Source of the DNA: an uncultured Acidobacteriota bacterium | GTDB lineage: Bacteria; Acidobacteriota; Blastocatellia; Pyrinomonadales; Pyrinomonadaceae | Assembly: GCA_963785125.1 (NCBI GenBank) | Contig: CAWATU010000004.1 | Coordinates: 51,260-115,259 of the forward strand | Direction of reading: 5' to 3' | DNA length: 64,000 bases | In this document: in pieces, positions 1 through 64,000 of the stretch | How positions within the stretch are numbered: position 1 is the stretch's first letter | Layout: each line of letters opens with the position of its first letter | Position numbers and translations under genes: made by a program | The notes under the pieces: model-generated | What the model was told of the DNA's origin: nothing | The model's input: only the letters and a program-made list of their open reading frames with translations | Databases searched by the model: none

Positions 1-419
1 GGCTGGTGCGTGCCGATGAGGCGCCGGTCGAGCGCGCGCGAGCCGAAGACCACGTCGTACTGCCCCGAGCGTATCGGCTCGACGAGCTTGGGCGTCTCCG
101 TGATGGGCATCGAGAGGTCTGCGTCGAAGAAGGCGGCGACCTTGTTGCGCGCGGCCAGGAGCCCCGTGCGCACGGCGTTCCCCTTACCCTTGTTCGGCTC
201 GACGCGGATGACGCGCCCCTCGACCGAGGGCACCGCGCGCTCGTTGAAGACCGCTTCGGCGACTCGCGACGTGTCGTCTTTCGAGCCGTCATCGACGACG
301 ATGACCTCGCCGCCGCCGGGCTGGTCTTCCAGATAGGCCACGACCTCGCGCAAAGTCTTCGCGATGCGCGCCGACTCGTTGTAAGCGGGAATGACGATTG
401 AGAGAGAAGATGAAGACAT
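1..419 (-). CDS. family 2 (GT-A) glycosyltransferase, polyprenol-phosphate glycosyltransferase-like; 3' end outside window
   Basis: Own minus-strand translation from ATG (plus-strand CAT 417-419): MSSSSLSIVIPAYNESARIAKTLREVVAYLEDQPGGGEVIVVDDGSKDDTSRVA...NKGKGNAVRTGLLAARNKVAAFFDADLSMP. This is the GT2 N-terminal signature (PAYNE, DDGSxD, DAD). It is absent from the ORF track because it runs off the left edge. Track ORFs 6..401 and 10..336 (+) are its antisense shadow. Confidence 0.75.
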   Translation of the reverse strand, partial: MSSSSLSIVIPAYNESARIAKTLREVVAYLEDQPGGGEVIVVDDGSKDDTSRVAEAVFNERAVPSVEGRVIRVEPNKGKGNAVRTGLLAARNKVAAFFDADLSMPITETPKLVEPIRSGQYDVVFGSRALDRRLIGTHQ

Positions 420-470
420 CGGTTAGGCAAAAATTCCGGGTCAAATACTGCTGCGAAAATATATCAGAAA

Positions 471-621
471 GTGGTCAGGAGACAGTAGTCAGGAGGAGAG
501 CAGGCAGTAGGCAGATGGCAGTTAAGCGCCCAGCCGTCAAAAGTTTTTAAGTAACCCCTCAACAAACTTAACGCGGAGCGTACTGCCAACTACCATCTGC
601 CTACTGCCTACTTCCCTGCTC
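471..621. repeat. GGCAGTA-family imperfect palindromic element, copy A
   Basis: Arms at ~502-523 (AGGCAGTAGGCAGATGGCAGTT) and ~588-609 (AACTACCATCTGCCTACTGCCT) pair with one mismatch around a ~64-nt spacer. Further heptamer-like units (GTCAGGA GACAGTA GTCAGGA) lie upstream. The element sits in the divergent region between the GT2 gene and the protease gene. Confidence 0.7.
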
Positions 622-687
622 GTGTTAAAATCCCCACACGGGCGTATAAACGCGCGGAGGACGAGGGGAGTTCGGGAGTTTCAATCC

Positions 688-2421
688 ATGAGCAGCAGGA
701 CGTTCGGACGCATCACGGCGGCGGTCATCATCGTGGCGGCGACGCTGGTCGGCGGCATCTACGGGCGGCGCGCCTTCTCGCAGCAGGTCGGCGCCGACGG
801 CGGCGCGCAGCGCATCGAGTCTACCTACCAGGAGGCGCTCTCGGTCATCTCGGAGAACTACGTGGACAGCGTGGACTACGAGAAGGCCAACGAGGCCGCC
901 ATCCAGGGGATGCTCTTTACGCTCGACCCGCATTCGAGCTTCTTCTCGCCGGCCGAGTATCGACGCCTCCTGCAAGACCAGGAGTCGCGCTTCACCGGCA
1001 TCGGCGTCTCCATCCTGCGCCATCGCGACGGCGTCTACGTCCAGACGCCCATCGAGGGCACACCCGCGGCGAAGGCGGGCATGCGCTTCGGCGACCGCAT
1101 CGTCGAGGTGGACGGCAAGGACGCGCGCGACTGGACGACGCAGGCCGTCTCGAAGGCCGTGCGCGGCCCCGAGGGCGAGCCCGTCACCATCAAGATCGAG
1201 CGCGCGGGCAGTCAGGCCCCGCTCTTCTTCACCATCAAGCGCGGCAGCGTCCCGCAGCCCTCCATCCGCAACGCCTTCATGGTCAGGCCCGGCGTCGGCT
1301 ACGTGGGTCTGACGGGCGGCTTCACGCACACGACTTCAGATGAGCTGGCCGCGGCGCTCGAAGAGTTGAGCGGGCAGGGGATGCAGCAGCTCGTCCTCGA
1401 CCTGCGCGGCAACCCGGGCGGTCTGCTCGACCAGGCCATCAAGGTCGCCAGCCACTTCGTCCCGCGGAACAAGGGGGTCGTCTCCGTCCGCACCCGCGAC
1501 GAAGATAACAACCGCGAGTATAAGAACGTCTACTTCGACCCGGTCGAACACCCGCTCGTCGTCCTCGTCAACGGCAACTCGGCCTCGGCCTCCGAGATCG
1601 TCGCGGGCGCGGTGCAGGATCACGGCCGCGGCCTCGTCGTCGGCGAGACGACGTTCGGCAAAGGGCTCGTCCAACGCATCTTCAACCTGCCCTACGGCGC
1701 GGGCCTGACGCTGACGACGGCGAAGTACTACACGCCCTACGGCCGCCTGATTCAGCGCTCGTACGCGGGCGGCTCCATCTACGACTACTACACGCACCAG
1801 AACCCGAACGCCGAGCCGACGCCGCAGACGACGAGCCCGACGACGCCCGTGAACCCGTCGGCGCCGCCCGCGCCCAACGCGGGTTCCGTCGTACCGACCC
1901 CGCAGCCGACGCCCGCGGCGACGCCTTCGGGGCCGCCCATCCGTACGGCGGGCGGGCGCGTCTTCTACGGCGGCGGCGGCATCACGCCCGACCGCGAGGT
2001 CAAGCCGCTCGAAGTGGGAAGCCCCGTGCGCGCGCGCATCTACGAGGAGGCTTTCCAGTTCGCACGGCAATTGGTCGGCGGGCAGATTGCGGGGCTTGAG
2101 AGCTACCGCGTGACCGCCGAGCCGCAGTTCGGCAAGAGCGCCCGACCGACCGACTTCCCCGTCAGCGACAAGGTCTTGCAGGCGTTCCGCGACTTCGCCA
2201 AACGCGACGCGGAGTCGGGCCTGACGCTCACGCAGATCGACCGCGAAATCGAGTACGTGCGCCTGCGCATCCGCGAGAACCTCGTCAACGCTACCTACGG
2301 CGGCGACGCCGCGACGCGCTACCTCCTCGAAGGCGACCCGCAGGTGCTCCGCGCCCTCGAACTCTTCCCCGAGGCCAAAGCCCTCGCCGAGAACATCAGC
2401 CGCCGTCCTGACTCGGAATGA
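688..2421 (+). CDS. S41 family C-terminal processing peptidase with PDZ domain
   Basis: Track ORF 622..2421; the likely start is ATG 688 (MSSRTF.. followed by a TM/signal anchor). PDZ segment: GIGVSI...GTPAAKAGMRFGDRIVEVDG. S41 motifs: LVLDLRGNPGG and NGNSASASEIVAGAVQDHGRGLVVGETTFGKG. There is a P/T-rich insert in the C-terminal half. Confidence 0.9.
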   Translation: MSSRTFGRITAAVIIVAATLVGGIYGRRAFSQQVGADGGAQRIESTYQEALSVISENYVDSVDYEKANEAAIQGMLFTLDPHSSFFSPAEYRRLLQDQESRFTGIGVSILRHRDGVYVQTPIEGTPAAKAGMRFGDRIVEVDGKDARDWTTQAVSKAVRGPEGEPVTIKIERAGSQAPLFFTIKRGSVPQPSIRNAFMVRPGVGYVGLTGGFTHTTSDELAAALEELSGQGMQQLVLDLRGNPGGLLDQAIKVASHFVPRNKGVVSVRTRDEDNNREYKNVYFDPVEHPLVVLVNGNSASASEIVAGAVQDHGRGLVVGETTFGKGLVQRIFNLPYGAGLTLTTAKYYTPYGRLIQRSYAGGSIYDYYTHQNPNAEPTPQTTSPTTPVNPSAPPAPNAGSVVPTPQPTPAATPSGPPIRTAGGRVFYGGGGITPDREVKPLEVGSPVRARIYEEAFQFARQLVGGQIAGLESYRVTAEPQFGKSARPTDFPVSDKVLQAFRDFAKRDAESGLTLTQIDREIEYVRLRIRENLVNATYGGDAATRYLLEGDPQVLRALELFPEAKALAENISRRPDSE

Positions 2422-2459
2422 GAGTCTCCGGCTGCTGAGAAGTCGGGGAGGAGCGCCCG

Positions 2460-2654
2460 ATGAAGAAGAAGATTCTGGTCAGAAAACTTTCACTGCACGA
2501 CCCCGAAGTGAATGATCTGAAGGGCAAAACGCCGGGAGAGCTGATGGGCATGATGTGGCAGCTTACTCTCGACGCCTGGGCGTTCAAGGAAAAACTTGAT
2601 GCTGAATCCAGACTTCAGAGACATGTTGTCGTGCTTAAAAAACGAGGGGGTTGA
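2460..2654 (+). CDS. small hypothetical protein (upstream partner of the nucleotidyltransferase)
   Basis: 64-aa ORF inside a visibly lower-GC islet. It overlaps the next ORF by 59 nt in another frame. No domain recognised. Confidence 0.4.
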   Translation: MKKKILVRKLSLHDPEVNDLKGKTPGELMGMMWQLTLDAWAFKEKLDAESRLQRHVVVLKKRGG

Positions 2655-3057
2655 TTTCATTGTCGTAGGCGCGTACGCCCTCGCGTCGCACGGCCTCATC
2701 CGTGCGACGGGCGACATCGACGTTTGGCTCAGCATCAGCCCCGACAACGCGAACAAGGTTTTGCGCGCTCTCGCCAGATTCGGCGCGCCGACCTCTGGCC
2801 TCTCCGAAAAAGACTTCACAACTCCTGACACAATCATTCAGCTCGGCGTCGAGCCTCGCAGGATCGACCTCATCACGGGAATCGACGGCGTTGAGTTCGA
2901 CGAGGCAGCACGCCGCAAGGTGAGGGTGGATGTGGATGGCGTGGAGGTTTTTGTCTTGTCAAAAGAGGACTTACTGAAGAATAAACTGGCCGCAGGGCGC
3001 GATAAGGATCGCGGGGACATAGCTTGGCTGGAAAAGAGGCTGAGCGATGAAGGCTAG
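2596..3057 (+). CDS. stand-alone Pol-beta-fold nucleotidyltransferase-like protein
   Basis: VVGAYALASHG...ATGDIDVW matches the G-x(n)-DxD nucleotidyltransferase motif. About 150 aa. Lower GC than the flanking genes. Confidence 0.6.
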   Translation: MMLNPDFRDMLSCLKNEGVDFIVVGAYALASHGLIRATGDIDVWLSISPDNANKVLRALARFGAPTSGLSEKDFTTPDTIIQLGVEPRRIDLITGIDGVEFDEAARRKVRVDVDGVEVFVLSKEDLLKNKLAAGRDKDRGDIAWLEKRLSDEG

Positions 3058-3139
3058 AAGCTATCCCTAAACCATCAATTTCGCCCTGATGTTATGGGCA
3101 TTTCGAGGTTTAGGGATAACTTCTAGTCATTTTGTAATG

Positions 3140-3182
3140 CGGAGGGGGCGCGGAGATAAGTTATTTCTCCGCGCCCCCTCCG
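3140..3182. terminator. GC-rich hairpin between convergent genes (bidirectional terminator candidate)
   Basis: 17-bp perfect stem CGGAGGGGGCGCGGAGA / TCTCCGCGCCCCCTCCG with a 9-nt loop. A second imperfect 18-bp hairpin lies at ~3056-3124. Confidence 0.6.
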
Positions 3183-3200
3183 GGTCCTCTGCATTGAAAT

Positions 3201-4199
3201 TCAAGCAACGTTAACTGCCAGTCTGTTCTTTACGGCCCCGCTTATCTGCCGCTTGCGCGTCGCCGGCCGGGCTTTCTTTGGCGTGCCGAGGAGCGGCTCG
3301 GCGCGGCCGTCGGCGAGGGCTCGGCCCTGTTGGATGCTGGCGACAGGGACGACGAACCTGGTGCGGCGCGTGACGCTGGCGAGCATCTTCTCAAGCTCGG
3401 CGTCGTCGAGGTTGGCGGCGTCCACGCCGCTCGTGGACAGTTCGTCACGCAGGCGCGCGACCGTGTTGGTGCGGCGGTCATACACGTCCGGGTAGATGTA
3501 GAGCACGCCGCCCTCGACGACCAGCGTGTCGTAGTTGATGTCGAACTCCAGCGGATCTTCGAGCGCGGCCACGAGCGTATTTTTGGTCGCCTTGGCGTTC
3601 GCAATCTGCCGCCGCGTGACGGGCAAGGAACGCGCCGCGACGATCTTCTCCGCCAGCTCGTACAGGTCTGCGCGCATCATGCGTACGCAGCCGTGCGAGA
3701 CGAGGTTGCCGAGGTCGCCCAAGCCCTTCGCCTGATGGATGAGGTAGCCGTCGCCCAGAGGAATCTTGACCTTGCCGAGCGGGTTGCGTGGGTCGCTGGC
3801 CTTGATGACCTCACCGGCGCGGACGCCCTTGTGGCCTGTGACCCAGTCGCTCGAAGGCGGAATCCACGAGGGGTTCCAGATGACCTCGTTCGCCTCGCGC
3901 TCGCCGATATAGATGGGGTAGTCCTTCATCCCGACGCCGATGTTCCAGGACCTCACCTCGCGCCCGTTCTGCCAGAGCGTGAGGCGGAACGACGGAACGT
4001 TGAGCGTCAGCTTGATGTCGGGCTGTCCCGCCTCGAACTCCGCCTTCTCGATCTTCCCGCCGGTCAGCTTGTCGGAACGCTCCGACTCGAAGCGGTCGTA
4101 GCGTATGTAACTCTGCTGCTGCTGCGCATAGGTCGCGCCCACCGACAGAGTCAGCGCGAGCGCCGCCAGCGAGACTCTTAAAATTCCGCGTCTCAACAT
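3201..4199 (-). CDS. L,D-transpeptidase (YkuD domain), secreted
   Basis: Signal peptide (LAALALTLSVGATYAQ) and catalytic motif LIHQ...LVSHGCVRM. Confidence 0.85.
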   Translation of the reverse strand: MLRRGILRVSLAALALTLSVGATYAQQQQSYIRYDRFESERSDKLTGGKIEKAEFEAGQPDIKLTLNVPSFRLTLWQNGREVRSWNIGVGMKDYPIYIGEREANEVIWNPSWIPPSSDWVTGHKGVRAGEVIKASDPRNPLGKVKIPLGDGYLIHQAKGLGDLGNLVSHGCVRMMRADLYELAEKIVAARSLPVTRRQIANAKATKNTLVAALEDPLEFDINYDTLVVEGGVLYIYPDVYDRRTNTVARLRDELSTSGVDAANLDDAELEKMLASVTRRTRFVVPVASIQQGRALADGRAEPLLGTPKKARPATRKRQISGAVKNRLAVNVA

Positions 4200-4352
4200 G
4201 AATACTTCACTCCCTCCTCAACGAAAGCCCGCGCGCGCGGCCGGGAGGGAGAGCCGTGCGCGGACGTGTTCCGACTTAAACGAACGGGGGTTGCGGGGAT
4301 AGGTATAGTTATCCGACGAAATGGTTGTCCGGCGCAAGTGGGGCGGGGATGC

Positions 4353-6023
4353 TCAGTTACCGATGACGCCGAAGTACATCAGGGTAGCCTGCACGACGCC
4401 GATGAAGAAGCCCATGCCGAGGCCGAAGAGCTCGATGGTGCGGAGGTGCTGCTTGGCGACCGAGAGGACGAGGTCTTCGAGCTTCTTGATGGGATAGCCG
4501 GCGACCTTCTCCTCGACGATGCGGCCGATGTCGAACTCGGCGATGGCCGCGGGCAGGCGCTCGCGCGCGGCCGATTCGATCCTGTCGGTCAGCATGTCGG
4601 CGGCGCGCCTGACCTTCTCCTCGGGCACGAGGTCGCCGACGCGGCCGATGGGCCTGACCAGCAGTTTCTCCACCTGCGAGGCGAGGATGGCGTTGATGGT
4701 GCGCGCCGTCTCTTCGCGCGCGAGGACGCCGTTGAGGCCGCGCGCGAGCAGGCGCTTGACCTCATCGACCGAGTCGGGGCGCGCGTGTTCGAGCAGCGCA
4801 CGAAGGCTGTGCGGCTTCAGGCGCTCCAGCGCGTCGGTGAGGTAGGCCGAGACCGAGGTCGAAAGCTCCGCGCTCTGCGCGATGGCGAGGATGCGCTCGG
4901 CAACCTGATCTTTGATCGTTTCGAGCTTCTCGGGGGCGACGGTGCCGACCAGCTCGTTGACGGGGCGCGCGAGCACGTTGTCGATGGAGGCGTTGATGAA
5001 CTCCTCGGCCTGCCGCTCGAACGCCTCGCCCGAGAGGAACTCGCCGACGCGGCGCGGCAATGTCTTGTTGATGAGGTCGTCCACCTCGCCGTGAATCTGC
5101 TCGCGCGAGATGAAGATTTTTTTGAAGAAGCTGAGCTGCTTGTAGTAGTCGTCCACCTCGCGCTTGATGAGCGAGCCGATCTGCTTGCGCGTGTCCTTGT
5201 TCGTCGCAAGCTCGGTCAGGTGTTGGACGATGGGCGGCACCTGGCTGTCGATGCGCTCCTTGATGACGGCGACCGTGTCGGGCGTGAACATCTCGGCCAG
5301 CGTCGCGCTGCTCTGCGCCAGCTCGTCCACGCGTAACGAGACGAACTCGCGCACCTTCGACTCGAACCCGCGCTCGTTGACGAGGCCGCGGAAGCGGTTC
5401 TCGACGAAGCCCAAGACCTGCTCGAACGCGTCGGGACTGACCGCCTCGGAGAGGCGTTGCGAGAGCAGCCCGTCCACGCGCCGGTCAACGAAGCGCGTGA
5501 GCGCCTCGGCCGTCTCCTCGCTGCGGAGCGCGCCGGCGATGTGCTCGGCGATGCGGAGTTGGAGCGCGGCGAGTGCGTCAAGGACGGTCGCGCGCGCCGA
5601 CTTCGGGATGGCGTCGAGGAAGGTCGCGTAGTTCTTCTCCAACATCTCCTCTGTGTAGGAGTTGACGAGGGACTCGACCTTGCGGCGGAAGAAGCCGGTC
5701 TCGAACAACGCGTGGACGACCGTCTCCTGCGAGACCAGTTCGTTGCCGACGGCGTGGCCGATGGTCTGTGCGAGACGCTCGCGGTGGCGCGGGATCATGC
5801 CCTGCGGCCAGATGGTGAGGCCGAAAATCTTCACGGGCCGGTGCGGGCGGAAGAGCATCCGCACGGCGAGCCACGCCGCGCCGTAGCCGTGGAAGGTGGC
5901 GACGAAGATGATGACGAACGGCTCGAACCACTTACTGTGGATGACGGCGTTAACCCACTCGATGGAGAGCACCCCACACGCGCGCGGCGAATTTTCAGGG
6001 AACGCCTTCGATGCTAAACGCAC
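4353..6023 (-). CDS. DUF445-family membrane protein
   Basis: N-terminal TM with FHGYGAAWLAVRMLFRPHRP, a long helical middle, and a C-terminal TM (GMGFFIGVVQATLMYFGVIG). The exact start is uncertain. Confidence 0.65.
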   Translation of the reverse strand: MRLASKAFPENSPRACGVLSIEWVNAVIHSKWFEPFVIIFVATFHGYGAAWLAVRMLFRPHRPVKIFGLTIWPQGMIPRHRERLAQTIGHAVGNELVSQETVVHALFETGFFRRKVESLVNSYTEEMLEKNYATFLDAIPKSARATVLDALAALQLRIAEHIAGALRSEETAEALTRFVDRRVDGLLSQRLSEAVSPDAFEQVLGFVENRFRGLVNERGFESKVREFVSLRVDELAQSSATLAEMFTPDTVAVIKERIDSQVPPIVQHLTELATNKDTRKQIGSLIKREVDDYYKQLSFFKKIFISREQIHGEVDDLINKTLPRRVGEFLSGEAFERQAEEFINASIDNVLARPVNELVGTVAPEKLETIKDQVAERILAIAQSAELSTSVSAYLTDALERLKPHSLRALLEHARPDSVDEVKRLLARGLNGVLAREETARTINAILASQVEKLLVRPIGRVGDLVPEEKVRRAADMLTDRIESAARERLPAAIAEFDIGRIVEEKVAGYPIKKLEDLVLSVAKQHLRTIELFGLGMGFFIGVVQATLMYFGVIGN

Positions 6024-6049
6024 GGCGCGCGGGCGTCAAACGAATTCAC

Positions 6050-7084
6050 TCATCCACGGCCCACCGGCGCCGTCCGCGCGCGGGCGATGGCCGGGCGCCG
6101 CTCGACCTCAACCTTTCGCCGCTCGACTTCGATGTTGGTCTCCCGCTCCTCGCCTTTCGTCAAAAGGTCGGCGAGCGCGCTCTCAAGGTTGGTGTAGAGA
6201 AACTTGAAGTGCTCTTCGACGAGACGGTCGGGGATGCAGCGGCGGCCTTCGAGGGCGAGGGCCGGTTCGGTTCTTAAGACGAAGGCGCCGAGGCGGACGA
6301 GCCAGGCGGGTATGCGCGGGCTCCAGGGGCGCTTGAGCGCGCAGCGCAGCTCGCACATGAACTCGGCGTTGGTGACCGGGCACGGCCCCGTCGCGTTGTA
6401 GACGCCCGCGGCCTCTTCGCGCTCGACGCACCAGAGGGCGAGGCGGCAGAAGTCGCGCAGGTGGAGCCAGCTTATGTACTGATGCCCCTCGCCGACCGTG
6501 CCGCCGAGGTAGAGGCGCGCGAGGCGCGCGAGGGTGGGGAGCGCGCCGCCGTCGCGGCCGAGCACGAAGCCGATGCGCAACAGAACCTTGCGCGTCGCGG
6601 GCAGCTCAAGCGAGTCGAAGGCATGTTCCCAGCGCAGGCAGACCTCGACGGGGAAGCCTCGGCCCGCGGGCGCGTCCTCTGTGCAGACGCGGCGGCCCGC
6701 GTCGCCGTAGACGGCGAGCGAACCGGCCTGAACTAAAACTTTCGGCGGCTCCACGCACGCGGCAATCGCGCGGCCGACGGCCTCGACGGAGTATATGCGC
6801 GACTCGACGATCTCACGCCTGTGCTCCGGCGTGTGGCGGCAATCGACGCTGCGCCCCGCAAGGTTGACGACCGCGGCCGCGCCTTCCAGCTCGCGCGCCC
6901 ACGGCCCGACAGTCCGCCCGTCCCACTCGACCTGCCGCACGCGCGAACGCCGCTTACTCACGCGCCGCGTAAGCACGACCGGCTCATAGCCGGCGCGCGC
7001 GAACGCCTCTGCCAGCGCGCGACCCAGAAAACCGCTCCCGCCCGTGAGCACCACACGCCCCTTCGACACAAGCGCCTCAGACAT
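6050..7084 (-). CDS. TIGR01777/YfcH-like SDR epimerase family protein
   Basis: Start moved to ATG 7084 (MSEALVSKGRVVLTGGSGFLG Rossmann motif). C-terminal DUF1731-like EEHFKFLYTNLESAL. Confidence 0.8.
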   Translation of the reverse strand: MSEALVSKGRVVLTGGSGFLGRALAEAFARAGYEPVVLTRRVSKRRSRVRQVEWDGRTVGPWARELEGAAAVVNLAGRSVDCRHTPEHRREIVESRIYSVEAVGRAIAACVEPPKVLVQAGSLAVYGDAGRRVCTEDAPAGRGFPVEVCLRWEHAFDSLELPATRKVLLRIGFVLGRDGGALPTLARLARLYLGGTVGEGHQYISWLHLRDFCRLALWCVEREEAAGVYNATGPCPVTNAEFMCELRCALKRPWSPRIPAWLVRLGAFVLRTEPALALEGRRCIPDRLVEEHFKFLYTNLESALADLLTKGEERETNIEVERRKVEVERRPAIARARTAPVGRG

Positions 7085-7250
7085 GGCCTCGAACCTCCTC
7101 GCCGCGCGAACAGCGCGCCTTCGCCGAGTCAGTTCTTCAAACCCCATGCCGGACGCACGGAGAGCCTTTAGGCTTTGAGTTTTTAAGGCGAGACGTTCAC
7201 GCGCCTTGCAAAAGGCGAGTCGGGCATAGCGGGTTAGCAGTTTGCGAACG

Positions 7251-8651
7251 TCAGATAGCAGCGGCGGGTTTTTCGACGGGGTGGCCGGCGGCGATCCAGG
7301 CGCTGGTGCCGCCCTCGACGTTGTAGAGGCGTCGGAAGCCGAGCGGGCGGAGCAGGCTCGTCGCGGCGCTCGAACGGTAGCCGCCCGCGCAGATGACGGC
7401 GAGCGGGCGCTCCGGGTCGAGCCGCGCCGCCTCCTCGCGCAGGCGTGGGCCGAGGGGCGTGTTCAAGGCGCGCGGGGCGTGGCCGGCGTTGAACTCGGCC
7501 CCGCGGCGCACGTCGAGCAGTTGCAGCTCACCCTGCTCTTCGAGCATCCGGCGCAGCTCCGCCACCGACACCTGCTCGACCGAAGAGACTTCAAAGCCCG
7601 CCTCGCGCCAGGCGTCCATCCCGCCGCGCAGGTAGCCGCGCACTGTGTCATGGCCGACGCGGGCGAGGCGCGTCACGGCCTCGTCCACCTGCGACTCTTC
7701 CGCGGCGACGACGATGAGCGGTGCGCCCAGAGCAATCAAAGCCCCGGCCCAGCTCGCGAACTGTCCGCCCAGACCGATGTTGAGCGCGCCGGGGACGTGG
7801 CCCGCGCCGAACTCCGCAGCCGGGCGCACGTCGAGGACGACGTAACCGAGGTTGGCGTAGGCAACGACCTGCTGCGGAAGCAGGGCCGCGGGGCGATGCA
7901 CGTCCGCGAGCGGCGGCGCGCCCTCGCGGTTGATGCGCGCGTCGGCGGGGAAGTATGCGGGCGCCTCGGGCAGGTCGGTCGTCAACAGCTTGACGAACTC
8001 GTCGCGCCCCATCGGCGCGAGCGCGTAGTTGAAGCGGCGCTGCTGGCCGATGGTCGAAGAGGTCTCCTTCGAGATGTTGCGGCCGCACATCGAGCCGGCC
8101 CCGTGCGCGGGCCAGACCTCGACCTCGTCGTCGAGCTTGAGCAGTTTGTCGTGCAGGCTCTCGTACATCATCCCGGCCATCTGCTGCGGCGTGAAGCCGC
8201 GCGCGCCCGCGAGGTCGGGGCGGCCCACGTCTCCGACAAAAAGCGTGTCGCCCGTCAGAACCTTCTGCGGCGCGTCCGAGACCTCCGTGTCGGAGATGAC
8301 GAGCGAGATGCTCTCGGGCGTGTGGCCCGGAGTCTCCAAGACACGGAGACGGACGTGCCCGACGCGCAGCTCGTCGCCGTCTTTGGCCGCGCGATGTGGG
8401 AAGGTCGCGCCCGCGCGTGCGCCGATGACGATCTCGGCGCCGGTGCGCGCGGCCAGTTCCCCGTGTCCGCTGACGAAGTCTGCGTGCAGGTGCGTCTCGA
8501 CGACGTACTTGATCTTGAGCCCACAGGCTTCCGCCTCCGCGATGTACTGGTCAACGTCGCGCTGCGGGTCTACGACCGCGGCCTCGCCCGCGGAGCCGAC
8601 GAGGTAGGAGGCGTGCGCCAGACAGCCGAGATAGAACTGCTTGAAGTACAT
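7251..8651 (-). CDS. MBL-fold hydrolase fused to two rhodanese-like domains (persulfide dioxygenase/sulfurtransferase-like)
   Basis: HxHxD motif (VETHLHADFVSGH) and C-terminal rhodanese modules with the active-site loop ICAGGYRSS. Confidence 0.85.
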   Translation of the reverse strand: MYFKQFYLGCLAHASYLVGSAGEAAVVDPQRDVDQYIAEAEACGLKIKYVVETHLHADFVSGHGELAARTGAEIVIGARAGATFPHRAAKDGDELRVGHVRLRVLETPGHTPESISLVISDTEVSDAPQKVLTGDTLFVGDVGRPDLAGARGFTPQQMAGMMYESLHDKLLKLDDEVEVWPAHGAGSMCGRNISKETSSTIGQQRRFNYALAPMGRDEFVKLLTTDLPEAPAYFPADARINREGAPPLADVHRPAALLPQQVVAYANLGYVVLDVRPAAEFGAGHVPGALNIGLGGQFASWAGALIALGAPLIVVAAEESQVDEAVTRLARVGHDTVRGYLRGGMDAWREAGFEVSSVEQVSVAELRRMLEEQGELQLLDVRRGAEFNAGHAPRALNTPLGPRLREEAARLDPERPLAVICAGGYRSSAATSLLRPLGFRRLYNVEGGTSAWIAAGHPVEKPAAAI

Positions 8652-8799
8652 GACCCGAGACTCCTGTCGGATACTCTTGACCCGACGTGACGGCGGAGAA
8701 ATTTAAGACGACGGGCGGAAGAATTTCCGCGCCCGGATGTTACAATGGCGCCGGCCAAACCCCAAAAGCTCGAAGGACAAATTGGAGGAACGAAGAGTG

Positions 8800-9522
8800 A
8801 TGTATAAGCCGTGTCCGCGTCTCCTGCCGGCGCTGCTCGCCCCTGCCCTGTTGTTGTCGGCCGCCGCGCTCGCGCGCGCGCAGGAGTTCGCGCCGAAGTC
8901 GGATGAAGGCGCCGTGGTCGCGGCTCCGGCGACGCAACCGCAGCAGGGCACGCCGCAGCAGCAGCAGCCGACGCCCGACCCGCAGGGTCAGACTCAGAAC
9001 CGGCCCACGCCGCTCACGGCCGAAGGGAAGATCAAGCGCGCGTTCCGCGGCGCCTTCCTCAACCCCATCCCTTACGGAACCGCCGCCTTCAACGCAGGCA
9101 TCACGCAGTTGGGCGAAGACTATCCGCCGCACAAGAATACGGATGACAAGCTGGCCGACTGGGGCTCGCGCACGGCGCGCGTCTTCGCCACCGGCACGAC
9201 GTACAGGGTCTTCGGCAACGGCTTCTACCCGGCGCTCTTCAAGCAGGACCCGCGCTACGAGCGCTCGAAGAGTAAGAAGTTCGCGAGCCGTCTGGGCCAC
9301 GCCGTCAGCCGCCTCTTCGTGACGCGCGACGACGACTGGAACCTGGAGCCGAACTACTCGCGCTTCGCCGGCGCGGCCACGTCGAGCGCGCTCGCCAACG
9401 TCTGGGAGCGCAGCACGCCCAAGCACGACCGCATCGGCGCCGACGCCACCCTCAAGCGCTTCGGCAACACCTTCATCTCCGGCGCCATCGGCAACATCTT
9501 CCGCGAATTCTTAACGCGTTAA
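8800..9522 (+). CDS. secreted hypothetical protein
   Basis: ATG 8800 is preceded by GGAGGA. Signal peptide LLPALLAPALLLSAAALARAQE, then a Q/P-rich linker. No domain recognised. Confidence 0.55.
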   Translation: MYKPCPRLLPALLAPALLLSAAALARAQEFAPKSDEGAVVAAPATQPQQGTPQQQQPTPDPQGQTQNRPTPLTAEGKIKRAFRGAFLNPIPYGTAAFNAGITQLGEDYPPHKNTDDKLADWGSRTARVFATGTTYRVFGNGFYPALFKQDPRYERSKSKKFASRLGHAVSRLFVTRDDDWNLEPNYSRFAGAATSSALANVWERSTPKHDRIGADATLKRFGNTFISGAIGNIFREFLTR

Positions 9523-9525
9523 GTT

Positions 9526-9607
9526 AGAGGTTAGAGACCAGTCAGGCCGGGGGTCAGTTAGGACGATAACTCCTAACTGACCCCCGGCCTGACGGTCTCT
9601 AACCTTT
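9526..9607. repeat. long hairpin with heptamer-periodic arms (GGTTAGA type)
   Basis: ~36-bp stem with one bulged A and a 7-nt loop (CGATAAC). It fills the whole spacer between convergent stops at 9522 and 9610. Confidence 0.85.
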
Positions 9608-9609
9608 AT

Positions 9610-11196
9610 TCAGTTGACGAGCGCGCGCTGGCGGAGTGCGTGGCGGAAGAGTTGAGCATCGCGCCCCTGCGTGTTGGGCGACCAGGTGGCGCGCATCGCG
9701 TGCACGCCGGTCGTGTCCGGGGCGAGGTGAAGGCTGTAGGTCTCGCGCGCCCGGGGCTCGTAGACGACGTAGCGACGCCCCTCCTGCGCGCCGTCGGACG
9801 GGCGCGCGCCCTCACAGATGATCTCGTCGTAGCCGTCGCCGTCGAGGTCTGCGACCTCCGCCGTCCATCCCGCGCCGCGGAAGCCTTCGACATCGAGCGC
9901 CACGCTCTTCGTCAACGCATAGCCCCCGCGCCCGGCCGCGCGCTCGATGACGAGCAGCGTCGCCATCCCGTCCGAAGGGTCTGCCGCGACCGCCGCCACG
10001 ACCTGCCCGGCGCCCGTCCCGACGAGCTTCACGTCCGAGACGCGTCCGCGCGAGACCGAAGCGGCCACGCGCCACGCGCCTTCACGCGTGAGTTGTGCGG
10101 ACTCCGCGCGTCTCGCCTTGCGGTCCCGGCGCGGCATGAGCGCCGCCTTGACCGCCGCAGGGTCGCGCGCGACTTCGGCCAGCGCGTCCGTCTTCGCCGC
10201 GCGCGCAGTCCACGCGACCGCCACGGTGACCAACATCGCGAAGAGCGCGAAGAGCGTGACCACGCGCGTGAACGTGTAGCGGCCGGAGTCGAGCGCGCCG
10301 ATGGTTCCGGCGAAGGGCTCGGCCTCGACGCCCAAAGGGATGGTGACGCGGCGCGCGCGCTCGATTGATTGCTCGACCAACCGGCACGCCTCGGCCGCGG
10401 TCGTCGGCCGGTGCGCCGGGTTCTTCGCGAGCAGTGTGTGGACGGCGAGCGCCAACGCACGAGGGAGGTCGGGTCTTAAAGAGAGAAGGGCCATCGGCTG
10501 CGCCGTCGCCTGCTTGACGAGCACGACCGACGAGAGTTGATCGATGAAGGGCGGGCGCCCGGCCAACATCTCGTAGAGCAGAACGCCGACGCTGTAGAGG
10601 TCTGATGCGGGCCCGACGCGGTGGCCGAGGCACTGCTCGGGCGACATGTAGCGCGGCGTGCCGATGATGAGGCCCGACTCGGTCGTCGCGTGCGTGCGCG
10701 TCATGTCGGTCGAGTCCTGCAAGACCTTGGCGATGCCGAAGTCGAGCACGCAGACGCCGCGCTCGTTGATGATGATGTTCGACGGCTTGAGGTCGCGGTG
10801 GACGATGCCCAACGCGTGTGCTTCCGACAGCACTTCACAGATTTCCGACGCGACTCGCACGGCGCGCTCGGGCTCGAACTGCCCCTCGCGCGCCAGCGTC
10901 TCGGCGAGCGTCGAGCCCGCGACGTACTCCATGACGATGAAGGGACGGCCGTCGGCCAGATGCCCTGCGTCGAAGATCATCGCCGCGCGCGGGTGCTTGA
11001 GCCGCGCCATCGTCCGCGCCTCGCGCATAAAGCGGTCGGCGATTTCGGGATGCGCGGCAAACTCCTGTTTCAGGATTTTAATGGCTACGGGGCGTTCGAG
11101 CCCCAGGTGGGAGGCACGGTAAACCGTGCCCATGCCGCCCCGGCCGATCTCGCACTCGACGCGAAACCGGCCCGCGATAATCTGGGGGGTGTCCAT
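9610..11196 (-). CDS. Ser/Thr protein kinase with TM segment and FG-GAP/VCBS-like C-terminal region
   Basis: Hanks motifs GRGGMGTVY, AIK, HRDLKPSNII, DFG and SPE; C-terminal DLDGDGYDE. Start set to ATG 11196 (MDTPQII). The upstream 90 codons of the track ORF run into the IS terminal repeat. Confidence 0.85.
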   Translation of the reverse strand: MDTPQIIAGRFRVECEIGRGGMGTVYRASHLGLERPVAIKILKQEFAAHPEIADRFMREARTMARLKHPRAAMIFDAGHLADGRPFIVMEYVAGSTLAETLAREGQFEPERAVRVASEICEVLSEAHALGIVHRDLKPSNIIINERGVCVLDFGIAKVLQDSTDMTRTHATTESGLIIGTPRYMSPEQCLGHRVGPASDLYSVGVLLYEMLAGRPPFIDQLSSVVLVKQATAQPMALLSLRPDLPRALALAVHTLLAKNPAHRPTTAAEACRLVEQSIERARRVTIPLGVEAEPFAGTIGALDSGRYTFTRVVTLFALFAMLVTVAVAWTARAAKTDALAEVARDPAAVKAALMPRRDRKARRAESAQLTREGAWRVAASVSRGRVSDVKLVGTGAGQVVAAVAADPSDGMATLLVIERAAGRGGYALTKSVALDVEGFRGAGWTAEVADLDGDGYDEIICEGARPSDGAQEGRRYVVYEPRARETYSLHLAPDTTGVHAMRATWSPNTQGRDAQLFRHALRQRALVN

Positions 11197-11433
11197 CTCC
11201 TGACCCTCTCGTTCGGGAAAGCAGGGTCGCTGCGGACGGCGCGCACTTTTCTCACTTCTCGACGCGGGGCAGCAGAGAGAAGAAGAGGGGCCGCGGCCGA
11301 GCGCCACGGGTGAAACCTGACTGGGACAGTTGTAGGGAGAAACGATTCGCCCGACCTTCCGACGCAGGCGGGCGAGTGGAGAGTGTAGCATTTCTGCCGC
11401 GCCGCGCAAGAGTTTTTCCGCGGCCGGAAGGCT

Positions 11434-12595
11434 GGTAGTGGCCCCGTTACATTGGGGATTGGTCACGGGGCAGCGCTGCGATAGCCCAAGACCTCGGCCA
11501 CCGTCCAGACGTGATCGGTGATTCCGTGCCGCATCGCCGGCGTCTCACCCCGCAGCCCGCGGTGCCTGCGGCAGAAGTTATAGAAGGTCTTATCCACCTC
11601 GCACTGGTCATCCATGTACTCGACCAACTTGGCGAAGGCGTAGGTCTTTCTCACCAGGTAGCGATTGCGTGAGCGGGCCGTCCCGTTCTGCCGCTCCAAG
11701 AGTGAAGTCGAGACGAAGGCGAGGTCCGTCGCGGGCGACCCCAGCACCAGCTTCTTCTCGACCTTCGTTACGCGCTTGCCTTCTCTCGTCTTCTCGACCT
11801 GCCCGTAGACGAGCGTCGGGTCGGGGATGACTTGAGGCTTCGGCGGCCGCCCCGGCTTGCCCTTCTTGACCAGCCCCCACCGCAGCGGGTAGGCCGTCAA
11901 GGCTCTCACCTGCTCGCGCAAGGGCTTGGTGTAAGCGTCATAGCCGTCGCTGCTGATGCGCGGCAGGCATCCCGGGGCGAGGCGGTCGAAGCTCCGATTT
12001 ACCAGCAGTTCGGCCGCCTCGGGCGTGCGCGCAGCAACGAACTGCTCGACTAAGAGCCGGCTCTCCCGCGCCATCGCCTTGTGCCACCACGCCTCGCCGC
12101 GTCGCGAGTTGTCGGCGAAGGGGGCTTTCTTCGACCCGGCGAACGACCACTGCTCGTCCAACTCCAGGTCGGTGACTCTCAGGTCGGTGACGAACTCTGC
12201 ATCCACGGCGCGGGCGCGAGGGGCGGCGCGTCGGCGCCAGCGGCGCAACGTCTCCCGGCGGTGGCGGCGCGTCTGGGCGGTCGAGGTCTGCGTGTCGCCT
12301 CGCAGCATGGCGTCAAGGGAGCGGGCAACCTCCGCCTCGGGAGTCTTGAGGTTGAAGAAGGCCGTGCCTCGTCGCTCCGACAGGCCCTTGCCGCACCTAC
12401 GGCAGCGCCACAGTGTGCGCGGCCCGTCGCGCGTACGATAGCTGCTGTGATAGAAGAGGTCGCGCGACAGCCCTCCGCAATGGGGGCAGCGCAGGGAAGG
12501 CGGAGGATGACGGGTCTTGTGTCGAGCCATGACAGCCGACACTTTCCGCACTTTGCCTTCCTTTTTTCAATCCCCAATGTAAGAGGGCCACTACC
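11434..12595 (-). mobile_element. IS1-family insertion sequence (single-ORF type), apparently intact
   Basis: 1162 bp. The terminal IRs at 11434-11460 (GGTAGTGGCCCCGTTACATTGGGGATT) and 12569-12595 (reverse complement GGTAGTGGCCCTCTTACATTGGGGATT) match at 25/27 positions. The direct repeat GGAAGGCT lies at 11426-11433 and 12596-12603. Confidence 0.8.
11463..12551 (-). CDS. IS1-family DDE transposase
   Basis: Zn-finger CPHCGG...CRRCG. Motifs DEQWSF, SDGYDAY, LLERQNGTARSRNRYLVRKTYAFAK and YNFCRRH. The stop lies just inside the left IR. Start is GTG 12551 or ATG 12530. Confidence 0.8.
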   Translation of the reverse strand: MRKVSAVMARHKTRHPPPSLRCPHCGGLSRDLFYHSSYRTRDGPRTLWRCRRCGKGLSERRGTAFFNLKTPEAEVARSLDAMLRGDTQTSTAQTRRHRRETLRRWRRRAAPRARAVDAEFVTDLRVTDLELDEQWSFAGSKKAPFADNSRRGEAWWHKAMARESRLLVEQFVAARTPEAAELLVNRSFDRLAPGCLPRISSDGYDAYTKPLREQVRALTAYPLRWGLVKKGKPGRPPKPQVIPDPTLVYGQVEKTREGKRVTKVEKKLVLGSPATDLAFVSTSLLERQNGTARSRNRYLVRKTYAFAKLVEYMDDQCEVDKTFYNFCRRHRGLRGETPAMRHGITDHVWTVAEVLGYRSAAP

Positions 12596-12631
12596 GGAAG
12601 GCTTAAAGGAAAGTGGCGGGCGGGGCGCTCT

Positions 12632-13057
12632 TCAAGCGTGCCCCAGCCCGCCGACCCACTGAATCAACATCACGGAGACGACGACGGCCCCGTAGAGAGT
12701 CGCCCACGACAGGAGCCGGCGCCGAGCCGGAGTGCCCTCCTCGTCGAGATGCGCCGCGAAGAGGAGTTGCGCGGCGAGCAGGATGAGGGCGGCGACAAGT
12801 ACCGGGCCCGCGGGGTTCAACGCGAGCGCGCCCCGCAGGTCGCCGCCGAGAGTCAACAACACGCTGCGCGTCATCCCGCACCCGGGGCAGTTCACACCGA
12901 ACAGCAGGCGCGAAGGGCAGATGACGGGCAGTTCGCGCCCCGCGACGTGGACGGCCGTGGTGCTTGCGGTAGCGAGCCCGCGCGCCAGCGCCAGCGACGC
13001 AAGGAGCGCGGCCCCGGTCAGGCCGGTCTTCAAACGCTCTCGACTCAGCTCCAACAC
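12632..13057 (-). CDS. DUF2752 domain membrane protein
   Basis: CPSRLLFGVNCPGCGMTR motif plus TM helices. Start moved to GTG ~13057 to avoid overlapping the upstream gene. Confidence 0.7.
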   Translation of the reverse strand: MLELSRERLKTGLTGAALLASLALARGLATASTTAVHVAGRELPVICPSRLLFGVNCPGCGMTRSVLLTLGGDLRGALALNPAGPVLVAALILLAAQLLFAAHLDEEGTPARRRLLSWATLYGAVVVSVMLIQWVGGLGHA

Positions 13058-13083
13058 CGCCCCGGCCGCCGCCCGCGGACGCC

Positions 13084-13599
13084 CTAGAACCAAGCCTTCT
13101 TGCCTTGGACGTACGTCCTGACGAACTCCTCGTCGGACTTGGTGAGATAGATGATCCCCTCGATGAGGCCGACGATGCCGACCGCGATGGAGGCGATGCC
13201 GCAGGTCAGGAACATGCCGATGACCCACGCGGCGAGCATGATGATGCCCTCGGTGTTGTAGCCGAGGATGAACTTGTGGACGCCGAAGCCGCCGAGCAGG
13301 ATGCCGCAGATGCCGGCCGCCATCTTCTTGTTCGCGCCCTGCGCCATCCAGTCGCCGGCCTGCTGCTGATAACCGGCCAGCGGGTCCTGCTGCGGCGTGT
13401 AGCTCGGGTAGCCCGAGGGAGGCGGCTGCGGCGCCGAGTAGCCGCTCGACTGATAGTCTTGCTGGGTCTGCTGCTGCCCGAGGTCGCCGCTCTGGCGCCA
13501 GGACTCAGGTTGGGGGGAGGCCGGGAGCGTCGTGCCGCACTTCACGCAGAAGCGCGTCCCCTCGACGTTCTCGGCACCGCAGGAAGGACATCCGATCAT
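13084..13599 (-). CDS. zinc-ribbon plus TM2 domain membrane protein
   Basis: CPSCG..FCVKCG ribbon, Q/P/Y-rich linker, and TM2 motif GILLGGFGVHKFILGY. Confidence 0.75.
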   Translation of the reverse strand: MIGCPSCGAENVEGTRFCVKCGTTLPASPQPESWRQSGDLGQQQTQQDYQSSGYSAPQPPPSGYPSYTPQQDPLAGYQQQAGDWMAQGANKKMAAGICGILLGGFGVHKFILGYNTEGIIMLAAWVIGMFLTCGIASIAVGIVGLIEGIIYLTKSDEEFVRTYVQGKKAWF

Positions 13600-13743
13600 C
13601 TCTCTCTCCTTATCACGACCCGGCGCGGCCGGGGCTCAATGTTCAGGGGTGGAATTTTTCGGGCCAAGCCGGGAGTCTACAGGACTCTTAAAGCTCGACG
13701 GATGGCCACAAGTCTTTCTCACAAACGGAAGCAAAAGTAAAGA

Positions 13744-13815
13744 GGTGAATGGTGAATAGTAAATGGTAAATGGTTAAGCCAACTTCCATTCACCATTTAC
13801 TATTCACCATTCACC
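13744..13815. repeat. long hairpin, GGTGAAT-heptamer family (copy 1)
   Basis: 30-bp arms (GGTGAAT GGTGAAT AGTAAAT GGTAAAT GG) with one mismatch; loop TTAAGCCAACTT. The stop codon of the 13800..14756 gene lies inside the right arm. Confidence 0.9.
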
Positions 13816-14756
13816 ATATCAGGCACCCAGAAGGTCTGGCCGGCGGATTCGACGCGGCGGAGGCCGCGCGCGGGCAGCTCGCGCTCGGGGAGACCGAGGT
13901 AGGTGAAGTGCGGCAGGTCGCTCAGGACGGTCTGGAACCAGCCGTGGCGCCCGAGCAGCGCCCCGACGCGCGCTTCCTGAAACTCCTCGATGTCGATGGC
14001 GAGCATGGCGAGATGCTGCGAGGCGCCGGGCGCGGCCACCGACTGGAGGATGCTCTTGTCGAAATACTTGCTGAAGAAAACGCCGTCGCTCTCAAGCTCA
14101 AGCACGGCCGCCGCCTGCTCGCGCAGAGGGAGCCCGCGCAGGCGCTCGGCCTCCGCGCCGTCGAGCCGCCCCGCCGCGCACCAGTGTTCGAGCGCCGGGT
14201 CGCAGCGCGAGCGCCAGAGCCGCAGCGAGTCGGCGTAGCTGCGCCGCCCCGCCTCGCTCCCGCCGCGCGGCGTGATGCGCAGCCCCAAGTAGGCCGCCTC
14301 CTCACGCGCGGCCAGCAGCGCGCCCAATGCGACAGGCTGCAACTCGATAACGGCCCCGTTCAGGACTTCGGCCCGCCAGCCCGCCGCGCGCTGGAAACGC
14401 TCGACCGCCTCCTCGCTCTCAAGCACGCAGGCGTCGGGCAGTGCGACGCCCTCGGCGACGAACATCGCGCCGTACTCTTCGAGCACGCGGCGCGTCAGCA
14501 TATCGCCGGCCGGACAGAACTTCTCAAGGCTCAAGCCCCTCCGCCCGAGCGCACGCCCGAGCGCCGCGTGGAAGGGCGAAGCATCTGCGCCGCGCTTGCT
14601 CGCCGCGCAGGCGTCCTCTCGCTTCCCAAACTCTTCGACGGACAAGTCCGTGGGTTCTCCTCTCGGCGCGCCGCGGAAGGCCGGGGCTTGTCCCCGCCGG
14701 CGTCGTGTGGTAACACGCAGGGTCGATTGTAAACGAACGGGGGCGGGCGCTGACAA
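13800..14756 (-). CDS. VanY/M15-like metallopeptidase-fold protein (tentative)
   Basis: H-x6-D (SQHLAMLAID) and a later His (LPHFTY) resemble the Zn ligands of M15 D-Ala-D-Ala carboxypeptidases. No obvious signal peptide. Start uncertain. Confidence 0.5.
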   Translation of the reverse strand: MSAPAPVRLQSTLRVTTRRRRGQAPAFRGAPRGEPTDLSVEEFGKREDACAASKRGADASPFHAALGRALGRRGLSLEKFCPAGDMLTRRVLEEYGAMFVAEGVALPDACVLESEEAVERFQRAAGWRAEVLNGAVIELQPVALGALLAAREEAAYLGLRITPRGGSEAGRRSYADSLRLWRSRCDPALEHWCAAGRLDGAEAERLRGLPLREQAAAVLELESDGVFFSKYFDKSILQSVAAPGASQHLAMLAIDIEEFQEARVGALLGRHGWFQTVLSDLPHFTYLGLPERELPARGLRRVESAGQTFWVPDMVNGE

Positions 14757-14773
14757 ATCCGGAACTTAAAAGT

Positions 14774-15133
14774 ATGAGTCGGCTCAACAAATTTCAGGAG
14801 ATACACGCACAGTACCGCCGGCACGGCTGGCGGCTCGCGCGCGTGCTGGCGCGGCCCGAGTCGCTCGCCGAGATGCGCGGCCGCGGCGACGCCGCCGCGA
14901 CGTTCGAGGGCGTAGCCGCGGCCGAGTCGGACGTGGACGCGATGTGGTTCTCGCGCCCCTCCGCGGAAGGGCGCGAGGCTTGGGAGCTGCGCCTCGTCGG
15001 CGACACGCCCTACGCGCTCTTCGAGCTGTTCGAGCCCGACGAAGAGGAAGAGGAGCGCGAAGACGTGCGCCGCGAGATGGAGGCGCGACTGCGCGAGTAC
15101 GTCGCGCCCGGAACGCAGAACGAGGAACGTTGA
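14774..15133 (+). CDS. small acidic hypothetical protein
   Basis: 119-aa ORF divergent from the previous gene. The last ~7 codons and the stop are contributed by the left arm of the downstream hairpin. Confidence 0.5.
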   Translation: MSRLNKFQEIHAQYRRHGWRLARVLARPESLAEMRGRGDAAATFEGVAAAESDVDAMWFSRPSAEGREAWELRLVGDTPYALFELFEPDEEEEEREDVRREMEARLREYVAPGTQNEER

Positions 15134-15192
15134 AGGATGAACTGAAAGCCCCTCGCCTTCAGTTCATCCTTCAACGTTCCTCGTTCTGCGTT
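15112..15192. repeat. long perfect hairpin with heptamer-periodic arms (AACGCAG type)
   Basis: 35-bp perfect stem (AACGCAG AACGAGG AACGTTG AAGGATG AACTGAA) with an 11-nt loop, between convergent stops at 15133 and 15198. Confidence 0.9.
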
Positions 15193-15197
15193 GATAC

Positions 15198-16199
15198 CTA
15201 ACCCCTACTCCGCCCGATCTTGACGGGAATCTCGATCTGCTCCGCCCCGCGCACGACGGTGACGGGGACGGTCGAGCCGGCCAACGCCTCGGCAATGCGG
15301 TAGCGGAGGTCGCCGGGGGTGCGAATGAGGTAATCGCCGAACTTGATGACGATGTCGCCCTCCTTGAGCCCCGCGATGTCGGCCGGCTCGTTGCGGTTCA
15401 CGTCGTCCAGCTCGACGCCGTAGATGTTCATGTTCGGCACCTGCACGCGCGCGCCGACATCAATGCCAATGACGCCGCGGCCGCCCGGCCGCTGCTCGAA
15501 CATCCTCATACCCGGCACATCCTTCTCCGCGCCCGGCGTCAGCTTGGTGCTGCCGGGCACGTTGTCGCGGATGTAATCGACATCGACGGGTTTGCCGACG
15601 GGCGTGTCGCCGAGAATCCGCCGCATGTCGTCGGCGTTCCGCACGTCCTTCCCGTCGAACCTCTTGATGATGTCGCCGCCGATGAGTCCGGCGCGCAGGA
15701 GCGGCGTCTCCGGCCCGGCGATGCCCTGAATCAACGCGCCGCCGCCCGGGGCCGTCTCGAAGCCGTCAACCCCCAGGAAAGACCTTTCGGCTCGTGGCAC
15801 GGCGGCCCCCCCGCGGCGCCCCATCATTGCGAGCGGCAGCAGCCCGCCCACGATCAGCATGACCGCAATGATCGTCACCCACAGCCAAACGCCGCGCACG
15901 GGGCGGCACATCTTCGCCAGTTTCGAGGTCGAGCCCTGCGCCTGTTGGCCGCCCATCGCCGAGGCAGAGCCGAACGGCTGGATGGGCGCGGCGCCCCAAG
16001 TCTGGCGCGCCTGAAAGTGGTCTGTGGCAGGCGACGGCGTCGGCGCGGCCGTCGGCATCGACGCGGCGTCGAAGCGCTGCGTGGGGACGTACTCTTCGAC
16101 GCCCTCGCCGAGACGATAGCCGCACCTGCGGCAGAAACGCAGCCCGGCGACGAGCGTCGCCCCGCAGCTAGGGCAGTTGACCATGTTTTCAGCTCGCAT
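15198..16199 (-). CDS. zinc-ribbon, single-TM protein with two PDZ domains
   Basis: CPSCG..FCRRCG, TM VWLWVTIIAVMLIVGGLL, and PDZ-like segments (AGLIGGDIIKRFDG; AGLKEGDIVIKFGD). Start is ATG 16199 or 16184. The longer track ORF is unsupported. Confidence 0.75.
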   Translation of the reverse strand: MRAENMVNCPSCGATLVAGLRFCRRCGYRLGEGVEEYVPTQRFDAASMPTAAPTPSPATDHFQARQTWGAAPIQPFGSASAMGGQQAQGSTSKLAKMCRPVRGVWLWVTIIAVMLIVGGLLPLAMMGRRGGAAVPRAERSFLGVDGFETAPGGGALIQGIAGPETPLLRAGLIGGDIIKRFDGKDVRNADDMRRILGDTPVGKPVDVDYIRDNVPGSTKLTPGAEKDVPGMRMFEQRPGGRGVIGIDVGARVQVPNMNIYGVELDDVNRNEPADIAGLKEGDIVIKFGDYLIRTPGDLRYRIAEALAGSTVPVTVVRGAEQIEIPVKIGRSRG

Positions 16200-16475
16200 C
16201 TGCGGCCCCCTCCTGTTCGCGGCACGCTTGAAAGTTTGTCCGGGACTCCGGCCGCGGCGTGCGCCGTCGGCGTACTTTGCGGCGGCGTGTGTTACCGATA
16301 TACGCCTGTTGGAGCGCCGCGGTTGCATCGGGCGCGCGCGGGACTTAGACTCGTGCCCGCGCCCTAAGTAACGCCGCGGCAGGTATTTTGGCTCGCGACG
16401 CGCCCGCACGCAAGCGCCTCCGGCCGCCCGGCACGGTGTGTGCTCTATAGTTGAGCAGAAAGGGAGGTCGGACAG

Positions 16476-16694
16476 TTGGAAGTAACCAAGGCCCTCGCGG
16501 CGCTCCAGCCGCTCTACGGCAAGGACAACGTCGAGATCGTCACCGAGACGGGCGCGCGCGTCCGCGGCGTCGTCCGCAGCCTCAAACAGACGCAGGCGCT
16601 CACACGCCCCAGCGTCAAGATCGAACGCCCCGACGGCGAAGTCGTCAAAATTCACTTCTCAGCCATCACCGAGATCATCGACCACAACCGTTGA
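16476..16694 (+). CDS. small hypothetical protein
   Basis: 72 aa with a TTG start, preceded by AGGGAGG. Confidence 0.5.
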   Translation: MEVTKALAALQPLYGKDNVEIVTETGARVRGVVRSLKQTQALTRPSVKIERPDGEVVKIHFSAITEIIDHNR

Positions 16695-16696
16695 AA

Positions 16697-16817
16697 AGCC
16701 GTGAACCGTGAACCGTCAACCGTGACCAGAGAAAATGGGTTCTTCCTCTGGTCACGGTTGACGGTTCACGGTTCACGGCTCTTTCTGGTCACGGTTTACG
16801 GTTCAAGGTTTACGGTG
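16697..16817. repeat. long perfect hairpin, CGTGAAC-heptamer family (copy 1), plus an extra third arm
   Basis: 35-bp arms at 16697-16731 and 16746-16780 (CGTGAAC CGTGAAC CGTCAAC CGTGACC) with a 14-nt loop. An additional same-sense arm-like segment lies at 16785-16817 (CTGGTCACGGTTTACGGTTCAAGGTTTACGGTG). Confidence 0.9.
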
Positions 16818-16866
16818 TTACAGTATCGGCCCGTCGGCCGCCTCGGGGCCGCGGGAAGAGTTTTGA

Positions 16867-17514
16867 ATGATGACGATTGAGGATTTCGGAGCGCGCGTGG
16901 CGAGCGTGTGGCAGGGCTTGAGGCCCTCGACGCGCAGCCTGGTCGAGCGCGCCCTCTCGACGCCGGCGCCACTTCAGCAGGGCCCGGCCGCCACCACCGC
17001 CACGGCCTCACGCCGCGAAAGCATCTACGACGCGCGCTCCGAGTGGGAGTTGAGCCGGCTGCTGGCCGCGCTCGACGAGCGCGCCGCCGAGGTCGGCGCC
17101 GACACACTCAGCGCCGAGCAGTCGCGCGACCTGCTCCGCATGACCGAGACCTGCGCCGCCGTGCTCAACCGCGAGGCGCGCTCGTCCGAAGTCTTCGCAC
17201 AGTTGCTTGAGCGCGCGCTGCGCGTCAAAGACTACGCGCGCGTGGACGAGATCGCCGACGTGATGACGGCGCGCCTCGCCCCGAGCGAGTTGTGCGAGAC
17301 GGCGCGTCACTTCAACCCGGCCGTCCGCGCCGTCGCGCAGGAGGCTTTGCTGCAACTGCCGACCGGCATCCTCGTCGCGCTGCTCGGCGACCCCGTGGAC
17401 GCCGAGACCGCGCGCAACGCGCTCGAATCCCAGGCCGACGAGTACGAGTCCGAAGAGGCGCGCATCGTCGTCACCGCCCTCCAACAGGTCGAAGACGCCG
17501 AAGACGATTTCTAA
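16867..17514 (+). CDS. hypothetical protein (helical, possibly HEAT-like)
   Basis: 215-aa ORF with protein-like composition. No domain recognised. Confidence 0.5.
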   Translation: MMTIEDFGARVASVWQGLRPSTRSLVERALSTPAPLQQGPAATTATASRRESIYDARSEWELSRLLAALDERAAEVGADTLSAEQSRDLLRMTETCAAVLNREARSSEVFAQLLERALRVKDYARVDEIADVMTARLAPSELCETARHFNPAVRAVAQEALLQLPTGILVALLGDPVDAETARNALESQADEYESEEARIVVTALQQVEDAEDDF

Positions 17515-17522
17515 GAAGGCAA

Positions 17523-17601
17523 AAGGCAAACTTCAAAAAGCAAAAGGAGGATGAGAAACACGCTGCTTCTCATCCTCCTTTTGCTTTTTGAAGTTTGCCT
17601 T
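17523..17601. repeat. long perfect hairpin, AAGGCAA-type heptamer arms
   Basis: 35-bp perfect stem with a 9-nt loop. The right arm overlaps the ispH stop codon (17600-17602). Confidence 0.9.
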
Positions 17602-18445
17602 AACTTTCGCCTATCTCTTTCAAGCGTGTGACGACCTGTTCGATGAGCCAGTTGGGCGTCGAGGCGCCGGCGGTGACGCCGACGCGTTGGGCGCTGGCGA
17701 GGTCGGCGGGGTCGATCTCTTCGGGCGTCTCGATGAGGAAGCTGCGCTCGCACTGCTCCTTGCAGACCGAGAGCAGCTTGAGGCTGTTCGAGGAGTGCTT
17801 GCCGCCGATGATGTAGAAGGCGTCCACCTCACCCGCGAGCGCGCGCGCCGCGTCCTGCCGGTCGCGCGTCGCCGAGCAGATGGTGTTGACGACCTGCGGC
17901 TCCGAGTCGGACTTGGCGCGCACGGCCTCCGCCGCTTCGAGGAAGGTCGAGAGCTTCAGAGTCGTCTGCGAGACGACGAGCGGCGCGTGCAGCGGCGGAA
18001 GCGCCGCCACCTCCGAAGCGTCGCGCACGACGCGCGTGTGCGCGGGCGCGTAGCCGACGACGCCGATCATCTCGGGGTGGTCGGGGTTGCCGACGAGAAC
18101 CACGTCGCGCCCCTGCTCGGCGGCGCGCTCGGCCAGCTTTTGAACTTTCGTGACGAACGGGCAGGTGGCGTCGATGACGCGCTCAGCGCGTGCTTCCAAA
18201 TCGCGCTGCACCTGCGGCGTGACGCCGTGCGCGCGGATGACGGCCGTCTCGCCTGAGGCAACGTCGTCGGGCGCGTCGATGGTGCGCACGCCGTCGGCTT
18301 CGAGGCGTTGAATCTCCTGCGTGTTGTGGATGAGCGGCCCGAGCGTGCGCACGGTCGCGCCCTCCGAGAGCGCCCCCTCGACCATCTCGACGGCGCGCTC
18401 GACCCCGAAACAGAACCCGTACTCTTCGGCCAGCAGAACTTGCAT
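17600..18445 (-). CDS. ispH: 4-hydroxy-3-methylbut-2-enyl diphosphate reductase
   Basis: Full-length LytB/IspH: GFCFGVERAV, RAHGV, ATCPFVTKV, VSQTT, NTICSAT, GGKHSSNS. Confidence 0.95.
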   Translation of the reverse strand: MQVLLAEEYGFCFGVERAVEMVEGALSEGATVRTLGPLIHNTQEIQRLEADGVRTIDAPDDVASGETAVIRAHGVTPQVQRDLEARAERVIDATCPFVTKVQKLAERAAEQGRDVVLVGNPDHPEMIGVVGYAPAHTRVVRDASEVAALPPLHAPLVVSQTTLKLSTFLEAAEAVRAKSDSEPQVVNTICSATRDRQDAARALAGEVDAFYIIGGKHSSNSLKLLSVCKEQCERSFLIETPEEIDPADLASAQRVGVTAGASTPNWLIEQVVTRLKEIGES

Positions 18446-18446
18446 A

Positions 18447-18534
18447 GTATTTTCGATTTGCGATTTCAGATTTTTGATTTTGATTTTTAGGCCGGGGCTT
18501 CAAATCGAAAATCAAAAATCTGAAATCAAAAATT
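18447..18534. repeat. AT-rich hairpin of GATTTnn heptamers immediately upstream of ispH
   Basis: Core stem 18462-18486 / 18502-18527 (~25 bp, one bulge) with the loop containing GGCCGGGGC. It fills the spacer between stop 18533 and the ispH start 18445. Confidence 0.85.
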
Positions 18535-18826
18535 ACCCCACGCCTTCGGGCGGCGGGGTCTGTGTGATCGGCTCGGGGGCGGGCGTTCGTTCGCAGCGAC
18601 TCCGCCACTCCTCGCGCAGCCGCTCGGCTGCGGCGAGACTGTCGTCAATCCAGCCGATGTTCTTCTCGGCGAACCAGCGGACTCCGCCCCAGAAGTTTTT
18701 CTCGAACTCGCCCAACTGCCGCGCCGCGTCCGAAGGCAACACCGCGAAAGACGCGTCGCACAGGAAACGCACCGCGTCGCAGAGGGGGTTGCCGGTCTTG
18801 TATCTCGAATCGTTCGTGTCAGCCAT
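18533..18826 (-). CDS. small hypothetical protein
   Basis: Start moved to ATG 18826 (MADTNDSRYK), preceded by GAAGGAGG. Confidence 0.5.
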   Translation of the reverse strand: MADTNDSRYKTGNPLCDAVRFLCDASFAVLPSDAARQLGEFEKNFWGGVRWFAEKNIGWIDDSLAAAERLREEWRSRCERTPAPEPITQTPPPEGVG

Positions 18827-18896
18827 TAGTGGAGAACCTCCTTCTTCCACAAACCATACGGCCGAAACGCCACGCACGTTCCGCGCCAGACAATCT

Positions 18897-19012
18897 TAGA
18901 GAAGGCAGAAGGCAAAGGCAAAGGGGGAAAGGGCGAAAGTAGGACGAGAGACCGCGCGATTCTCATCCACAACTTTTGCTTTTTGCCTATGGCCTTTGCC
19001 TTTTGCTTCTCT
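18897..19012. repeat. imperfect inverted repeat of AAGGCAA-like units
   Basis: Left arm AGAGAAGGCAGAAGGCAAAGGCAAAGGGGGAAAGGGCGAAAG. Right arm ...TTTTGCTTTTTGCCTATGGCCTTTGCCTTTTGCTTCTCT. Related to the 17523 hairpin. Confidence 0.6.
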
Positions 19013-19013
19013 T

Positions 19014-19637
19014 TCAGTCCGATTGGCCGAGCGCGCGCTTCACGGCGGGCCACATCTCGAAGGCCCAGAACTCGTAGCCCTCGTCCGAGGGATGAAAGCC
19101 GTCCGGCGAGAAGAATTCGGGATGCGTCGGGATGACTTCGGCGCTCTTCTCAAAGGTGTCGGCGAGGTGCAGACGGTGGCGCGCGGCCGCGTCGGCGATG
19201 TGCTCGTTGAAGAGGATGAGACGGTGGCGCGCCTCTTCGCGCAGGAAGGCGGGGACGGCCGGCGCGTGCGAGATGTCCGGCAGGTTCGAGACGACAACGG
19301 GCGCCTCCGTCTGCGCGCGCAGACGCGTGACGACCTCTTCAAAGTTGTGCGCGAACTGCTCCGGCGTGGCCTGCCGCACGAGGTCGTTGATGCCGATGCC
19401 GAGGGTGACGAGCGAAGGCGTCGCTTCCCCCACCCGCCCGACCTGCGCGCGCAAAACGTCGCCGGTCGTCGCGCCGCTCACACACAGATTGACGAGCCGC
19501 GAGCCCGGCCGCACACGCTCGATGCGCTCGAACAGACGCGCGACGTAGCCGCCGCCCTTCCGCGCACCGACGCCCACACCCGTCGAATCCCCCAGCGCCA
19601 AGTAGACGATTGGCTCACCTTTAGCTTCACTATTCAT
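19014..19637 (-). CDS. SGNH/GDSL hydrolase family protein
   Basis: Block I GDS (LALGDSTGVG), GINDL, and DGFHPSDEGY (the catalytic D-x-x-H region). Confidence 0.8.
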   Translation of the reverse strand: MNSEAKGEPIVYLALGDSTGVGVGARKGGGYVARLFERIERVRPGSRLVNLCVSGATTGDVLRAQVGRVGEATPSLVTLGIGINDLVRQATPEQFAHNFEEVVTRLRAQTEAPVVVSNLPDISHAPAVPAFLREEARHRLILFNEHIADAAARHRLHLADTFEKSAEVIPTHPEFFSPDGFHPSDEGYEFWAFEMWPAVKRALGQSD

Positions 19638-19669
19638 CTCAACTCATCTCAAATTTCAAATTTGAAAGT

Positions 19670-22504
19670 TTATACGGCAGCCTCGGAGCGCACGGGCTCG
19701 CGGAGGACAGCCGATGCGGCCTGCGCGGCGACGCGGGCGGCGTCGGGGTGCGCGTCCGTCAGGTTTGATACTTGAAGCAGCGACTCGCCCGTGCGCGAGA
19801 GCATGCGGAAGAGGTCGCCCTCTTCGGCGCGCGTGCGGCGGACGAGCGTGGGCCAGTCCATTCCTGCGGCCCAGCGCGCGGCCGTGGCGGCGGCCGAGAA
19901 GTTGATCTCGGGCGCGGGCTCAAGGTCTTGCTGCCACTCGACGCTCGCCACGTCGTAGGCGATGCGGTCGAACTTCGCGAGCGCCGTGATGAGCGCGTCG
20001 TCCATCTCAAGCTCGCCGTAGTCGCGCTCGGCGTCCGCGGCGAGCGCGGCCATCAGGCCGGCGGCGCGCGGCGCGTCGAGCGAGGCAAACAGCCCGCGGC
20101 TGATGGCTTCACCGACGAGGAGCGGGCGGTCTAATCTCAAGTCCGCGAGCCAGCGCCCGCGCTCTGTGACGCGCTCGGCGAAGAAGTCCAGGTAGCCGAA
20201 GTGGTGGAGCGCACGCGCGCGCCGCTCGAAGGGATGCCATGCTTCGCCGTGCACGGCTTCGAGCCTGCGGCCGAGGCGCTCGATTGATTCGGCCTCCTGC
20301 ATGACCGACCACAGGGCTTCTTCGCAGCGCGTGCGCGAGCCTTCGCCGCCCGCGAGCGACTCGATGAGGTCGTTGATGAGCGCGACGGCCTCCTCGGTTG
20401 AGGAGCGCGCCGCGCGCAGTCCCGGCTCGCGCAAAGGCGTCGCGCGGTTCGCCTGCACCAGCTCGAAGGCCGCGTCGCGCGCCGACTCCGAGAGCGCGTG
20501 CGTCTCCTCCCACACACGCCCGATGCGTTCGAGCGCGAGCGTGACCCGCTTGCCGTTGTCGCGCACGCCCGCGAGCCCGTCGCCGCGCCGCTCCGTGACG
20601 AAGACGAGGCGGCGGTTCCCTTTGCCCACGGAGACGACGCGGCCGGGCACGACCTCCTTGTCGAGCCAGCGCAGGTACGCGTCCGTGCGCGTCTGCGGCG
20701 CATCTTCCAGCAGACGCGAGCGGGCGCTCGCCAGACGTTCGAGCCCGCGCGCAACTTCGGGCGGCAGGTCGCAGCCCGCATCGTGCAGTTTCGACTGCAC
20801 GCGCCGCTCTGCCTCCGCGCGCGCGCGCTCGATGCGCGCGACCTCTTCGGCCACGTCGCGGCGTGCGTAGGAGCGCTCGGCGATCTCGCGCACCTGCGCG
20901 AACGTGCCGAAAGCGTCGAGCAGGTTGAGGAGCGTCGTGTAGGTCGCGCGGAACTGGCTCTCCAAAGGGTCTGGGTCTGCGTGCAGCAGGGACGCGAGCT
21001 TCTGCGGGTTCTGATGTAAGCCCGGCGCGGCGACGATGAAGCCGACGCGGTCGCGCCCGCGGCGTCCGGCTCGTCCCGTCATCTGTTGAAGTTGAGAAGC
21101 ACTCAACGTCTGCCAGCCCTGCCCGCGCCGCACGTCGATGTTCTCAAGCACGACGGTGCGCGCTGGGAAGTCCACGCCGGCCGCGACGGTCATCGTGGCG
21201 AAGATGGAGTCGAGCAGTCCGGCGCTCATCAATTTCTCGATGGCGAGCTTCCACGCGGGCAAATGTCCCGCATGGTGCGAGGCCACGCCACCGCGCAGAA
21301 CCATGTCCCAGTGGCGATGCTTGCGCACCTCCGGGTACTGCTCGGCCAGCTCTTCCAGCGCGCGACGCCTCGCCTCACGTCTTTCGGGGCCGACGCCGCG
21401 GCGCGGCGCGTAGGCGGCCTCGGCCGCGGCCTCGTCGCAGCGGCGGCGCGTGGGCAGGAAGATGATGGCGGGCAGAAGGTCGTAGGAGCCGAGCGCCGCG
21501 AGCAGGATGGACGGCGGCATCTCGGGCATCCCGGCGCGGCGTTGAGGGCCGCGCTGGAAGCGACCCTGCGAGCCCTGCCGCTCGCTCTTCGAGGTCTGCA
21601 TGAAGCGCGCGATCTCGTTGTTGAAGTGTTCGTGCTCGTCGAAGAGCGGTGTCAGTCCGCCGTCGGGGAAGAGGAAGGCGGCGCGCAGCGGGACGGGGCG
21701 CGCGCCCGGCCGTGGGATGACGCGGCAGGGGTGTCCGCGCACCTCCGCGATCCAGTCGGCGAACTCTTCGGCGCGGCCGACCGTGGCCGAGAGCAGAAGC
21801 ATCCGCACGCGCGGCGGCGTCAGGATGATGGCCTCCTCCCAGACGTGCCCGCGCTCCTCGTCGGCGAGGTAGTGCGCCTCGTCTAAGACAACGAGGTCGG
21901 CCTGCAACTGTTCGCCGCGCCGCAGAGCATCGAAGAGTTGATTTCGATAGACTTCGGTCGTGCCGACGATGAGCGGCGCGTCCGAGCGCTCCTTGCGGTC
22001 GCCCGTCAGGATGCCGACCTTCTCGTCGCCGAACTCGGCCGTGAACTCGTGAAACTTCGAGTTGGTGAGGGCCTTCAAGGGGCTCGTGTACCAAGCGCGT
22101 TTGCCTTCGGACAGCAGCCGCCGAATCTCCTCGCGCGCAATCCATGTCTTGCCGCTGCCCGTCGGAGCCGTCACCAGAACGTCTTCGTGTTCGAGCGCGG
22201 CGAGGGCTTCGAGTTGAAACGGGTCGGGTTTGAACGGCGCGGGGTCGGGCGCGCCGATGCCTTCGAGGAGCTGGCGCAGAGGGCGCGTGCGCGACTGACG
22301 CGTGGCGACGCGCGAGGCCGAGTCGGCCGCGGCGTTAGCCGCCGTGCGCGACTCTTTGTCCGGGCCGTCGCGCCCTCGCCCTCGCCCTTCGGAAGTTTGA
22401 CGGAAGTCTGTTTGACGAAAGTCGGGCTGTCCTTCGTCGCGGCTTGGCGTGCGATCCTTGGAGGAGCCGCGGCGGCCCCTGCTTCCTCTGCGCGAACGCG
22501 TCAT
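19670..22504 (-). CDS. Ski2/HelY-like DEAD/DEAH-box helicase
   Basis: Walker A APTGSGKTWIA, VLDEAHYL, LSATV and QMTGRAGRRG, with a long C-terminal extension. Confidence 0.85.
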   Translation of the reverse strand: MTRSRRGSRGRRGSSKDRTPSRDEGQPDFRQTDFRQTSEGRGRGRDGPDKESRTAANAAADSASRVATRQSRTRPLRQLLEGIGAPDPAPFKPDPFQLEALAALEHEDVLVTAPTGSGKTWIAREEIRRLLSEGKRAWYTSPLKALTNSKFHEFTAEFGDEKVGILTGDRKERSDAPLIVGTTEVYRNQLFDALRRGEQLQADLVVLDEAHYLADEERGHVWEEAIILTPPRVRMLLLSATVGRAEEFADWIAEVRGHPCRVIPRPGARPVPLRAAFLFPDGGLTPLFDEHEHFNNEIARFMQTSKSERQGSQGRFQRGPQRRAGMPEMPPSILLAALGSYDLLPAIIFLPTRRRCDEAAAEAAYAPRRGVGPERREARRRALEELAEQYPEVRKHRHWDMVLRGGVASHHAGHLPAWKLAIEKLMSAGLLDSIFATMTVAAGVDFPARTVVLENIDVRRGQGWQTLSASQLQQMTGRAGRRGRDRVGFIVAAPGLHQNPQKLASLLHADPDPLESQFRATYTTLLNLLDAFGTFAQVREIAERSYARRDVAEEVARIERARAEAERRVQSKLHDAGCDLPPEVARGLERLASARSRLLEDAPQTRTDAYLRWLDKEVVPGRVVSVGKGNRRLVFVTERRGDGLAGVRDNGKRVTLALERIGRVWEETHALSESARDAAFELVQANRATPLREPGLRAARSSTEEAVALINDLIESLAGGEGSRTRCEEALWSVMQEAESIERLGRRLEAVHGEAWHPFERRARALHHFGYLDFFAERVTERGRWLADLRLDRPLLVGEAISRGLFASLDAPRAAGLMAALAADAERDYGELEMDDALITALAKFDRIAYDVASVEWQQDLEPAPEINFSAAATAARWAAGMDWPTLVRRTRAEEGDLFRMLSRTGESLLQVSNLTDAHPDAARVAAQAASAVLREPVRSEAAV

Positions 22505-22651
22505 ATGCTGTAGATTCTACCGCAGGAACTTTGTGGAAAGCGCCCGCGTAATGCTAACTTTTGTGTGACTTTCGCAACGCCCGGGGGATATTAAGCGTCT
22601 AATCGTTCGTGTTTTGCCGGCGGCCCGGGCGCGCGGAGTTTTTAAAGAAGA

Positions 22652-23764
22652 ATGAGCGAGCTTTTCGACAGATTTGAGATCAACCGTACGCCGCGCTGGC
22701 CGCTGATGTCGCGGCTCGTAGCGCTTTCTCTCGTTGCGCACGGCCTCTTTCTCGTCGCGGTCGTCTACGTCCCGACGGTGCGCAGCATGCTCTACGTCGC
22801 CTCGAACGTCTCCGGCATCAAGCTTGTCAGCGAGGATTACGACCCGACGCTCATCGGGCAGCGCGCGACCATCGTCAAGTTCGAGCCGCACGAGAAACTC
22901 TATTACCCGCCCGACTACTTCGGCGCGCCCGAGGTGGCCGAGACGACGCAGCTCGACGCGTTGGTCGTGCAGCAGTTCGTGCCGCCGCCGCCGCCTGCGC
23001 CGGTCTACAGGCCGCGCCGCCCGCGCGCCCCGCGCGTCATCACGACACCACCCGAACCGACGCCGACGCCGGAAGTCGCGCAGGCTACGCCGACCCCTTC
23101 GCCCGCTCCCTTGACCGAGGCGGAGAAGCAGGCCGAGGCCGAGATGGAACGCATCGCCAGGGAGAACGGCATCGCGCGCCCGCCCGGCAACATCAACACC
23201 AAGCCCTTCGAAGACATCGCCGTCAAGGGCAAGGAGCTGTTCGACCAGGGCAAGCTCAACCTCGACACCTCCCTCGACGTGACGGCCACGGGCGAGCTGA
23301 ACGAGGACGGCACGCTCAAGCCCGAGACGGTCAAGCTCGACTGGGGAGCGACGCCGCCGAGCGACCAGAACACCGCCGACCTCGCGCAGCAGCTCATCAC
23401 CGCGATGAGCCAGAGCCGCGTGCTCGTCGTCCTCAAGGGCGCGAAGGACGTGCGCATCTCGCTCAAGCTCGACCAGCAGACGGTCAAGATCGCGGTCATG
23501 AGCGACCTGCCCACGGAGGACGATGCGATGAAGACCGCGCTCGGCCTCTCGACGATGGTCGCCATCGGGCGTAGCGCCAAGAAGGGGACGAACGAGGGCA
23601 CCCTCTACGAGAACCTTAAGTTCGACAACCAGGGCAAGCAGTTCGCCATGAACTTCGAGATGCCGAAGGACGCGGCCGGCAAGATGATTACCGACATGCT
23701 GGCGAAGAAGGTCAGCAAGCCCGCCGCCGCCACCGCCGCGGCGACCCCGCAGGCCAGGAGCTGA
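22652..23764 (+). CDS. membrane-anchored proline-rich hypothetical protein
   Basis: N-terminal TM (LVALSLVAHGLFLVAVVYV) and a P-rich linker. The C-terminal domain is paralogous to the next gene. Confidence 0.6.
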   Translation: MSELFDRFEINRTPRWPLMSRLVALSLVAHGLFLVAVVYVPTVRSMLYVASNVSGIKLVSEDYDPTLIGQRATIVKFEPHEKLYYPPDYFGAPEVAETTQLDALVVQQFVPPPPPAPVYRPRRPRAPRVITTPPEPTPTPEVAQATPTPSPAPLTEAEKQAEAEMERIARENGIARPPGNINTKPFEDIAVKGKELFDQGKLNLDTSLDVTATGELNEDGTLKPETVKLDWGATPPSDQNTADLAQQLITAMSQSRVLVVLKGAKDVRISLKLDQQTVKIAVMSDLPTEDDAMKTALGLSTMVAIGRSAKKGTNEGTLYENLKFDNQGKQFAMNFEMPKDAAGKMITDMLAKKVSKPAAATAAATPQARS

Positions 23765-23803
23765 GCGGGCTCGGAGAAACGCTTGAGAGTCAAAGAACGA
23801 ACC

Positions 23804-24565
23804 ATGAGGGAATTCTTCAGCACCATCTTCCACACGGGCGAGGCGCCGCAGGGGCGGGGCGAGGCCGCGCGCCTGTTCGCGCGCTTCGCCGTGCTCGGCG
23901 CCTTCGTTCTGGGAATAGCGCCGGGCGGCTGGGCGGCGCTTGCGCAGGCGCGCAAGACCGGCTCCGGCACCGCCGCCGCGACCGACTCGGGCGTCAAGAA
24001 GACCGCGAAGACGGAGGCGCCAAAAACGGAAGGGCCGAAGTCCGAAGGGACGAGGGTCAACGTCAAACCCATCAAGGCGTTCCTCTCGCGCTCGAAGAAG
24101 CTGCACGAGGATGGCAAGCTCGACCTCTCGAAGCCGCGGTCGATACTGGTCGTCGGCGAGCGGCAGCAGGACGGGACGCTGACGAACGTCCAGATCACGG
24201 GCGAGTCGGCCAACGACCCCGCGCTGCGCGCCGTCGCGCAGGACTTCGTCGCGTCGGTCAACGACAGCCACGCGCTCGCGTTCCTCTCGGACGTGTCGCG
24301 CGTGTCGATGACCTTCACGCTCGACGGCGAGCGCTTCAAGGCGCTGACGGCCTCGGATGCGCCGACGGAGGCGCGCGCCGAGGAGATGGCGCGCGGCTAC
24401 CGCATGCTCCTCAACGTCGGACGCCTCGCCAAGCGCGGCACCGACGAGGGAGCCCTCATGAGCGGCATGAAGGTCTCCGCGAGCGGCAAACAGCTCCTCA
24501 TGAACCTCGACATGCCGCGCGAGCAGATGGGCAACATCCTGCTGCGCCAGATCACGCCGAACTAA
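23804..24565 (+). CDS. secreted hypothetical protein, paralogue of the C-terminal domain of the upstream gene
   Basis: ATG 23804 (MREFFST). KRGTDEGALMSGMKVSASGKQLLMNLDMPREQMGNIL aligns with KKGTNEGTLYENLKFDNQGKQFAMNFEMPKDAAGKMI of the preceding protein. Confidence 0.6.
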   Translation: MREFFSTIFHTGEAPQGRGEAARLFARFAVLGAFVLGIAPGGWAALAQARKTGSGTAAATDSGVKKTAKTEAPKTEGPKSEGTRVNVKPIKAFLSRSKKLHEDGKLDLSKPRSILVVGERQQDGTLTNVQITGESANDPALRAVAQDFVASVNDSHALAFLSDVSRVSMTFTLDGERFKALTASDAPTEARAEEMARGYRMLLNVGRLAKRGTDEGALMSGMKVSASGKQLLMNLDMPREQMGNILLRQITPN

Positions 24566-24745
24566 CGCCGCGCAGGCGCGAGGCGGCGGCCCCCGGCCAC
24601 TGCCTTGCGCCCCTTCCGGTCGCTCACATACAATCGAATATCGGCATAAAGTCGCGGACGGCGGCGGGTCTCTACAGGGTGACAGCTCCCTGCCCCGCGG
24701 CCGCGCGGCTCGGAGAGGGGGCGGCTCCCCGGCGGGACTAAAACA

Positions 24746-27580
<2,835 letters not shown>

Positions 27581-27595
27581 GATAGAGGCATCCGT

Positions 27596-27650
27596 CTTGG
27601 TGCTATGATGAAGGCGGGGTAAGGCTGTCGGAGCCGCCCCGCTTTCTTTC
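27596..27650 (+). terminator. secA terminator hairpin within a ~51-nt duplicated segment (copy 1)
   Basis: AAGGCGGGG...CCCCGCTTT stem followed by a TTTCTTTC tract. The segment is repeated at 27997-28047. Confidence 0.6.
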
Positions 27651-27675
27651 TCAAGCTGCGCTTTGCAAGGTCGAT

Positions 27676-27950
27676 ATGCCCCGCGCGCCGAAACTCCTGC
27701 TCCTTATTCCCGCCCTCGCCGTGCTGCTCTGCGCGGCCGAAGCGCGCGCCGTCGTACAAGGCGAAGACCGGGAAGAGATTCGAACGCTGGCTCAGGCGGT
27801 CGCGGGCGAGAAGAAGAAAGACTCCGAGACCTGGTTCCGACTCGGCATCGAATACAACCGCGGCAGGCGATCAAGTTCACGCCCGCCACGGTCAACGGGA
27901 CTCCCGTCTCGCAGCGCGTAATTTTGGAATATAACTTCAGCGTCTACTGA
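27676..27950 (+). pseudogene. internally deleted, frame-shifted remnant of a TPR + TonB-C paralogue
   Basis: The frame starting at 27676 gives a signal peptide plus a TPR start (MPRAPKLLLLIPALAVLL...WFRLGIEYN). The other frame (27663..27950) ends in ...QAIKFTPATVNGTPVSQRVILEYNFSVY, which matches the C-terminus of the 29191..30267 protein (KIRFTPARVGDAPVSQYVVLEYNFNIY). Confidence 0.65.
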
Positions 27951-27996
27951 CGCGCGGGTCGCGGCCGCGAACGCCTGAGCAGGCGCCGGCGGCGTT

Positions 27997-28047
27997 GTTG
28001 GTGCTATCATGAAGGCGGGGCAAGGCCGTGGGAGCCGCCCCGCCTTC
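27997..28047 (+). repeat. duplicated hairpin-containing segment (copy 2)
   Basis: GTTGGTGCTATCATGAAGGCGGGGCAAGGCCGTGGGAGCCGCCCCGCCTTC is nearly identical to 27596-27646. Confidence 0.7.
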
Positions 28048-28083
28048 ACCTTCAATTGAGGGTCTAAGTTTTAAGGAGTAGTT

Positions 28084-29178
28084 ATGCCTCGCACGCTGAA
28101 ACTCTCGCTCGTCATCTTTGCGCTCCTCTCACTCTCGGCGCCCGCGGCGCGCGCGCGGCAGGGCGCGCCCGACCCGCAGTTGGAGCAGGCCGTCAACCTC
28201 TACCGGAAGGGGGACGTGAAGGGCGCGGTTAAAGAGTTCCGCGCCGCCGTCAAGCGCAGGAAGGATGACCCACTCGCGTGGGCCTACCTCGGGCAGGCGC
28301 TCGCCCAGAGCGGTGAATCGAAGGAGGCGCGCAAGGCGCTCGACACCGCGCTCAAGCTCAACCCCGATTACGCTCCCGCGCATTCGAGCCTCGCCTATCT
28401 CCACCTCGTCAACGGCATGGAGCGTGAAGCCGAGGCCGAGGCCGTGAAGGCGCTCGCGCTCGACAACAATCTGAAGAACGCGCACTACGTCCTCGGGCTC
28501 GTGCGCCTGCGCCAGGGCGCCTGGCTGAAGGCGCTCGAAGAGGCGGACGCCGTCATCAAGCTCGACGCCGCGAACGCGGACGCCTACTCGCTGAAGACGC
28601 AGGCGCTCGTTGGCCTCTACGAACGCGCCAGCGCCGTCATTGCCGAGGAGCGCCGCGGCGCCTACGACTACGACGAGGCAACCATCAGAGACGCGCGCGC
28701 CGTGCAGACCTCGCGGCTCAAGGAGGCGTCCGAGAGTCTGGCCGAGTACCTGCGGCTGAAGCCCGACGCCGCGGACGCCGCGCTGATGCGCGAAGAGTTG
28801 GAGTCGATGCGCTTCTACGCCGCGGCGGGCATGAACGCCGCCGACCCGGCGCGTAAGATTTACGGCGCGCGCGAGGGCATCAAGCGGGCCGAAATCCTCG
28901 CCAAGCCCACGCCCGGTTACACTGAAGAGGCGCGGCGCGCGAACGTCTCCGGCGTCGTCCGCCTTCGCGTCGTGCTCGGCTCGGACGGCAACGTCAAGCA
29001 CGTCCTCGTGCTCAGGCGACTGAGCCACGGGCTGACGGAGAAGGCCATCGAGGCAGCACGGCAGGTCAGGTTCAACCCGGCGACCCGCGACGGCCAGCCT
29101 GTCTCGCAGTACGTCGTGCTCGAATACGGATTCAATCTTAACGAACGCTTCATACGCACCGGACGCACCGGCTGGTGA
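28084..29178 (+). CDS. TPR repeat protein with TonB C-terminal-like domain
   Basis: Signal peptide, TPR repeats, and C-terminal NVSGVVRLRVVLGSDGNVKHV...RFNPATRDGQPVSQYVVLEYGF. Confidence 0.8.
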   Translation: MPRTLKLSLVIFALLSLSAPAARARQGAPDPQLEQAVNLYRKGDVKGAVKEFRAAVKRRKDDPLAWAYLGQALAQSGESKEARKALDTALKLNPDYAPAHSSLAYLHLVNGMEREAEAEAVKALALDNNLKNAHYVLGLVRLRQGAWLKALEEADAVIKLDAANADAYSLKTQALVGLYERASAVIAEERRGAYDYDEATIRDARAVQTSRLKEASESLAEYLRLKPDAADAALMREELESMRFYAAAGMNAADPARKIYGAREGIKRAEILAKPTPGYTEEARRANVSGVVRLRVVLGSDGNVKHVLVLRRLSHGLTEKAIEAARQVRFNPATRDGQPVSQYVVLEYGFNLNERFIRTGRTGW

Positions 29179-29190
29179 AGCTCGACGGCG

Positions 29191-30267
29191 ATGACCCACG
29201 ACACGATTCGACCCAGGCTTAGAGGCGCCGCCGCCGCGCTCGCCTGCGCGCTCTCGCTCGCACCGGCCGCTGCGCTCGCGCAGACGGTTGACGACTTCGA
29301 GCGCGGCAAGCAACTGCTCGCGCAAGGCGACGCAAAGGGCGCCGCCGCCACGCTCAAACGCGCCGCCGAGCGTCGCAAGACGGACGCCGAGGCGTGGTAC
29401 GCCTACGGGCTCGCCCTCGGCCGGATGGGCAAGCAGAAGGACGCGCGCAAGGCGTTCGAGCGCGCCGTCAAGCTGCGCCCCGACTGGGCCACGGCGCGCG
29501 CCGGCCTCGCCTACACGCTCATCCTCCTCAACAAGACGCGCGACGCCGACCGCGAGGCCAAACGCGCGGTCTCGCTCGACCCGAAGTCTCCGGACGCGCA
29601 CTTCGTGGTGGCCAACGTCAGATACCTCTACGACGACTTCAGCGGGGCGGCGGCCGAGACCGAAGCGGCGCTGGCGCTCCAGCCCGACTTCCCCGCCGCC
29701 GCGTTCCTCCACGGCGACTCCCTCATCAACATCTACGTGATGGAGAGCGAGCGCCAGTCAGAGAGATACCGGCTGCCGCCCGGCGCGGACGAGGCCACGC
29801 GCAAACTCGTCTTCGAGCAGCGCGCCGCGGCGCTCGAACCCTTCAAGGCGCGTATGCGCGAGACGGCCGAACGGCTGGACGCCTTCGCTAAGACGCGCGC
29901 CGGCAACGAGGCCGAGAGTATGAGCGAGTTGGCGGGCTCGCTCCGCCTCTACGGCCGTGTGGGCGGCGACAACCAGGGCGTCTTCCGCCAGATCGAGGTG
30001 ACGCAGAAGGCGCTCATCACTTTCAAGCCCGAGCCGTCCTTCACCGAGGAGGCGCGCAAGAACAACGTGACCGGCGTCGTCAGGCTCCGCGCCGTGCTCG
30101 CGGCCGACGGGCGCATCCGGCACATCGCCGTCATCAAGCGCCTGCCCGACGGGCTGACAGACAAGGCCGTCGCCGCCGCGCGCAAAATCAGGTTCACGCC
30201 CGCACGCGTCGGCGATGCCCCCGTCTCGCAGTACGTCGTGCTCGAATACAACTTCAACATCTACTGA
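29191..30267 (+). CDS. TPR repeat protein with TonB C-terminal-like domain (paralogue)
   Basis: Same architecture, with C-terminal NVTGVVRLRAVLAADGRIRHI...RFTPARVGDAPVSQYVVLEYNF. Confidence 0.8.
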   Translation: MTHDTIRPRLRGAAAALACALSLAPAAALAQTVDDFERGKQLLAQGDAKGAAATLKRAAERRKTDAEAWYAYGLALGRMGKQKDARKAFERAVKLRPDWATARAGLAYTLILLNKTRDADREAKRAVSLDPKSPDAHFVVANVRYLYDDFSGAAAETEAALALQPDFPAAAFLHGDSLINIYVMESERQSERYRLPPGADEATRKLVFEQRAAALEPFKARMRETAERLDAFAKTRAGNEAESMSELAGSLRLYGRVGGDNQGVFRQIEVTQKALITFKPEPSFTEEARKNNVTGVVRLRAVLAADGRIRHIAVIKRLPDGLTDKAVAAARKIRFTPARVGDAPVSQYVVLEYNFNIY

Positions 30268-30312
30268 CGCCGCGCACGCGTCGCGTCTGTACAATTCCCC
30301 CTCGTCAAGCGA

Positions 30313-31530
30313 ATGAGCGCCAACAGCAGCAGCACCTCGAACAACCCGGTCGTGCAAGCCGTCCTCTCGGGCGCCGCGCCGCAGCCGGCGCGCATGGCGG
30401 CCGCGCGCGGAATGCTGCCCGTCCCGCAGGACGTGCTGTTGGAGTTGCTCGTCGCGCTGCGCGCCGACTCGGACGAGTCGGTGGCGCGCGCCGCCGAAGA
30501 GACGCTCACCAACCAGGATGCGGTGACGCTTCTCGGCGTCGCCTCCGCGCAGGAGACGGCGCCGGCCGTGCTCTCCTACCTCGCGGAGCGGACGGGTCTC
30601 GCGCGCGAGGTGCAGGAGTCGCTCGCGCTCAACGCCTCGACGCCCGACGAGGCCGTGGCCGCGCTCGCGCGCGTGACGGCCGAGGGCGCGGTGCTCGAAC
30701 TCGTCTCCCTCAACCAGCAGCGCCTCATCCGCACGCCCGCCATCATCGACGCCGTGCTCGCCAACCCCGCGCGCACCTCCGACGCCGACCGGCGCGTGCG
30801 CGAGACGCGCCGCGAGTTCTTCGAGAAGGAGCGCGGCGCCCGTCAGGTCGCCGACGAGATGCGTGCGCAGGGGTTGGGCGCCGCCGCCGAGTTCATTGAG
30901 TCGGCCGAATCGTTCGGCGCCGAAGTGGGCCTGAGCCTCGACGATGCGTGGCTCATCGCGCAGCACATCGAGGTCTCGGACGTTGACATCGATGACTCGT
31001 GGCTCCCATCCGAGAGGTTTGAAGACTTGCTCGACGAGACGTTCGAGCAGCGGCAGGCCGCGGCCGAGCGCCTGGTGGCGGAGGCGCTTGCCGAGGGCGC
31101 CACAGCGGCCCCGCCCGAGCGCGTCGCGCTCATCCGCCGCATCATGCTGATGAAGGTCAAGGATCGTATGAAGCTCGGGATGAAGGGCGACCGCGAGGCG
31201 CGCTCGATCCTCATCCGCGACCCGAACAAGGTCGTCGCGCAGGCCGTCATCAACAACCCGCGCATCACCGACCAAGAGGTCGAGGCCATCGCCGCCATGC
31301 GCACGGTCAACGCCGACGTGCTGCGCCTCATCGCCATGAACCGCCACTGGGCGCGGCAGTACCCGGTCATCACTAACCTCGCGCGCAACCCGCGCACGCC
31401 GCTCCCGACCGCGATGTCCATTCTCCCGCGCCTCCACGCCAAAGAGCTGAAGGCGCTTGGCCAGAACCGCAACGTCTCCGACGCCGTCCGACGCCAGGCG
31501 CTCCGCCTCGCCACCGTCCGCGGGCAGTAA
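30313..31530 (+). CDS. hypothetical helical-repeat protein
   Basis: 405-aa ORF with repeated NP(R/A)T..-type helical units (HEAT/LRV-like). The opposite-strand ORF 29758..31593 is judged to be a shadow. Confidence 0.55.
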   Translation: MSANSSSTSNNPVVQAVLSGAAPQPARMAAARGMLPVPQDVLLELLVALRADSDESVARAAEETLTNQDAVTLLGVASAQETAPAVLSYLAERTGLAREVQESLALNASTPDEAVAALARVTAEGAVLELVSLNQQRLIRTPAIIDAVLANPARTSDADRRVRETRREFFEKERGARQVADEMRAQGLGAAAEFIESAESFGAEVGLSLDDAWLIAQHIEVSDVDIDDSWLPSERFEDLLDETFEQRQAAAERLVAEALAEGATAAPPERVALIRRIMLMKVKDRMKLGMKGDREARSILIRDPNKVVAQAVINNPRITDQEVEAIAAMRTVNADVLRLIAMNRHWARQYPVITNLARNPRTPLPTAMSILPRLHAKELKALGQNRNVSDAVRRQALRLATVRGQ

Positions 31531-31531
31531 A

Positions 31532-31613
31532 AAGGCGGTGAATGGTAAATAGTGAATGGTGAATGGAAGTCGGCTTATCCATTCACCATTCACTATTTAC
31601 CATTCACCGCCTT
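31532..31613. repeat. long perfect hairpin, GGTGAAT-heptamer family (copy 2)
   Basis: 36-bp arms with loop AAGTCGGCTTA, which is the reverse complement of the copy 1 loop apart from about 1 nt. The right arm overlaps the stop of the 31612..32145 gene. Confidence 0.9.
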
Positions 31614-32145
31614 AAAAGATTTCCGAGCCCTTGCGCAGCACCGACCAGCCTACGTCGGTGAGGGTATGGCTGGCGGCGCCCCACCAGAGGCCGGCGAGCA
31701 CGGCGGCCAACGCGCGCGGCCCAAAGCCGTAACCGGCGGCCGACGCCTCGACGAACCGCCACACCTCAACCACCTCGCGCCACCCCGGCGCCACGCCACC
31801 CGAGAGGAAGACCGCCCGCGCGTAGACGCACACCCACGCCACGAGCGTCAACACGGCTGCGAAGTAGACGACCCGGATCAGCGTCCCGAAGACGATGCCA
31901 TGCGACCAGCGCGAGCGGTGTCGGAAGACTACCTTGTACGGCCACCACAGAAGCCGCAGCGGCCCCCAGCGCGTGTACTGCCGCGACTGGATGTCGAGGT
32001 CCGGCCCGAACATCAGCCCCCCGAACAGCATCGCCACGGTCGCCGCCGCGCTCAGCCACACGCTCCCCGTCAGCCCCCACGCCGCCGCGAACGTCGGCGG
32101 CGCCAGCACCAGCGTCACCATGTCGTGTGTTTTTCCCGAAGGCAT
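31612..32145 (-). CDS. DUF2227-like putative metal-binding membrane protein
   Basis: Start at ATG 32145 (MPSGKTHDMVT). Several TM segments and conserved His residues (SRWSHG, ASHTLTD). Confidence 0.6.
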   Translation of the reverse strand: MPSGKTHDMVTLVLAPPTFAAAWGLTGSVWLSAAATVAMLFGGLMFGPDLDIQSRQYTRWGPLRLLWWPYKVVFRHRSRWSHGIVFGTLIRVVYFAAVLTLVAWVCVYARAVFLSGGVAPGWREVVEVWRFVEASAAGYGFGPRALAAVLAGLWWGAASHTLTDVGWSVLRKGSEIF

Positions 32146-32149
32146 AAGA

Positions 32150-32265
32150 GCAGTAGGCAGTAGGCAGATGACAGTCGGCAGCCGCTCCACGTTAAGGACG
32201 TTGGAAAACTAAGACGAAGCTGCGACAGCGGCTCTCTTAACTGCCATCTGCCTACTGCCTACTGC
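32150..32265. repeat. GGCAGTA-family palindromic element, copy B
   Basis: Arms GCAGTAGGCAGTAGGCAGATGACAGT (32150-32175) and ACTGCCATCTGCCTACTGCCTACTGC (32240-32265). The ~64-nt spacer contains an inner 7-bp pairing (AGCCGCT/AGCGGCT). Confidence 0.8.
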
Positions 32266-32351
32266 TTATATCATGCGGCGCGCGGCGGAGACCAGCCGTT
32301 TGCCCGCGCGTCGGGCGTGCGTGTACACTGTCGAGCTTCGTCGGAACGGTC

Positions 32352-33359
32352 ATGGGTAAAAAGGGAAAGTCGCAGGAATTTCTGGAGTACGCGGCAGCGC
32401 GCGCGCTGCTGTCGGGGCTCGGCGCGCTGCCGCGGCCGTCGGCCGTCAGGGTCGGGCGTGCGCTGGGGCGCGCAGCCTATCGTGTAGCGGGGGGCTTGCG
32501 GCGCACGGGGCTGCGCAACCTTGAGCTGGCCTTCCCCGAGATGGGCGCGGAGGAGCGCGAGAGAATCCTGCGCGGCACGTTCGAGAGCCTGGGGCGACAG
32601 CTCGGCGAGGTCAGCCAGTTCCCGCGTGCCACCCCCGAGAGCCTGCGCGCGGTCGCTGAGTACGACAGCGAGGACGTGAAGCTCCTCGCTGTCGCGCGCG
32701 AGCGCGGCCGCGGGGTCATCTTCCTCACCTCGCACCTCGGCGCATGGGAGATGCTCTGCTTCGCGCACTCCGCGCTCTACGAGCCGATCAGCTTCCTCGT
32801 CCGCCCCCTGGACAACCCGCGCATCGACGCGCTGGTCGAATCCTTGCGCACGCGCTTCGGCAACCGCCCCATCGACAAGGGCGCCGCCGCGCGCACCGCT
32901 CTGCGCCTCCTCAAGCAGGGCGGCACGCTCGGAGTCCTGGCCGACCTCAACACGCAGGAACGCGAGGGCGTCTTCGTCCCCTTCTTCGGCCACCTCGCCT
33001 GCACGACTGCCGGCGTCGCGACGCTGGCGCTGCGCACCGACGCCACCGTCATCCCCGTCTGCGCGCCCTGGGACGAGCGGCGCGGCAAGTTCGTCTTCCG
33101 CGGCGGCCCCGTCATCGAACTCGTCCGCACGGGCGACGACAAACGGGATGTCGAAATCAACACGGCCAACTTTACGGCCGCCATCGAACGCCACGTCCGC
33201 ATGTTCCCGGAGCAGTGGCTCTGGATACACAAACGCTGGAAGACACGACCCAAAGGCGAGCCCGACCTCTACGCTCGTCCGACACAAATTCCTTTGGGGG
33301 GTGTGGCCGAAGCAAAAATTTCTTCACCGCCCCCAACCGAAAAGGTTTACAAGGCTTAG
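32352..33359 (+). CDS. LpxL/HtrB-family lysophospholipid (lipid A late) acyltransferase
   Basis: Family-typical N-terminus and the SHLGAWE (HX4E) motif. Confidence 0.8.
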   Translation: MGKKGKSQEFLEYAAARALLSGLGALPRPSAVRVGRALGRAAYRVAGGLRRTGLRNLELAFPEMGAEERERILRGTFESLGRQLGEVSQFPRATPESLRAVAEYDSEDVKLLAVARERGRGVIFLTSHLGAWEMLCFAHSALYEPISFLVRPLDNPRIDALVESLRTRFGNRPIDKGAAARTALRLLKQGGTLGVLADLNTQEREGVFVPFFGHLACTTAGVATLALRTDATVIPVCAPWDERRGKFVFRGGPVIELVRTGDDKRDVEINTANFTAAIERHVRMFPEQWLWIHKRWKTRPKGEPDLYARPTQIPLGGVAEAKISSPPPTEKVYKA

Positions 33360-33459
33360 TGAGCTAGTTTTCACAACTTACTTTAACCTTTGAGGCTCAA
33401 AGGTTTACGAGAATCTTTCACGTCTGTCACAAATTTGTTGAGAACGTTGCATTTTCTTC

Positions 33460-33487
33460 TTGACAGTTAACGAAAAATACGTATAAT
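33460..33487 (+). promoter_or_regulatory. consensus sigma70-type promoter (TTGACA-16 nt-TATAAT)
   Basis: cTTGACAgttaacgaaaaatacgTATAATtcc has perfect -35 and -10 hexamers and AT-rich upstream DNA. It lies in a low-GC spacer with no downstream plus-strand gene. Coordinates +/-2. Confidence 0.5.
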
Positions 33488-33493
33488 TCCTCA

Positions 33494-33788
33494 CCAAGAC
33501 GAAGCAGTTGGAAAGTTTAATTAAAGCAGTGCTTCGAAGATGATTGACAGGAGCGGCCGGGTTGGTTCATTCGGCCTTACAGGCAGGAGCGTTCTTATTT
33601 TTGCTCCGGTAAGGTTGAGAAGTTTCTGAGCTATATATTTCGCCCGTCCAACACGACCGCCAAAACAGCCGGATCGCCCGTAGGTGACGATCTCCAGCAC
33701 ATAGCCACCGCCACCCTGAATCTCCGAGCCTGCCCGAAAACAACGCCCCGCCGGTTTACCCTAGACCGGCGGGGCGCTCTTCTTTTTG
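33494..33788 (+). ncRNA. candidate ~295-nt small RNA of unknown class
   Basis: Bounded by the consensus promoter and a strong intrinsic terminator. No ORF of 60 aa or more. Local stems: CGAAGCA/TGCTTCG, GGCCG/CGGCC, CCTTAC..GGAGC/GCTCC..GTAAGG, GATCG/CGATC. I could not see RNase P, tmRNA or SRP signatures. Confidence 0.3.
33744..33788. terminator. bidirectional intrinsic terminator (fabG and candidate sRNA)
   Basis: Stem CGCCCCGCCGGT / ACCGGCGGGGCG with a 9-nt loop. TCTTCTTTTT follows on the plus strand and GTTGTTTTC on the minus strand. Confidence 0.75.
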
Positions 33789-33803
33789 GTTCTTAAAAAC
33801 TTC

Positions 33804-34565
33804 TTACATCGCGAGCCCGCCGTCCGCCTGTAGGACCTGGCCGGTGACGTAGCGCGCGTCGTCCGAGAGGAGGAAGCAGGCGATGCGTGCGACCTCGTCT
33901 GGCTGTGCGAAGCGGCCCATCGGAATCTGCTCGCGCAGCTTCTGCTGATACTCTTCGTTGAGCGCCTGCGACATGTCGGTAGCGACGAGGCCGAGGGCGA
34001 GCGCGTTGACCGAGACGTTGCGGCTGGCGACCTCCCGAGCGAGCGCCTTCGTCAGCCCGATCATGCCGGCCTTCGAGGCCGAGTAGTTCGACTGGCCGGC
34101 CATGCCGACGACGCCGCTGATGGAAGAGATGTTGAGGACGGAGCCGCCCCCCTCGTTCTTGAGCATGTGACGGAGCGCGGCGCGCGAGAAGTTCCAGGCG
34201 CCCTTGAGGTTCGTGTCGATGACGGAGTCCCAGTCCTCCTCCTTCATGCGCAGGATAAGATTGTCGCGCGTGATGCCGGCGTTGTTGACGAGGAAGTCTA
34301 CGCGCCCCAACTCAGCCTTCACCTGCTTAACCATCTCGGCCGCGGCCTCGGTGCCCGCCACGTCGCACTGCGCGGCGAGCGCGCGCACGCCTAAGCCTTC
34401 GATCTCGGCCTTCAGACCTTCGGCCGCCTCGGCACTCTGCGCGTAGTTGAAGGCCACGTCGGCGCCGCGCCGCGCCAGCTCAAGGGCGATGGCGCGACCG
34501 ATGCCGCGCGTCGCGCCCGTGACGATGGCCGCCCGCCCCGCAAAGGGTTTCACTTCGGCACTCAA
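33804..34565 (-). CDS. fabG: 3-oxoacyl-[acyl-carrier-protein] reductase
   Basis: TGATRGIGRAIA, NNAGITRDNLILRMKEEDWDSVIDTNLKG, and the YSASKAG catalytic motif. Confidence 0.9.
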   Translation of the reverse strand: MSAEVKPFAGRAAIVTGATRGIGRAIALELARRGADVAFNYAQSAEAAEGLKAEIEGLGVRALAAQCDVAGTEAAAEMVKQVKAELGRVDFLVNNAGITRDNLILRMKEEDWDSVIDTNLKGAWNFSRAALRHMLKNEGGGSVLNISSISGVVGMAGQSNYSASKAGMIGLTKALAREVASRNVSVNALALGLVATDMSQALNEEYQQKLREQIPMGRFAQPDEVARIACFLLSDDARYVTGQVLQADGGLAM

Positions 34566-34707
34566 ACTCTTCTTCCTCCGTTAATGTGGGTTCTCGGCGA
34601 ACGGACATTTTAACACACGCGGCGGCCGCAGCCGTTTGGCGGGAGGCGGGTTTTATTGTAAAGATTAACGCAAGCGCGCCACACAACACGCACCGGAGGG
34701 GGAGAGC

Positions 34708-35472
34708 ATGAAGTTAATCGTACTCGCCGCGGGCTACGCCACGCGGCTCTACCCGCTGACGCTGGATCAGCCGAAGCCTTTGCTCGACGTGGCAGGCAAG
34801 CCGATGCTCGAACACGTGCTCGACAACCTCGCGCCCGTCGAGGAGATCGACCACGTCTACGTCGTCACCAACGGCAAGTTCGCCGGCCACTTCGAGCGCT
34901 GGGCCGAAGGGCGGCGCGCGCGAGTCGGCGGGCCGGACATCACGGTCGTCAACGACTACTCGACCGACGACACGAACAAGCTCGGCGCCATCGGCGACTT
35001 GAACCTGGTGCTAACGCAGGCCGGGATTGACGACGACATCGCGGTCGTCGCGGGCGACAACCTCTTCAGCGAAAAGCTCGGAGAGTTCGGCGAGTACTGC
35101 CGCGCGAAGGGCGCGCCGGTGCTGGCCGTCTACGACGTAGGCGACCTCGAAGCCATCAAGAAGTACAACTCTATCGAAGTTGACGAAGACGGCCGCATCA
35201 CCTTCTTCGAGGAGAAGCCGGCGAACCCGAAGAGCACTCTGACGGGCATCGCGCTCTACTACTACCCGCAGTCGGCGCTGCCGCTCATCCGGCAGTACGT
35301 CGAGGAGGGCAACAACCCCGACCAGCCCGGCCGCCTCGTGCAGTGGATGTACGAGCGCACGCCCTTCTACACGTGGCGCGTGCCGGGCATCTGGTACGAT
35401 GTCGGGTCGAAGGAGACGCTGGAGGAGGCCAACCGAATCTTCTCGCAGCATCGAACACAGGCCGAAGGGTGA
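34708..35472 (+). CDS. sugar-phosphate nucleotidyltransferase family protein
   Basis: [23 protein letters not shown]-terminal NTP-transferase motif. Confidence 0.8.
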
Positions 35473-35479
35473 CTAACGA

Positions 35480-36772
<1,293 letters not shown>

Positions 36773-36803
36773 GTAAGACGGGCGTCTTAAGCTCTAACTC
36801 GTC

Positions 36804-36885
36804 GCGCTTAGGCCATAAGACGAGCGCCTTAGGTCATAAGATCATCGTCTTATGACCTAAGGCGCTCGTCTTATGGCCTAAGCGC
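36804..36885. repeat. long perfect hairpin (38-bp stem) with 21-nt internal periodicity
   Basis: Left arm GCGCTTAGGCCATAAGACGAGCGCCTTAGGTCATAAGA, loop TCATCG, and an exactly complementary right arm, between convergent stops at 36772 and 36890. A small extra hairpin (AAGACG/CGTCTT) lies at ~36775-36789. Confidence 0.9.
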
Positions 36886-36889
36886 ATGA

Positions 36890-38692
36890 CTATTCGATCT
36901 TCAACTCGAACGGCATGATGGCGAGCGTCTGGTTCTGCGGGAAGCGCTCGAACATGGCGGCGCGGCGCAGGACGGGGCGCATCTCGGCGGGCATGGAGTT
37001 GATGAAAGCCGCGCGTTGCTGTTGGGCCTTGATGCTGGCGGCGTCCTGTTCGTCGCCGCCGCCGAAGAGCTGTTGGAAGAAGGTGCGCGGCGCGGGATAG
37101 ACGACGCGGCGGACGCCCTTGTCGGCGGGAATCTTCGCCAGCTCTTTCGCCACCTCGACGGCGCGGTCGAGGCCGCCGAACTCGTCAACCAGACCCTTCT
37201 CCTTCCCCTGTGCGCCGGTCCACACGCGCCCGCGCGCAATCTCGTGGACGGCCTCGACGTTCTGGAACTTGCGCCCCTCGGCCACCTTCGGCAGGAACTG
37301 GTTCCAGTAGAAGTTGCGCATCGAGCCTTCGAACTTCTCGCGCTCCTCCTTCGTGAACTTCTCGGTCTCGCGGAACATGCCCGAGTTCTTGCCACGCATG
37401 ACGTACTCGCTCGACACGCCGACCCAGTCGTAGAAGCCTTTGACGACCGGCTTGTAGGCATAGACGCCGATGGAGCCGGTCAGCGTCAGAGGCTCGGCGA
37501 CGATGCGGTTCGCGCCCATCGAGATGTAGTAGCCGCCCGAGGCCGCGAGGTCGCCCATTGAGATGACGACCGGCTTCTTCTTCTTCGCCTCCTCGACCGC
37601 CTTCCAGATGAGGTCGGACGGGTAGGTCACGCCGCCGGGGCTGTCCACGCGCAGCACGATGGCCTTCACTTCACTGTTGTCGCGCGCGTCGTTGAGGGCC
37701 TTGACGACGGTGTCGGAGCCGACGGTCTGGTCGCCGCCGAACGTGCCGTCGTTCGAGCGACCGGGCTCGATGGGGCCAGAGGCGAAGATGACCGCGATGG
37801 CCTCGCCCTGATTCAAGCCCAGCGACTGCGGCGTGACGCGACGGTATTCGGCCGTCGAGACCTTGCGCAGCTTCTCGTCGTCCTTATAGCCAAGCCGCTT
37901 CTTCAGCTCGCCCTCGACCTCCTCACGGTAGAGCGCGCCGTCGATGAGGCCCGCTTCGAGCGCCGCGGGCGCGTTGTGCGGCGCGTTATCGACGAGCGCG
38001 CGGATGTCTTCGACCGACTTGCGCCGCGCCTCCGCGACCTGCGTCACGTAACGGTTGAAGATTTCGTCGAGCAGCGAGTTCAAAGTTTCGCGCTCGCCCT
38101 CCGACATATCCTCGCGCGTGAAGGCTTCGGGCGCGGTCTTATACTTCTCGATCTGATATGAGTCCCAGACGATGCCGAGCTTATCGAAAGACCCCTTGAA
38201 GTGCATCGACTCGGCGGCGAGCCCGTTGATGAAGAGGTCGCCGATGGGCGGCACGTAGATGCGCTCGGCCGCGGTCGCGATGTAGTACTCCTTGTCGCCG
38301 CCGAACTCCATGTAGGCGTAGATGGGCTTGCCCGACTTGCGGAAGTCGGCGACGGCGTCGCGTATCTCGTCGGACTTGGCCCAGCCGCCGCCGAGCATCC
38401 CGATGTCGAGCAGCACGGCGCCGACGCGCTTGTCGGCCTTCGCCTTGCGCAGTTGCAGCAGCAGGTTCGAGAGCGAGTTGGTGTCGCCGCCGAAGAAGCG
38501 TGCGGACATCTCGTCAGCGTTCGTGTAATCGGGCAGCGAGCCCTCGACGTTGAGGACGAGCACGCTGTTCGACGCCACATCCGGCTCGTCGCCGAGCGAC
38601 ACCACGACGGCCGCCACGACCAGCCCCACCACCAGCACGAACACCGCCAGCAGCCCGACGATGATTAGAGCGATCTTGCTTCCACGCGTCAT
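36890..38692 (-). CDS. sppA: signal peptide peptidase SppA, 67K type
   Basis: N-terminal TM, two S49 halves, and GDLAASGGYYIS. Confidence 0.9.
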   Translation of the reverse strand: MTRGSKIALIIVGLLAVFVLVVGLVVAAVVVSLGDEPDVASNSVLVLNVEGSLPDYTNADEMSARFFGGDTNSLSNLLLQLRKAKADKRVGAVLLDIGMLGGGWAKSDEIRDAVADFRKSGKPIYAYMEFGGDKEYYIATAAERIYVPPIGDLFINGLAAESMHFKGSFDKLGIVWDSYQIEKYKTAPEAFTREDMSEGERETLNSLLDEIFNRYVTQVAEARRKSVEDIRALVDNAPHNAPAALEAGLIDGALYREEVEGELKKRLGYKDDEKLRKVSTAEYRRVTPQSLGLNQGEAIAVIFASGPIEPGRSNDGTFGGDQTVGSDTVVKALNDARDNSEVKAIVLRVDSPGGVTYPSDLIWKAVEEAKKKKPVVISMGDLAASGGYYISMGANRIVAEPLTLTGSIGVYAYKPVVKGFYDWVGVSSEYVMRGKNSGMFRETEKFTKEEREKFEGSMRNFYWNQFLPKVAEGRKFQNVEAVHEIARGRVWTGAQGKEKGLVDEFGGLDRAVEVAKELAKIPADKGVRRVVYPAPRTFFQQLFGGGDEQDAASIKAQQQRAAFINSMPAEMRPVLRRAAMFERFPQNQTLAIMPFELKIE

Positions 38693-38786
38693 ACTTTAAG
38701 ACCTTTATCCGAATGAATTTGGCCCCGCCCGGGCGGAGCAGCGGGGCCGGTTCTATTACGATTTGAGGGGAGAAAATGTTTTGGGA

Positions 38787-38885
38787 GCAGATGGCAGCAG
38801 GCAGTTAAAAACCTTTCTAATCACGAACCCTGCGGTTGTCATCAACAACGTCCGCATCGCGGAGCCCGCTGCCTACTGCCTACTC
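38787..38885. repeat. GGCAGTA-family element, degenerate copy C
   Basis: Left arm GCAGATGGCAGCAGGCAGTTAAAA, right arm GCTGCCTACTGCCTACTC, ~60-nt spacer. The right arm overlaps the mnmA stop. Confidence 0.55.
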
Positions 38886-39989
38886 TCTGACAATCCACCC
38901 GCCGCCCGTCACCTCTGCGCCGCGGTAGAAGACGGTGGCCTGTCCCGGAGTGACGGCGCGCTGCGGGTCGTCGAAGCGGACGCGGGCGCGGCCACGCCCG
39001 AGCGGTGTGATGGTGGCCGGCGCTTCCGTGTGGCGGTAGCGGACGCGCACGTCCGCGCGCACGGGCTCAGACGGATCATCGAAGGCGACCCAGTTGACGC
39101 CCGCGGCGGTGAACTCTGAGCTGAGCAGCTCTTCCTCGCGGCCGACGACGACGCGGCTCGACTCGGGCTCCATGCGCACGACGTAGAGCGGGAGCGGGCG
39201 CGAGACGCCGATGCCGCGCCGCTGCCCGACCGTGAAGCGGTGGACGCCCTCGTGCTCTCCGACGACGTGCCCCTCCGTATCCACAATCTCGCCGCGCGCA
39301 GGACGCTCCGTGTCCCTCCCCTCGGCTTCAAGGTAGCGGTCGATGAAGCCCGCGTAGTCGCCATCGGGCACAAAGCAAATCTCCTGCGACTCGCGCTTCT
39401 CGGCGACGTAGAGGCCGTGAAGACGTGCGACCTCGCGCGCCTCCTCCTTCGTCATCTCGCCCAGCGGAAAGAGCGAGCGTGACAACTGCTCCTGCGTCAA
39501 CTCCCAGAGGAAGTACGACTGATCCTTGCGCGCGTCGCGCCCGCGCAGCAGCCGGTAACGTCCCGCCGCTTCGTCGTAACGCACGCGCGCGTAATGGCCC
39601 GTCGCAACCTTCTCACAGCCGACGCTCAAAGCCGTGCGGTCGAGCGCGGCGAACTTCAGACGACTGTTACACGCGACGCACGGGATGGGCGTCTCGCCTT
39701 CGAGGTAGCTCTGCACGAACGGCGCGACCACGTCGCGCTCGAAGTCGCGCTCAAGGTTCAAAACGTAGAAGGGGAAGCCCAACTCCTCTGCCACGCGCCG
39801 CGCGTCGTACACATCGTCGAGCGAACAACAGCGGCTGGGAAGCGGCTCGCCGTCCTCGCCCACACTGAGGCCCCTCCGCTGGTTCCAGAGCTGCATCGTG
39901 AACCCGACCAGCTCGTGCCCCCCGGCCTTCAACAGCGCCGCCGCCGCCGAACTATCGACGCCGCCGCTCATCGCAACTGCTATCTTCAT
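38880..39989 (-). CDS. mnmA: tRNA 2-thiouridine(34) synthase MnmA
   Basis: Start at ATG 39989 ([16 protein letters not shown]-loop). Conserved CCS..D and C-terminal barrel regions. Confidence 0.95.
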
Positions 39990-40213
39990 TCTTGAAATCG
40001 GCGATAGGTGAACAGCCGAGGAAAGGCTTCTTATCCTCTCATTCATCACGCATCACCCGTCACTTTCCTTACAGTTTGCCGCCCTTTTCGGCGAGGTGCT
40101 AAGATGCCCTTCAGTCAGTCTTTACTGCTTTTTCAGTACAGTACAGGATAACCGACATCCCGAGAAACGTCAGCCCGCCATCTGACGCCAAAGAACGGAA
40201 GGAACGCGGACAG

Positions 40214-40687
40214 ATGAGTGAAGAGAGCACAAGTCGCCTCGAAAACGCGATGGCGAAGCTGGCGGACACCTCGGCGCAACACGACGAGCGGCTCGCCGCG
40301 CACGAAGAGAGGATGACCGCGCACGAAGAGAGGATGGCCGCGCATGAAGAGCAACTCGCGGCGCACAAAGAGCAGCTCGCCGTGAACAAAGAGCGGCTCG
40401 CCGCAATAGAGCGTACGAATGAGATACTCAAAGCGTTGGCCGCCGACGCCCATCAGTTGCTTGCCAACGTGCAGCGGCGCGTCGGAGGTTTCGAAAAGGT
40501 CAACGCCACTTTGGTCGAACTGCTCGGGCGCCATCACGAGGGGGTAACGGAGATGCGGGCGGCGCAGGCCAACGCCGACGCCAAGATTGCCCTCCTCGCG
40601 GAGTCGCAGGCGCATACCGACAGGCGGCTCGATGCGTTGATTGACATTGTGCGGACACGCTTTAACGGCCAGTCTGAAAGTAGTTGA
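40214..40687 (+). CDS. coiled-coil hypothetical protein with tandem heptad repeats
   Basis: AQHDERL AAHEERM TAHEERM AAHEEQL AAHKEQL AVNKERL AAIERTN, encoded by 21-bp tandem DNA repeats at 40274-40420. Confidence 0.6.
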   Translation: MSEESTSRLENAMAKLADTSAQHDERLAAHEERMTAHEERMAAHEEQLAAHKEQLAVNKERLAAIERTNEILKALAADAHQLLANVQRRVGGFEKVNATLVELLGRHHEGVTEMRAAQANADAKIALLAESQAHTDRRLDALIDIVRTRFNGQSESS

Positions 40688-40701
40688 GCGACATTTGAAT
40701 A

Positions 40702-41508
40702 ATGCCTGAGAGAGCCATCGAAGAGTACGTCGTTGTGGACGAGCCCTTCTACCTCGCGGTGGGGCGCGAGGTGGAGTTGTTTGAGGCCGCGCGGGACGCG
40801 CGTTTGCCCGTCATGCTCAAAGGCCCGACGGGGTGCGGCAAGACGCGCTTCGTCGAGCACATGGCGTGGCGGCTGGGGCGCCCGCTTATCACCGTCGCCT
40901 GCCACGAAGACCTCTCGGCCACAGACCTCGTCGGGCGCTTCCTGCTCGAAGGCGAGGAGACGGTCTGGCACGACGGCCCCCTGACGGCGGCCGTGCGCGG
41001 CGGCGCGATCTGTTATCTGGACGAGGTGGTCGAGGCGCGCAAGGATACCGTCGTCATCATCCACCCTTTGACCGACGACCGCCGACGCCTCCCCATCGAG
41101 AAGCGCGGCACCATCCTCGACGCGCCCCCGGACTTCATGCTCGTCGTCAGCTACAACCCCGGCTACCAGTCGATTCTGAAAGACCTCAAGCAGTCCACGC
41201 GCCAACGCTTCGTCGCGCTGGAGTTCGACTACCCGCCGGCGGAGTTGGAGGCCGAGATTGTCGCGCGCGAGGGCGGCGTCTCGCTCGAAGAGGCGCGCGA
41301 CCTCGTCCTCATCGGCCACAAGGTCAGGAACCTCCGCGGCCACGGCCTCGAAGAGGGCGTCTCGACGCGCCTCCTCATCTACGCCGCCCAGCTCATGGCC
41401 CGCGGCATCCCCCCTACGGCCGCGGCGGAAGTCGCCCTCTGCTCCCCCATCACCGACGACCGCGACCTCCAACGCAGCATCCGCGAGATCGTGACGACCG
41501 TGATTTGA
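40702..41508 (+). CDS. CbbQ/NirQ/NorQ/GvpN-family AAA+ ATPase
   Basis: Walker A GPTGCGKT and Walker B AICYLDEV, with family-typical length (~268 aa) and C-terminal helical domain. Confidence 0.85.
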
Positions 41509-41527
41509 GACTTCAACCTGAGGCGCC

Positions 41528-42094
41528 TCACTTCTTCCTGACGTACGTGCCGTCGAAGGCGACCGTCCAGGTCTTGCCGTCGTCGGCGGACTGCTCCCAG
41601 AGCTGTCGGACGCGGCCGCCGTCGAGCTTGGTGAAGGTGAGGCGTGAGAGAGTCACCCTGCCGTCCGCCCCCTTCCTCTCGCCGTTGAGGCGCATCGCGC
41701 CGTCCTTGTACTCGCCGAAGAGTTCGAGGATGCCGCCGAAATTATCCACCCACGTCTGCTGCCACTTCCCCTTCGCGGCGTTGTAGACGTTGAAGCTCTT
41801 GCCGTTGGCGCCGCGCGCGCCCGTCCAGTTCTCGAAGACGACGCAGTCGTTGAGGATGAGTTGCACGCTGTTGGTGCCGGCCTGCTGCCCCTGCGGATTG
41901 AGCACGTCCCACTCGCCGACCCAGAAGTCGAACTGGCGGTGCTCGGGGCGCGACTTGCAGGGCGACGGCGGCGGCATGGGCGGCGTCGTCGGGGTTTGAG
42001 CGCGCGCCGTGTCGAAGTACGAAGGGGCAAAGAGTAAGAGCAGAAGCGAGAGGACGGCTCGCCTGAGCGTGGACGAAGTCATAGACGTAGTCAC
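41528..42094 (-). CDS. secreted hypothetical protein
   Basis: Signal peptide, P-rich linker and [10 protein letters not shown] motif. It lies on the opposite strand between the AAA+ and VWA genes. Confidence 0.6.
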
Positions 42095-42297
42095 TCCTTA
42101 AAAGTTTGTCCGAGGCGGTGGTACGGCTGTCAGGCTTGTGTCTGAAGAGATGCCGCGCGCGGCCGACTTGGATGCCCCGCGAGCGCGTGCGTTACAATGC
42201 CGCGAACCGAATTTATGCCGGCGGACGAATCGCCGGACGGGCGTGCGAGGAATTGGACGAAGGGGCGCTCAGGCATCTCTTCATTGTTCGGAGCGTG

Positions 42298-45200
42298 ATG
42301 AGCGAGCGGACTGACGAGCGAGGTTTCGAGTCGAAGGTGGTGGCCGGCGAAGACGGCGACGCGGAGCCGCTTGCGCGGACGCTGCGCGAGCGCCTGCGCG
42401 GGGTGAAGGACGCGGGGGAACGGCGGACGATTGCGGGGCTGGCGCGGGAGGTCGGGAAACTGCCCGTGGACGTGGCGCGGGCGGCGTTGGAGGTGGCGGC
42501 GGGGTTGGCGGCGTTGAGTTTGCGCGCGGGCGTTGACTTCTTAAAAGAGGTGCCGGCGGCGGCGCGTGTGCTCGACGCGGAGGAGCTGCGTGCGTGGGGC
42601 GAGTTGGGCCGGCGTCTGTTGATGGCGGACGTGGAGACGGGCGCGGCATTCATCAAGGCGGGCGTCGGCGAACTGTCTGAAGTGCCGCACGGAGCGAGGC
42701 TGCTGCTGTTGCAGGTGTGCGGACGGCAGTTGTCGCTCTCGACCTCGTTCGCGTTGGAGACGTACGGGCGCGGGCCGGAGGTGGCGCGCGCCGTGGGAGA
42801 CGCGGAGTTGCTGCGGCGCGTCTTCGAGGTCGCGTTGGAAGTCGCAAGACGCTCGGCGCGACACAGCTCGGACTTCATCTCGGCGACGCCCGCGGCGGCG
42901 GCGGCGCTCTCATCTTTTCATAAAGATGTTGATGAGAATGATGCGGTCGAAATTCAGACCGGGGACGGACGCGTGTGGTCGGCGGCGCTCACTCTGGCGG
43001 AGTCGTTCGCGCAGCGCGTGGGCGGCATCGCGGCCGACATGTGGGGAACGCTTCCCGTCGCACTTGAAAACTTAAGCGCGGACGATGCTCTGCGTCTGTT
43101 CGCTCAGGCCGAAGGTTTTCTGGACAGGGGCGGCGCGGCGGCGCTGCATGTGCTCGGGTCGGGCGGTGAGGTCTTGCGGCTCGTGCCCGAGGCGTTCGAC
43201 GCGTGGGGCGCGCTGCTGCGGACGGTGGCGTCGCACAACAACGCGTGTCTGGTCGCGCTGGCGCGGACGGGGCCGGCGTCTTTGCGCTCGCTGGCGGAGC
43301 ATCAGGTTAATCAAGAGCGTTTGACGGAGGTCGTGCTCACAGTTGTCGAAGCGACGCACGAGGTGGCGCGTGTGGACGCGGAGGCGGCCATCTCCTGCTT
43401 TCGCGCAGCGCCGCGCGCCTTGAGGTCTGCGACGTTGGAGCAGTTCAGAGAGTGGGTGCGCGAGGGTCTGCTTTTGGAGAACTTGAGCGCACGCGCGCGG
43501 CGCAGTTACTTCGCGCTGGAGACGCGCAAGAGCAACGAGCGTTTGCAGAGCGGCGGTCGCGACGGGCTCGGGCTCGAAGAGGTGGCGCAGACCCTGCGGC
43601 TCTACGTCGAAGGGTTGACGGGCCGCGCCGTCGAGGTCGTGCCGCTCGCGGCCATTCCAGAGGAGCAGAAGATCGGCGACGGCCGCACGATACATCTGCC
43701 CTCGGTCGTGTCGGAGTTCGGCGAGCGCGAGCTGGACTTCCGCCTCTATAAAGTCCTCGCCGCGCACGCCGCGGGGCAGATCGAGTTCGGCACGCACGAG
43801 CGCGAGACGGACGCTCTGCGCGCGGCTTACACGTCGCTGGCGGAGCTTTATGCGCCCGAGCACGCCGACGCGCTCGACGCCTTCGCGCTCGACGGCTACA
43901 TCAACGACCCTTCAAAGTCCGAACGCGCGCTCGCGCCCGAAGAGGAAGCGAGACTGGCGGCAGCGCGGCGGCGCGTGCTGCCAGAGGGCGGAGACTACCG
44001 CGCGGCGCTCGCGCTCTTCCCGCAGAGGGGCTTGGCGGCGCGCGTCTTCGGGACGCTTGAGAATGGTCGTATCGACCGTCGGCTCCGTCACGCTTACCGC
44101 GGGCTCGCACGCGACCTCGATTTAGTGCGTGAGCACCTGCGCCGCAACCGCCCGCGCATCGTCTCGCTCCCGATCACGCTCGTCCCCTTCGAGTTGCTCT
44201 TCCAGATCACGCTCTGCGGCGGCGCGCTCGAAGACGCGCGCGCGGTCTACGGGCAGGTCGTGTCGGAGCTTGAAACCATCGTCGTCGATTACATGACGGC
44301 CGCCGACGCTTCGGTCGCAGACACGTTGATGGCGACCGCGCGCGTCTACACGCTCTTCCAGTCGGTCGTGCCCGAGATGGCCGAGCGGCAGACCGAGACC
44401 GAGGAGGAGGGCGGCGAGGATAAGGAGGGCGGCGCGCAGTCGAACCTCGAAGCTGAAGGGCAAGAGGACGACGACGATAAAGCGGACGAGGAGCGCCGCC
44501 GCGAGCAGAGGCGCCGCGACGCGCGTGAGCTTTTCAACGCGTGGGCGGCGAGCGAGGCCGAGTCGGACGGCGAGGAGACTTTAACGGGCGCCGAGCGCTG
44601 GATGTCGGGCGAGTCGGCCGAGCAGGAGTTGGAGGCCGGCGAAGAGGCTTTCGAGTACGACGAGTGGGACAGGGACTTGTCGGACACGCGCGTCGGCTGG
44701 TGCCGCGTCGTCGAGAAGAGGGTCAAACGCGGCGACCGCTCGTTCGTCGAGCTGACGCGCTCGCGCTATCGCGGGGTCATCTCTTCGATCAGGCATCAGT
44801 TCCAGTTGATGAGGCCGGAGAGTTTGAAGCGCATCGCGAACGAGTTGGACGGCGACGACTATGACCTGAACGCGCTGATCGACTACGTCATCGACCGGCG
44901 CGCCGACGGCCAGCAGTCCGAGCGCGTCTATACGAAGCGTCTGCGGCGCGAGCGCGACGTGGCCGTCTCGTTCCTGCTCGACCAATCCTCTTCGACGGCG
45001 CGCACTATCGGCCGCCACCCCTTGCAGCCCTATACGCACCCCGGGCGCCGCATCATCGAGGTCGAGAAGGAGGGGCTCGTTCTGATGAGCGAAGCGCTCG
45101 AAGCCGTCGGCGACCCGTACAGCATCTACGGCTTTACCTCCGAGGGCCGGCGCAACGTCAAGTTTTACGTCGTCAAAGACTTCGGAGAGCCCTACGCGGG

Positions 45201-45561
45201 CGAGGTCGAGCAGCGCATCGGCGGCATCAACTACCAGAACAACACGCGGCTCGGCGCGGCCGTTCGCCACGCCGCGGCGAAACTCCGCCGCCAGGAGGCG
45301 CGCACGCGCCTGCTCATCGTCCTCTCCGACGGGCGCCCCTACGACCACGACTACGGCGACGCCCGCTACGCCCGCGACGACACGCGCGAGGCTCTGAGGC
45401 AGGCGCGCCTCGACGGCATCACCCCCTTCTGCATCACCATCGACCGCGACAGCGAGTCCGAACTCCGCGACCTCTACGGCGAAGTCGGTTACACCATCAT
45501 CGACGACGTGCTCTCCCTCCCCGAACGCATGCCCGCCATCTACCGCCGCCTGACGACCTGA
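42298..45561 (+). CDS. large NorD/CbbO-like protein with C-terminal von Willebrand factor A domain
   Basis: ATG 42298 ([10 protein letters not shown]). [22 protein letters not shown] and [13 protein letters not shown] (MIDAS) ... [12 protein letters not shown] are typical of NorD/CbbO. There is an acidic low-complexity insert and a long uncharacterised N-terminal region. Confidence 0.8.
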
Positions 45562-45853
45562 AGCTTTTCACAGGTTGCGAGGAGGCCGCGCGCACATCCG
45601 CCACACGCGCACGCGGCCTCACGCCCCGGCGTGGATCGACGGGGCCGCGGCACAGCCTCCCTTCAGACGTGCCGGCGCTTATCGCCAACCAAAATACTCA
45701 TGTGGTATCTTCCCTCCCGATCTAGTCTTTGAAACGTAAGGCAACGGGTCGGATGCGTAGCGTAGCTCACCCTCAACCGCCAGAGAGATGAGCATCGCCG
45801 TTGAGCATGAGAGGTCTCTACTCACGGCGAATCAGTTGCGCAGACGCATCCTA

Positions 45854-45867
45854 CTATCAGTTGATAG
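45854..45867. promoter_or_regulatory. 14-bp perfect palindrome CTATCAGTTGATAG upstream of the XRE gene (candidate operator)
   Basis: Lies ~40 nt upstream of ATG 45907. An AGGAGG RBS follows. Coordinates +/-2. Confidence 0.4.
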
Positions 45868-45906
45868 CAAAAGCAAGGGCCAAATGTTGTCAGGAGGTGA
45901 CTCCTG

Positions 45907-46182
45907 ATGGCGCGACGCCCGGCCCCGAAGCGTTTAGGTGAAAAGCTCTTACAAATCAGGACGGCTTTAGGGTTGAGCCAGACAGGGATTGTCGAGAGGC
46001 TTGACTACGGTGAATCTCCGCTCTACGCCGCGCAGATATCAAACTTCGAGCAGGGTAAGCGTGAGCCACCGTTACAGTTGCTTCTGGCTTACGCGAGACT
46101 GGCGAACATACCGCTGGAACTTTTAGCTGACGACAAGCTAGACCTGCCCGACGAACTACCTGCTCGACGCACGCGTCGTTAA
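45907..46182 (+). CDS. XRE-family helix-turn-helix transcriptional regulator
   Basis: LGEKLLQIRTALGLSQTGIVERL...ISNFEQGKREP is an HTH_3 pattern. 91 aa, in a lower-GC islet. Confidence 0.8.
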   Translation: MARRPAPKRLGEKLLQIRTALGLSQTGIVERLDYGESPLYAAQISNFEQGKREPPLQLLLAYARLANIPLELLADDKLDLPDELPARRTRR

Positions 46183-46230
46183 TTCTTCGACGCGGGACGT
46201 AAATTCTCAGACACGAGTAACAAAAGTTGT

Positions 46231-46481
46231 CAGCCGGCGCGTTTTTCCCTGCCGGTGCGGGCATTTTCCTCGGCGGTGCGCGCACATTTCTCGGCAGTGC
46301 GCGCTTCAGACACCGTGGTGCGTGCATTTTCTGGTCGGTGCGCGTCACAGCGTGGCGGTGCGCGTCGAGATTCGAGGCGGTGCGCGTTTCAGACGCGGCG
46401 GGCGCCTTAATTCCCTGCAAGTGCGTGTAAAGTTCGAGCCGTGCGGACTTAAACGAAGCGCGTGCGGGTTCAGAGCGCGGA
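46231..46481. repeat. degenerate tandem array, ~12 units of ~21 bp (core GGTGCGCG)
   Basis: Core positions are 46235, 46254, 46275, 46296, 46317, 46337, 46357, 46379, 46401, 46420, 46440 and 46461, with spacing of 19-22 bp. The ORFs across it (46227..46430 +, 45956..46420 -) look like repeat artefacts. Confidence 0.75.
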
Positions 46482-47153
46482 CTTGATGACGGCGGCGAGG
46501 GCTTCGGTCTCGCGTTGGATGCAGTGGCGCGTGTCTTCGCCGGGGAGGGGGGCGGGGAGGCGCGGGGGGTGGAAGACGAGCTCGACGCGGCCGGGGCGTG
46601 GGAGGCGCTGGCCGCGCGGCCAGACGCGTTCGCCTCCGCGGATGGTGACGGGAAGGACGGGCACGTCCGCCTCCATGGCGAGGCGGACGGCGCCGGCCTT
46701 GAAACGCGAGAACACGCCGTCGGCGTAAGCGCGCTGCCCTTCGGGGAAGATCATCACGGCGCCGCCCGCGCGCAGCCATTGGAGCGAGCGGCGGTGCGCG
46801 GTCGGGTTGCCGCGGTCGAGGACGATGGGCCACGCGCCCAGAAGCTCCAAAGCCTTCCCCACGAGCGGCCACTTGAACGCCTCGTTCCAGGCGAGATAGC
46901 GGACGGGGCGGTTGACGTGCGAGCCGACCCAGAAGGGATCGACGTAGGTCTGGTGGTTGGCGGCGATGACGAGGCCACCCTCCGCGGGGATGTGCTCAAG
47001 CCCGCTCATGGAGATGCGCCACAGCGCGCGCGAGAAGACACGGATGGCCGGCCGCATCGCGTCCAGAAGCCACTGCGGGGCAGGGCGCGGCTCCGGCGTC
47101 TCAGCGCCGCGCCGCCGCCCTTCGTCCCCGCCCGTGTCTGCCGCCCTGCTCAA
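46470..47153 (-). CDS. 1-acyl-sn-glycerol-3-phosphate acyltransferase family protein
   Basis: H(X)4D motif AANHQTYVDP, and FPEGQR. Confidence 0.85.
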   Translation of the reverse strand: MSRAADTGGDEGRRRGAETPEPRPAPQWLLDAMRPAIRVFSRALWRISMSGLEHIPAEGGLVIAANHQTYVDPFWVGSHVNRPVRYLAWNEAFKWPLVGKALELLGAWPIVLDRGNPTAHRRSLQWLRAGGAVMIFPEGQRAYADGVFSRFKAGAVRLAMEADVPVLPVTIRGGERVWPRGQRLPRPGRVELVFHPPRLPAPLPGEDTRHCIQRETEALAAVIKSAL

Positions 47154-47422
47154 AACGATTCCCTGCCCTCTCCCTCTTCGTCTCTCGTTCCCACGGATTC
47201 GAGCGAGGCGACCTTAATCTCCTCCCACCACTCAGGGATGTCGCGCTCGTTGAGCGCGTCCTCGTTCCAGCACTCGCACCGCGAGCACTCGAAGCCCGTG
47301 TAGGCGCGCGCCTCCGCCTTCGTCAGCGACAGACGCGTCCGCGCGTTGCACGCGTGGTCGCCGCACCAGCGTTCGACCTCGACGAGCAGCAACTCACGCG
47401 TGTTCACGATCCGCTTACCCAT
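47150..47422 (-). CDS. small Cys-rich hypothetical protein
   Basis: 90 aa with C..C / C..C pairs (WCGDHAC, ECSRCEC). 4-nt overlap with the downstream acyltransferase gene. Confidence 0.5.
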   Translation of the reverse strand: MGKRIVNTRELLLVEVERWCGDHACNARTRLSLTKAEARAYTGFECSRCECWNEDALNERDIPEWWEEIKVASLESVGTRDEEGEGRESF

Positions 47423-47435
47423 AAGTTGAAGTACT

Positions 47436-47504
47436 GAGTGCTGAAGACTGAGGACTGAGTTGAAGACAACGAGTTCTTCACTCAGTCCTCAGTCTTCAGC
47501 ACTC
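47436..47504. repeat. long hairpin with nnACTGA heptamer arms
   Basis: ~30-bp stem (GAGTGCTGAAGACTGAGGACTGAGT(T)GAAGA) with one bulge and an 8-nt loop, between stop 47510 and start 47422 on the same strand. Confidence 0.9.
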
Positions 47505-47509
47505 AATAC

Positions 47510-48262
47510 TCATTCTATCCCTTCCAGCGGCCACTGCCGGTCGATGAATTCGAGGTGGAGGCGCGGGATGCCATCCGCGCCCGAACGCGACGCGCGCACG
47601 GCGGCGACGATGGAGAGTCCCGTCTCCGTGCTGGTCAGTCGCACGAAGCGCCCGCGCTCGACCTGAAGCATCGTCCAGACGGCCGCGCCGCGGCGGCTGA
47701 TGTTCTCCGTTACCGTCTGCTCGCTGGCCTCCACGCGCCCCTCCGCGTCGAAGACCTCCAGCCGCACGCCGAGCGCCATCTGGAGCCGCGTCAGCTCGGA
47801 GCGCTCGCCGACCGACTGCTGCTCGGCCTCCTTCAGACGCCAGAGGTTGTCCTCCGCCGAGACCGAGGTGGCCTCGTAGAGCGTCGAAGGGTCGCGGACG
47901 TAGCTCGCCGGTGGGTGCTTGCCCGTGAACGCCACCCCGACCTCGTAGCGCACGCCGCCCGCCTCCTCGCCCGCGAACTCCGGCCGCACCGAGAGGTGGC
48001 AGACCAGCGCCCAGACACGGTACTGGTCTTCGATGTGGTCGAAGCAGCGGAGTTGGCGCGGCATCGGCATCGTCAGGTGCAGGAGCCGGCCGCGCTCGGT
48101 CGGGCGCGTGAGCGGGAAACGCGCGCCGAACGGTGTCACGTCCACCAGCCGCGACATCTCCGTCCACTCGTGACCGGCCGTCTCGCGGCATTGGACGCGG
48201 AGGGGGAGCGCCAGCTTGATGCGCTCGCGCACGCGGTTCCGTTTGTGGTCTGACTCGGACAC
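47510..48262 (-). CDS. PilZ domain-containing protein (tentative, two PilZ-like halves)
   Basis: RVRER (RxxxR) followed by DVTPFGA (D-x-S/T-x-x-G-like). The second half shows a similar pattern (ENISRRGA). Confidence 0.6.
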   Translation of the reverse strand: MSESDHKRNRVRERIKLALPLRVQCRETAGHEWTEMSRLVDVTPFGARFPLTRPTERGRLLHLTMPMPRQLRCFDHIEDQYRVWALVCHLSVRPEFAGEEAGGVRYEVGVAFTGKHPPASYVRDPSTLYEATSVSAEDNLWRLKEAEQQSVGERSELTRLQMALGVRLEVFDAEGRVEASEQTVTENISRRGAAVWTMLQVERGRFVRLTSTETGLSIVAAVRASRSGADGIPRLHLEFIDRQWPLEGIE

Positions 48263-48386
48263 TTTTGAGGCCGTTTTTCAGGGCGGGGCGGAAGCCCGAA
48301 AAGGGGCAGGCGGGCAGCACCCCGAGCCGCACCCTCCGGGCGGGTAAAATCGTTGATTTTACAGGGTTTTAGGCCCGCCGGGCGGG

Positions 48387-48415
48387 TTGCCAAAACGCCC
48401 CTTTCGGGCTACAAT
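48387..48415 (+). promoter_or_regulatory. candidate sigma70-type promoter for gyrA (TTGCCA-17 nt-TACAAT)
   Basis: Hexamers at 48387-48392 and 48410-48415. This would give a ~170-nt leader before ATG 48592. Confidence 0.3.
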
Positions 48416-48591
48416 AACTCGTACTTTCTGAACGCCTTATCCGTCCCGGAAAGTGCCGCCCTGACAGTCAGGAAATCGACCCCGCGGGGTGACTTTTGTG
48501 TCCGCGACGGGGCGCGGGTTCGGCTCTCACTTTAGAAGCAGAAGGCGCGTCGGACGAGCGCGCGGCAGATTGTACCGGAAAGGTTTATTAG

Positions 48592-51147
48592 ATGGAAACT
48601 TTTGAACGTAACTACGTCAACATCGAAGACGAGATGCGCCGTTCGTATCTCGACTACGCCATGTCGGTCATCATCGGGCGCGCGCTCCCCGACGTGCGCG
48701 ACGGGTTCAAGCCCGTCCACCGGCGCGTGCTCTGGGCGATGCATGAGCTTGGCAACCAGCACAACAAGGCTTACAAGAAGTCGGCGCGCATCGTCGGCGA
48801 CGTGATCGGTAAGTATCACCCGCACGGTGACTCGGCCGTCTACGACACCATCGTCCGCCTGGCGCAGGACTTCTCGATGCGTTACCCGCTGGTGGATGGG
48901 CAGGGCAACTTCGGCTCGGTGGACGGTGACTCGGCCGCCGCGATGCGCTACACAGAGGCGCGCATGTCGAAGATCGCCGGCGAGATGCTCGCCGACATCG
49001 AGAAGGAGACGGTCGCCTTCAATCCCAACTACGACGAGTCTCTAAGCGAACCGTCGGTCATGCCGACGCGTGTGCCGAACCTTCTGCTGAGTGGCTCCGA
49101 AGGCATCGCCGTCGGCATGGCGACGAAGATTCCGCCGCACAACCTCTCGGAGGTCGTGGACGCGACCATCGCGCTCATCAAGAAGCCGCACATGAAGGAG
49201 GCCGAGCTGCTCTCGCTCGTCCCCGGCCCTGACTTCCCGACCGGCGGCTTCATCTACGGCCGCGAAGGCATCCGCTCGGCCTACACGACGGGGCGCGGCA
49301 TCATCCAGATGCGCGCGCGCGCCGGCATCGACCGCATCGGGCGGGGCACGACCGAGCGCGACGCCATCATCATCACAGAGATTCCGTATCAGGTGAACAA
49401 GGCGCGCCTCATCGAGCGCATCGCGGAACTCGTCAACGAGAAGAAGATCGAAGGCATCGCCGACCTCCGCGACGAATCCTCGCGCGACGGCATGAGGGTC
49501 GTCGTCGAGCTGAAACGCGACGCCGTCCCGCAGATAGTCCTCAACAAGCTCTACAAGCTGACGCCGATGCAGTCCACGTTCGGCGTCATCAACCTCGCCA
49601 TCGTGCAGGGGCAGCCGCGCGTGCTGACCTTGAGGCAGATGCTCGACCATTTCATCGAGTTCCGCCGCGAGGTGGTGCGCCGCCGCACCGAGTACGACCT
49701 CCGCAAGGCGCGCGCGCGCGCACACATTTTAGAGGGCTTGAGCAAAGCCATCGACGCGCTCGACTACATCATCCCGCTCATTCGCAACGCGCGCTCGGTG
49801 GACGAGGCGCGGCAGTGGCTGACGAACAGCACCGCTTCGATGACCGAGGTCAAGCAGTGGAAGGGCGTCGCGGCGGATGTCACGGTCGCCGGCTACATCG
49901 ACAAATTGAAGAAGGTCATGCGGCGGCTCGAATTCTCCGAGGCGCAGGCACAGGCCATCCTCGACCTGCAACTCCGCCGGCTCTCCGCGCTCGAACGGCA
50001 GAAGATCATCGACGAGTATGAGGGCATCATCCGCCTCATCGCCGAGTTGGAGGACATCCTCGCCAACGACGCTTCCCTGCGCCGCGTCATCGTCAACGAG
50101 TTGGAGGACGTGAGGAAGAACTTCGGCGACGCGCGCCGCACGCAGATCATCGACGAGGGCGTCGAACTCTCCATCGAGGACATGATCGCCGACGAGGACG
50201 TGGCCATCACGGTCACGAAGAACGGCTACGTCAAGCGCACCGCCGTCTCGACCTACCAGCGTCAGGGGCGCGGCGGCAAGGGCCGTTCGGGCGCGGGCAC
50301 GGGCAAGAATGAGGACTGGGTCGAGCACCTCTTCATCGCCTCGACCCACTCGTACCTGATGATCTTCACCGACGACGGGCAGGTCTTTAAGCTGAAGGTG
50401 CACGAGATACCCGACGCCCTGCCAAGCGCGCGCGGCAAGGCCGTCGTCAATCTCATCAACATTCCTTCGGTGCGCAAGCTGGCCGGGGTCATCCCCGTCC
50501 GCGAGTTCGTCGAGGGCAAGTACGTCGTGATGGTCACGCGCAAGGGTGTCATCAAGAAGACGGAGTTGTCCGAGTTCCGCAACATCCGCTCGAACGGCAT
50601 CAACGCCGTCAACGTGGACGACGGCGATGAGCTGCTCGACGTGGTCCTGACCGACGGCACGAAGCGCATCTTCATCGCCACGCACGACGGCCTCGCCATC
50701 CGCTTCGACGAGTCGGACGTGCGGCCGATGGGGCGCACCGCCCGCGGCGTGCGCGGGGTCGATCTGCGTAAGGGCGACTACGTCGTCTCGGTCGCGGCCG
50801 TCTCGGCGGACGACAACGAGAAGATGCTCTCGGTCTCGGAGTGCGGCTTCGGCAAGCAGACGCCGATCACGACCTACCGTTTGCAGTCGCGCGGCGGCAA
50901 GGGCGTCATCAACATGAAGACGACCGACAAGACCGGCAAGGTCGTCGCCGTCTTCCCCGTGGACGAGGAGTCCGAGTTGATGATTATCACCAAGCAGGGC
51001 AAGCTTATCCGCATCGAGGCCGACAACATCCGCAAGACCGGCCGCGGCGCGCAGGGCGTGCGCCTCATCAAGACCGACGGCGGCGACAAGGTGACAAGCG
51101 CATCTCTGCTCGACGCCGAGACGCAGGCCGAGGTGGTCGAGGCTTAA
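48592..51147 (+). CDS. gyrA: DNA gyrase subunit A
   Basis: [34 protein letters not shown] (active-site Tyr region), and C-terminal beta-pinwheel repeats. Confidence 0.97.
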
Positions 51148-51180
51148 CCATCGGCTTCGCCCCCGCGGGTGTTTACACGA

Positions 51181-51213
51181 AGAGGCGCGCCCTCCGCAGG
51201 GCGCGCCTCTTTC
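51181..51213 (+). terminator. gyrA intrinsic terminator
   Basis: AGAGGCGCGCCCT / AGGGCGCGCCTCT 13-bp stem, loop CCGC, followed by TTTC. Confidence 0.65.
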
Positions 51214-51263
51214 AGCTTCGGCGCTTTCGGATTGCGGCCGGCGGCTGGTAGGCTCGGGGACTG

Positions 51264-52022
51264 ATGGCAGGCGACGAGATCGACAACGCGCTCGCGTGGC
51301 TCGCGCAGTTCGTAGAGACCCGAGGAGCCCTGCGCCTGTTGTTCGTGGCGGTGTGCGTTGTGCTGCTCGCGCGCGCGGCCTGGCAGAGACTTGTCGGCAG
51401 CAGGTGGGCTTCTAAGCTCTGCCGGCTCCGCAGAGACCAGCGGATCAAGGGAGTATTCTACCTGCCCCAACGGCTGGGGTTGCTCGAACGGCTCTATCTG
51501 CGTGTGAGCCCGCCGGGCTGGTGCAGGACAGACGACCTGATGGCCGCCTTCCGGGACAGGGGTAAGCTCCTGCGCGAGGGCCAGATCGTCCCGGCCGTGC
51601 TGGTGCAGGCCAACGCGCTCCTCTTCGAGCGCGGCGCCGACGACGCACCCGCCAACGTCATCTACACGACCGACTCCGACGCCGAGCAACCGGTGGCGCG
51701 TATGCTCGAAGTCGCGCAGAAGATTTTTTCGCTGAAGGACACGAAGCCCGAAGACGCGGACGAGGCGCGCTTCGCGCGGATGGTCTCGTATGAGTTGGGG
51801 CGCGACTTCCGCGTCACTGTCCCCGAAGGGCTCTCGGGCGGGCTCGACCTCACCTACACGACCATCATGGTGCACCGCCGGCACCTGCCCGAAGGCCGGC
51901 TCGCCGTCCCATACTTCCCGCTCGTCATACACACAGAGTCGCGCGCCGCGATGATTCTGCCCGCGCGCTACTGGCCCGACGACTTCCTCGACGAATGGAT
52001 GCAGATCGGCACGGGCGGGTGA
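51264..52022 (+). CDS. hypothetical protein with N-terminal TM segment
   Basis: 252-aa ORF with protein-like composition. The opposite-strand ORF 51144..51932 is judged to be a shadow. Confidence 0.5.
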   Translation: MAGDEIDNALAWLAQFVETRGALRLLFVAVCVVLLARAAWQRLVGSRWASKLCRLRRDQRIKGVFYLPQRLGLLERLYLRVSPPGWCRTDDLMAAFRDRGKLLREGQIVPAVLVQANALLFERGADDAPANVIYTTDSDAEQPVARMLEVAQKIFSLKDTKPEDADEARFARMVSYELGRDFRVTVPEGLSGGLDLTYTTIMVHRRHLPEGRLAVPYFPLVIHTESRAAMILPARYWPDDFLDEWMQIGTGG

Positions 52023-52045
52023 GGCGCCCGCAGCCGCGGCGCGGC

Positions 52046-52438
52046 TCAGTCTTCGTGCGTGACGATGTAGAGCCAGAGGATGAGGAGCGTGACGCCGACC
52101 CCGATGCCGATGCCGATGCCGATCTTGGCGCCGGTCGAGAGATTGTGGCCCCGCGCCTTGCTGACCTGCGGGTAGGCGACGGCCGTCGCCTTGCCGGCGG
52201 AGTCGGTGACGACGAAGCTCTCGGCGCCCACCTCGCTGACAAACCCTTCGAGCTTCGTCTTGTCGCGCAGGATGAGCTTGATGCGCGCGTCCGTGCCTGT
52301 GCCGAGCTTGGCAAGCTGAGCGCGAACCTTCTCGCCGCGCTTCGCCTCCTTCTCGGCATTCGTGGCAGCGAAGGCGGGCACGGCGGCCGCCTGAAGCATC
52401 AGGCCGGCGAGTATGATGGAACAGATTTTCTTCAACAT
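52046..52438 (-). CDS. small secreted/C-terminally anchored hypothetical protein (paralogue 1)
   Basis: Signal peptide ...AVPAFAAT, conserved core KLGTG.DAR..L.LRDKTKLEGFVS, and a Gly-rich C-terminal TM. Confidence 0.6.
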   Translation of the reverse strand: MLKKICSIILAGLMLQAAAVPAFAATNAEKEAKRGEKVRAQLAKLGTGTDARIKLILRDKTKLEGFVSEVGAESFVVTDSAGKATAVAYPQVSKARGHNLSTGAKIGIGIGIGVGVTLLILWLYIVTHED

Positions 52439-52492
52439 GATTCTTGTCTCCCGGGGGAAATTTCCGCTTTCGGTTTCGTGCGCGCGGGCGCT

Positions 52493-52885
52493 TTAGCGCT
52501 CGTTGGCGGCGTACATGGACCAGAGGATGATGAGGACGACGGCGGCGCCGATGCCTGCGCCGATGGCGATCTTGGCGCCGGTCGAGAGGTTGTGACCCTG
52601 AGCCTTATTGACCTGTCCGTACCCGACCGTGGTCGTCTTGCCCTCGCCGTCGGTGACGGCGAACGTGTCGGCGTCGGATTGGCTGACAAAGCCTTCGAGC
52701 TTCGTCTTATCGCGCAGCACGAGGCGGACGCGCGCGTCGGCGCCCGTGCCGAGCTTAACGAGTTGCGTGCGCACCTTCTCGGCGCGCTTCGATTCCTTCT
52801 CGGCACTCGTCGCGGCGAAGGCGGGGATGACCGCGGCCTGCAAGAGCAGCGCAGAGAGTACGAGGGAACAGAGCTTCTTGAACAT
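52493..52885 (-). CDS. small secreted/C-terminally anchored hypothetical protein (paralogue 2)
   Basis: 130 aa, collinear with 52046..52438 and clearly homologous along its whole length. Confidence 0.6.
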   Translation of the reverse strand: MFKKLCSLVLSALLLQAAVIPAFAATSAEKESKRAEKVRTQLVKLGTGADARVRLVLRDKTKLEGFVSQSDADTFAVTDGEGKTTTVGYGQVNKAQGHNLSTGAKIAIGAGIGAAVVLIILWSMYAANER

Positions 52886-53096
52886 TATTCTTACCCTTCT
52901 TCCTGTATGACTTAAACGGTGTGACTCGCGCCCGTCAGGCTCGAAGGCCCGGGGCTGTAAGTCTCACCCTTTGCAAGGCCGGTGCCGCGCGCTTTCACGC
53001 AGCACGCGCCGACAAACGCAGCGATATTTCCGCTGCATCGGTCGGCGCGTGCAGGAAGAATCCGGCAGGTGTCGGGCGGAGGTGGCGGCTTCGCCT

Positions 53097-56000
53097 TTAA
53101 GGCTTCGGCAGCTCGACGGGCTTCCCGGTCATGAGCGTGGGCGCGCCCACGCGGCGGAGCGCGTCGTTGAGCTGCGGCACGGCGTCCGAGAGGAACGTGT
53201 TGACCTCGCCGAGCTTATCGTTGAACTCCTTCTGCAAGTCTGCGTAGAGTTCGCGCGCGGCCGGCGTCGGCGCGGCGTTCGCCGCGTCGAGCGTGAAGAA
53301 GAGTCCGCCGATGCGGTCAACGAGCTGCGCGCGCCCCTCGAAGCCTAAGCCCCCGTCGGGTTGCGCGAGCTTGTTCTGCAACTCTTCGACGCGCTTCTTC
53401 TGCGCCGCGAGCCGGTCGGTCAAGTCCTTCGGCACTTCGCCTGCGCCGAGCCTGTCCTTCACAGTCCGCTCGACGAACTCGATCTGACTCTTCAAACTGT
53501 CGAGCGTGCGCAGCGCGTTGTTCGTCGCCGTCTGCATGTCGCGCAGCCGCAGCGACATGTCGAGCGTCTGTTTCAGGTCGGCGGCGGGCACGCTGACCGT
53601 CGGGTCGAGCCGCACCTCGACCTTCCGCTCGTACGCCTTGTCGCCGACCATCAAGCGCACGGTGTAGGTGCCCGGCAGCACCTGCGGCCCGCGTGGGCCG
53701 CCCGTGAACTGCGTCTCCTCATCGGACGGCGGGCGGCGCACCTGCGGCCCGCCGTAGCGCAGGTTCCAGTTGACGCGGTTGAGCCCCTGCTCCTTCGCCA
53801 CGTTCTCTATCTCTGAAATCATCTTGCCCGCCGAGTCGAGTATCTGAAACTTGACCTTCGTCTTCTCGTCCGGCTTCCGGCTCAGGTGGTAACTGAGCAG
53901 CGCGCCGTAGGGCGGGTTCTGCCCGGCGAACGCCTTCTCGGCGACGCCGTAGCGCGTCATGCGCGTCGTGTAGCGCAGGGCGGGGCGCGGCTCGAAGAGG
54001 TACGCATCGGCGCGCGTCACCTCGGCCGACATCTGCTGAATCGGCGTCGCGTCGTCGAGGATGTAGATGCTGCGGCCGTGCGTGCCGAGGATGATGTCGT
54101 TGTCGCGCGGGTGGACAATGATGTCGTGGACGGCGACTTTAGGCAGGTTCTTCAAGGCGAGGCTCGTCCAGTTGCCGCCGCCGTTGTAAGAGGCGTAGAG
54201 CCCAAGCTCGGTGCCCGCGTAAATCAACCGCGGGTTTTTCGGGTCTTCGCGCACGACCCAGACGTGCGCGTTCGCGGGCAGGTTCCCCGTGATGTTCTGG
54301 AAGGTGCGCCCGCCGTCCGTGGTCTTGTAGACGTATGGGCGACGGTCGTCCATCTGATGTCGGTCGAAGGAGACGTAAGTAAGGTCGGCCTCGACGCGCG
54401 AGGGCTCGACGTGCGAGACGGAGGAGAAGTCGCCGAGGTTCGGCACGTTCTTAATCACGTTGCGCCAGTTCTTCCCGCCGTCGGTCGTCACCTGTAGGTT
54501 ACCGTCGTCGGTGCCGGCCCAGATGACCCCGGCGCGCATGGGCGACTCGGCGATGCTGATGACGGTCGTGTGGTACTCGGCCCCCGTGTTCTCGTAAGCG
54601 ACGGGGCCGCCCGCCGACTTCTGCTTCGCCTTGTCGTTCGTCGTGAGGTCGGGGCTGATGGCCGCCCACGTCTTGCCGAAGTCGGTCGATTTAAAGATGA
54701 CGCTGCCGCCGAGGTAGACAGTGTTCTTGTCGTGCGGACTCGGGACGAGCGGCGAGTTCCAGTTAAAGCGGTACTTGGCGAACTCCGCCGGGCCGCCGTC
54801 GTCGCCCATGTAGGGGACGACCAACTGCTGCTCGCGCGTGCGCATGTCGGTGCGCACGACGTTCGCGCCCTGCGACTCCGAAAGGTACAACTCCGGGTCG
54901 TCCGGATGATTGAGCACGTAGAAGCCGTCGCCGAAACTTATCATCCGCCAGTCGTCGTTCTGGATGCCGACGGGCTCGCGCGTGCGGCTCGGCCCCGTCC
55001 ACGTGCCGTTATCCTGCAAGCCGCCCATCACGTAGTAGAAGGGCTGACGGTTGTCGGCGTGTAGCTGGTAGAACTGCCCCCACGCCGCGTTGTTGACGTA
55101 CTCCCAAGCCTCGCCGCCGTCGTAGGTGACGGCGACGCCGCCGTCCTGGCCCGCCCAGACGCGGCGCGGCTCCTGCTCGTCAATCCAGAGCGCGTGAAAG
55201 TCTATGTGCTGGCGCCCGGTGATGTTGCGGAACGTGCGCCCGCCGTCCACCGACATGAAGAGCTGCGAGGCGACGGCGTAGACGCGGTTCTCGTTCGTCG
55301 GGTCAACGCGGACGTGCGTGTAGTAGAAGCCGCGCGAGACGATGCTGGTCTGCTTCGAGACGTTGCGCCACGTCTCGCCGCGGTCGTCCGAGCGCCACAG
55401 CGTTCCCTCCTTCGCCTCCGTGATGGCGTAGACGACCGAAGGGTTCGAGTGCGCGACCGCCACGCCGATTCTCCCGATGACTTTGGGCAGCCCGCCCTCC
55501 AACTTCTTCCACGTCCGCCCGCCGTCAATCGAACGGAAGAGCCCGCCACGCTCGTCGCCCGACGTGTGGCCCCACGGCGTGCGCCGGAACTTCCACATCA
55601 CGGCGTAGACGACGTTCGGATTAGAAGGGTCGATGTCCATGTCGGCGACGCCGTGCTCGGGGCCGAGGTACAGAGTCTTATTCCAGGTCTTCCCGCCGTC
55701 GGTCGTCATGAAGACGCCGCGCTCCTCGTTCGGGCCGTAGGCGTGACCCTGCGCGCCGACGTAGACCACGTCTGGGTTGCGCGGATGGATGAGAATTCTC
55801 GAGACGTGCAAAGTGTCGCGCAACCCCATGTGCTGCCACGTCTTGCCGCCGTCCGTGGACTTATAGACGCCGTCGCCAAAACTCACCGAGTTACGCACGG
55901 CCGACTCGCCCGCGCCGAGCCAGACGACCTCTGGGTTGCCCGGTTCCAGAGCGATGTCGCCGATGGAGATGGTGCCCTGCCGCTCGAAGAGCGAAGTCCA

Positions 56001-56306
56001 ACGCACGCCGCCGTTGGTCGTCTTGAAGAGCCCGCCCGAGGCGGTGGCGACGTAGACGACGTTCGGGTTACCGGCGACGCCCTCAATGTCTGCGACGCGC
56101 CCGCCCATGTTGGCCGGGCCAATCTGGCGCCACTCCAGACGCTCGAACGACTTCGTCGCGGTCGTCGCGTCCTCGGGCGTCTCGGCGGGCGTCTGCGTAG
56201 ACTGCGGCGTCGCCTGCTGCGGCTGCGCCGTGGCCGCAAGCGCGAGGCACAACAGGACGAGGCACGCGAGCGCCGCGCGCAGGGGAAGGCTCTTCGTCTC
56301 AGGCAT
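53097..56306 (-). CDS. large secreted BNR/Asp-box (sortilin/VPS10-like) repeat protein
   Basis: Signal peptide and many S/T-x-D-x-G-x-T-W motifs (TTNGGVRWT, STDGGKTWQ, TTDGGKTWN, SIDGGRTWK, SDDRGETWR, STDFGKTWA, TTDGGKNWR...). Confidence 0.8.
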   Translation of the reverse strand: MPETKSLPLRAALACLVLLCLALAATAQPQQATPQSTQTPAETPEDATTATKSFERLEWRQIGPANMGGRVADIEGVAGNPNVVYVATASGGLFKTTNGGVRWTSLFERQGTISIGDIALEPGNPEVVWLGAGESAVRNSVSFGDGVYKSTDGGKTWQHMGLRDTLHVSRILIHPRNPDVVYVGAQGHAYGPNEERGVFMTTDGGKTWNKTLYLGPEHGVADMDIDPSNPNVVYAVMWKFRRTPWGHTSGDERGGLFRSIDGGRTWKKLEGGLPKVIGRIGVAVAHSNPSVVYAITEAKEGTLWRSDDRGETWRNVSKQTSIVSRGFYYTHVRVDPTNENRVYAVASQLFMSVDGGRTFRNITGRQHIDFHALWIDEQEPRRVWAGQDGGVAVTYDGGEAWEYVNNAAWGQFYQLHADNRQPFYYVMGGLQDNGTWTGPSRTREPVGIQNDDWRMISFGDGFYVLNHPDDPELYLSESQGANVVRTDMRTREQQLVVPYMGDDGGPAEFAKYRFNWNSPLVPSPHDKNTVYLGGSVIFKSTDFGKTWAAISPDLTTNDKAKQKSAGGPVAYENTGAEYHTTVISIAESPMRAGVIWAGTDDGNLQVTTDGGKNWRNVIKNVPNLGDFSSVSHVEPSRVEADLTYVSFDRHQMDDRRPYVYKTTDGGRTFQNITGNLPANAHVWVVREDPKNPRLIYAGTELGLYASYNGGGNWTSLALKNLPKVAVHDIIVHPRDNDIILGTHGRSIYILDDATPIQQMSAEVTRADAYLFEPRPALRYTTRMTRYGVAEKAFAGQNPPYGALLSYHLSRKPDEKTKVKFQILDSAGKMISEIENVAKEQGLNRVNWNLRYGGPQVRRPPSDEETQFTGGPRGPQVLPGTYTVRLMVGDKAYERKVEVRLDPTVSVPAADLKQTLDMSLRLRDMQTATNNALRTLDSLKSQIEFVERTVKDRLGAGEVPKDLTDRLAAQKKRVEELQNKLAQPDGGLGFEGRAQLVDRIGGLFFTLDAANAAPTPAARELYADLQKEFNDKLGEVNTFLSDAVPQLNDALRRVGAPTLMTGKPVELPKP

Positions 56307-56480
56307 GAGTTACGGCTCCGGGTGTGTATTGGTCAAGACGTGCGTCGAGAGGATAAACCACGCCGCACGCGGCCGTCCAACAACATTCACGCGGGCGCGT
56401 TTGACAGGAGGCGCGCGAGACGGGAAAACTCGACTGCGTCTGACTCCGACTCGAATCGCGCGTGGTACGACACAACGACC

Positions 56481-58652
56481 TTGATAAAAACTTCAGAACG
56501 AACTCGACGGGCGCTCGCCTTCGCCTCTGGTCTGCTCTGCCTTTTGCTGGGCGCCTGCGCGGCGTCGGAGCCCGCGAAGACGCCCGCGGGCTGGCGCGCG
56601 CGCGTGACGACGCTCGCGGGCGACGGCTCGCCGGGGTCGCAGGATGGGGCGCCGCTTCAGACACGCTTTCAAGACCCGTTCGGCGTCGCGGTCGGCAAGG
56701 ACGGCAGCGTCTATGCGACGGACGCGGGCGCGTCGAACTCGATTCGCAAGCTCACGCCCGAGGGAGTTCTCTCAACGCTCGCGGGCGGCGAGTTCAACAC
56801 GCCTTCGGGCCTTGCGCTCGACGGCGAAGGGAGTCTGTACGTCGCCGACACGGGCAACAACCGCGTGCGGAAGATAACGAAGGAGGGCGTCGTAACGACG
56901 CTCGCGGGCGAGGGCGAGTTCAACGCGCCCGTCGGCGTCGCCGTTGACAAGGACGGGAACGTCTACGTCGCCGACACATACAACGACCGCGTCCGCGTCA
57001 TCACGAAAGAAGGGCAGGTCAGAACCGTCGCGGGCGCGGGGAGCCCGGGCCACAACGACGGCGGCGCGCTCGACGCCGCGCTCTTCGACACGCCCTGCGG
57101 CGTGGCCGTCTCGGAGACGGGAGACATCTACGTTGCCGACACGGGCAACAACCGCCTGCGGAAGATAACGAAAGACGGTCAGGTCTCCACGCTCAACCTC
57201 TTCGACCCGCCCGCTGCGCCGCCCGGCACACAGGACACAAACGGCGCGACCCCGACGCCCTCGCCGGGAGAGACGAACCCGCCGGCTCTCAACCTCATGC
57301 CCTTCGAGTTGTCGAAGCCCGTCGGGCTCGCCGTCACGCGCGACGGCTTTCTCTACGTGACCGAGTTGGACCGAGGCCGCGTCGTGCAGGTCGCGCCCGA
57401 CGGCGCGGCGCGTGTTATCGCGGGGCGCGGCGGCCCCGGCTTCGCCGACGGCGAAGGCCGCACGGAGGCGCGCTTCAATCAGCCCGCGGGCGTGGGCCTC
57501 GCGCCCGACGGCTCGCTCGTCGTCGCCGACGGCGCGAACTACCTGCTGCGCCGCGTCAGCCCTTTCGAGTTGAAGAAGGTTGACGAGAAGAAGGAAGGGG
57601 TCGTGGTCGCGGCCGAGCCCGATACAACTCAGACGGACGTGCTGCCGCGCATCAACGTCGAAACCCTCGGCGCACCGTTCCCGTGGCCGCTCGACCCGCA
57701 AGGGCAGTGGCACGAGATGACGGCCACGATGGGCGAGGCGCGCGGCTCGTACGACACAGACGACAGCCGCCACCACCTGCACAGCGGCGTCGATGTCTTC
57801 GGCGTCTACGGCCAGACCGTGCGCGCCGTGCGCGAAGAGAAGGTCACGAGCCCGCTCGCCAACTGGGGCTTCGGCACGCTCAACGAGGGCTTCCGTGCCG
57901 GGCTCATGACCTACGTCCACCTGCGCGTCGGACGCAGCGAGCGCGACGAGATGCTCGACCCGAACACTTTCATCCCCGTCCGCGACACGGCGGGCAAGGT
58001 CGTGCGCGTACGTCTCCGGCGCGGCACGCGCCTGCGAGTCGGGCAGGCGCTCGGCACCATCAACCGCATGTATCACGTCCACATGAACCTCGGCCCGCCC
58101 GGCGCCGAACTGAACCCGCTCGCGCTCCCCTTCAACGGCTACGGCGACCACTTCGCGCCGCGGATCAACCGCGACGGCGTGCAACTCTTCGACGAGTCGG
58201 GCGCGCGCATGACGGAGAAGCGCGAAGGGCGCCTCGTCGTGCGCGGCCGCGTCCGCATCGTCGTGGACGCCTTCGATCAAGTGGACGGCAACCAGCCGCG
58301 CCGCCGACTTGGCCTCTATAAACTCGGCTACCAACTCTTACAACCCGACGGGACGCCCGCGCCCGGCTTCGAGCAGCCGCGTGTTCAGATTGAGTTCGAC
58401 CGGCTCCCGCCCGACCGCGAGGCGCCCAAGATCGTCTACGCCGACGAGAGCGGCATCACCGTCTACGGCAGCAACGAGACTCGTTTCCTCTACGAAGTGA
58501 CGAACAACGTCCGCCACGGCCGCGCCGAGCGCGGGCTGTGGGACACGACCGCGCTCCCGCCCGGCGACTACACGCTCCGCATCCTCGCCGCAGACTTCGC
58601 CGGCAACGAAGCCACGGAGAACCGCGACGTTCTGATTACGTTGAATAGATAA
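56481..58652 (+). CDS. NHL-repeat lipoprotein with C-terminal M23 peptidase domain
   Basis: TTG 56481 gives a lipoprotein-type signal (RRALAFASGLLCLLLGAC). NHL repeats (YVADTGNNR[VL]RKIT, several copies). M23 motifs HHLHSGVD and HVHMN. The upstream 429 codons of the track ORF are antisense to the BNR gene. Confidence 0.8.
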   Translation: MIKTSERTRRALAFASGLLCLLLGACAASEPAKTPAGWRARVTTLAGDGSPGSQDGAPLQTRFQDPFGVAVGKDGSVYATDAGASNSIRKLTPEGVLSTLAGGEFNTPSGLALDGEGSLYVADTGNNRVRKITKEGVVTTLAGEGEFNAPVGVAVDKDGNVYVADTYNDRVRVITKEGQVRTVAGAGSPGHNDGGALDAALFDTPCGVAVSETGDIYVADTGNNRLRKITKDGQVSTLNLFDPPAAPPGTQDTNGATPTPSPGETNPPALNLMPFELSKPVGLAVTRDGFLYVTELDRGRVVQVAPDGAARVIAGRGGPGFADGEGRTEARFNQPAGVGLAPDGSLVVADGANYLLRRVSPFELKKVDEKKEGVVVAAEPDTTQTDVLPRINVETLGAPFPWPLDPQGQWHEMTATMGEARGSYDTDDSRHHLHSGVDVFGVYGQTVRAVREEKVTSPLANWGFGTLNEGFRAGLMTYVHLRVGRSERDEMLDPNTFIPVRDTAGKVVRVRLRRGTRLRVGQALGTINRMYHVHMNLGPPGAELNPLALPFNGYGDHFAPRINRDGVQLFDESGARMTEKREGRLVVRGRVRIVVDAFDQVDGNQPRRRLGLYKLGYQLLQPDGTPAPGFEQPRVQIEFDRLPPDREAPKIVYADESGITVYGSNETRFLYEVTNNVRHGRAERGLWDTTALPPGDYTLRILAADFAGNEATENRDVLITLNR

Positions 58653-58671
58653 GAGAGGGCGTCTGCTCGTT

Positions 58672-59103
58672 CTACTTGTGGCCGGTGCTGCCGAAGCCGC
58701 CCGCGCCGCGCTCGGTCTCTTCGAGTTCTTCGGCCCAGACGGGCTCCGGGGTCGCGATGGCCTCGACGACGAGTTGCGCGATGCGCGCGCCGGGCTCGAC
58801 CTCGAACGGCTCGCGACCGTGATTGACGAGCGCACAGAGAATCTCGCCGCGGTAGTCTGAATCGATGACTCCGGCCAGCACGTCTATCCCCTGGCGAACG
58901 GCGAGCCCAGAGCGCGGCGCGACGCGGCCGTAGAACCCTCTGGGCACGGCCACCGCGAGACCCGTCCGGACAGGCGCGCGCCCGCCCGGCTCAATCGTCA
59001 CGCGCTCGACCGCGTAGAGGTCCAGACCCGCTGCGCCCGCGCTCCCGCGCGTCGGCAGCCTCGCCTCCGGGTGGAGCCGCTTGAAGTGTAGATGCTCGAA
59101 CAT
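58672..59103 (-). CDS. dut: dUTP diphosphatase
   Basis: Start at ATG 59103 (MFEHLHFKRL). GAAGLDLYA, GVIDSDYRGEI, RGAGGFGSTG. Confidence 0.93.
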   Translation of the reverse strand: MFEHLHFKRLHPEARLPTRGSAGAAGLDLYAVERVTIEPGGRAPVRTGLAVAVPRGFYGRVAPRSGLAVRQGIDVLAGVIDSDYRGEILCALVNHGREPFEVEPGARIAQLVVEAIATPEPVWAEELEETERGAGGFGSTGHK

Positions 59104-59123
59104 GAGAGACGGCGCGTGCGGGC

Positions 59124-59393
59124 TCAATGGTGCGCCCGGCCGGGCCCGCGCCCCTGTATGATGTTGCGCACCCTCCCGCCCACGAACTGCCCCAGAACGA
59201 ACGCGCCAATCATGACGGGGAAACTTATCAACTTGAAGCCCACCCCCAAGAAGATTCTTAAAGCGATGCCCAGCAGCACCGGCAGGAGCAAGGCCAGAAA
59301 CCACTGGCGCGAATGCTTCCGCACGCTCGCGCGCCAGTAGCCGAACGGCAGGTTGATGAGTAAGACGAGGAGTGCGACCGTCCAGAGGTTCAT
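59124..59393 (-). CDS. small membrane protein
   Basis: 89 aa with three hydrophobic segments. 4-nt overlap with the upstream moaD-moaE gene. Confidence 0.55.
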   Translation of the reverse strand: MNLWTVALLVLLINLPFGYWRASVRKHSRQWFLALLLPVLLGIALRIFLGVGFKLISFPVMIGAFVLGQFVGGRVRNIIQGRGPGRAHH

Positions 59394-60169
59394 GCGTGTT
59401 CTGACTCAATCCCCCCTGTAGATTCTTTCGGCGCGAACTCACCTTCGACCCAGACTTCGCCGTCCTCGAAGAACTCTTTCTTCCAGATGGGGACGGTGCG
59501 TTTGAGTTCGCGGATGGCCCACTCGCAGGCTTCGAAGGCGGCGCGGCGGTGCGGGGCGCTGACAGAGATGACGACGGAGGTCTCGCCGATCTCGGTGCGG
59601 CCGGTGCGGTGGACGATGCCGATGTGCGCGATGTCGAAACGACGGTGCGCTTCTTCACCGAGGCGTTGCATCTCGGCGAGCGCCATCGGGGCATAGGCTT
59701 CATAGACGAGGTGGAGCGTGCGGCGCCCGCGCGTCCACTCGCGCGCGTAGCCGTCGAGCGTGACGGTCGCGCCGCAGCGGGAGGGTACGACGCGGCGCGC
59801 AACGGCGCCCACATCAATCGGCTCGGTCGTCAGCTCGAAGAAGTCTTCGGCGTCGTCCGCCTTTGGGGGCTCGCCGTCGCCGCCGCTCACTGGCGGGAAG
59901 AGCGCGAGTTCGTCGCCGTCCTCCAACTCCACGTCGAGGTCGCGCGCGTACCCCTGGTTGACGGCGACGAGGAGCGAAGAGCCAAAGCGGACGAGGTCTG
60001 GATACTCTTCGAGTACGCGCGCAAAGGCAGAGCGCGCCGTCGCGCCCGGGGCGAGCGTCAAAAGGGCCTCGTCGGCCGCGGCCTCGCGCGCCGCGCCGAA
60101 GAAGAGAACGCGCACGCGCACCTCGCGCGACTCCGCGGCCTCGCTCAGCCTGTCCGTTTCCTGCGTCAT
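59390..60169 (-). CDS. MoaD-MoaE fusion (molybdopterin synthase sulfur-carrier plus catalytic subunit)
   Basis: N-terminal ThiS/MoaD-like module ending ...LALFPPVSGG, then MoaE (HRTGRTEIGETSVVISVSAPHRRAAFEACEWAIRELKRTVPIWKKE). Confidence 0.85.
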   Translation of the reverse strand: MTQETDRLSEAAESREVRVRVLFFGAAREAAADEALLTLAPGATARSAFARVLEEYPDLVRFGSSLLVAVNQGYARDLDVELEDGDELALFPPVSGGDGEPPKADDAEDFFELTTEPIDVGAVARRVVPSRCGATVTLDGYAREWTRGRRTLHLVYEAYAPMALAEMQRLGEEAHRRFDIAHIGIVHRTGRTEIGETSVVISVSAPHRRAAFEACEWAIRELKRTVPIWKKEFFEDGEVWVEGEFAPKESTGGIESEHA

Positions 60170-60870
60170 TCTTCGAGGTCGATCTTCTTGCCGGCGTGGC
60201 CGTTGCCACGCGCCAGCTCGTGCGTGCGCGCGCGCTCCTCGTAGGCGGTGACGGCCTGCGCGAGCATCGTGTGGAGGCGGCGCAGACGCTCGGAGGTCGA
60301 GCGCGTCTCAAGCAGGCGCTGCTTCGTCTCGGCGTCCATCTCGACGACGGCCGCGACGAGGAAGGAGAGGCGCTCGGGGTCGTCCTGCGGGAGTTCGGGG
60401 AGCGCGCCGCGCTCCTCGTTGGCGGTGCGCATCGCGCGCGCGATGCGCATGAACAGCTCGGCCACCTCTTCGGCCCGGCGCGCGACGACGCTCGCGTCCT
60501 CCTCCTCGTCCTCGAAGAACTCGACGCGCGCGACGAGGTACGGGTCGCCGCGCTCGACGTACTCCTCGACGCGGTAGCGCGCCGCCCCGACCGTCAGGAT
60601 GTTCGAGCGGCCGTCGGGCAGCGGCTGCACCTCGACGACCTCGGTCGCGCAGCCGACGTGCCCCACGGGCGGGCGGTCTTCTGAGACTGCGTCGGAGACG
60701 AAGTAAGAGAGGCCGAAGAGGTTGTTCGCGGCGCGCACGTCGGCCAACATGCGGCGGTAGCGCTCCTCGAAGATGTGGAGCGGCAGCGGCACGCCGGGAA
60801 AGAGCACGAGCGGCAGCGGGAAGATCGGCAACTCCCGCACGCCGCGCACCTTGTCGAGGGCTTCAGACAT
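60166..60870 (-). CDS. LON N-terminal (substrate-binding) domain protein
   Basis: LPIFPLPLVLFPGVPLPLHIFEERYRRM. No AAA+ or protease part. Confidence 0.8.
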   Translation of the reverse strand: MSEALDKVRGVRELPIFPLPLVLFPGVPLPLHIFEERYRRMLADVRAANNLFGLSYFVSDAVSEDRPPVGHVGCATEVVEVQPLPDGRSNILTVGAARYRVEEYVERGDPYLVARVEFFEDEEEDASVVARRAEEVAELFMRIARAMRTANEERGALPELPQDDPERLSFLVAAVVEMDAETKQRLLETRSTSERLRRLHTMLAQAVTAYEERARTHELARGNGHAGKKIDLEE

Positions 60871-60876
60871 AAAAGT

Positions 60877-60971
60877 CGTGAACCGTGAACCGTAAACCGT
60901 GACAAGTAAGAACAGGCTTTAATCCTGTCACGGTTTACGGTTCACGGTTCACGCTCCTTTCACGGTTTACG
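60877..60971. repeat. long perfect hairpin, CGTGAAC-heptamer family (copy 2), plus an extra half-arm
   Basis: 28-bp arms at 60877-60904 and 60926-60953 (CGTGAAC CGTGAAC CGTAAAC CGTGACA) with a 21-nt loop. An extra CACGGTTTACG lies at 60961-60971. Confidence 0.9.
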
Positions 60972-60977
60972 CGCCCG

Positions 60978-62348
60978 TCACTTGTCACTCGTCACTGCGG
61001 TCGTGGCGCTCCGCTCCAGCGCGCCGAGGGCCGCGGGGGAGGGGGCCGGCTCCCTCTCGTCGGGCCGCGCGCGCGGCTCGACCTTCTGTTCGATGAGTTC
61101 GAGTATCTGCTCGGGCGGCTCGTCGCCGAGGGCGCGGCGCTTGGCTTCGAGCACCAGCTCGGCCATCTCTCGCGCGCGGTCGCGGTAGCGGTTGTCGCGC
61201 GCGATGAGGTCTTCGACGATGCGGCGCTCGCGGTGCGCACGCGAGGTGTCGGCGTCGAGCCCCGCGGCGACGGCGTACTCGACGGGCACGCTCTGATTCT
61301 TGAGCATGACGTGGAGCGCGCCCGTCGCGGCCGACGCCTCGTCGCGCATCTTGCGCATGTCGAGGAGCGAGTTCTTGAAGCCGAGATGTCCGCGCAGGTT
61401 GATCTCGACGATGGGCGCGGGGGCGCCCGACTCGGGGTCGTGCGGGCGCGCCTCGCGCTTGACCGTGTCCGCGACGCGCTCGTGCACGGCGTCGGGGTCT
61501 TCGGCGCCGGAGACATCGACGGTCAGACGTTGGAAGGGTCGCTGGACGTAGTCGTCGATGAAGGTCGCTTTGACCGCGCGGTCGTCGTCCACTTCGACGA
61601 GATAGAGGCCGCGCTCCTCGCGGTACTCGTCGATGGAGCAGGCTTCGAGCGAGCCGGGGTTGAAGGCCCAGTTGTCAATCTCAAACTTCTTGTGCGTGTG
61701 GCCGAGCGCAACGTAATCGACGAGCGTGCGCAGTTCCTTCAACTTCTCGACCGAGAGCGCGGGGATGGGGCGGTTGAGCTGCCCCTCAACGTCTGTGTGC
61801 AGCAGAAGGATGTGGAAGAGCCCTTCGCCGCGCGCGGCGCGCAGAGACTCGGCGAGCATCGGCATCGCGGCGTTGGCCGAGGTGCCGTACCAGTGCGTGC
61901 CGTAGATGCGCGCGCCCTTGATGTCTATGTAAGAGCCCGTGTGCGACTCCTCGTCCCACGGCACCATCTGCCAGGGCAGAGCGTTCTCCTCAGTCTCCTC
62001 GCGGCGCGCGGGCTCAAGGAGGATGAAGAAGCCCGCCTGCGAGAAGGAGCGCATCCAACTGTAGTCGGAGACGGCGTCGCGTCGGTCGTGGTTGCCCTCG
62101 ATGGCGACGACGGGGATGCGGTGGTCTCTGAGTATCTGGAGGCCCGCGAGCGCGTGGTTCATCGTCTGCGGGTCGATGTTGCGGCGGTCGAAGAAGTCGC
62201 CCGCGATGAGGACGAAGTCCACTTCGTTAGGTATCGCGTGATGCTCAATCACGTCGTACCAGCTCCGAAAGAAGTCCTTCGTCCGCTCTTCGAGGTTGTA
62301 CCGCCGGCACCCGAGGTGCACGTCCGACATGTGTAAAAACTTAATCAT
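60978..62348 (-). CDS. SbcD/Mre11-like metallophosphoesterase nuclease
   Basis: Motifs SDVHLG, AGDFFD and EGNHD, and later GHTH. Long charged C-terminal region. No sbcC/rad50-like gene adjacent. Confidence 0.8.
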   Translation of the reverse strand: MIKFLHMSDVHLGCRRYNLEERTKDFFRSWYDVIEHHAIPNEVDFVLIAGDFFDRRNIDPQTMNHALAGLQILRDHRIPVVAIEGNHDRRDAVSDYSWMRSFSQAGFFILLEPARREETEENALPWQMVPWDEESHTGSYIDIKGARIYGTHWYGTSANAAMPMLAESLRAARGEGLFHILLLHTDVEGQLNRPIPALSVEKLKELRTLVDYVALGHTHKKFEIDNWAFNPGSLEACSIDEYREERGLYLVEVDDDRAVKATFIDDYVQRPFQRLTVDVSGAEDPDAVHERVADTVKREARPHDPESGAPAPIVEINLRGHLGFKNSLLDMRKMRDEASAATGALHVMLKNQSVPVEYAVAAGLDADTSRAHRERRIVEDLIARDNRYRDRAREMAELVLEAKRRALGDEPPEQILELIEQKVEPRARPDEREPAPSPAALGALERSATTAVTSDK

Positions 62349-62465
62349 CCTATACGACTCTGGCCTGACTGTTTACCGATAAGGGCAGCTCTTAAACGTC
62401 ACTGTTGTAGGGCACATTATACAGTAGGCGGTAAGCAGATGGCAGCGGGCAGTTCGAGGCCGAAA

Positions 62466-62864
62466 GTTGAGACTCTGAGACGAAAATTTGGCTCTCCGTG
62501 ACGGAACTTTTCGTCTCGGAGACGGAACGTCGGGTCTCTCAGACGGAATCTTCACTCTCCGAGAAGGAAAGTCGGGTCTCCGAGAGTCAACTTTGGGTTT
62601 CGGAGACGGAAATTTTCGTCTCAGAGAGTGAACGTTGACTCTCCGAGAAGGAAAATTGGGCCTCCGAGACGCAACGTTGACTCTCCGAGATGGAAAGTCG
62701 GGTCTCCGGGAGTGGAAATTCAGTCTCGGAGAGTCAAAATTGACTCTCCGAGACTGAATTTTGACTCTCGGAGAGTCAACGTTCACTCTCTGAGACGAAA
62801 ATTTGGGGCTCGGAGGCGGAACGACGGGCCTTCAAGGCGGAAAGTCGGGTCTCCGGGCTCAAAC
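62466..62864. repeat. tandem array of 19 units of a 21-bp palindromic repeat (consensus GAGAGTCAA-NN-TTGACTCTC-N)
   Basis: TCTC-N-GAGA dyad centres fall at 62476 + 21n (n = 0..18), with no indels. The array is flanked by a GGCAGTA-type arm at 62422-62454 and a partial complement at 62868-62878. Confidence 0.9.
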
Positions 62865-63028
62865 CCCCTACTGCCCGCTCCCCGGCGCGGGCTCTTTGAA
62901 CAGCTTCTCGACCATGTCGCCGAGGCGGGAGAGTGCGGCCGGGCTGACGCCGATGCTGATGAAGCGGACGGCGCCCCGACTCTCATATTCTTCACCTCCG
63001 TCGTCAAGACTAAGTGGCGGATAGGGCG

Positions 63029-64000
63029 TCAGGTCAGAACCACCCGCGGTAGCGGGTGGTTCTGACCAACTTCCGCGGCCCCGGCAGCGGCCTCTGAGAC
63101 GAGGATGGCGGGGCGCTTGCCCGTCTCGCGCTCGTAGCCTTCGGAGAGGGCGCGCTCGAAATCTTCCAGCGCCGCGCGGCGGACGAGGCTGACGGTCGAG
63201 CCGCCGAAGCCGCCGCCGGTCATGCGCGCGCCGAGGACGCCGTCGAGGCCACGCGCCAACTCGACCAGCACGTCCAGCTCCGGGCTGCTCACCTCGTAGT
63301 CGTCGCGCAGGGAGTAGTGTGACTCGTACATGAGCCGCCCCATCTCTGCGAGGTCGTCGGCACGCAGTGCGCGCGCGGCCGAGAGCGTGCGCTCGTTCTC
63401 GGTGACGATGTGGCGGCAGCGGCGGCGGATGGGGTCGGGAAGGACGTGGGAGTATTGTTGAAAGTCGGCGACACTCACGTCGCGCAGTTGTGTGATGCCG
63501 GGCAGATGCTCTTGCAGCAACTCGACGCCGCGGGCGCACTCGGCGCGACGGACGTTGTACTCCGAGGACGAAAGCTCGTGCTTGACGCGCGTGTCGGCGA
63601 CGACGAAGGCGGCCGAGCGAGTGTCGAGCGGGACGGGCTCGGCCTCAAGACTGCGACAGTCGATGAGGAGCGCGTGCCGCTCGCGTGCGAGCGCGGCGAC
63701 GAACTGATCCATGATGCCGCAGAGCGTGCCGACGTACGTGTGCTCGGCCTGCTGCCCCGCGAGCGCGAGCGTCACGCCGTCAATCTCCTGCCCCGAAACG
63801 CGCACGAGCGCGAGCCCGACGGAGATTTCGAGAGCCGCCGAAGAGGATAAGCCCGCACCGGCCGGCACGTCCGAGTCGATGAGCAGGTCTGCGCCCGAGA
63901 GCTTTATGCCGCGCGACTCAAGCGCCTGCGCGACGCCTTCGACGTAGTCGAGCCAGACGCCGCGGCGCGGTGGGTTGGGGTGGTCGAGGTCGAAGCTCAA
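63029..64000 (-). CDS. galK: galactokinase, 5' end outside window
   Basis: GHMP kinase motifs PAGAGLSSSAALE and MTGGGFGGSTV; typical GalK segments HTYVGTLCGIMDQF. Confidence 0.9.
   Translation of the reverse strand: MSFDLDHPNPPRRGVWLDYVEGVAQALESRGIKLSGADLLIDSDVPAGAGLSSSAALEISVGLALVRVSGQEIDGVTLALAGQQAEHTYVGTLCGIMDQFVAALARERHALLIDCRSLEAEPVPLDTRSAAFVVADTRVKHELSSSEYNVRRAECARGVELLQEHLPGITQLRDVSVADFQQYSHVLPDPIRRRCRHIVTENERTLSAARALRADDLAEMGRLMYESHYSLRDDYEVSSPELDVLVELARGLDGVLGARMTGGGFGGSTVSLVRRAALEDFERALSEGYERETGKRPAILVSEAAAGAAEVGQNHPLPRVVLT
63032..63067. terminator. hairpin overlapping the end of galK
   Basis: GGTCAGAACCACCCGC / GCGGGTGGTTCTGACC 16-bp stem with loop GGTA. The last ~12 galK codons are encoded by it. 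Confidence 0.5.

Follow-up and report, generated by a model that had tools for sequence, protein, structure and literature searches.

Long intergenic hairpins with heptanucleotide-repeat arms at gene ends in a soil acidobacterium of the family Pyrinomonadaceae

Extragenic palindromes of the REP, BIME and REPIN type have known roles in mRNA 3'-end protection and partial termination, and quasipalindrome template-switch mutagenesis (Ripley; Lovett laboratory) is a replication error that perfects an imperfect inverted repeat, one arm serving as the template for the other. REP elements sometimes supply stop codons (PMC3733652). In Xanthomonas, GGGAATC heptamer arrays form 70-75 convergent, stem-loop-capable pairs per genome, with the type preserved at orthologous sites and the length varying, and this single G-rich unit was studied for G-quadruplex formation (Rehm et al. 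2015, PMC4692102). Geobacter metallireducens carries paired hepta-, octa- and nonanucleotide arrays on opposite strands (PMC2700814), and cyanobacterial STRR, TAACTGA and other heptanucleotide long SSRs were surveyed by Mrazek in 2007, as far as that survey is relayed in PMC4679880 and PMC4692102.

The DNA analyzed here, referred to as the window, is a 64,000-nt stretch of the chromosome of a soil acidobacterium of the family Pyrinomonadaceae, in which many gaps between genes consist of long near-perfect heptamer hairpins. A sequence-only reading had listed ten of these hairpins and knew of no such class; this overstated their novelty, because inverted heptamer arrays had already been reported as stem-loop-capable pairs in Xanthomonas (PMC4692102) and as paired arrays in Geobacter metallireducens (PMC2700814), and the hairpins are therefore not a new class. 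They are best read as the Pyrinomonadaceae form of widespread bacterial heptamer repeats.

All ten hairpins were recovered at the coordinates first noted, using a repeat finder and a separate inverted-repeat scan of the window (Table 1). The window scan gave stems of 20-41 bp, arms 95-100 % complementary and loops of 3-26 nt, and RNA folds of the window hairpins gave dG values of -29 to -77 kcal/mol (z -6.5 to about -18). Fourteen hairpins in the window had a score of at least 14, 11 of them at least 20, and 0 of 20 dinucleotide-preserving shuffles of the window reached 14. Additional inverted elements in the window were an imperfect hairpin, a third arm and three GGCAGTA-type arrays. The stems are moderately AT-rich, and the flanks are A-rich on the 5' side (0.32) and T-rich on the 3' side (0.35). 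Perfect stems made up 45 of 65 heptamer stems; because the sets were picked for being hairpins, the share of paired bases is to some degree predetermined. The 16697 hairpin had been a candidate for a divergent spacer; this was rejected, as a conserved 72-aa gene, masked in the longest-ORF reading, ends just upstream.

Table 1 Inverted heptamer elements of the window (dG in kcal/mol; lag-7, autocorrelation at lag 7)
Feature	Position	Strand	Context and properties
Hairpin	9526-9607		Between convergent genes 8797-9522 (+) and Ser/Thr kinase 9610-11196 (-); core stem 9541-9593, extends outward with one bulge; outer units AGAGGTT-like, inner stem GGCCGGGGGTCAGTTAGGA, similar to S2 hairpins of L012 and L020; dG -74, z -14
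GGTRAAT-family hairpin	13744-13815		30-nt arms; lag-7 0.85; gives gene 13800-14501 (-) its final codons and TAG stop; compensated changes vs L201 and L205
AACGAGG/AAGGATG hairpin	15112-15192		Between convergent 14774-15133 (+) and PDZ protein gene 15198-16184 (-); lag-7 0.61, dG -66; stop codon at 15131 inside; one mirrored substitution and one mirrored indel vs L201
CCGTGAA-family hairpin	16694-16783	+	2 nt past stop of 72-aa gene 16476-16694
Older degenerate 3' arm	16784-16822	+	85 % complementary to 5' arm; TCACGGT x9; displaced outward
AAAGGCA-family hairpin	17523-17601		Between convergent 16867-17514 (+) and ispH 17600-18445 (-); inner core GGAGGATGAGAA/TTCTCATCCTCC then UUUUGCUUUUUG, canonical-terminator-like; dG -63; 3 compensated double changes vs L201
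GATTTTT-family hairpin (18462-18527)	18449-18533	-	Fills gap from stop of gene 18533-18826 to ispH start; lag-7 0.66; 5 nt past stop of conserved 97-aa gene, ispH start 16 nt away; site holds TTAGCTG family instead in L202, L204, L205
Imperfect long hairpin	18896-19012	-	Directly past stop of GDSL lipase gene 19014-19637; AAGGCA units and GGACGAGAG core; dG -50, z -6.5
GGTRAAT-family hairpin	31532-31613		Between convergent 30313-31530 (+) and DUF2227 31612-32145 (-); 100 % complementary
Perfect 38-bp hairpin	36804-36885		21-nt sub-repeat; dG -77; neighbours seryl-tRNA synthetase 35480-36772 (+) and SppA 36890-38692 (-)
ACTGAGG-family hairpin	47430-47510	-	Lag-7 0.67; apex GAAGACA...TTCTTC; 4 nt past stop of 47510-48262, 12 nt ahead of 47150-47422 start
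CCGTGAA-family hairpin	60877-60996	-	Hairpin 60877-60953 plus extra partial array 60942-60996; lag-7 0.81; between genes 60978-62348 and 60166-60870; arm and post-hairpin extension in common with 16697 hairpin
GGCAGTA inverted arrays	491-620		64-nt centre; divergent spacer upstream of CtpA-like peptidase gene (probable start 688)
GGCAGTA inverted arrays	32144-32271		64-nt centre; divergent spacer; one arm adjoins DUF2227 ATG at 32145-32143
GGCAGTA-type inverted arrays	38786-38887	-	Centre about 60 nt; between MnmA stop and SppA start; array itself supplies MnmA stop TAG; centre, sense direction, starts GGCTCCGCG and ends GGTTTTT

Period 7, attributed earlier to every arm, was found in 8 of the 10 hairpins (lag-7 autocorrelation 0.55-0.85, p<0.01) and was weak in those at 9526 (0.39, p=0.1) and 36804 (0.42, with a 21-nt unit). 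Among long hairpins of related genomes (1.24 Mb), 59 of 97 have this period. Roughly 36 unit types occur among the period-7 hairpins, mostly A/G-rich and without G-tracts; arms are short (3-5 units), and for nearly every array an inverted counterpart lies 3-100 nt away. Arrays of GGTRAAT, GTGATAG, ACTGATA and CTTACGG were also found in low-GC metagenome contigs. The unit family of one element that recurs at non-orthologous sites is present in metagenome contigs spanning 29-70 % GC, and unit families are shared by very different organisms.

The hairpins span the interval from stop codon to next gene and are commonest where two genes converge. The median distance from stop codon to heptamer hairpin start is 5 nt (IQR -1 to 12), and hairpin density per kb of spacer (convergent 0.54, tandem 0.24, divergent 0.09) is near the 2:1:0 ratio of 3' ends; 0 of 124 hairpins were intragenic. 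As had been described, arms enclose the stops at 13800 (offset -16), 15131 (-22), 17600 (-2) and 31612 (-2). The 72-aa gene is conserved through ...IIDHN, beyond which the heptamer family differs by genome and gives the last codon and stop. Stops in all three frames are present in 30 of 65 5' arms, against 14.8 +/- 2.8 when columns were permuted (maximum 23 in 500), and in 8 of 65 3' arms, and stop-containing unit types are modestly enriched (22/36 vs 46 % expected). Divergent spacers and 5' leaders, which have no upstream gene end, hold 7 of the 65 heptamer hairpins; the same applies to the GGCAGTA arrays at 491 and 32144, in keeping with the earlier placement of this family in divergent promoter regions. 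In tandem spacers the hairpin end can be 6-16 nt ahead of the next start codon, where efficient termination would need a promoter within the element.

In comparisons of close genomes, changes in one arm are matched in the other, and this keeps the hairpins perfect. Across 123 stem pairs, comparison of the window with the genome L201 (94.6 % identical) revealed 5 compensated double changes against an expectation of about 0.2, and these include transversions and a mirrored indel. In the CCGTGAA family, double changes were found in 17 of 38 pairs, compared with 7.3 +/- 1.9 in shuffles. The 3' arm at 16743-16783 is 95 % complementary to the 5' arm, with two mismatches at the loop end, and lies in an insertion of roughly 40 nt that is missing from L201 and L205; the old arm, pushed outward in the window, is orthologous to the sole 3' arm of both genomes. 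Judged from these alignments, the arm at 16743-16783 is apparently a recent copy of the 5' arm and a direct trace of fold-back copying.

The earlier remark that most hairpins lack a clear U-tract held in a simple terminator scan of 9-20 kb (6 of the 10 hairpins), which called only the inner part of 17523-17601. In the ispH/g215 spacer, heptamer hairpins stand in place of the canonical A-tract/GC-hairpin/U-tract terminator of distant relatives: about 20 relatives (IspH identity roughly 81-86 %) have AAAAGCCGCTCG-loop-CGAGCGGCTTTT, and most closer genomes have hairpins of 18-41 bp from several families, of which eight are clearly made of heptamers. In L001, L004, L009, L012 and L014 an inner GC hairpin is flanked by the arrays. 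Stem mismatches on the sense strand were G.U-compatible in 9 cases vs A.C in 3, which is not significant, and stems of 30-40 bp are far beyond the termination requirement.

The preferred reading, given an even chance of being correct, is that the hairpins are composite intergenic palindromes with heptanucleotide-SSR arms that act as transcript-end hairpins, grow by slippage, are re-symmetrized by fold-back copying and spread. The position of the hairpins suggests the termination or stabilization role: the transcript would fold into a very stable hairpin marking the 3' end, which would either terminate transcription in both directions or block 3' exonucleases. In the 5' arm, which is rich in purines, stop codons would be available in all three frames, presumably because a period of 7 is not divisible by 3, and both converging genes would therefore end cleanly. 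Arms would lengthen by 7-nt replication slippage, intrastrand template switching would restore symmetry by fold-back copying, with one arm as the template for the other, and copies would reach new spacers. The two options raised by the sequence-only reading are each borne out in part and are not mutually exclusive: a templated or self-propagating repeat by arm-to-arm copying (compensated changes vs L201) and by dispersal (homologous copies elsewhere, loops included), and an RNA 3'-end or stability family by strong placement (the 5-nt median gap, the convergent-rich density and the orthologous terminators).

Complete units with their loops are found again at non-orthologous loci, in both orientations; within the window, one 72-nt unit is present at 13744 and, inverted, at 31532, with 10 of 12 loop positions matching. 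Many genomes have a PDZ/g119 spacer of 4-23 nt without a hairpin, and in others it measures 80-170 nt and holds hairpins of at least seven families; entire spacers are swapped to another family between genomes 85-90 % identical, and short-read contigs terminate within a hairpin, as at dispersed repeats. This turnover favours selfish or neutral palindromic repeats (REP, REPIN or MITE-like) without host function, mobilized by a transposase elsewhere or left as a by-product of slippage and template switching, which would pile up at 3' ends only because insertion harms least there; in spacers that retain the inner GC hairpin, the arrays may contribute nothing further. Such an origin is considered unlikely, as no transposase was found among 50 window proteins scanned, no RAYT within the window, no terminal tag (GTAG or CGTC; cf. 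PMC3733652) common to the families, and an unsystematic look at the close-genome alignments showed no target-site duplication. Some 36 unit types are also hard to square with a single recognizing enzyme, the CCGTGAA hairpin is retained at one orthologous site in at least seven genomes, and in several window spacers the heptamer hairpin is the only hairpin present.

A role in RNA processing or translation coupling instead of termination is less probable still; RNase III cleavage or exonuclease stalling would set relative cistron stability, and start-adjacent arrays could modulate initiation, as proposed for TAACTGA and Nostoc heptamers. RNase III needs roughly two helical turns of duplex, which the 20-41 bp stems exceed, and both the nearness of tandem-spacer hairpins to the next start codon and the 32144 arm beside the DUF2227 ATG are consistent with this role. 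Precedents are the TAACTGA repeats, whose commonest end point is 1 nt ahead of start codons (PMC4679880), the Nostoc heptamer repeats with an effect on the expression of recF and recO (bioRxiv 10.1101/2022.06.06.494920), and a Haemophilus heptamer SSR acting via an RNase III-targeted 5' UTR (PMC12721329). However, hairpin density peaks in spacers between convergent genes, which have no cistron downstream, and the start codons examined had no SD-like or other conserved motif beside them.

The protein omega of pSM19035 binds contiguous WATCACW heptads, direct or inverted. DNA-level protein-binding sites, either ribbon-helix-helix heptad operators or 'global regulator' sites as in the interpretation of the Geobacter paired arrays (PMC2700814), with incidental hairpin potential, would suit the strict period 7, the 21-bp sub-repeats (two helical turns) of 36804 and of the array 62455-62860, the GTGATAG family with its reverse complement TATCACC/TATCACT, and the sharing of unit families by very different organisms, but are highly improbable, since so many unit types would call for many proteins, the sites are 3' ends of housekeeping genes and not promoters, and the unit variants drift without fixed consensus and with the mirror change in the opposite arm, which indicates base-pairing or arm copying and not a protein reading each heptad.

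Viewed as composite transcript-end palindromes, the hairpins resemble several known systems. They share intergenic tandem heptamers with the Xanthomonas GGGAATC pairs (genome about 65 % GC), but have many mostly A/G-rich unit types in place of one G-rich unit, and short, near-perfect arms adjoining stop codons; arm-to-arm concerted change and inter-locus loop homology, both seen here, were not reported for Xanthomonas. The Geobacter metallireducens arrays likewise have 3-5 tandem units per strand with a variable gap and are multicopy and intergenic, whereas they are annotated as putative global-regulator binding sites, with no relation to stop codons or hairpin perfection described (PMC2700814). 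Cyanobacterial STRR and long SSRs, to the extent covered by the papers relaying the survey, agree in period 7, intergenic location, many unit types per genome, arrays touching start or stop codons and the unit families themselves (GGTRAAT, GTGATAG, ACTGATA and CTTACGG arrays in the low-GC metagenome contigs); there the arrays are mostly long, direct and often upstream of start codons, and here they are inverted pairs linked mainly to stop codons. REP, BIME and REPIN elements are also dispersed extragenic palindromes, enriched at 3' ends and convergent gaps and mosaic with other motifs, but consist of a single imperfect palindrome with a GTAG or CGTC tag, in contrast to the untagged, tandem-repeat arms and much longer perfect stems described here. 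Bidirectional intrinsic terminators likewise lie between convergent genes with A-rich 5' and T-rich 3' flanks, their orthologous spacer is occupied by hairpins here, and the AAAGGCA/TGCCTTT family (17523) resembles an expanded A-tract/U-tract about a GC core; terminator stems are usually 5-14 bp, whereas those here are 20-41 bp, mostly without a contiguous U-tract and with some copies in 5' leaders. Under quasipalindrome template switching, substitutions and indels should be mirrored and new inverted duplications should arise, all of which is seen here; the mechanism is known as a mutation hotspot in E. coli reporter genes and is proposed here for the upkeep of a genome-wide repeat family.

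The ten long hairpins described by a sequence-only reading (named here by their first positions, 9526, 13744, 15112, 16697, 17523, 18462, 31532, 36804, 47436 and 60877) were all recovered by a repeat search and by an independent scan of the window, and have arms of 20-41 nt, complementarity of 95-100% and loops of 3-26 nt. They are commoner than chance: 14 hairpins in the window score at least 14, a value reached in none of 20 dinucleotide-preserving shuffles. RNA folding of the window hairpins gave dG values of -29 to -77 kcal/mol (z -6.5 to -17.8). The arms carry tandem head-to-tail 7-nt units in three or more copies, the form of STRR-like heptanucleotide simple sequence repeats (SSRs), with at least seven unit types in the window, and arrays of the same unit lie close together on opposite strands, as in pairs of the Xanthomonas type. 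Period 7 was found by TRF in the arms of seven of the ten hairpins, and period 21 in 36804. Arm autocorrelation at lag 7 is 0.55-0.85 in eight of the ten (p<0.01, shuffling), so that the description of the arms as tandem heptamers holds strongly for these eight and weakly for 9526 and 36804. Two other repeats were seen in the window: a 21-bp repeat in six copies at 40280-40404, within ORF 40214-40687, would encode a 7-residue repeat, and repeats of 21-22 nt occupy 46243-46387 in a 908-nt convergent spacer (45562-46469) that has no called gene.

The window has a GC content of 64-69% and contains the housekeeping genes ispH, secA, gyrA, serS, mnmA, dut and sppA; its IspH is 94% identical to that of MAGs labelled Pyrinomonadaceae (Acidobacteriota). 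An exact-protein look-up with IspH returned no record. An IspH search provided 80 syntenic loci and a look-up of a 72-aa protein provided ten closer loci, including the close genome L201, which has 94.6% DNA identity to the window over 10 kb. Genes were called by codon log-odds, after training on these sequences, and checked by tblastn. Two small conserved genes, of 72 and 97 aa, had been masked by over-extended opposite-strand ORFs or by a length cut-off. Since the 72-aa gene is real and ends 2 nt before hairpin 16697, this hairpin follows a stop codon, and its placement in a divergent promoter was rejected. Hairpin 18462 fills an 87-nt spacer from stop codon to ispH start.

Locations of repeat elements, hairpin arms and small genes (window positions unless a related locus or contig is named)
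Feature	Location	Strand	Remarks
72-aa gene	16476-16694	+	70-99% identical in ~57 Pyrinomonadaceae loci; no Pfam match
97-aa gene	18533-18826	-	conserved; no Pfam match
Hairpin after 72-aa gene, 5' arm	16694-16734		from repeat search
Hairpin after 72-aa gene, inner 3' arm	16743-16783		95% complementary, two loop-end mismatches
Hairpin after 72-aa gene, third arm	16784-16822		85% complementary
Shared apex motif (G)AAGA(A/C)(A)...(T)GT(C/T)CTT(C)	47461-47479; 60905-60925; L018 11530-11546		in loops of different families
Sub-threshold miRNA-precursor matches (examples)	60875-60955; 15119-15185; 17517-17609
GGCAGTA-type inverted arrays	491-620		~60-nt centre; divergent spacer
GGCAGTA-type inverted arrays	32144-32271		~60-nt centre; divergent spacer; one arm abuts DUF2227 ATG
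GGCAGTA-type inverted arrays	38786-38887		~60-nt centre; tandem spacer
21-bp repeat array	62455-62860; flanks 62427-62452, 62864-62875		~17-19 copies in a 680-nt tandem spacer
GC-rich inner palindromes	L001 1656-1697; L009 ~10880-10925; L004 13435-13476, 10882-10923, ~20700		flanked by different heptamer arrays
GTCAGAACCGCCTGCGGTAGCGGGCGGGT palindromes	L024 9467-9546; L039 14975-15053; L066 6540-6615, 18175-18253
GGTGAAT beside other heptamer arrays	low-GC metagenome contigs L082, L138, L143, L150, L170		GC 0.31-0.46

The hairpins are real, frequent and family-wide. In 1.24 Mb of sequence, comprising the window and the 80 loci, 124 hairpins score at least 18. Arms reach 21 nt or more in 97 of these, and in 59 of the 97 the best period is 7, every other period being best in ten or fewer; the period-7 prediction is thus confirmed in related loci. 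Of the 65 clearly heptameric hairpins (median stem length 29 bp), 45 are perfect; together they represent about 36 rotation-distinct unit types, among them AACCGTG, ATTGCGG, AAGGATG, AGCAGTG, AAAAGGC, AGCTATT and AATGGTG. GGG is absent from the commonest units (AACCGTG, ATTGCGG, AAACCGT, AAGGATG) and from all window hairpin units, and occurs only in about six minor unit types, each seen one to three times; a G-tract unit capable of forming a G-quadruplex (GGGAATC) does not characterize these hairpins. The number of units per arm at the CCGTGAA site varies from three to five by genome, a slippage-type variation. The 5' arms are purine-rich (A 0.35, G 0.32) and the loops of the 65 hairpins have the same asymmetry. 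AAGAC is present in 15 of the 65 loops (1.5 expected), GAAGA and TGTCT are also enriched, and the signal spans different unit families; the shared apex motif (see table) suggests that these families have a core or a constraint in common.

None of the 124 hairpins is intragenic. The heptamer hairpins are distributed over 39 tandem, 18 convergent and 7 divergent spacers and begin a median of 5 nt past a stop codon (IQR -1 to 12), just beyond the gene or operon end where terminators are found. Their density per kb of spacer (convergent 0.54, tandem 0.24, divergent 0.09) broadly follows how many gene 3' ends each spacer type contains. The convergent-spacer hairpins 9526, 15112, 17523, 31532 and 36804 fill spacers of 64-117 nt, and six of the 11 convergent spacers in the window have no hairpin. 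The stop codons at 13800, 15131, 17600 and 31612 lie within hairpin arms, as the sequence-only reading had it. Its remark that most hairpins have no clear U-tract also stands: a terminator scan of 9-20 kb, covering six of the ten, called only the inner part of 17523-17601, which has a canonical core and U-tract. A short GC-rich stem with an immediate U-tract of 7-9 nt was not otherwise found in that scan, and the hairpin flanks are A-rich upstream (0.32) and no more than T-rich downstream (0.35). A consensus promoter scan identified no promoter-like site at the TTCACG/TTTACG units of the 3' arms, and a promoter role for these units is speculation.

As the period is not a multiple of three, any stop triplet in a unit appears in all three frames within 21 nt. 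Stops in all frames occur in 30 of 65 5' arms and in 8 of 65 3' arms, and column-permuted 5' arms gave 14.8 +/- 2.8 (maximum 23 in 500); 22 of the 36 unit types bear a stop, compared with 46% expected. Both strands of a palindrome present the same 5' arm, so that for each of two converging genes the stop-rich arm comes first. Stop-codon enrichment in the 5' arms is moderately supported, and an all-frame-stop rationale for the 7-nt period is plausible, though not proof of selection.

Comparison of orthologous spacers demonstrated presence, absence and family replacement of the hairpins. In the convergent ispH/g215 spacer, about 20 relatives (IspH identity ~81-86%) have a textbook bidirectional terminator, AAAAGCCGCTCG-loop-CGAGCGGCTTTT, and most of the closer genomes have hairpins of 18-41 bp, of which eight are clearly heptamer-built (families AAAGGCA, CCGTAAA, GGCTAGG and GTGATAG), or else a GC-rich inner hairpin between GTAGACA or GAGGTTA arrays. 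GC-rich inner palindromes of the forms ACAGCGCGGCTCTCATCA-N6-TGATGAGAGCCGCGCTGT and CAGCGGCGCCTTCGTCAA-N6-reverse complement recur at different spacers and are a second layer of dispersed palindromes. The convergent PDZ/g119 spacer is 4-23 nt long without a hairpin in many genomes, and elsewhere is 80-170 nt long with hairpins from at least seven families. The 72-aa protein is conserved to ...IIDHN, beyond which a different heptamer family in each genome provides the last codon and stop. In genomes with an identical 72-aa protein (DNA identity 85-90%), entire spacers have been swapped for those of another family, with the flanks conserved up to the start and stop codons. Between close genomes the replaced stretch takes in the whole spacer, stop codon to start codon; neither a direct nor a target duplication was noticed on aligning them, and no clean empty site turned up in the close-genome comparisons.

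The two arms of a hairpin change together. In four hairpins (123 stem pairs) compared between the window and L201, five compensated double substitutions were found (G:C to A:T, C:G to A:T, A:T to G:C twice, and G:C to T:A), alongside four one-sided changes and two uncompensated doubles; about 0.2 compensated doubles are expected at the observed per-site change of 7%. Another close genome, L205, has GGTTAAT/ATTAACC where the window has GGTGAAT/ATTCACC, an independent mirrored change, and 15112 has a mirrored indel (AACGTTG/CAACGTT versus AACGAGTG/CACTCGTT). In an alignment of 12 CCGTGAA-family hairpins, a set whose selection as hairpins calls for caution, double changes occur in 17 of 38 pairs compared with 7.3 +/- 1.9 after shuffling (0/500), and slid registers gave 35-42% pairing. 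Arm covariation in a wider GGTRAAT set from metagenomes is modest (Watson-Crick 0.55-0.90 versus 0.45-0.61 expected), owing to imperfect or register-shifted arms in mid-GC contigs. The hairpin after the 72-aa gene has a third arm (see table). L201 and L205 have about 40 nt fewer there, and their sole 3' arm aligns to the outer, degenerate arm of the window. On the simplest reading of these alignments, the extra arm would have arisen as an inverted copy of the 5' arm that entered at the loop. Intrastrand template switching is a known mechanism of quasipalindrome mutagenesis; such a copy is its expected product, and the same mechanism would account for the mirroring of substitutions and indels as well.

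The elements are also dispersed. Positions 13744-13815 and 31532-31613 are two copies, in opposite orientation, of one 72-nt unit, with 30-nt arms (GGTRAAT GGTRAAT AGTRAAT GGTRAAT GG) that have the A of the third unit in common and loops that, after reverse-complementing one, agree at 10 of 12 positions. Hairpins 16697 and 60877 share an arm and an inner stem, GTGACMAG, that is not part of the repeat, and each is followed by a partial extra arm; the inner stem of 9526 resembles the ispH/g215 hairpins of the related loci L012 and L020. Exact matches to the 30-mer GGTRAATGGTRAATAGTRAATGGTRAATGG occur in at least 120 metagenome contigs, with a GC content of 0.29-0.70 among the matches listed. Low-GC contigs have long direct arrays, often beside GTGATAG, ACTGATA (= TAACTGA) and CTTACGG arrays, which are found in Pyrinomonadaceae too; contigs of 0.5-0.7 GC have inverted pairs, some of them nested, with the form (GTGATAA)n(GGTAAAT)n-loop-complement. 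The same unit families thus extend beyond Pyrinomonadaceae and are common to very different organisms.

A related family was correctly placed by the sequence-only reading in a divergent region. GGCAGTA-type inverted arrays occupy two divergent spacers and a tandem one, and that at 491-620 ends 67 nt upstream of a probable peptidase start. In tandem spacers of relatives the centres have a polarity: read in the direction of the upstream gene, they begin with GGCTCCGC, contain GTTGAC and end with GGTTTTT, which fits what would be a unidirectional terminator set between arrays. The copies in divergent spacers cannot terminate an upstream gene. The 21-bp array is bracketed by inverted GGCAGTA-like arrays, its unit carries a dyad (TCTCSGAGA) and GTTGAC, and it has higher-order periods of 42, 63 and 84 bp; either the centre of a GGCAGTA-flanked element may have been amplified here, or proteins may bind along the array.

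The best-supported reading of these comparisons is that heptamer-SSR palindromes would serve as transcript-end hairpins, kept perfect by copying between arms and able to spread. Both proposals of the sequence-only reading, a propagating or templated repeat and an RNA 3'-end element, survive in part: the palindromes occupy gene 3' ends, replace terminators, change in both arms in concert and have dispersed, and they would act by terminating or stabilizing transcripts, with slippage altering unit number and template switching renewing the arms. The chief alternative sees in them selfish or neutral repeats whose presence at 3' ends is tolerated. G.U and A.C stem mismatches number 9 and 3, which is not significant, and selection at the RNA level was rejected as a deduction from this bias. 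It is also conceivable, but improbable, that the arrays are the substrate or footprint of dedicated machinery common to bacterial phyla; one possibility is a factor reading one heptad per subunit on RNA or ssDNA and setting transcript ends or translation, another an enzyme adding heptads and copying by fold-back. Such machinery would explain the recurrence of GGTRAAT, GTGATAG, CCGTRAR and ACTGATA in contigs of 29-70% GC, and the constant period of 7 and apex AAGAC...GTCTT across families. If it exists, Pyrinomonadaceae would be the most tractable place to find it because their short arrays occur in pairs and are linked to stop codons.

Operators of the RHH omega type (heptad WATCACW, in promoters) are not a match, since the heptads vary, with their changes repeated in the opposite arm, and occupy gene 3' ends; resemblance to that consensus is limited to the GTGATAG family. 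The conserved tag and single consensus palindrome of a REP/REPIN family are not seen: the hairpins share no terminal motif and no GTAG or CGTC tag (GTAG occurs only as part of GGCAGTA/GTAGACA units). Pfam identified no Y1_Tnp (RAYT) or other transposase in the 50 window proteins. A dispersed non-heptamer palindrome family, GTCAGAACCGCCTGCGGTAGCGGGCGGGT, which contains GTAG and looks REP-like, was observed in more distant relatives. No hairpin of the window matches Rfam 15 at gathering score, and a known RNA family was rejected, the sole hits of a permissive scan being to eukaryotic models of miRNA precursors (25-46 bits, each under the gathering score), a reflection of generic long perfect stems and not of homology; the window has no tRNA or tmRNA genes. 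Integron attC sites (the neighbours are housekeeping genes in conserved synteny and the arms misfit the core-site consensus), a plasmid origin (no megablast match) and an assembly artefact (independent assemblies, some with contigs of 0.6-5 Mb, contain the hairpins too) were rejected.

If the best-supported reading is right, terminator predictors overlook the transcript punctuation of a large and abundant soil clade, template-switch 'palindrome repair' is seen in nature to maintain a genome-wide element family, and a period that is not a multiple of three has a simple explanation in stops in every frame. There are practical consequences as well. Gene calling by longest ORF is misled by the hairpins, and short-read assemblies break at them: contigs from short reads (e.g. 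L206, L207 and L210, from the closer loci) often run out within the hairpin, 27-52 nt beyond the stop codon of the 72-aa gene, which leaves such assemblies fragmented.

Heptanucleotide repeats have been known in bacterial genomes since about 1990 (cyanobacterial STRR). No account of such repeats in Acidobacteria was found in the literature searched. Among long SSRs, heptamers show the strongest over-representation in many bacteria according to the Mrazek 2007 survey as cited in PMC4679880 and PMC4692102, TAACTGA arrays are common to Beggiatoaceae, Cyanobacteria and Bacteroidetes (PMC4679880), and Nostoc heptamers affect recF and recO expression (bioRxiv 10.1101/2022.06.06.494920). The statement that heptamer-built hairpins had not been described as a class needs qualification, because inverted heptamer pairs are known from Xanthomonas, with 70-75 convergent GGGAATC array pairs per genome (PMC4692102), and from Geobacter metallireducens, with paired arrays on opposite strands (PMC2700814). 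The Xanthomonas unit contains a G-tract, unlike the commonest units and the window units described here. Pyrinomonadaceae are distinguished by short paired arrays adjoining stop codons. Their heptamers are unusually readable, forming short inverted arrays that fill the space after the stop and replace canonical terminators, and close genomes catch both the concerted change of arms and the birth of a new one.

Follow-up and report, generated by a model that had tools for sequence, protein, structure and literature searches.

Heptamer-array palindromes with a conserved core at gene boundaries of Pyrinomonadaceae

Three loci in the 64-kb stretch of DNA analysed here (the window), from a Pyrinomonadaceae (Acidobacteriota) genome, belong to a dispersed family of intergenic palindromes, in which two arms of tandem heptamers enclose a conserved, asymmetric core. 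As the survey described below indicates, this GGCAGTA-plus-core family is a lineage-specific variety within a far larger class of hairpins with heptamer-periodic arms, which is pervasive in these genomes and evolves fast. The explanation that we prefer, with somewhat better than even confidence, is that the three loci, copies A, B and C, are REP/BIME-like transcript-boundary palindromes, in which a DNA-level process keeps the palindromy and the core probably binds protein. We infer this function, a transcript-boundary hairpin with a protein-binding core, from position and conservation.

An earlier note on this DNA had described four dispersed copies of a GGCAGTA element, and all of the strings that it quoted are present at the four loci where it placed them. 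Copy A (491..620, + strand) has arms of GGCAGTA-type heptamers at 491-523 and 588-620 around a type-1 core of 64 nt (524-587, + strand; GTTAAGCG...TCAAC...CGCGGAGCG). Copy B, the flagged locus (32144..32271, - strand), has arms at 32144-32175 and 32240-32271 around a type-1 core of 64 nt (32176-32239, core orientation on the - strand). Copy C (38784..38889, + strand) is more degenerate, with arms at ∼38787-38806 and ∼38866-38885 and, within 38784..38889, a type-2 core on the + strand (GTTAAAAACC...CATCAACAACGTCCGCATCGCGGAGCC). The hairpin of copy A has 33-nt arms that are 85% complementary and that of copy B 32-nt arms that are 91% complementary, each with a 64-nt loop, and the folding z-scores of these two copies range from -5.7 to -8.9; copy C folds more weakly (z ∼ -2.5). 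The spacers between the arms of A–C have a lower GC content than their surroundings, as the earlier note had said (0.50–0.56 versus 0.66 for the whole window), and the gene contexts that it gave are also correct. Copy A lies between the divergent genes 3-419 (-) and 688-2421 (+, S41 peptidase), while copy B lies between a DUF2227 gene (-) and a lipid A acyltransferase gene (+), likewise divergent, and ends 3 nt from the DUF2227 start codon. Copy C is found between the mnmA stop (38880) and the S49 peptidase start (38692) and overlaps the mnmA stop codon; since both of these genes are on the - strand, its core is antisense to their transcription. All of the neighbours are of the housekeeping type (S41 peptidase, DUF2227, lipid A acyltransferase, S49 peptidase, mnmA and metallophosphoesterase).

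A chance likeness of simple repeats is ruled out by word counts far above those of shuffled sequence together with homologous spacers. With at most one mismatch, GCAGATGGCAG occurs 7 times in the 64 kb against 1.3 expected (0/100 shuffles reach 7), and GGCAGTAGGCAG occurs 9 times against 0.17 expected, a count reached by no shuffle. In an alignment of A(+), B(-) and C(+) the similarity runs on through the spacer, which indicates that the three spacers are homologous, beyond mere similarity in size. We built a covariance model of arms plus core from 25 copies and scored every window position with filters off. The only members in the window were A (91.6 bits), B (92.5 bits) and C (67.9 bits), all other matches being generic hairpins at 30 bits or less. 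The reverse strands of A, B and C score ∼45 bits below the forward core orientation, a strand difference from which it follows that the core is real and asymmetric.

The fourth locus, copy D, does not stand with the other three. Its left arm (62422..62454, + strand) consists of five GGCAGTA-like heptamers, the last being GTTCGAGG, and is arm-like in a locus that is not a family member; its right-arm remnant (62868..62880, + strand), read directly from the sequence, is CTACTGCCCGCT. Between these fragments lies a tandem array (62455..62860) with a period of 21 bp and super-periods of 42, 63 and 84. The remnant (∼12 nt) is complementary to merely ∼10–12 nt of the left arm, the CGCGGAGCG core motif is absent at copy D, with none ahead of the right-arm remnant, and the locus matches neither the arms-plus-core covariance model nor a core-only HMM. 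The four-copy family thus holds for A, B and C, which are model members, and not for D; copy D and its array lie outside the family. The note had also seen a resemblance between the spacers of A–C and the 21-bp array unit, and had proposed that an internal segment of the element can be amplified. Neither idea survives: the alignment of the spacers with the array unit is no better than that with shuffled controls, and the array is no more similar to the cores of A–C than shuffled sequence is, so that we reject the array as an amplified core. Among the 196 fetched loci the array has no homolog.

To look beyond the window, one genome per species was scanned for GGCAGTAGGCAG-N65-95-CTGCCTACTGCC, which returned at least 116 loci. 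Most of the matches listed are in MAGs of Pyrinomonadaceae, Blastocatellia or other Acidobacteriota; the others listed come from Mesorhizobium isolates, Brevundimonas, Chloroflexia, Planctomycetota, Armatimonadota, Gemmatimonadaceae and Bacteroidota. Among the matches listed the core is carried only by acidobacterial loci, a taxonomic range that in part, like the sameness of the arms, reflects sampling with a search pattern that demanded exact GGCAGTAGGCAG. The fetched loci hold at least 32 (26 + 6) further members at 67 bits or more, all in Pyrinomonadaceae-type or Acidobacteriota MAGs, and the core-only HMM lifts the family total to at least 39, some of which have GTAGTCA or GTAGACA arms. 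The model search of related genomes that the earlier note had recommended does yield further core-bearing copies, and the REP-like dispersed family that it proposed holds for A, B and C, with conserved arms and an asymmetric core. Arm-only hairpins reach ∼50–60 bits with the covariance model on both strands.

The arms of the family are tandem NCAGTAG heptamers, mostly GGCAGTA and often with one GGCAGAT variant unit. There are two core subtypes, type 1 in A and B and type 2 in C. GTAGTCA or GTAGACA arms are also seen around type 2, so that CAGTAG is what stays constant in the arm unit. The core motifs are GTTGAAAG (GTT[GA]A[AG]AG), TTAA, TTCAAC and CGCGGAGCG, the last of which abuts the 3′ arm; these motifs are ∼95% conserved, while the positions in between are ∼50% conserved. 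On the family alignment RNAalifold keeps the outer stem only, which is the one part that covaries. In the arms 92% of the cells are paired and 4 pairs show double changes, and there is no covariation for an inner core helix. Four candidate inner folds, a GTTGAAAG/CTTTCAAC helix, a CGAGAA/CTCGG hairpin, a CGC-GGA-GCG mini-hairpin and, in B, an AGCCGCU/AGCGGCU helix, were rejected for want of covariation support; in the folds tested, either variation in the left partners goes uncompensated or the right side is invariant. A search of Rfam with the window and five loci gave no match at the gathering threshold, the sub-threshold matches being to generic long hairpins and microRNA precursor models, far below their thresholds.

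Several known signals were also compared with the elements. The E. coli IHF consensus (WATCAANNNNTTR) is found in 0/35 cores on either strand, although it may not be the preference of acidobacterial IHF. An integron attC site needs 5′-RYYYAAC...GTTRRRY-3′ in this order, inside a cassette array beside an integrase, and is rejected because the corresponding words occur here in reversed order (GTTGAAAG...CTTTCAAC) and the neighbours are housekeeping genes. At copies A and B there are no sites for an intrinsic terminator with a GC-rich stem, a 3–8-nt loop and a U-tract, the loops here being 64 nt, and a strict scan for a consensus sigma-70 promoter is empty. A sigma-70 promoter inside the core was dismissed on the same empty scan and because the spacings of the TTGAAA-like and TTAA-like words do not fit; an ECF-like promoter (TGAAAG-N15-19-CGAC, antisense strand) was dropped because its spacer is inconsistent. 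A sigma-54 promoter in the arms was discarded as well, since a 7-nt repeat gives a GG-to-GC spacing of 1, 8 or 15 and never the required 12.

Outside the frame of the earlier note is a further aspect of these elements: GGCAGTA is only one of many heptamers that build the same kind of hairpin. The window holds ∼10 more long intergenic hairpins whose arms are made of other heptamers (GTGAATG, GTGAACC, GACTGAG, GATTTTT and others). Examples are those at 13740..13819 (GTGAATG/GTAAATG arms, 12-nt loop), 31528..31617 (GTGAATG arms, 10-nt loop, between convergent gene ends), 16694..16783 (GTGAACC arms, 8-nt loop, between divergent genes), 60877..60953 (GTGAACC arms, 17-nt loop, between tandem genes) and 47430..47510 (GACTGAG/GTACTGA arms), the unit of the last recurring in a Chloroflexia MAG (L037:7198-7279). 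As read from the sequence, GTAG, the type of tetranucleotide that is conserved at the foot of REPs, lies within every GGCAGTA or GTAGTCA unit, and the GTGAATG and GTGAACC hairpins are without it. We surveyed 1.14 Mb (the window plus the 196 loci) for hairpins with arms of at least 20 nt and counted 351 in intergenic DNA, 259 of them with a clear arm periodicity. The period was 7 in 231/259 and 8 in 19, and in the subset not chosen for GGCAGTA it was 7 in 64/72 periodic intergenic hairpins; hairpins inside genes have no preference for period 7. We counted 72 distinct arm units in this survey. Loops have a median length of 6 at convergent gene ends and are longer beside gene starts. In these genomes most of the intergenic regions hold heptamer-periodic hairpins. 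Stop codons in all three frames, considered as a reason for a unit length that is not divisible by 3, are only weakly enriched (47/109 versus 34.4 ± 4.2) and are no defining feature of the class.

How such arms change can be followed at orthologous sites. Over 3 kb the window shares 86–88% identity with a Pyrinomonadaceae MAG (L047), in which a GGCAGTA-plus-core element occupies the exact position of the GTGAATG hairpin at 13740-13819, with conserved flanks; the GTGAACC hairpin at 16694 also has an ortholog in this MAG, its interior diverged and its complementarity kept. A longer series comes from the site of copy B, here called the lpxL site, for which a metagenome scan with the LpxL-like protein beside copy B returned 80 loci at 60–92% protein identity. 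A hairpin with arms of at least 18 nt is found at the same place in 36/69 loci with enough upstream sequence, and 29/36 of these hairpins have period 7, with at least 18 different units among them. In the alignment of the closer relatives the flanks are conserved and the hairpin interior is hypervariable. The conserved flanks include the DUF2227 N-terminus (MPSGKTHD), whose start codon is 3 nt from the hairpin, the hairpin foot ATAAGCAG/CTGCTTAT, which contains a TGnTATAAG box, and two further stretches, GACCAGCCGTTTGCC and TACACTGT. Nucleotide conservation among the orthologs stops exactly at 32138..32140 (- strand), where MPSGKTHD... begins, and this candidate is probably the true DUF2227 start codon. 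At the right hairpin foot a putative extended -10-like box, TGATATAAG (32265..32273, - strand), corresponds to TGnTATAAG in the relatives; it fails a strict consensus scan, and if it is functional, most of hairpin B would be the 5′ leader of the DUF2227 mRNA. Outside the hairpin, promoter-like boxes TTGCCC-N18-TACACT (32300..32329, + strand) that may serve the lipid A acyltransferase gene are conserved among the orthologs and lie below the threshold of the promoter scan.

Across these relatives the arrays at the lpxL site are in register as YAGNRGN, and each relative has homogenised its own variant (CAGTAGG, CAGGAGT/CAGAAGT, TAGAGGY or CAGAGGT), which is mirrored in the 3′ arm in each case. 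The alignment points to concerted evolution of these arrays in place: an orthologous hairpin foot and arrays in register argue for in-place evolution, not insertion, at this site. The core at the lpxL site is present in the window only, the loop of one relative (L124) being diverged and core-like, and the core-only HMM finds no core in the 80 lpxL-site loci. We also compared mismatches between the arms in tandem gene contexts, where an enrichment of G.U pairs on the sense strand, taken as a mark of RNA-level selection, proved absent (140 G.U on sense versus 130 on antisense, p = 0.58). With no such bias, the palindromy is not visibly kept by selection on RNA base pairs, and copy-correction at the DNA level fits the maintenance of the arms better than RNA-pair selection does. 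In its likeliest form, slippage would spread a variant heptamer along one arm, and template switching inside the palindrome would then copy the variant to the opposite arm.

With respect to genes, the elements occur in both orientations, at a distance of 5–30 nt from a stop or start codon and often immediately ahead of an AGGAGG ribosome-binding site. The context of 29 elements is tandem-sense in 13, tandem-antisense in 6–9 and divergent in 5, and none of the elements lies between convergent genes. In our preferred explanation, the element would lie inside transcribed gene boundaries, directly after stops and directly before ribosome-binding sites or start codons, and element B would probably be the 5′ leader of the DUF2227 mRNA. 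The very long stem would probably act as a transcript-boundary device, a barrier to read-through and to exonucleases, and alternatively or additionally as a processing site for a double-strand RNase. The core would probably be a protein-binding module and not a folded RNA; its occurrence in both orientations with respect to the flanking genes is awkward for a strictly strand-specific RNA function.

Some observations sit uneasily with a transcript-boundary role. Copies A and B are without a U-tract terminator or a consensus sigma-70 promoter, and the missing G.U bias on the sense strand suits a role at the RNA level less well than one at the DNA level. The cores are also without the E. coli IHF consensus, and the protein partner is a candidate only. 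As for public transcript data, the best runs, which come from distant relatives, hold at most 31% of the sampled words, and the only 'RNA' runs, which may contain DNA, hold 5%. In two soil 'RNA' runs, which may contain DNA, contig depth is high only over the GGCAGTA arm and stems from many loci; as evidence this is weak. Contigs of related metagenomes break at the hairpins.

The earlier note had offered two readings, a MITE and a recurrent regulatory module, and the second of these is possible. As MITEs, which we consider unlikely, the elements would have the heptamer arrays as terminal inverted repeats and the core as a remnant of the parent IS, with the transposase encoded elsewhere. The general build agrees with this, as inverted ends (arms of 30–33 nt, 85–91% complementary), a length of ∼130 bp and many dispersed, strictly intergenic copies are all present, and so does the variable presence of the core: the site at 13740 holds a GGCAGTA-plus-core element in L047 and a different hairpin in the window, and the lpxL site has a core in the window, perhaps in L124, and not in closer relatives. 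However, mean core identity within one MAG is 0.587 (maximum 0.75) versus 0.571 between MAGs (maximum 0.81), and since the two are equal there has been no recent burst and this is not a recently active MITE. Target-site duplications, for which the earlier note had suggested looking, were seen at neither of two orthologous comparisons (window 13740 versus L047, and the lpxL site); the outer ends of the inverted repeats are blurred and the palindrome simply continues into the flanks. No transposase was seen beside the elements or between neighbouring copies, where the ORFs are ordinary genes, and no RAYT (Y1 transposase) was found among the ORFs between paired elements at nine loci, whose translations were read by eye. 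The conservation of the core is motif-like and not uniform, and the evolution in place at the lpxL site also speaks against insertion.

The elements might instead have no dedicated function and be neutral or selfish by-products of heptamer slippage and quasi-palindrome correction that are tolerated in intergenic DNA, the core family being a single old lineage that was spread when arms of identical sequence underwent ectopic gene conversion. In many bacteria no long simple repeats are commoner than those of heptanucleotides, for which polymerase slippage has been proposed (cited in PMC4679880), and the fast turnover of heptamers at one site, arm mismatches without an RNA-strand signature and the recurrence of identical units in unrelated phyla are all in keeping with a process of this kind. 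We nevertheless regard a complete lack of function as improbable. The hairpin persists at its orthologous position beside LpxL-like proteins down to ∼60% identity, the elements are placed tightly against stop and start codons, and 0/24 core elements lie between convergent genes. Moreover, core motifs are far better conserved than neighbouring positions (∼95% versus ∼50%), and in the unbiased subset the 5′ arm is richer in G than in C in 75 versus 24 intergenic hairpins, as against 18 versus 19 in-gene hairpins.

In a more ambitious reading, in which we have little confidence, heptamer-array palindromes would be bacterial cis-elements of a distinct and widespread class, present in Acidobacteriota, Chloroflexi, Planctomycetota, Alphaproteobacteria and Geobacter and defined by three properties. 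A specific DNA-level mechanism working in 7-nt steps would assemble the arms and maintain their symmetry; a restricted set of units (NCAGNAG, GTACTGA, TCAGGAG and others) would recur in different phyla owing to a conserved protein or enzyme by which heptads are read or written; and the Pyrinomonadaceae core would be the docking site of a lineage-specific partner. If this were true, the palindromes would be more than analogues of REPs, namely a self-renewing punctuation for bacterial transcription units.

Action at the level of DNA, through cruciform or hairpin extrusion or through a nucleoid-associated protein with the heptad arrays and the core as its recognition sites, is an explanation to which we give a low probability; the elements would then serve as supercoil sinks, as insulators of domains or promoters, or as organising sites. 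Extrusion of a cruciform is kinetically unfavourable for interrupted palindromes with 64-nt loops. An E. coli-type IHF site is absent and the protein partner a candidate only, which weighs on this explanation as well, and for the same-class hairpins at convergent gene ends a terminator role is simpler. The points in its favour are strand-symmetric arm mismatches, a core that occurs in both orientations with respect to genes and has conserved motifs without a covarying fold, and the length of three heptamers, which is 21 bp or two turns of B-DNA. It also gains from a likeness to the gyrase and IHF binding of BIMEs and to the 'global regulator sites' of Geobacter metallireducens, where the annotation gives this interpretation to sites at which tandem heptanucleotides are paired on opposite strands (PMC2700814).

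That the elements are small RNA genes or structured cis-regulatory RNAs, in which the core folds into a ligand or protein sensor closed by the heptamer stem, is disfavoured and in our view very improbable: very strong folding energy (z down to -8.9), location in 5′ leaders and between cistrons and a conserved core would suit it, but there is no Rfam family beyond sub-threshold microRNA-precursor matches, no covariation in the inner helix and no G.U enrichment on the sense strand, and about one third of the copies run antisense to the genes beside them.

In soil, Acidobacteria rank among the most abundant bacteria, yet to our knowledge next to nothing has been learnt about what bounds their transcription units. 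If the palindromes mark the ends and starts of transcripts, as in our preferred explanation, they would provide a signal for annotation and a handle on mRNA stability in this phylum. The series of orthologous sites, at which the hairpin stays in place as one heptamer gives way to another and the change is mirrored, offers a natural and unusually clean case of concerted evolution inside a palindrome, and it makes the long-standing puzzle of 7-nt dominance in bacterial intergenic DNA directly testable. In practical terms, the elements break short-read metagenome assemblies at gene boundaries.

In the literature we found no description of the acidobacterial family, its core or the turnover at orthologous sites, and the closest comparisons are with repeats of other bacteria. 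The REP/BIME elements of enterobacteria, including BIME-1/RIP, and the REPINs of Pseudomonas share with the family many copies per genome of an extragenic palindrome, arranged as an inverted pair that forms a long hairpin, with inverted arms of ∼30 nt and a spacer of ∼60–70 nt. REP/BIME elements also lie between genes in DNA that is transcribed, as the elements here probably do, frequently no more than ∼15 nt from a stop codon, and in both the central motif is conserved as sequence and not as fold; the element here occurs in either orientation to the flanking genes. BIME-1/RIP elements consist of two inverted REPs around an internal IHF-binding motif, whereas the cores here are without the E. 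coli IHF consensus, which may not be the acidobacterial preference. The family further differs from REP/BIME in that its arms are arrays of tandem heptamers whose unit number varies, and in that many unrelated arm sequences share one architecture in one genome and interchange at orthologous sites. Unlike for REP/REPIN, inspection of 1.1 Mb showed no RAYT-type transposase, the ORFs between paired elements having been read by eye as translations at nine loci. The Correia elements of Neisseria (CREE/NEMIS) and the ERIC/IRU elements are similar in being ∼100–150 bp long with inverted ends. Those elements are co-transcribed with neighbouring genes and change the stability of the flanking mRNA; their long RNA hairpins are substrates of RNase III or RNase E, and inside them lie promoter motifs or motifs for protein binding. 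The family here may be alike in these points. Correia elements have defined 26-bp terminal repeats, TA duplications and near-identical copies, whereas here no duplication was seen, the copies are old, with a core identity of ∼58%, and heptamer arrays make up the arms.

Heptanucleotide repeats themselves have been described as direct arrays. In Beggiatoaceae, cyanobacteria and Bacteroidetes, arrays of TAACTGA lie near start codons (PMC4679880), and Nostoc has heptamer repeats near its promoters (bioRxiv 10.1101/2022.06.06.494920). These and the cyanobacterial STRR sequences resemble the elements here in their 7-nt unit, in their intergenic position close to gene starts and in the scattering of one unit over distant phyla, and their function has been described as loosely regulatory at most. 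They differ in being direct arrays, whereas the arrays here are inverted pairs that form long hairpins with mirrored variants and, in one family, a conserved core. A counterpart in form is in Geobacter metallireducens, where paired opposite-strand sites of tandem 7–9-nt repeats (classes 2 and 3; e.g. MTYCTGA x5) are annotated as putative global-regulator (IHF/HU) sites (PMC2700814). These sites belong to another phylum and are noted only in supplementary annotation, and the text and legends of the paper do not report a conserved core, turnover at orthologous sites or periodicity statistics. As described there, they share with the elements here the inverted pairs of heptanucleotide arrays at variable separation, in multiple copies and in intergenic DNA, and the TCAGGAG/TCAGAAG units that we find at the lpxL site in two of the relatives (L118 and L123) correspond to the Geobacter unit MTYCTGA read in reverse complement.

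Within the window, the intergenic regions are populated by long, near-perfect hairpins whose arms are built of tandem heptamers differing in sequence from one hairpin to the next, and nearly all intergenic gaps contain such a heptamer-armed hairpin. These lie at 13740-13819, 15112-15192, 16694-16783, 18456-18533, 19647-19674, 31528-31617, 47430-47510 and 60877-60953, and across them the units GTGAATG, GAACGNN, GTGAACC, GATTTTT, TTTCAAA and GACTGAG are found. An extra half-arm, TCTGGTCACGGTTTACGGTTCAAGGTTTACGGTG, occupies 16784-16822, after the GTGAACC hairpin of 16694-16783. It has no counterpart at the orthologous GTGAACC hairpin in L047, a Pyrinomonadaceae MAG 86-88% identical to the window over 3 kb, and could have arisen when part of an arm was duplicated, as an intermediate stage in the lengthening of arms.

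The arms have a polarity that holds on both strands: across the intergenic hairpins of the window and the 196 fetched loci (L001-L196), the G-rich sequence forms the 5′ arm and the C-rich sequence the 3′ arm. This orientation was counted in 75 versus 24 hairpins of a subset not selected for GGCAGTA, and in 159 versus 55 when GGCAG types were left out, while hairpins inside genes gave 18 versus 19. We also counted stop codons within the arms, where a stop inside a 7-nt unit recurs in all frames of the array. Among 109 distinct period-7 hairpins, leaving out the GGCAGTA type, 47 carried three-frame stops versus 34.4 ± 4.2 in column-permuted controls, a count matched in 3 of 500 permutations; the enrichment is modest and concerns fewer than half of the hairpins.

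Three further long hairpins of the window, at 17523-17601, 36804-36885 and 9539-9595, show no clear 7-nt period, with arms of 25-41 nt that are 95-100% complementary and loops of 0-7 nt. The first two both lie between the ends of converging genes, where they probably serve as bidirectional terminators; hairpin 17523 includes AAGGAGGATGAG, which mimics a ribosome-binding site and start codon. At the corresponding place in L047 (reverse complement, 3880-4183, versus window 17520-17601), an ORF for an IS5-family-like transposase starts instead (MSYQLYPTDLTDREWDCIKSLIPP...), which may belong to an insertion sequence that either used the hairpin as its target or took its place. Seven-nucleotide units are not strictly required for the architecture, since a hairpin of period-6 AAGGCA units (18-nt arms, 68-nt loop) occurs at 18907-19010, shortly 3′ of a gene stop; period 8 was seen in 19 of 259 periodic arms of intergenic hairpins in the window and fetched loci.

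The hairpins also split assemblies at gene boundaries. Over window positions 30500-40500, short-read metagenome contigs of relatives (sequencing runs X1-X3 and X6) stop at hairpins; such breaks fall at 31564/31581, 32153/32262 and 36797/36848, among others. In metagenomic locus L121 (1-233), the entire lpxL upstream region appears as a palindrome, with arms of 98-102 nt that are 97-99% complementary; this palindrome lies at a contig end, is centred on the heptamer hairpin, and most likely arose as a fold-back artefact of assembly induced by that hairpin.

The 21-bp tandem array at 62455-62860 (12-17 copies, 64-65% matches) is not related to the core of the GGCAGTA-armed hairpins A-C, to which the earlier note had likened it, and has no homolog among the 196 fetched loci. 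Every unit is a small palindrome (GAGAC...GTCTC), and super-periods of 42, 63 and 84 bp are stronger than 21 bp. Twenty-one base pairs equal three heptamers and also two turns of DNA, whether by coincidence or not.

Hairpins from unrelated phyla share identical heptamer units, which may reflect either horizontal spread or a restricted vocabulary. GGCAGTA hairpins occur in at least seven phyla among the matches listed, and GTACTGA/GTGCTGA is shared between a Chloroflexia MAG (L037, 7198-7279) and window 47430-47510. TCAGGAG/TCAGAAG units, found in two relatives of the window organism (L118 and L123), correspond to MTYCTGA, given for the class 3 sites of Geobacter metallireducens in PMC2700814.

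Follow-up and report, generated by a model that had tools for sequence, protein, structure and literature searches.

Phased arrays of a dyad-symmetric 21-bp unit form a dispersed intergenic family in Pyrinomonadaceae and related Acidobacteriota

Acidobacteriota are abundant in soil, and the architecture of their genomes has been little studied. The DNA analyzed here, a stretch of 64,000 nucleotides referred to throughout as the window, carries an array of tandem 21-bp units between a gene for an SbcD/Mre11-like metallophosphoesterase and a galactokinase-like GHMP-kinase gene (Table 1). The former had been recognized in an earlier reading made from the letters alone (hereafter the sequence-only reading), and that identification was upheld, its product being a Metallophos protein with homologues named SbcD/Mre11. 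The syntenic segment to which both genes belong spans 13 kb and comprises galK, sbcD, a Lon-like gene, ThiS-MoaE, dUTPase, and others. The array was shown to fill the loop of a GGCAGTA-type hairpin repeat, which has a deleted redoxin gene on one side and, on the other, the -10 box belonging to the sbcD-like gene. On the minus strand the predicted sbcD promoter takes its -35-like CTGCCA (62445-62440) from the proximal arm of this repeat, and the array lies upstream of the gene at about -45 to -445 from that promoter. The -10 box and the leader that follows it (62415-62349) are kept in all relatives, array or no array. In relatives an intact AhpC-TSA/redoxin gene stands between galK and sbcD; its 3' remnant in the window explains why fragments of protein-like ORFs adjoin the array, and the end of this remnant is overlapped by the degenerate distal arm. 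The junction of arm and array (CGAGGCCGAAA/GGCAGTTCGAGGCCG) recurs in L025, a different locus, and in L043, an orthologous one.

Table 1. Coordinates of the array, its flanks, and the adjoining genes in the window.
Feature	Position	Strand	Remarks
Tandem array, 19 x 21 bp	62466..62864	.	Consensus GTTGGGTCTCCGAGACGGAAA
Near-perfect 42-bp palindrome	62718..62759	.	Two adjacent units; 20-nt arms and 2-nt centre
GGCAGTA-type heptamer-arm hairpin element, proximal arm	62422..62454	-	
Arm-array junction	62455..62465	.	CGAGGCCGAAA; reads GGCAGTTCGAGGCCG together with the arm end
GGCAGTA hairpin element, degenerate distal arm	62865..62884	-	GGGGAGCGGGCAGTAGGGG; compared with L052 and L054
AhpC-TSA/redoxin gene, 3' remnant, ~112 bp	62868..62978	-	95-97% identity to L052 and L053
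TATAAT -10 box of the sbcD-like gene	62416..62421	-	
SbcD/Mre11-like metallophosphoesterase gene	60978..62348	-	Neighbour, outside the element
GHMP-kinase (galactokinase-like) gene, 3' part	63029..64000	-	Neighbour

The array consists of 19 head-to-tail units without a single indel, set in register on a TCTC-N-GAGA core with dyad centres at 62476+21n. Such strict phasing had been claimed in the sequence-only reading and was borne out by Tandem Repeats Finder, which returned a period of 21 over 62455-62815 together with higher-order rows of 42, 63, and 84. All 16 matches to TCTCNGAGA (at most one mismatch) within 62400-62900 fall in phase 0, and the remaining 63.5 kb of the window holds only 51; a two-unit pattern matched four times in the window versus none in 100 shuffles. 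The conserved columns of the unit are T2 T3, T7 C8 T9 C10, G12 A13 G14 A15, and A19 A20, and on the plus strand most units carry arms of a ‘G-type’. Other details of the sequence-only reading fared less evenly. Decay of conservation, described there as running toward both edges, is mainly on the high-coordinate side, the cores of the final three units (62802, 62823, 62844) being degenerate and the left edge still good; the second dyad GTCAA-NN-TTGAC said to lie midway between units is present in some of them only, the general junction motif being AA-NN-TT. The unit arms are mostly non-palindromic outside TCTC-N-GAGA and TT/AA. The 42-bp palindrome formed by two of the units is the core of an array-level fold-back. 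An assembly artefact is unlikely as the source of the array because the units have diverged and arrays of this kind recur across numerous independent assemblies, among them contigs of 0.7-2.1 Mb.

Most galK-sbcD spacers in relatives (SbcD 87-94% identical) carry no array. Comparison of 11 non-redundant orthologous sbcD upstream regions revealed an array in only one, L043, and of a different unit type: there the arm and junction are those of the window, but they adjoin about 29 units of an A6-tract type. Neither array nor arm is present at the locus in L001/L002, L003, L045, L046, and L053. Where the window carries its array, L048 has a plain GGCAGTA-arm hairpin and L054 a mini-hairpin, while L052 retains both arms around a loop of ~180 nt in which no 21-bp periodicity was obvious by eye; a different heptamer hairpin occupies the same spot in L044. 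These loci confirm that the array is bracketed by a GGCAGTA arm and a partial partner, both arms being carried there by L048, L052, and L054, and that it takes the loop position of this dispersed element, as the sequence-only reading had held. The sbcD locus thus carries 0, 19, or about 29 units across relatives. The presence of an array there was shown to be lineage-specific, with the sbcD neighbourhood incidental, and its absence from most close relatives means that it is dispensable at this site.

A search with the unit pattern, a kind of check put forward in the sequence-only reading, uncovered a dispersed family of variable unit number. Scanning of genome contigs yielded 38 loci, and at 34 of these a phased array of four or more units was present; for part of the sample the search pattern itself fixes the conserved columns. 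About 25 similar arrays were found across at least eight acidobacterial MAGs, with as many as nine loci in one (JAFAVK01) and a typical length of 11-19 units. All units run head-to-tail, G-type and C-type units occur in blocks, and exact phase is kept by 223 of the 225 cores in 21 arrays. The acidobacterial arrays sit between high-GC3 genes, which may be tandem, divergent, or convergent (divergent pairs flank three of the arrays), usually beginning 9-60 nt past a stop codon, and no consistent strand polarity relative to the flanking genes was found (four arrays versus four). Their neighbours are unrelated housekeeping genes and include dapF, hemE, and genes for FHA, S41 and S8 peptidase, ECF sigma factor, and kinase proteins. 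At L015, L025, and L026 the arrays are likewise nested in GGCAGTA arms, and arrays of the family also co-occur with further repeats, the CAGTACCGCGAGCGG and GGTCAGAACCACCC hairpins. No shared mobile or partner gene was found beside the arrays, non-acidobacterial loci included; no transposase was seen among the neighbours examined, and no RAYT within the 64-kb window and the 8-kb loci. An array persists at dapF in three MAGs (11, 13, and 15 units) and at hemE in two. No conserved unit order was found between the orthologous dapF arrays, and where arrays share a locus their units can be matched one to one only weakly, the best variable-column identity being 0.56. A few MAGs from other phyla, Bacteroidales included, carry look-alike arrays of similar architecture. 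The array in the window was therefore shown to be one copy of a dispersed, non-coding 21-bp family that is intergenic in Pyrinomonadaceae and related Acidobacteriota, and as such its position beside an sbcD-like gene is coincidental. The unit sequence was not found in a literature search, in which general queries gave only reviews on REP, BIME, and related elements.

Conservation within the family acts at the level of DNA and is dyad-symmetric, with TT, TCTC, GAGA, and AA being kept. The information profile across the unit mirrors itself about the dyad (r=0.94), and mean information by codon position is flat (0.81/0.84/0.80). In an ascertainment control, a still small sample of 170 units outside the selection of the search pattern, the conserved columns were retained (C8 0.92, T9 0.89, G14 0.90, A19/A20 0.86-0.88). 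Variable columns behave very differently: adjacent units are identical at 0.44 of them within an array versus 0.36 between arrays, against a chance value of ~0.37 estimated from column frequencies, and units that are near random between neighbours in this way are not recent copies of one another. In the dapF arrays identity is 0.81-0.94 in conserved columns and about 0.5-0.57 in variable ones, and four-fold sites of the dapF gene are 0.76-0.83 identical. What is conserved in the core is base identity and not pairing, as deviations were compensated in only 1 of 14, 2 of 19, and 4 of 44 cases and the arm columns 4-18 and 5-17 pair below chance frequency. On these counts the idea that conservation maintains a hairpin or cruciform of the unit is rejected, and the emphasis placed on such structures in the sequence-only reading is not supported.

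Single-strand folding of the window array is nevertheless far stronger than that of shuffles on both strands (z -12.9 and -12.3), a by-product of repeating a palindromic core. Curvature was estimated with a wedge model, which predicts 49-65 degrees per 42 bp, whereas shuffles reach 19-22 and column-permuted periodic controls 22-27; the array of L043, unrelated in sequence, gave the same result. Any 21-bp repeat accrues some predicted curvature. Under the Bolshoy-Trifonov model 0-3% of controls reached the observed value, and a model with the AA wedge alone gave a weaker effect, non-significant versus control for two arrays.

Several established classes of element were considered. A CRISPR array was rejected, in agreement with the sequence-only reading, the units being contiguous without spacers and the syntenic 13 kb being devoid of cas genes. 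No tRNA or tmRNA was found, and the array gave no Rfam match at gathering thresholds, only sub-threshold matches to generic hairpins (miRNA). A plasmid or phage origin was likewise rejected after blastn searches of plasmid and phage collections returned no match; a single pattern match in a viral contig lies inside a coding region and is due to chance.

For the REP clusters and BIMEs of Enterobacteria and Pseudomonas, binding of host proteins and effects on mRNA have been reported (PMC2817692; PMC3733652), and these elements resemble the arrays in being short dyad-symmetric units in extragenic clusters at many loci, placed for the most part past the ends of ORFs where the flanking genes are co-directional or convergent, strain-variable, and mosaic with other repeat motifs. 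The arrays share with them this multi-copy extragenic placement, but are strictly head-to-tail at 21 bp with no linkers, whereas BIME orientations are described as alternating with linker motifs; the terminal GTAG or CGTC tag of REPs (PMC3733652) is absent as a conserved feature of the 21-bp unit. Stem pairing is not kept by complementary changes, hairpins thus lacking the support of covariation, and no RAYT was seen in the window or the 8-kb loci. The MIRU/VNTR minisatellites of Mycobacterium (Supply et al.) have units of about 46-101 bp that are not dyad-symmetric. Like them, the arrays are tandem intergenic repeats, sometimes within operons, at many loci, related genomes differing in unit number, and their unit length is a multiple of three that leaves frames open; unlike them, the variable positions are nearly as different between neighbouring units as between arrays while core and phase are kept. 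The parC centromere of pSK41 is made up of 20-bp tandem repeats bound by ParR, and each repeat of an iteron or parC array is a protein-binding site, such that a curved or superhelical nucleoprotein filament is possible. Contiguous repeats of ~20-22 bp about two helical turns apart are common to these systems and the present arrays, whose spacing of exactly 21 bp falls within the ~17-22 bp usual for plasmid iterons, although the units are dyad-symmetric in their core and not purely direct repeats. Iterons and parC, however, occur once or a few times per replicon beside rep or par genes, whereas the arrays occupy many chromosomal loci and nothing similar exists on the plasmids searched. No rep gene adjoins the arrays examined, the window locus being chromosomal and collinear with relatives, and no partition gene of the parAB or parMR type is among the annotated neighbours of ten arrays and the window array. 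Phased A-tract DNA provides a further parallel, an A/T-rich junction recurring every two helical turns with a curvature predicted above controls under the Bolshoy-Trifonov model, less so with the AA wedge alone, and, as is seen upstream of promoters, the window array lying just upstream of a -35 element; some arrays, however, are flanked by convergent genes, a setting in which a promoter would not be expected, and their curvature is a model prediction.

Identity-dependent, dyad-symmetric conservation at a strict two-turn spacing is the pattern expected of a protein-binding array. On balance it appears probable that the arrays are BIME- or minisatellite-like intergenic elements that would act as helically phased, curved series of sites for a dimeric protein. 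Each unit would represent a dyad-symmetric recognition core, TT-N3-TCTC-N-GAGA-N3-AA, in which selection may hold base identity and the exact spacing of two helical turns while nine other positions drift freely. A candidate dimeric DNA-binding or nucleoid-associated protein could then bind double-stranded DNA along a single helical face, with the phased A/T junction adding intrinsic curvature, and the outcome would be a structural nucleoprotein or curved-DNA element like BIMEs or parC, distinct from hairpins, RNA genes, and peptide repeats. Arrays would be gained, lost, and rebuilt by whole units, probably through recombination or slippage between units and copies, and the window array, given its location, could modulate the sbcD promoter as a side effect. 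The protein-binding part of the sequence-only reading hence fits the conservation pattern, but its plasmid-type iteron or centromere part does not suit a chromosomal family with up to nine loci and no rep or par genes. That the arrays serve as chromosomal platforms on which the putative dimeric protein polymerizes into a curved or superhelical filament, a counterpart of ParR-parC that would occupy dozens of sites between genes in Pyrinomonadaceae, is a rather doubtful extension.

The arrays may instead be selfish or neutral minisatellites that the host tolerates in intergenic ‘repeat junkyards’, their units being propagated through slippage or unequal recombination, or else by a recombinase or transposase dedicated to them. 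The contrast between conserved and variable columns could then reflect the needs of an amplification or mobility mechanism and not a host function, the core being a requirement of the spreading machinery or of a slippage intermediate. Variation in presence and unit type among close relatives at one locus, the unconserved unit order at dapF, the company of GGCAGTA arms and other hairpins, and the lack of an associated gene all agree with this, as do the tandem reiteration and uneven strain distribution reported for REPs (PMC3733652). It is harder to reconcile with cores and exact phase that are retained while variable columns approach randomness between neighbours, with the persistence of the dapF and hemE arrays across species, with similar architecture in other phyla, or with neighbourhoods in which no transposase was seen, and we regard it as possible but unlikely. 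Less likely again is a REP-like function in RNA, in which the fold of a 3' UTR or intercistronic region would block 3'-5' exonucleases or terminate or attenuate transcription in either orientation. Array starts 9-60 nt downstream of stop codons in spacers of convergent and co-directional genes would suit such a role, as would a palindromic core that reads alike in RNA from either strand and the strong folding of both strands, and many REPs, which mostly lie downstream of ORFs, are thought to act through RNA (PMC3733652). In L033 the open frame into dapF starts inside the array, which is separated from the ATG by no more than a short tail without periodicity; the array must therefore be within the transcript there. 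A generic stem-loop barrier, though, needs neither exact 21-nt spacing nor base identity, and the core shows no compensatory covariation, with arm columns pairing below expectation. The balanced strand polarity and the three arrays between divergent genes also weigh against it, and the window array, itself upstream of the sbcD promoter, matches no Rfam family and has no predicted terminator-like site.

A role tied to sbcD, the array being a cruciform or hairpin substrate or a regulator of SbcCD, or else a plasmid-type iteron or centromere, is suggested by its place directly upstream of the sbcD-like promoter, the resemblance of tandem ~21-bp dyad-symmetric units to iteron and parC arrays, and strong single-strand folding. 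This reading is largely refuted and very improbable: an array of any kind, and then of another type, was present in 1 of 11 orthologous regions, on which an sbcD-specific element is rejected, and about 25 others adjoin unrelated genes at up to nine loci per genome; palindromy of the arms is disfavoured, and chromosomal synteny, missing rep and par genes, and plasmid and phage collections with nothing similar speak against the plasmid variant. Equally improbable is a protein-coding heptad repeat, [FV][DGP]S[PR]R[VK][NK], readable from either strand, a reading that for the acidobacterial arrays is also largely refuted. The heptad frame is indeed the longest open frame on both strands, yet, reasoning from column frequencies, the conserved columns enforce this openness automatically, and every frame in the window is interrupted by stops, the best covering 363 and 366 of the 399 nt of the array, in line with the earlier statement that no ORF spans it. 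There is no three-base periodicity, the third positions of TCT and AGA being invariant while the centre, at codon position 2, varies freely; such codons and a GC content of ~52% are atypical where genes have a GC3 of 0.86-0.95, and some arrays lie between convergent genes. The array frames gave no Pfam match and no homologue at E<=1e-3 among 5.8 billion proteins. The one case in favour of coding is L034, from a Prevotellaceae MAG: its 20 in-frame units are preceded by a signal-peptide-like N-terminus and followed by a domain of which an array-free paralogue exists. Rickettsia palindromic elements are single elements of about 100-150 bp, and this case recalls them in having a palindromic repeat in frame inside an unbroken gene; the arrays are, by contrast, tandem, and in Acidobacteriota intergenic.

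The combination of two-turn phasing, a core conserved by identity, near-random variable positions, and nesting within heptamer-arm hairpins is unusual, and points to selection that acts on protein binding or on the geometry of double-stranded DNA. Should a protein that binds them exist, the arrays would be the sign of a novel nucleoid-organizing or regulatory system; if not, they would still constitute a hypervariable (VNTR) marker and a hazard to gene callers and assemblers in these genomes. In either event, a tempting link to SbcCD has been removed as unfounded.

Two minor observations concern the repeats around the array. The final codons of the GHMP-kinase gene traverse another hairpin repeat with a 16-bp stem (63032-63067), and the GGCAGTA arms that flank the window array contain GTAG at every heptamer junction.

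Upstream of the sbcD-like gene lies a genuine array that codes for no protein and belongs to a dispersed family of 21-bp tandem arrays with strict phasing; a heptamer-arm hairpin repeat encloses it. The 19 strictly phased, indel-free units described in the sequence-only reading were borne out by Tandem Repeats Finder, which returned a period-21 array at 62455-62815 with higher-order rows of 42, 63, and 84 bp, and by an in-register read-out (19 units at 62466-62864, dyad centers at 62476+21n, zero indels). With ≤1 mismatch allowed, TCTCNGAGA matches 16 times within 62400-62900, always in one phase, and only 51 times in the other 63.5 kb of the window; the two-unit pattern TCTCNGAGANNNAANNTTNNNTCTCNGAGA occurs four times in the window vs none in 100 shuffles. 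The core is degenerate in the final three units, and GC content is ~52% in the array region vs ~68-70% in its flanks.

The claim that the array occupies the spacer position of a dispersed element also holds, as the window carries three plain copies of the GGCAGTA-arm element with short loops. Immediately next to the downstream arm is a -10-like box (TGTTAAAAT at 623-631, TGCTTATAT at 32263-32271, and TGTATAAT at sbcD), and the GTAG tag of RAYT-associated REPs is also present at each heptamer junction of these arms. Further long intergenic hairpins in the window have arms of 23-41 nt that are 82-100% complementary; those beginning at 13744, 16694, 31532, 60877, 47430, and 18456 have tandem-heptamer arms (GGTGAAT, CCGTGAA, ACTGAGG, TTTTGAT, and others). 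Flaws in one arm of the heptamer-arm hairpins are mirrored in its partner, and several heptamer types are found at two or more loci.

Coordinates of repeat elements and of genes adjoining the array (positions in the window)
Feature	Position	Remarks
GGCAGTA-arm elements	491-620; 32144-32271; 38785-38880	3-5 heptamers per arm, loop ~45-64 nt
GGCAGTA-arm element hosting the array	62422-62454 with ~62865-62884	
Near-perfect 42-bp palindrome	62718-62759	inside the array
Long intergenic hairpins	13744-13815; 16694-16822; 31532-31613; 60877-60953; 47430-47510; 18456-18533; 17523-17601; 15112-15192; 9541-9593	
sbcD-like gene	starts 62348	minus strand; Metallophos protein, homologues named SbcD/Mre11
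TATAAT box and leader of sbcD-like gene	62349-62421	kept in every relative examined
AhpC-TSA/redoxin gene 3' remnant	62868-62978	95-97% identical to the gene's 3' end
galK-like GHMP-kinase gene	ends 63029	minus strand

Homologues assign the window to Pyrinomonadaceae (Acidobacteriota), and its 55.4-64 kb segment is collinear with relatives, which were compared upstream of the sbcD -10 box (SbcD 87-94% identical). Neither hairpin nor array is present in L001/L002, L003, L045, L046, or L053. In L048, a plain GGCAGTA-arm hairpin whose loop measures 56 nt fits exactly into the gap from the upstream gene to TGTATAAT; the same type of arms encloses 8 nt in L054 and ~180 nt, by eye without obvious 21-bp periodicity, in L052. 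In L044 another heptamer-arm hairpin, of ATGATGA type, sits on the exact spot of the window's element, and in L043 the window's proximal arm and junction are followed by ~29 units of a different 21-bp sequence at the orthologous position (1797-2400 of Ga0196978_1000008). That unit, CGAGAAAAAAGCTCGGACNTC, combines an A6 tract with a 14-bp CTCGGAC/GTCCGAG palindrome; its array contains one 1-bp slip and resembles the window type only in its last few units. On the antisense strand, each L043 unit resembles a hairpin followed by T6. Since loop contents differ among relatives, the loop of the GGCAGTA hairpin is hypervariable at this locus, and the array here is lineage-specific, unrelated to sbcD and no conserved feature of it. 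The spacer holds only one predicted sigma-70-like site, with the TATAAT as its -10 and a -35-like hexamer (CTGCCA) within the GGCAGTA arm, which would place the array at ~-45 to -445 and leave it out of the sbcD transcript. L052, L053, and L054 retain a complete redoxin gene between galK and sbcD; in the window's genome it is deleted, and its remnant accounts for the protein-like ORF fragments beside the array.

A two-unit pattern scan of genome contigs yielded 38 loci, 34 of them with phased arrays of at least four units under a simple chaining rule; two loci with identical flanks (L027 and L037) are not independent. Some 25 arrays came from Acidobacteriota/Pyrinomonadaceae MAGs in at least eight assemblies, with up to nine array loci in a single MAG and some arrays on 0.7-2.1 Mb contigs. 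After extension, 22 acidobacterial arrays comprised 11-19 units each, and all of them lie between genes of GC3 0.81-0.97. Neighbors include dapF, hemE, S41 and S8 peptidases, an FHA protein, an ECF sigma factor, and a Ser/Thr kinase. An array precedes dapF at one position in three MAGs (11, 13, and 15 units) and another adjoins hemE in two. Nesting in GGCAGTA arms recurs at L015, L025, and L026, L025 being 77% identical to window positions 62421-62731, junction GGCAGTTCGAGGCCG included.

Across 302 acidobacterial units, T2 T3, T7 C8 T9 C10, G12 A13 G14 A15, and A19 A20 carry 1.4-1.9 bits and columns 1, 5, 6, 11, 16, 17, and 21 only 0.1-0.4, with G and C about equally common at columns 4 and 18. 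Because a match to the search pattern already dictates the conserved columns, the profile was recomputed on 170 units outside any pattern match, and conservation persisted (C8 0.92, T9 0.89, G14 0.90, A13 0.84, A19/A20 0.86-0.88, T2/T3 0.79) with a mirror symmetry of r=0.94. Units are directional (G-type, TTGGG-TCTCNGAGA-CGGAA; C-type, its reverse complement), and arrays consist of blocks of both types, the window's plus strand being mostly G-type. Deviating units were rarely compensated at column pairs 8-14 (1/14), 9-13 (2/19), 10-12 (4/44), 2-20 (3/40), and 3-19 (3/44), pair 7-15 (24/54) being the sole one to covary, and Watson-Crick pairs were fewer than expected at columns 4-18 (83 vs 132) and 5-17 (67 vs 94). 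Each half thus conserves its base identity independently, a pattern that a dimer reading the double helix would produce. Pairing as the conserved feature is ruled out by the uncompensated core and TT/AA deviations. Single-strand folding is very strong (z -12.9 as DNA, -12.3 as RNA) owing to the repeated palindromic core and the 42-bp palindrome; it is a by-product, and the earlier emphasis on hairpins and cruciforms is not upheld.

Curvature was predicted with a dinucleotide wedge model using Bolshoy-Trifonov parameters. Arrays had predicted bends of 49-65 degrees per 42 bp, vs 19-22 for shuffles and 13-15 for two coding controls; column-permuted arrays, keeping period and composition, gave 22-27 degrees, and 0-3% of them reached the observed value. 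The effect weakened for two arrays under an AA-wedge-only model. Like curvature is predicted for the A6-type array of L043, unrelated in sequence, and for two arrays from other phyla.

The latter belong to nine matching loci in MAGs of Bacteroidales, Prevotellaceae, Dysgonamonadaceae, Tannerellaceae, Planctomycetaceae, and Spirochaetia. All seven displayed of the nine have 21-bp arrays of 6-20 units, built from true palindromes (TTGAC-TCTC-S-GAGA-RTCAA; columns 4/18 G/C) that resemble the acidobacterial family beyond the search-pattern positions. Most lie outside long ORFs beside ordinary genes. Kinship with the acidobacterial family is tentative, since 596 Gb may contain enough 21-bp tandem repeats to yield a handful of matches by chance and some MAGs may be misbinned. 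In the Prevotellaceae MAG locus L034 (2-946, minus strand), twenty units run in frame as FDSPKVN heptads, preceded by an N-terminus resembling a signal peptide and followed by a domain with an array-less paralogue at L034 2154-4391, so such arrays can be tolerated inside a gene.

Of the 225 cores in 21 arrays, 223 stay exactly in phase, and the two exceptions sit at array edges. At the nine variable columns within one array, adjacent units are 0.44 identical and units two apart 0.47, units from different arrays being 0.36 identical (chance ~0.37, calculated here from column frequencies); with neighbors this near chance, units are not recent copies. At the dapF locus (proteins 87-90% identical, four-fold sites 76-83%), conserved array columns are 0.81-0.94 identical and variable ones ~0.5-0.57, with unit order only weakly collinear. 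Bacterial DNA that evolves neutrally commonly gains indels, and their near absence at such substitution levels suggests that spacing is under selection; alternatively, whole units may turn over very fast, replaced from a diverse pool. A selfish or neutral minisatellite, its core serving its own amplification, is a possible but unlikely account of these dispersed arrays. A dyad core kept by base identity with deviations uncompensated, drifted variable positions, near-absolute phase, orientation independence, and predicted curvature suggest that double-stranded DNA, phased every two turns, is what a function or a requirement of propagation acts on. The most economical model, which we modestly favor, is an array of putative dimer-binding sites that would form a curved nucleoprotein element, its proposed role like that of BIMEs and its geometry like that of iteron or parC arrays. 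It is doubtful that the arrays form a chromosomal, multi-locus binding platform for a putative filament-forming DNA-binding protein.

An RNA element of REP-like character in 3' UTRs and intercistronic regions would fit the RNA folding and settings such as the convergent L015, whose array leaves just 10-30 nt of spacer before either stop codon; genes flanking the acidobacterial arrays are of mixed orientation (8 co-directional, 3 divergent, 3 convergent), no Rfam family reached gathering score for the array, and we consider this reading improbable. A tRNA search was negative as well. A coding reading is very improbable. 'DSPRVNF' is the only long open frame, yet its codon position 2 is the freely varying center, and TCT and AGA hardly vary at their third positions; mean information by codon position is 0.81/0.84/0.80 in every frame (170 non-pattern units), neither array ORF matched Pfam, and the 137-aa ORF has no homologue among 5.8 billion proteins. 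Constraint on the units thus acts at the DNA level, dyad-symmetrically, and not at the protein level. An sbcD-specific, iteron, or centromere reading, suggested by the array's position and layout, is just as hard to credit: most relatives listed lack an array at sbcD, no rep, par, transposase, or sbcD genes are among the annotated neighbors of the family's arrays, and plasmid and phage collections contained no DNA similar to it, the one viral-contig match being a chance one in coding sequence. Neither the unit sequence nor a description of the family was found in the searchable literature; elements of like general character (REP/BIME, MIRU, iteron-like arrays) are well known.

Other repeats and gene arrangements were observed alongside. 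Across 60166-62348, the sbcD-like gene has a gene for a LON substrate-binding domain after it instead of sbcC, an order shared by L001, L003, and L054. A 16-bp-stem hairpin at 63032-63067 (GGTCAGAACCACCCGC-TACC-GCGGGTGGTTCTGACC) lies within the last codons of the galK-like ORF, lengthening it relative to L003; its arms are present in L001 with a ~70-nt insert, a related copy flanks the L036 array, and it looks like another repeat family. At 36804-36885, a perfect hairpin has 38-nt arms with an internal 21-bp period (CTTAGGCCATAAGACGAGCGC). The six-copy 21-bp tandem repeat at 40280-40404 reads as a HEERLAA-like heptad within an open frame of 194 codons and probably encodes an ordinary coiled coil. 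Finally, about seven direct repeats of GGTGCG(C/T)G recur every 20-22 bp at 46243-46387, with no convincing ORF, in an iteron-like layout unrelated to the 62466-62864 array.
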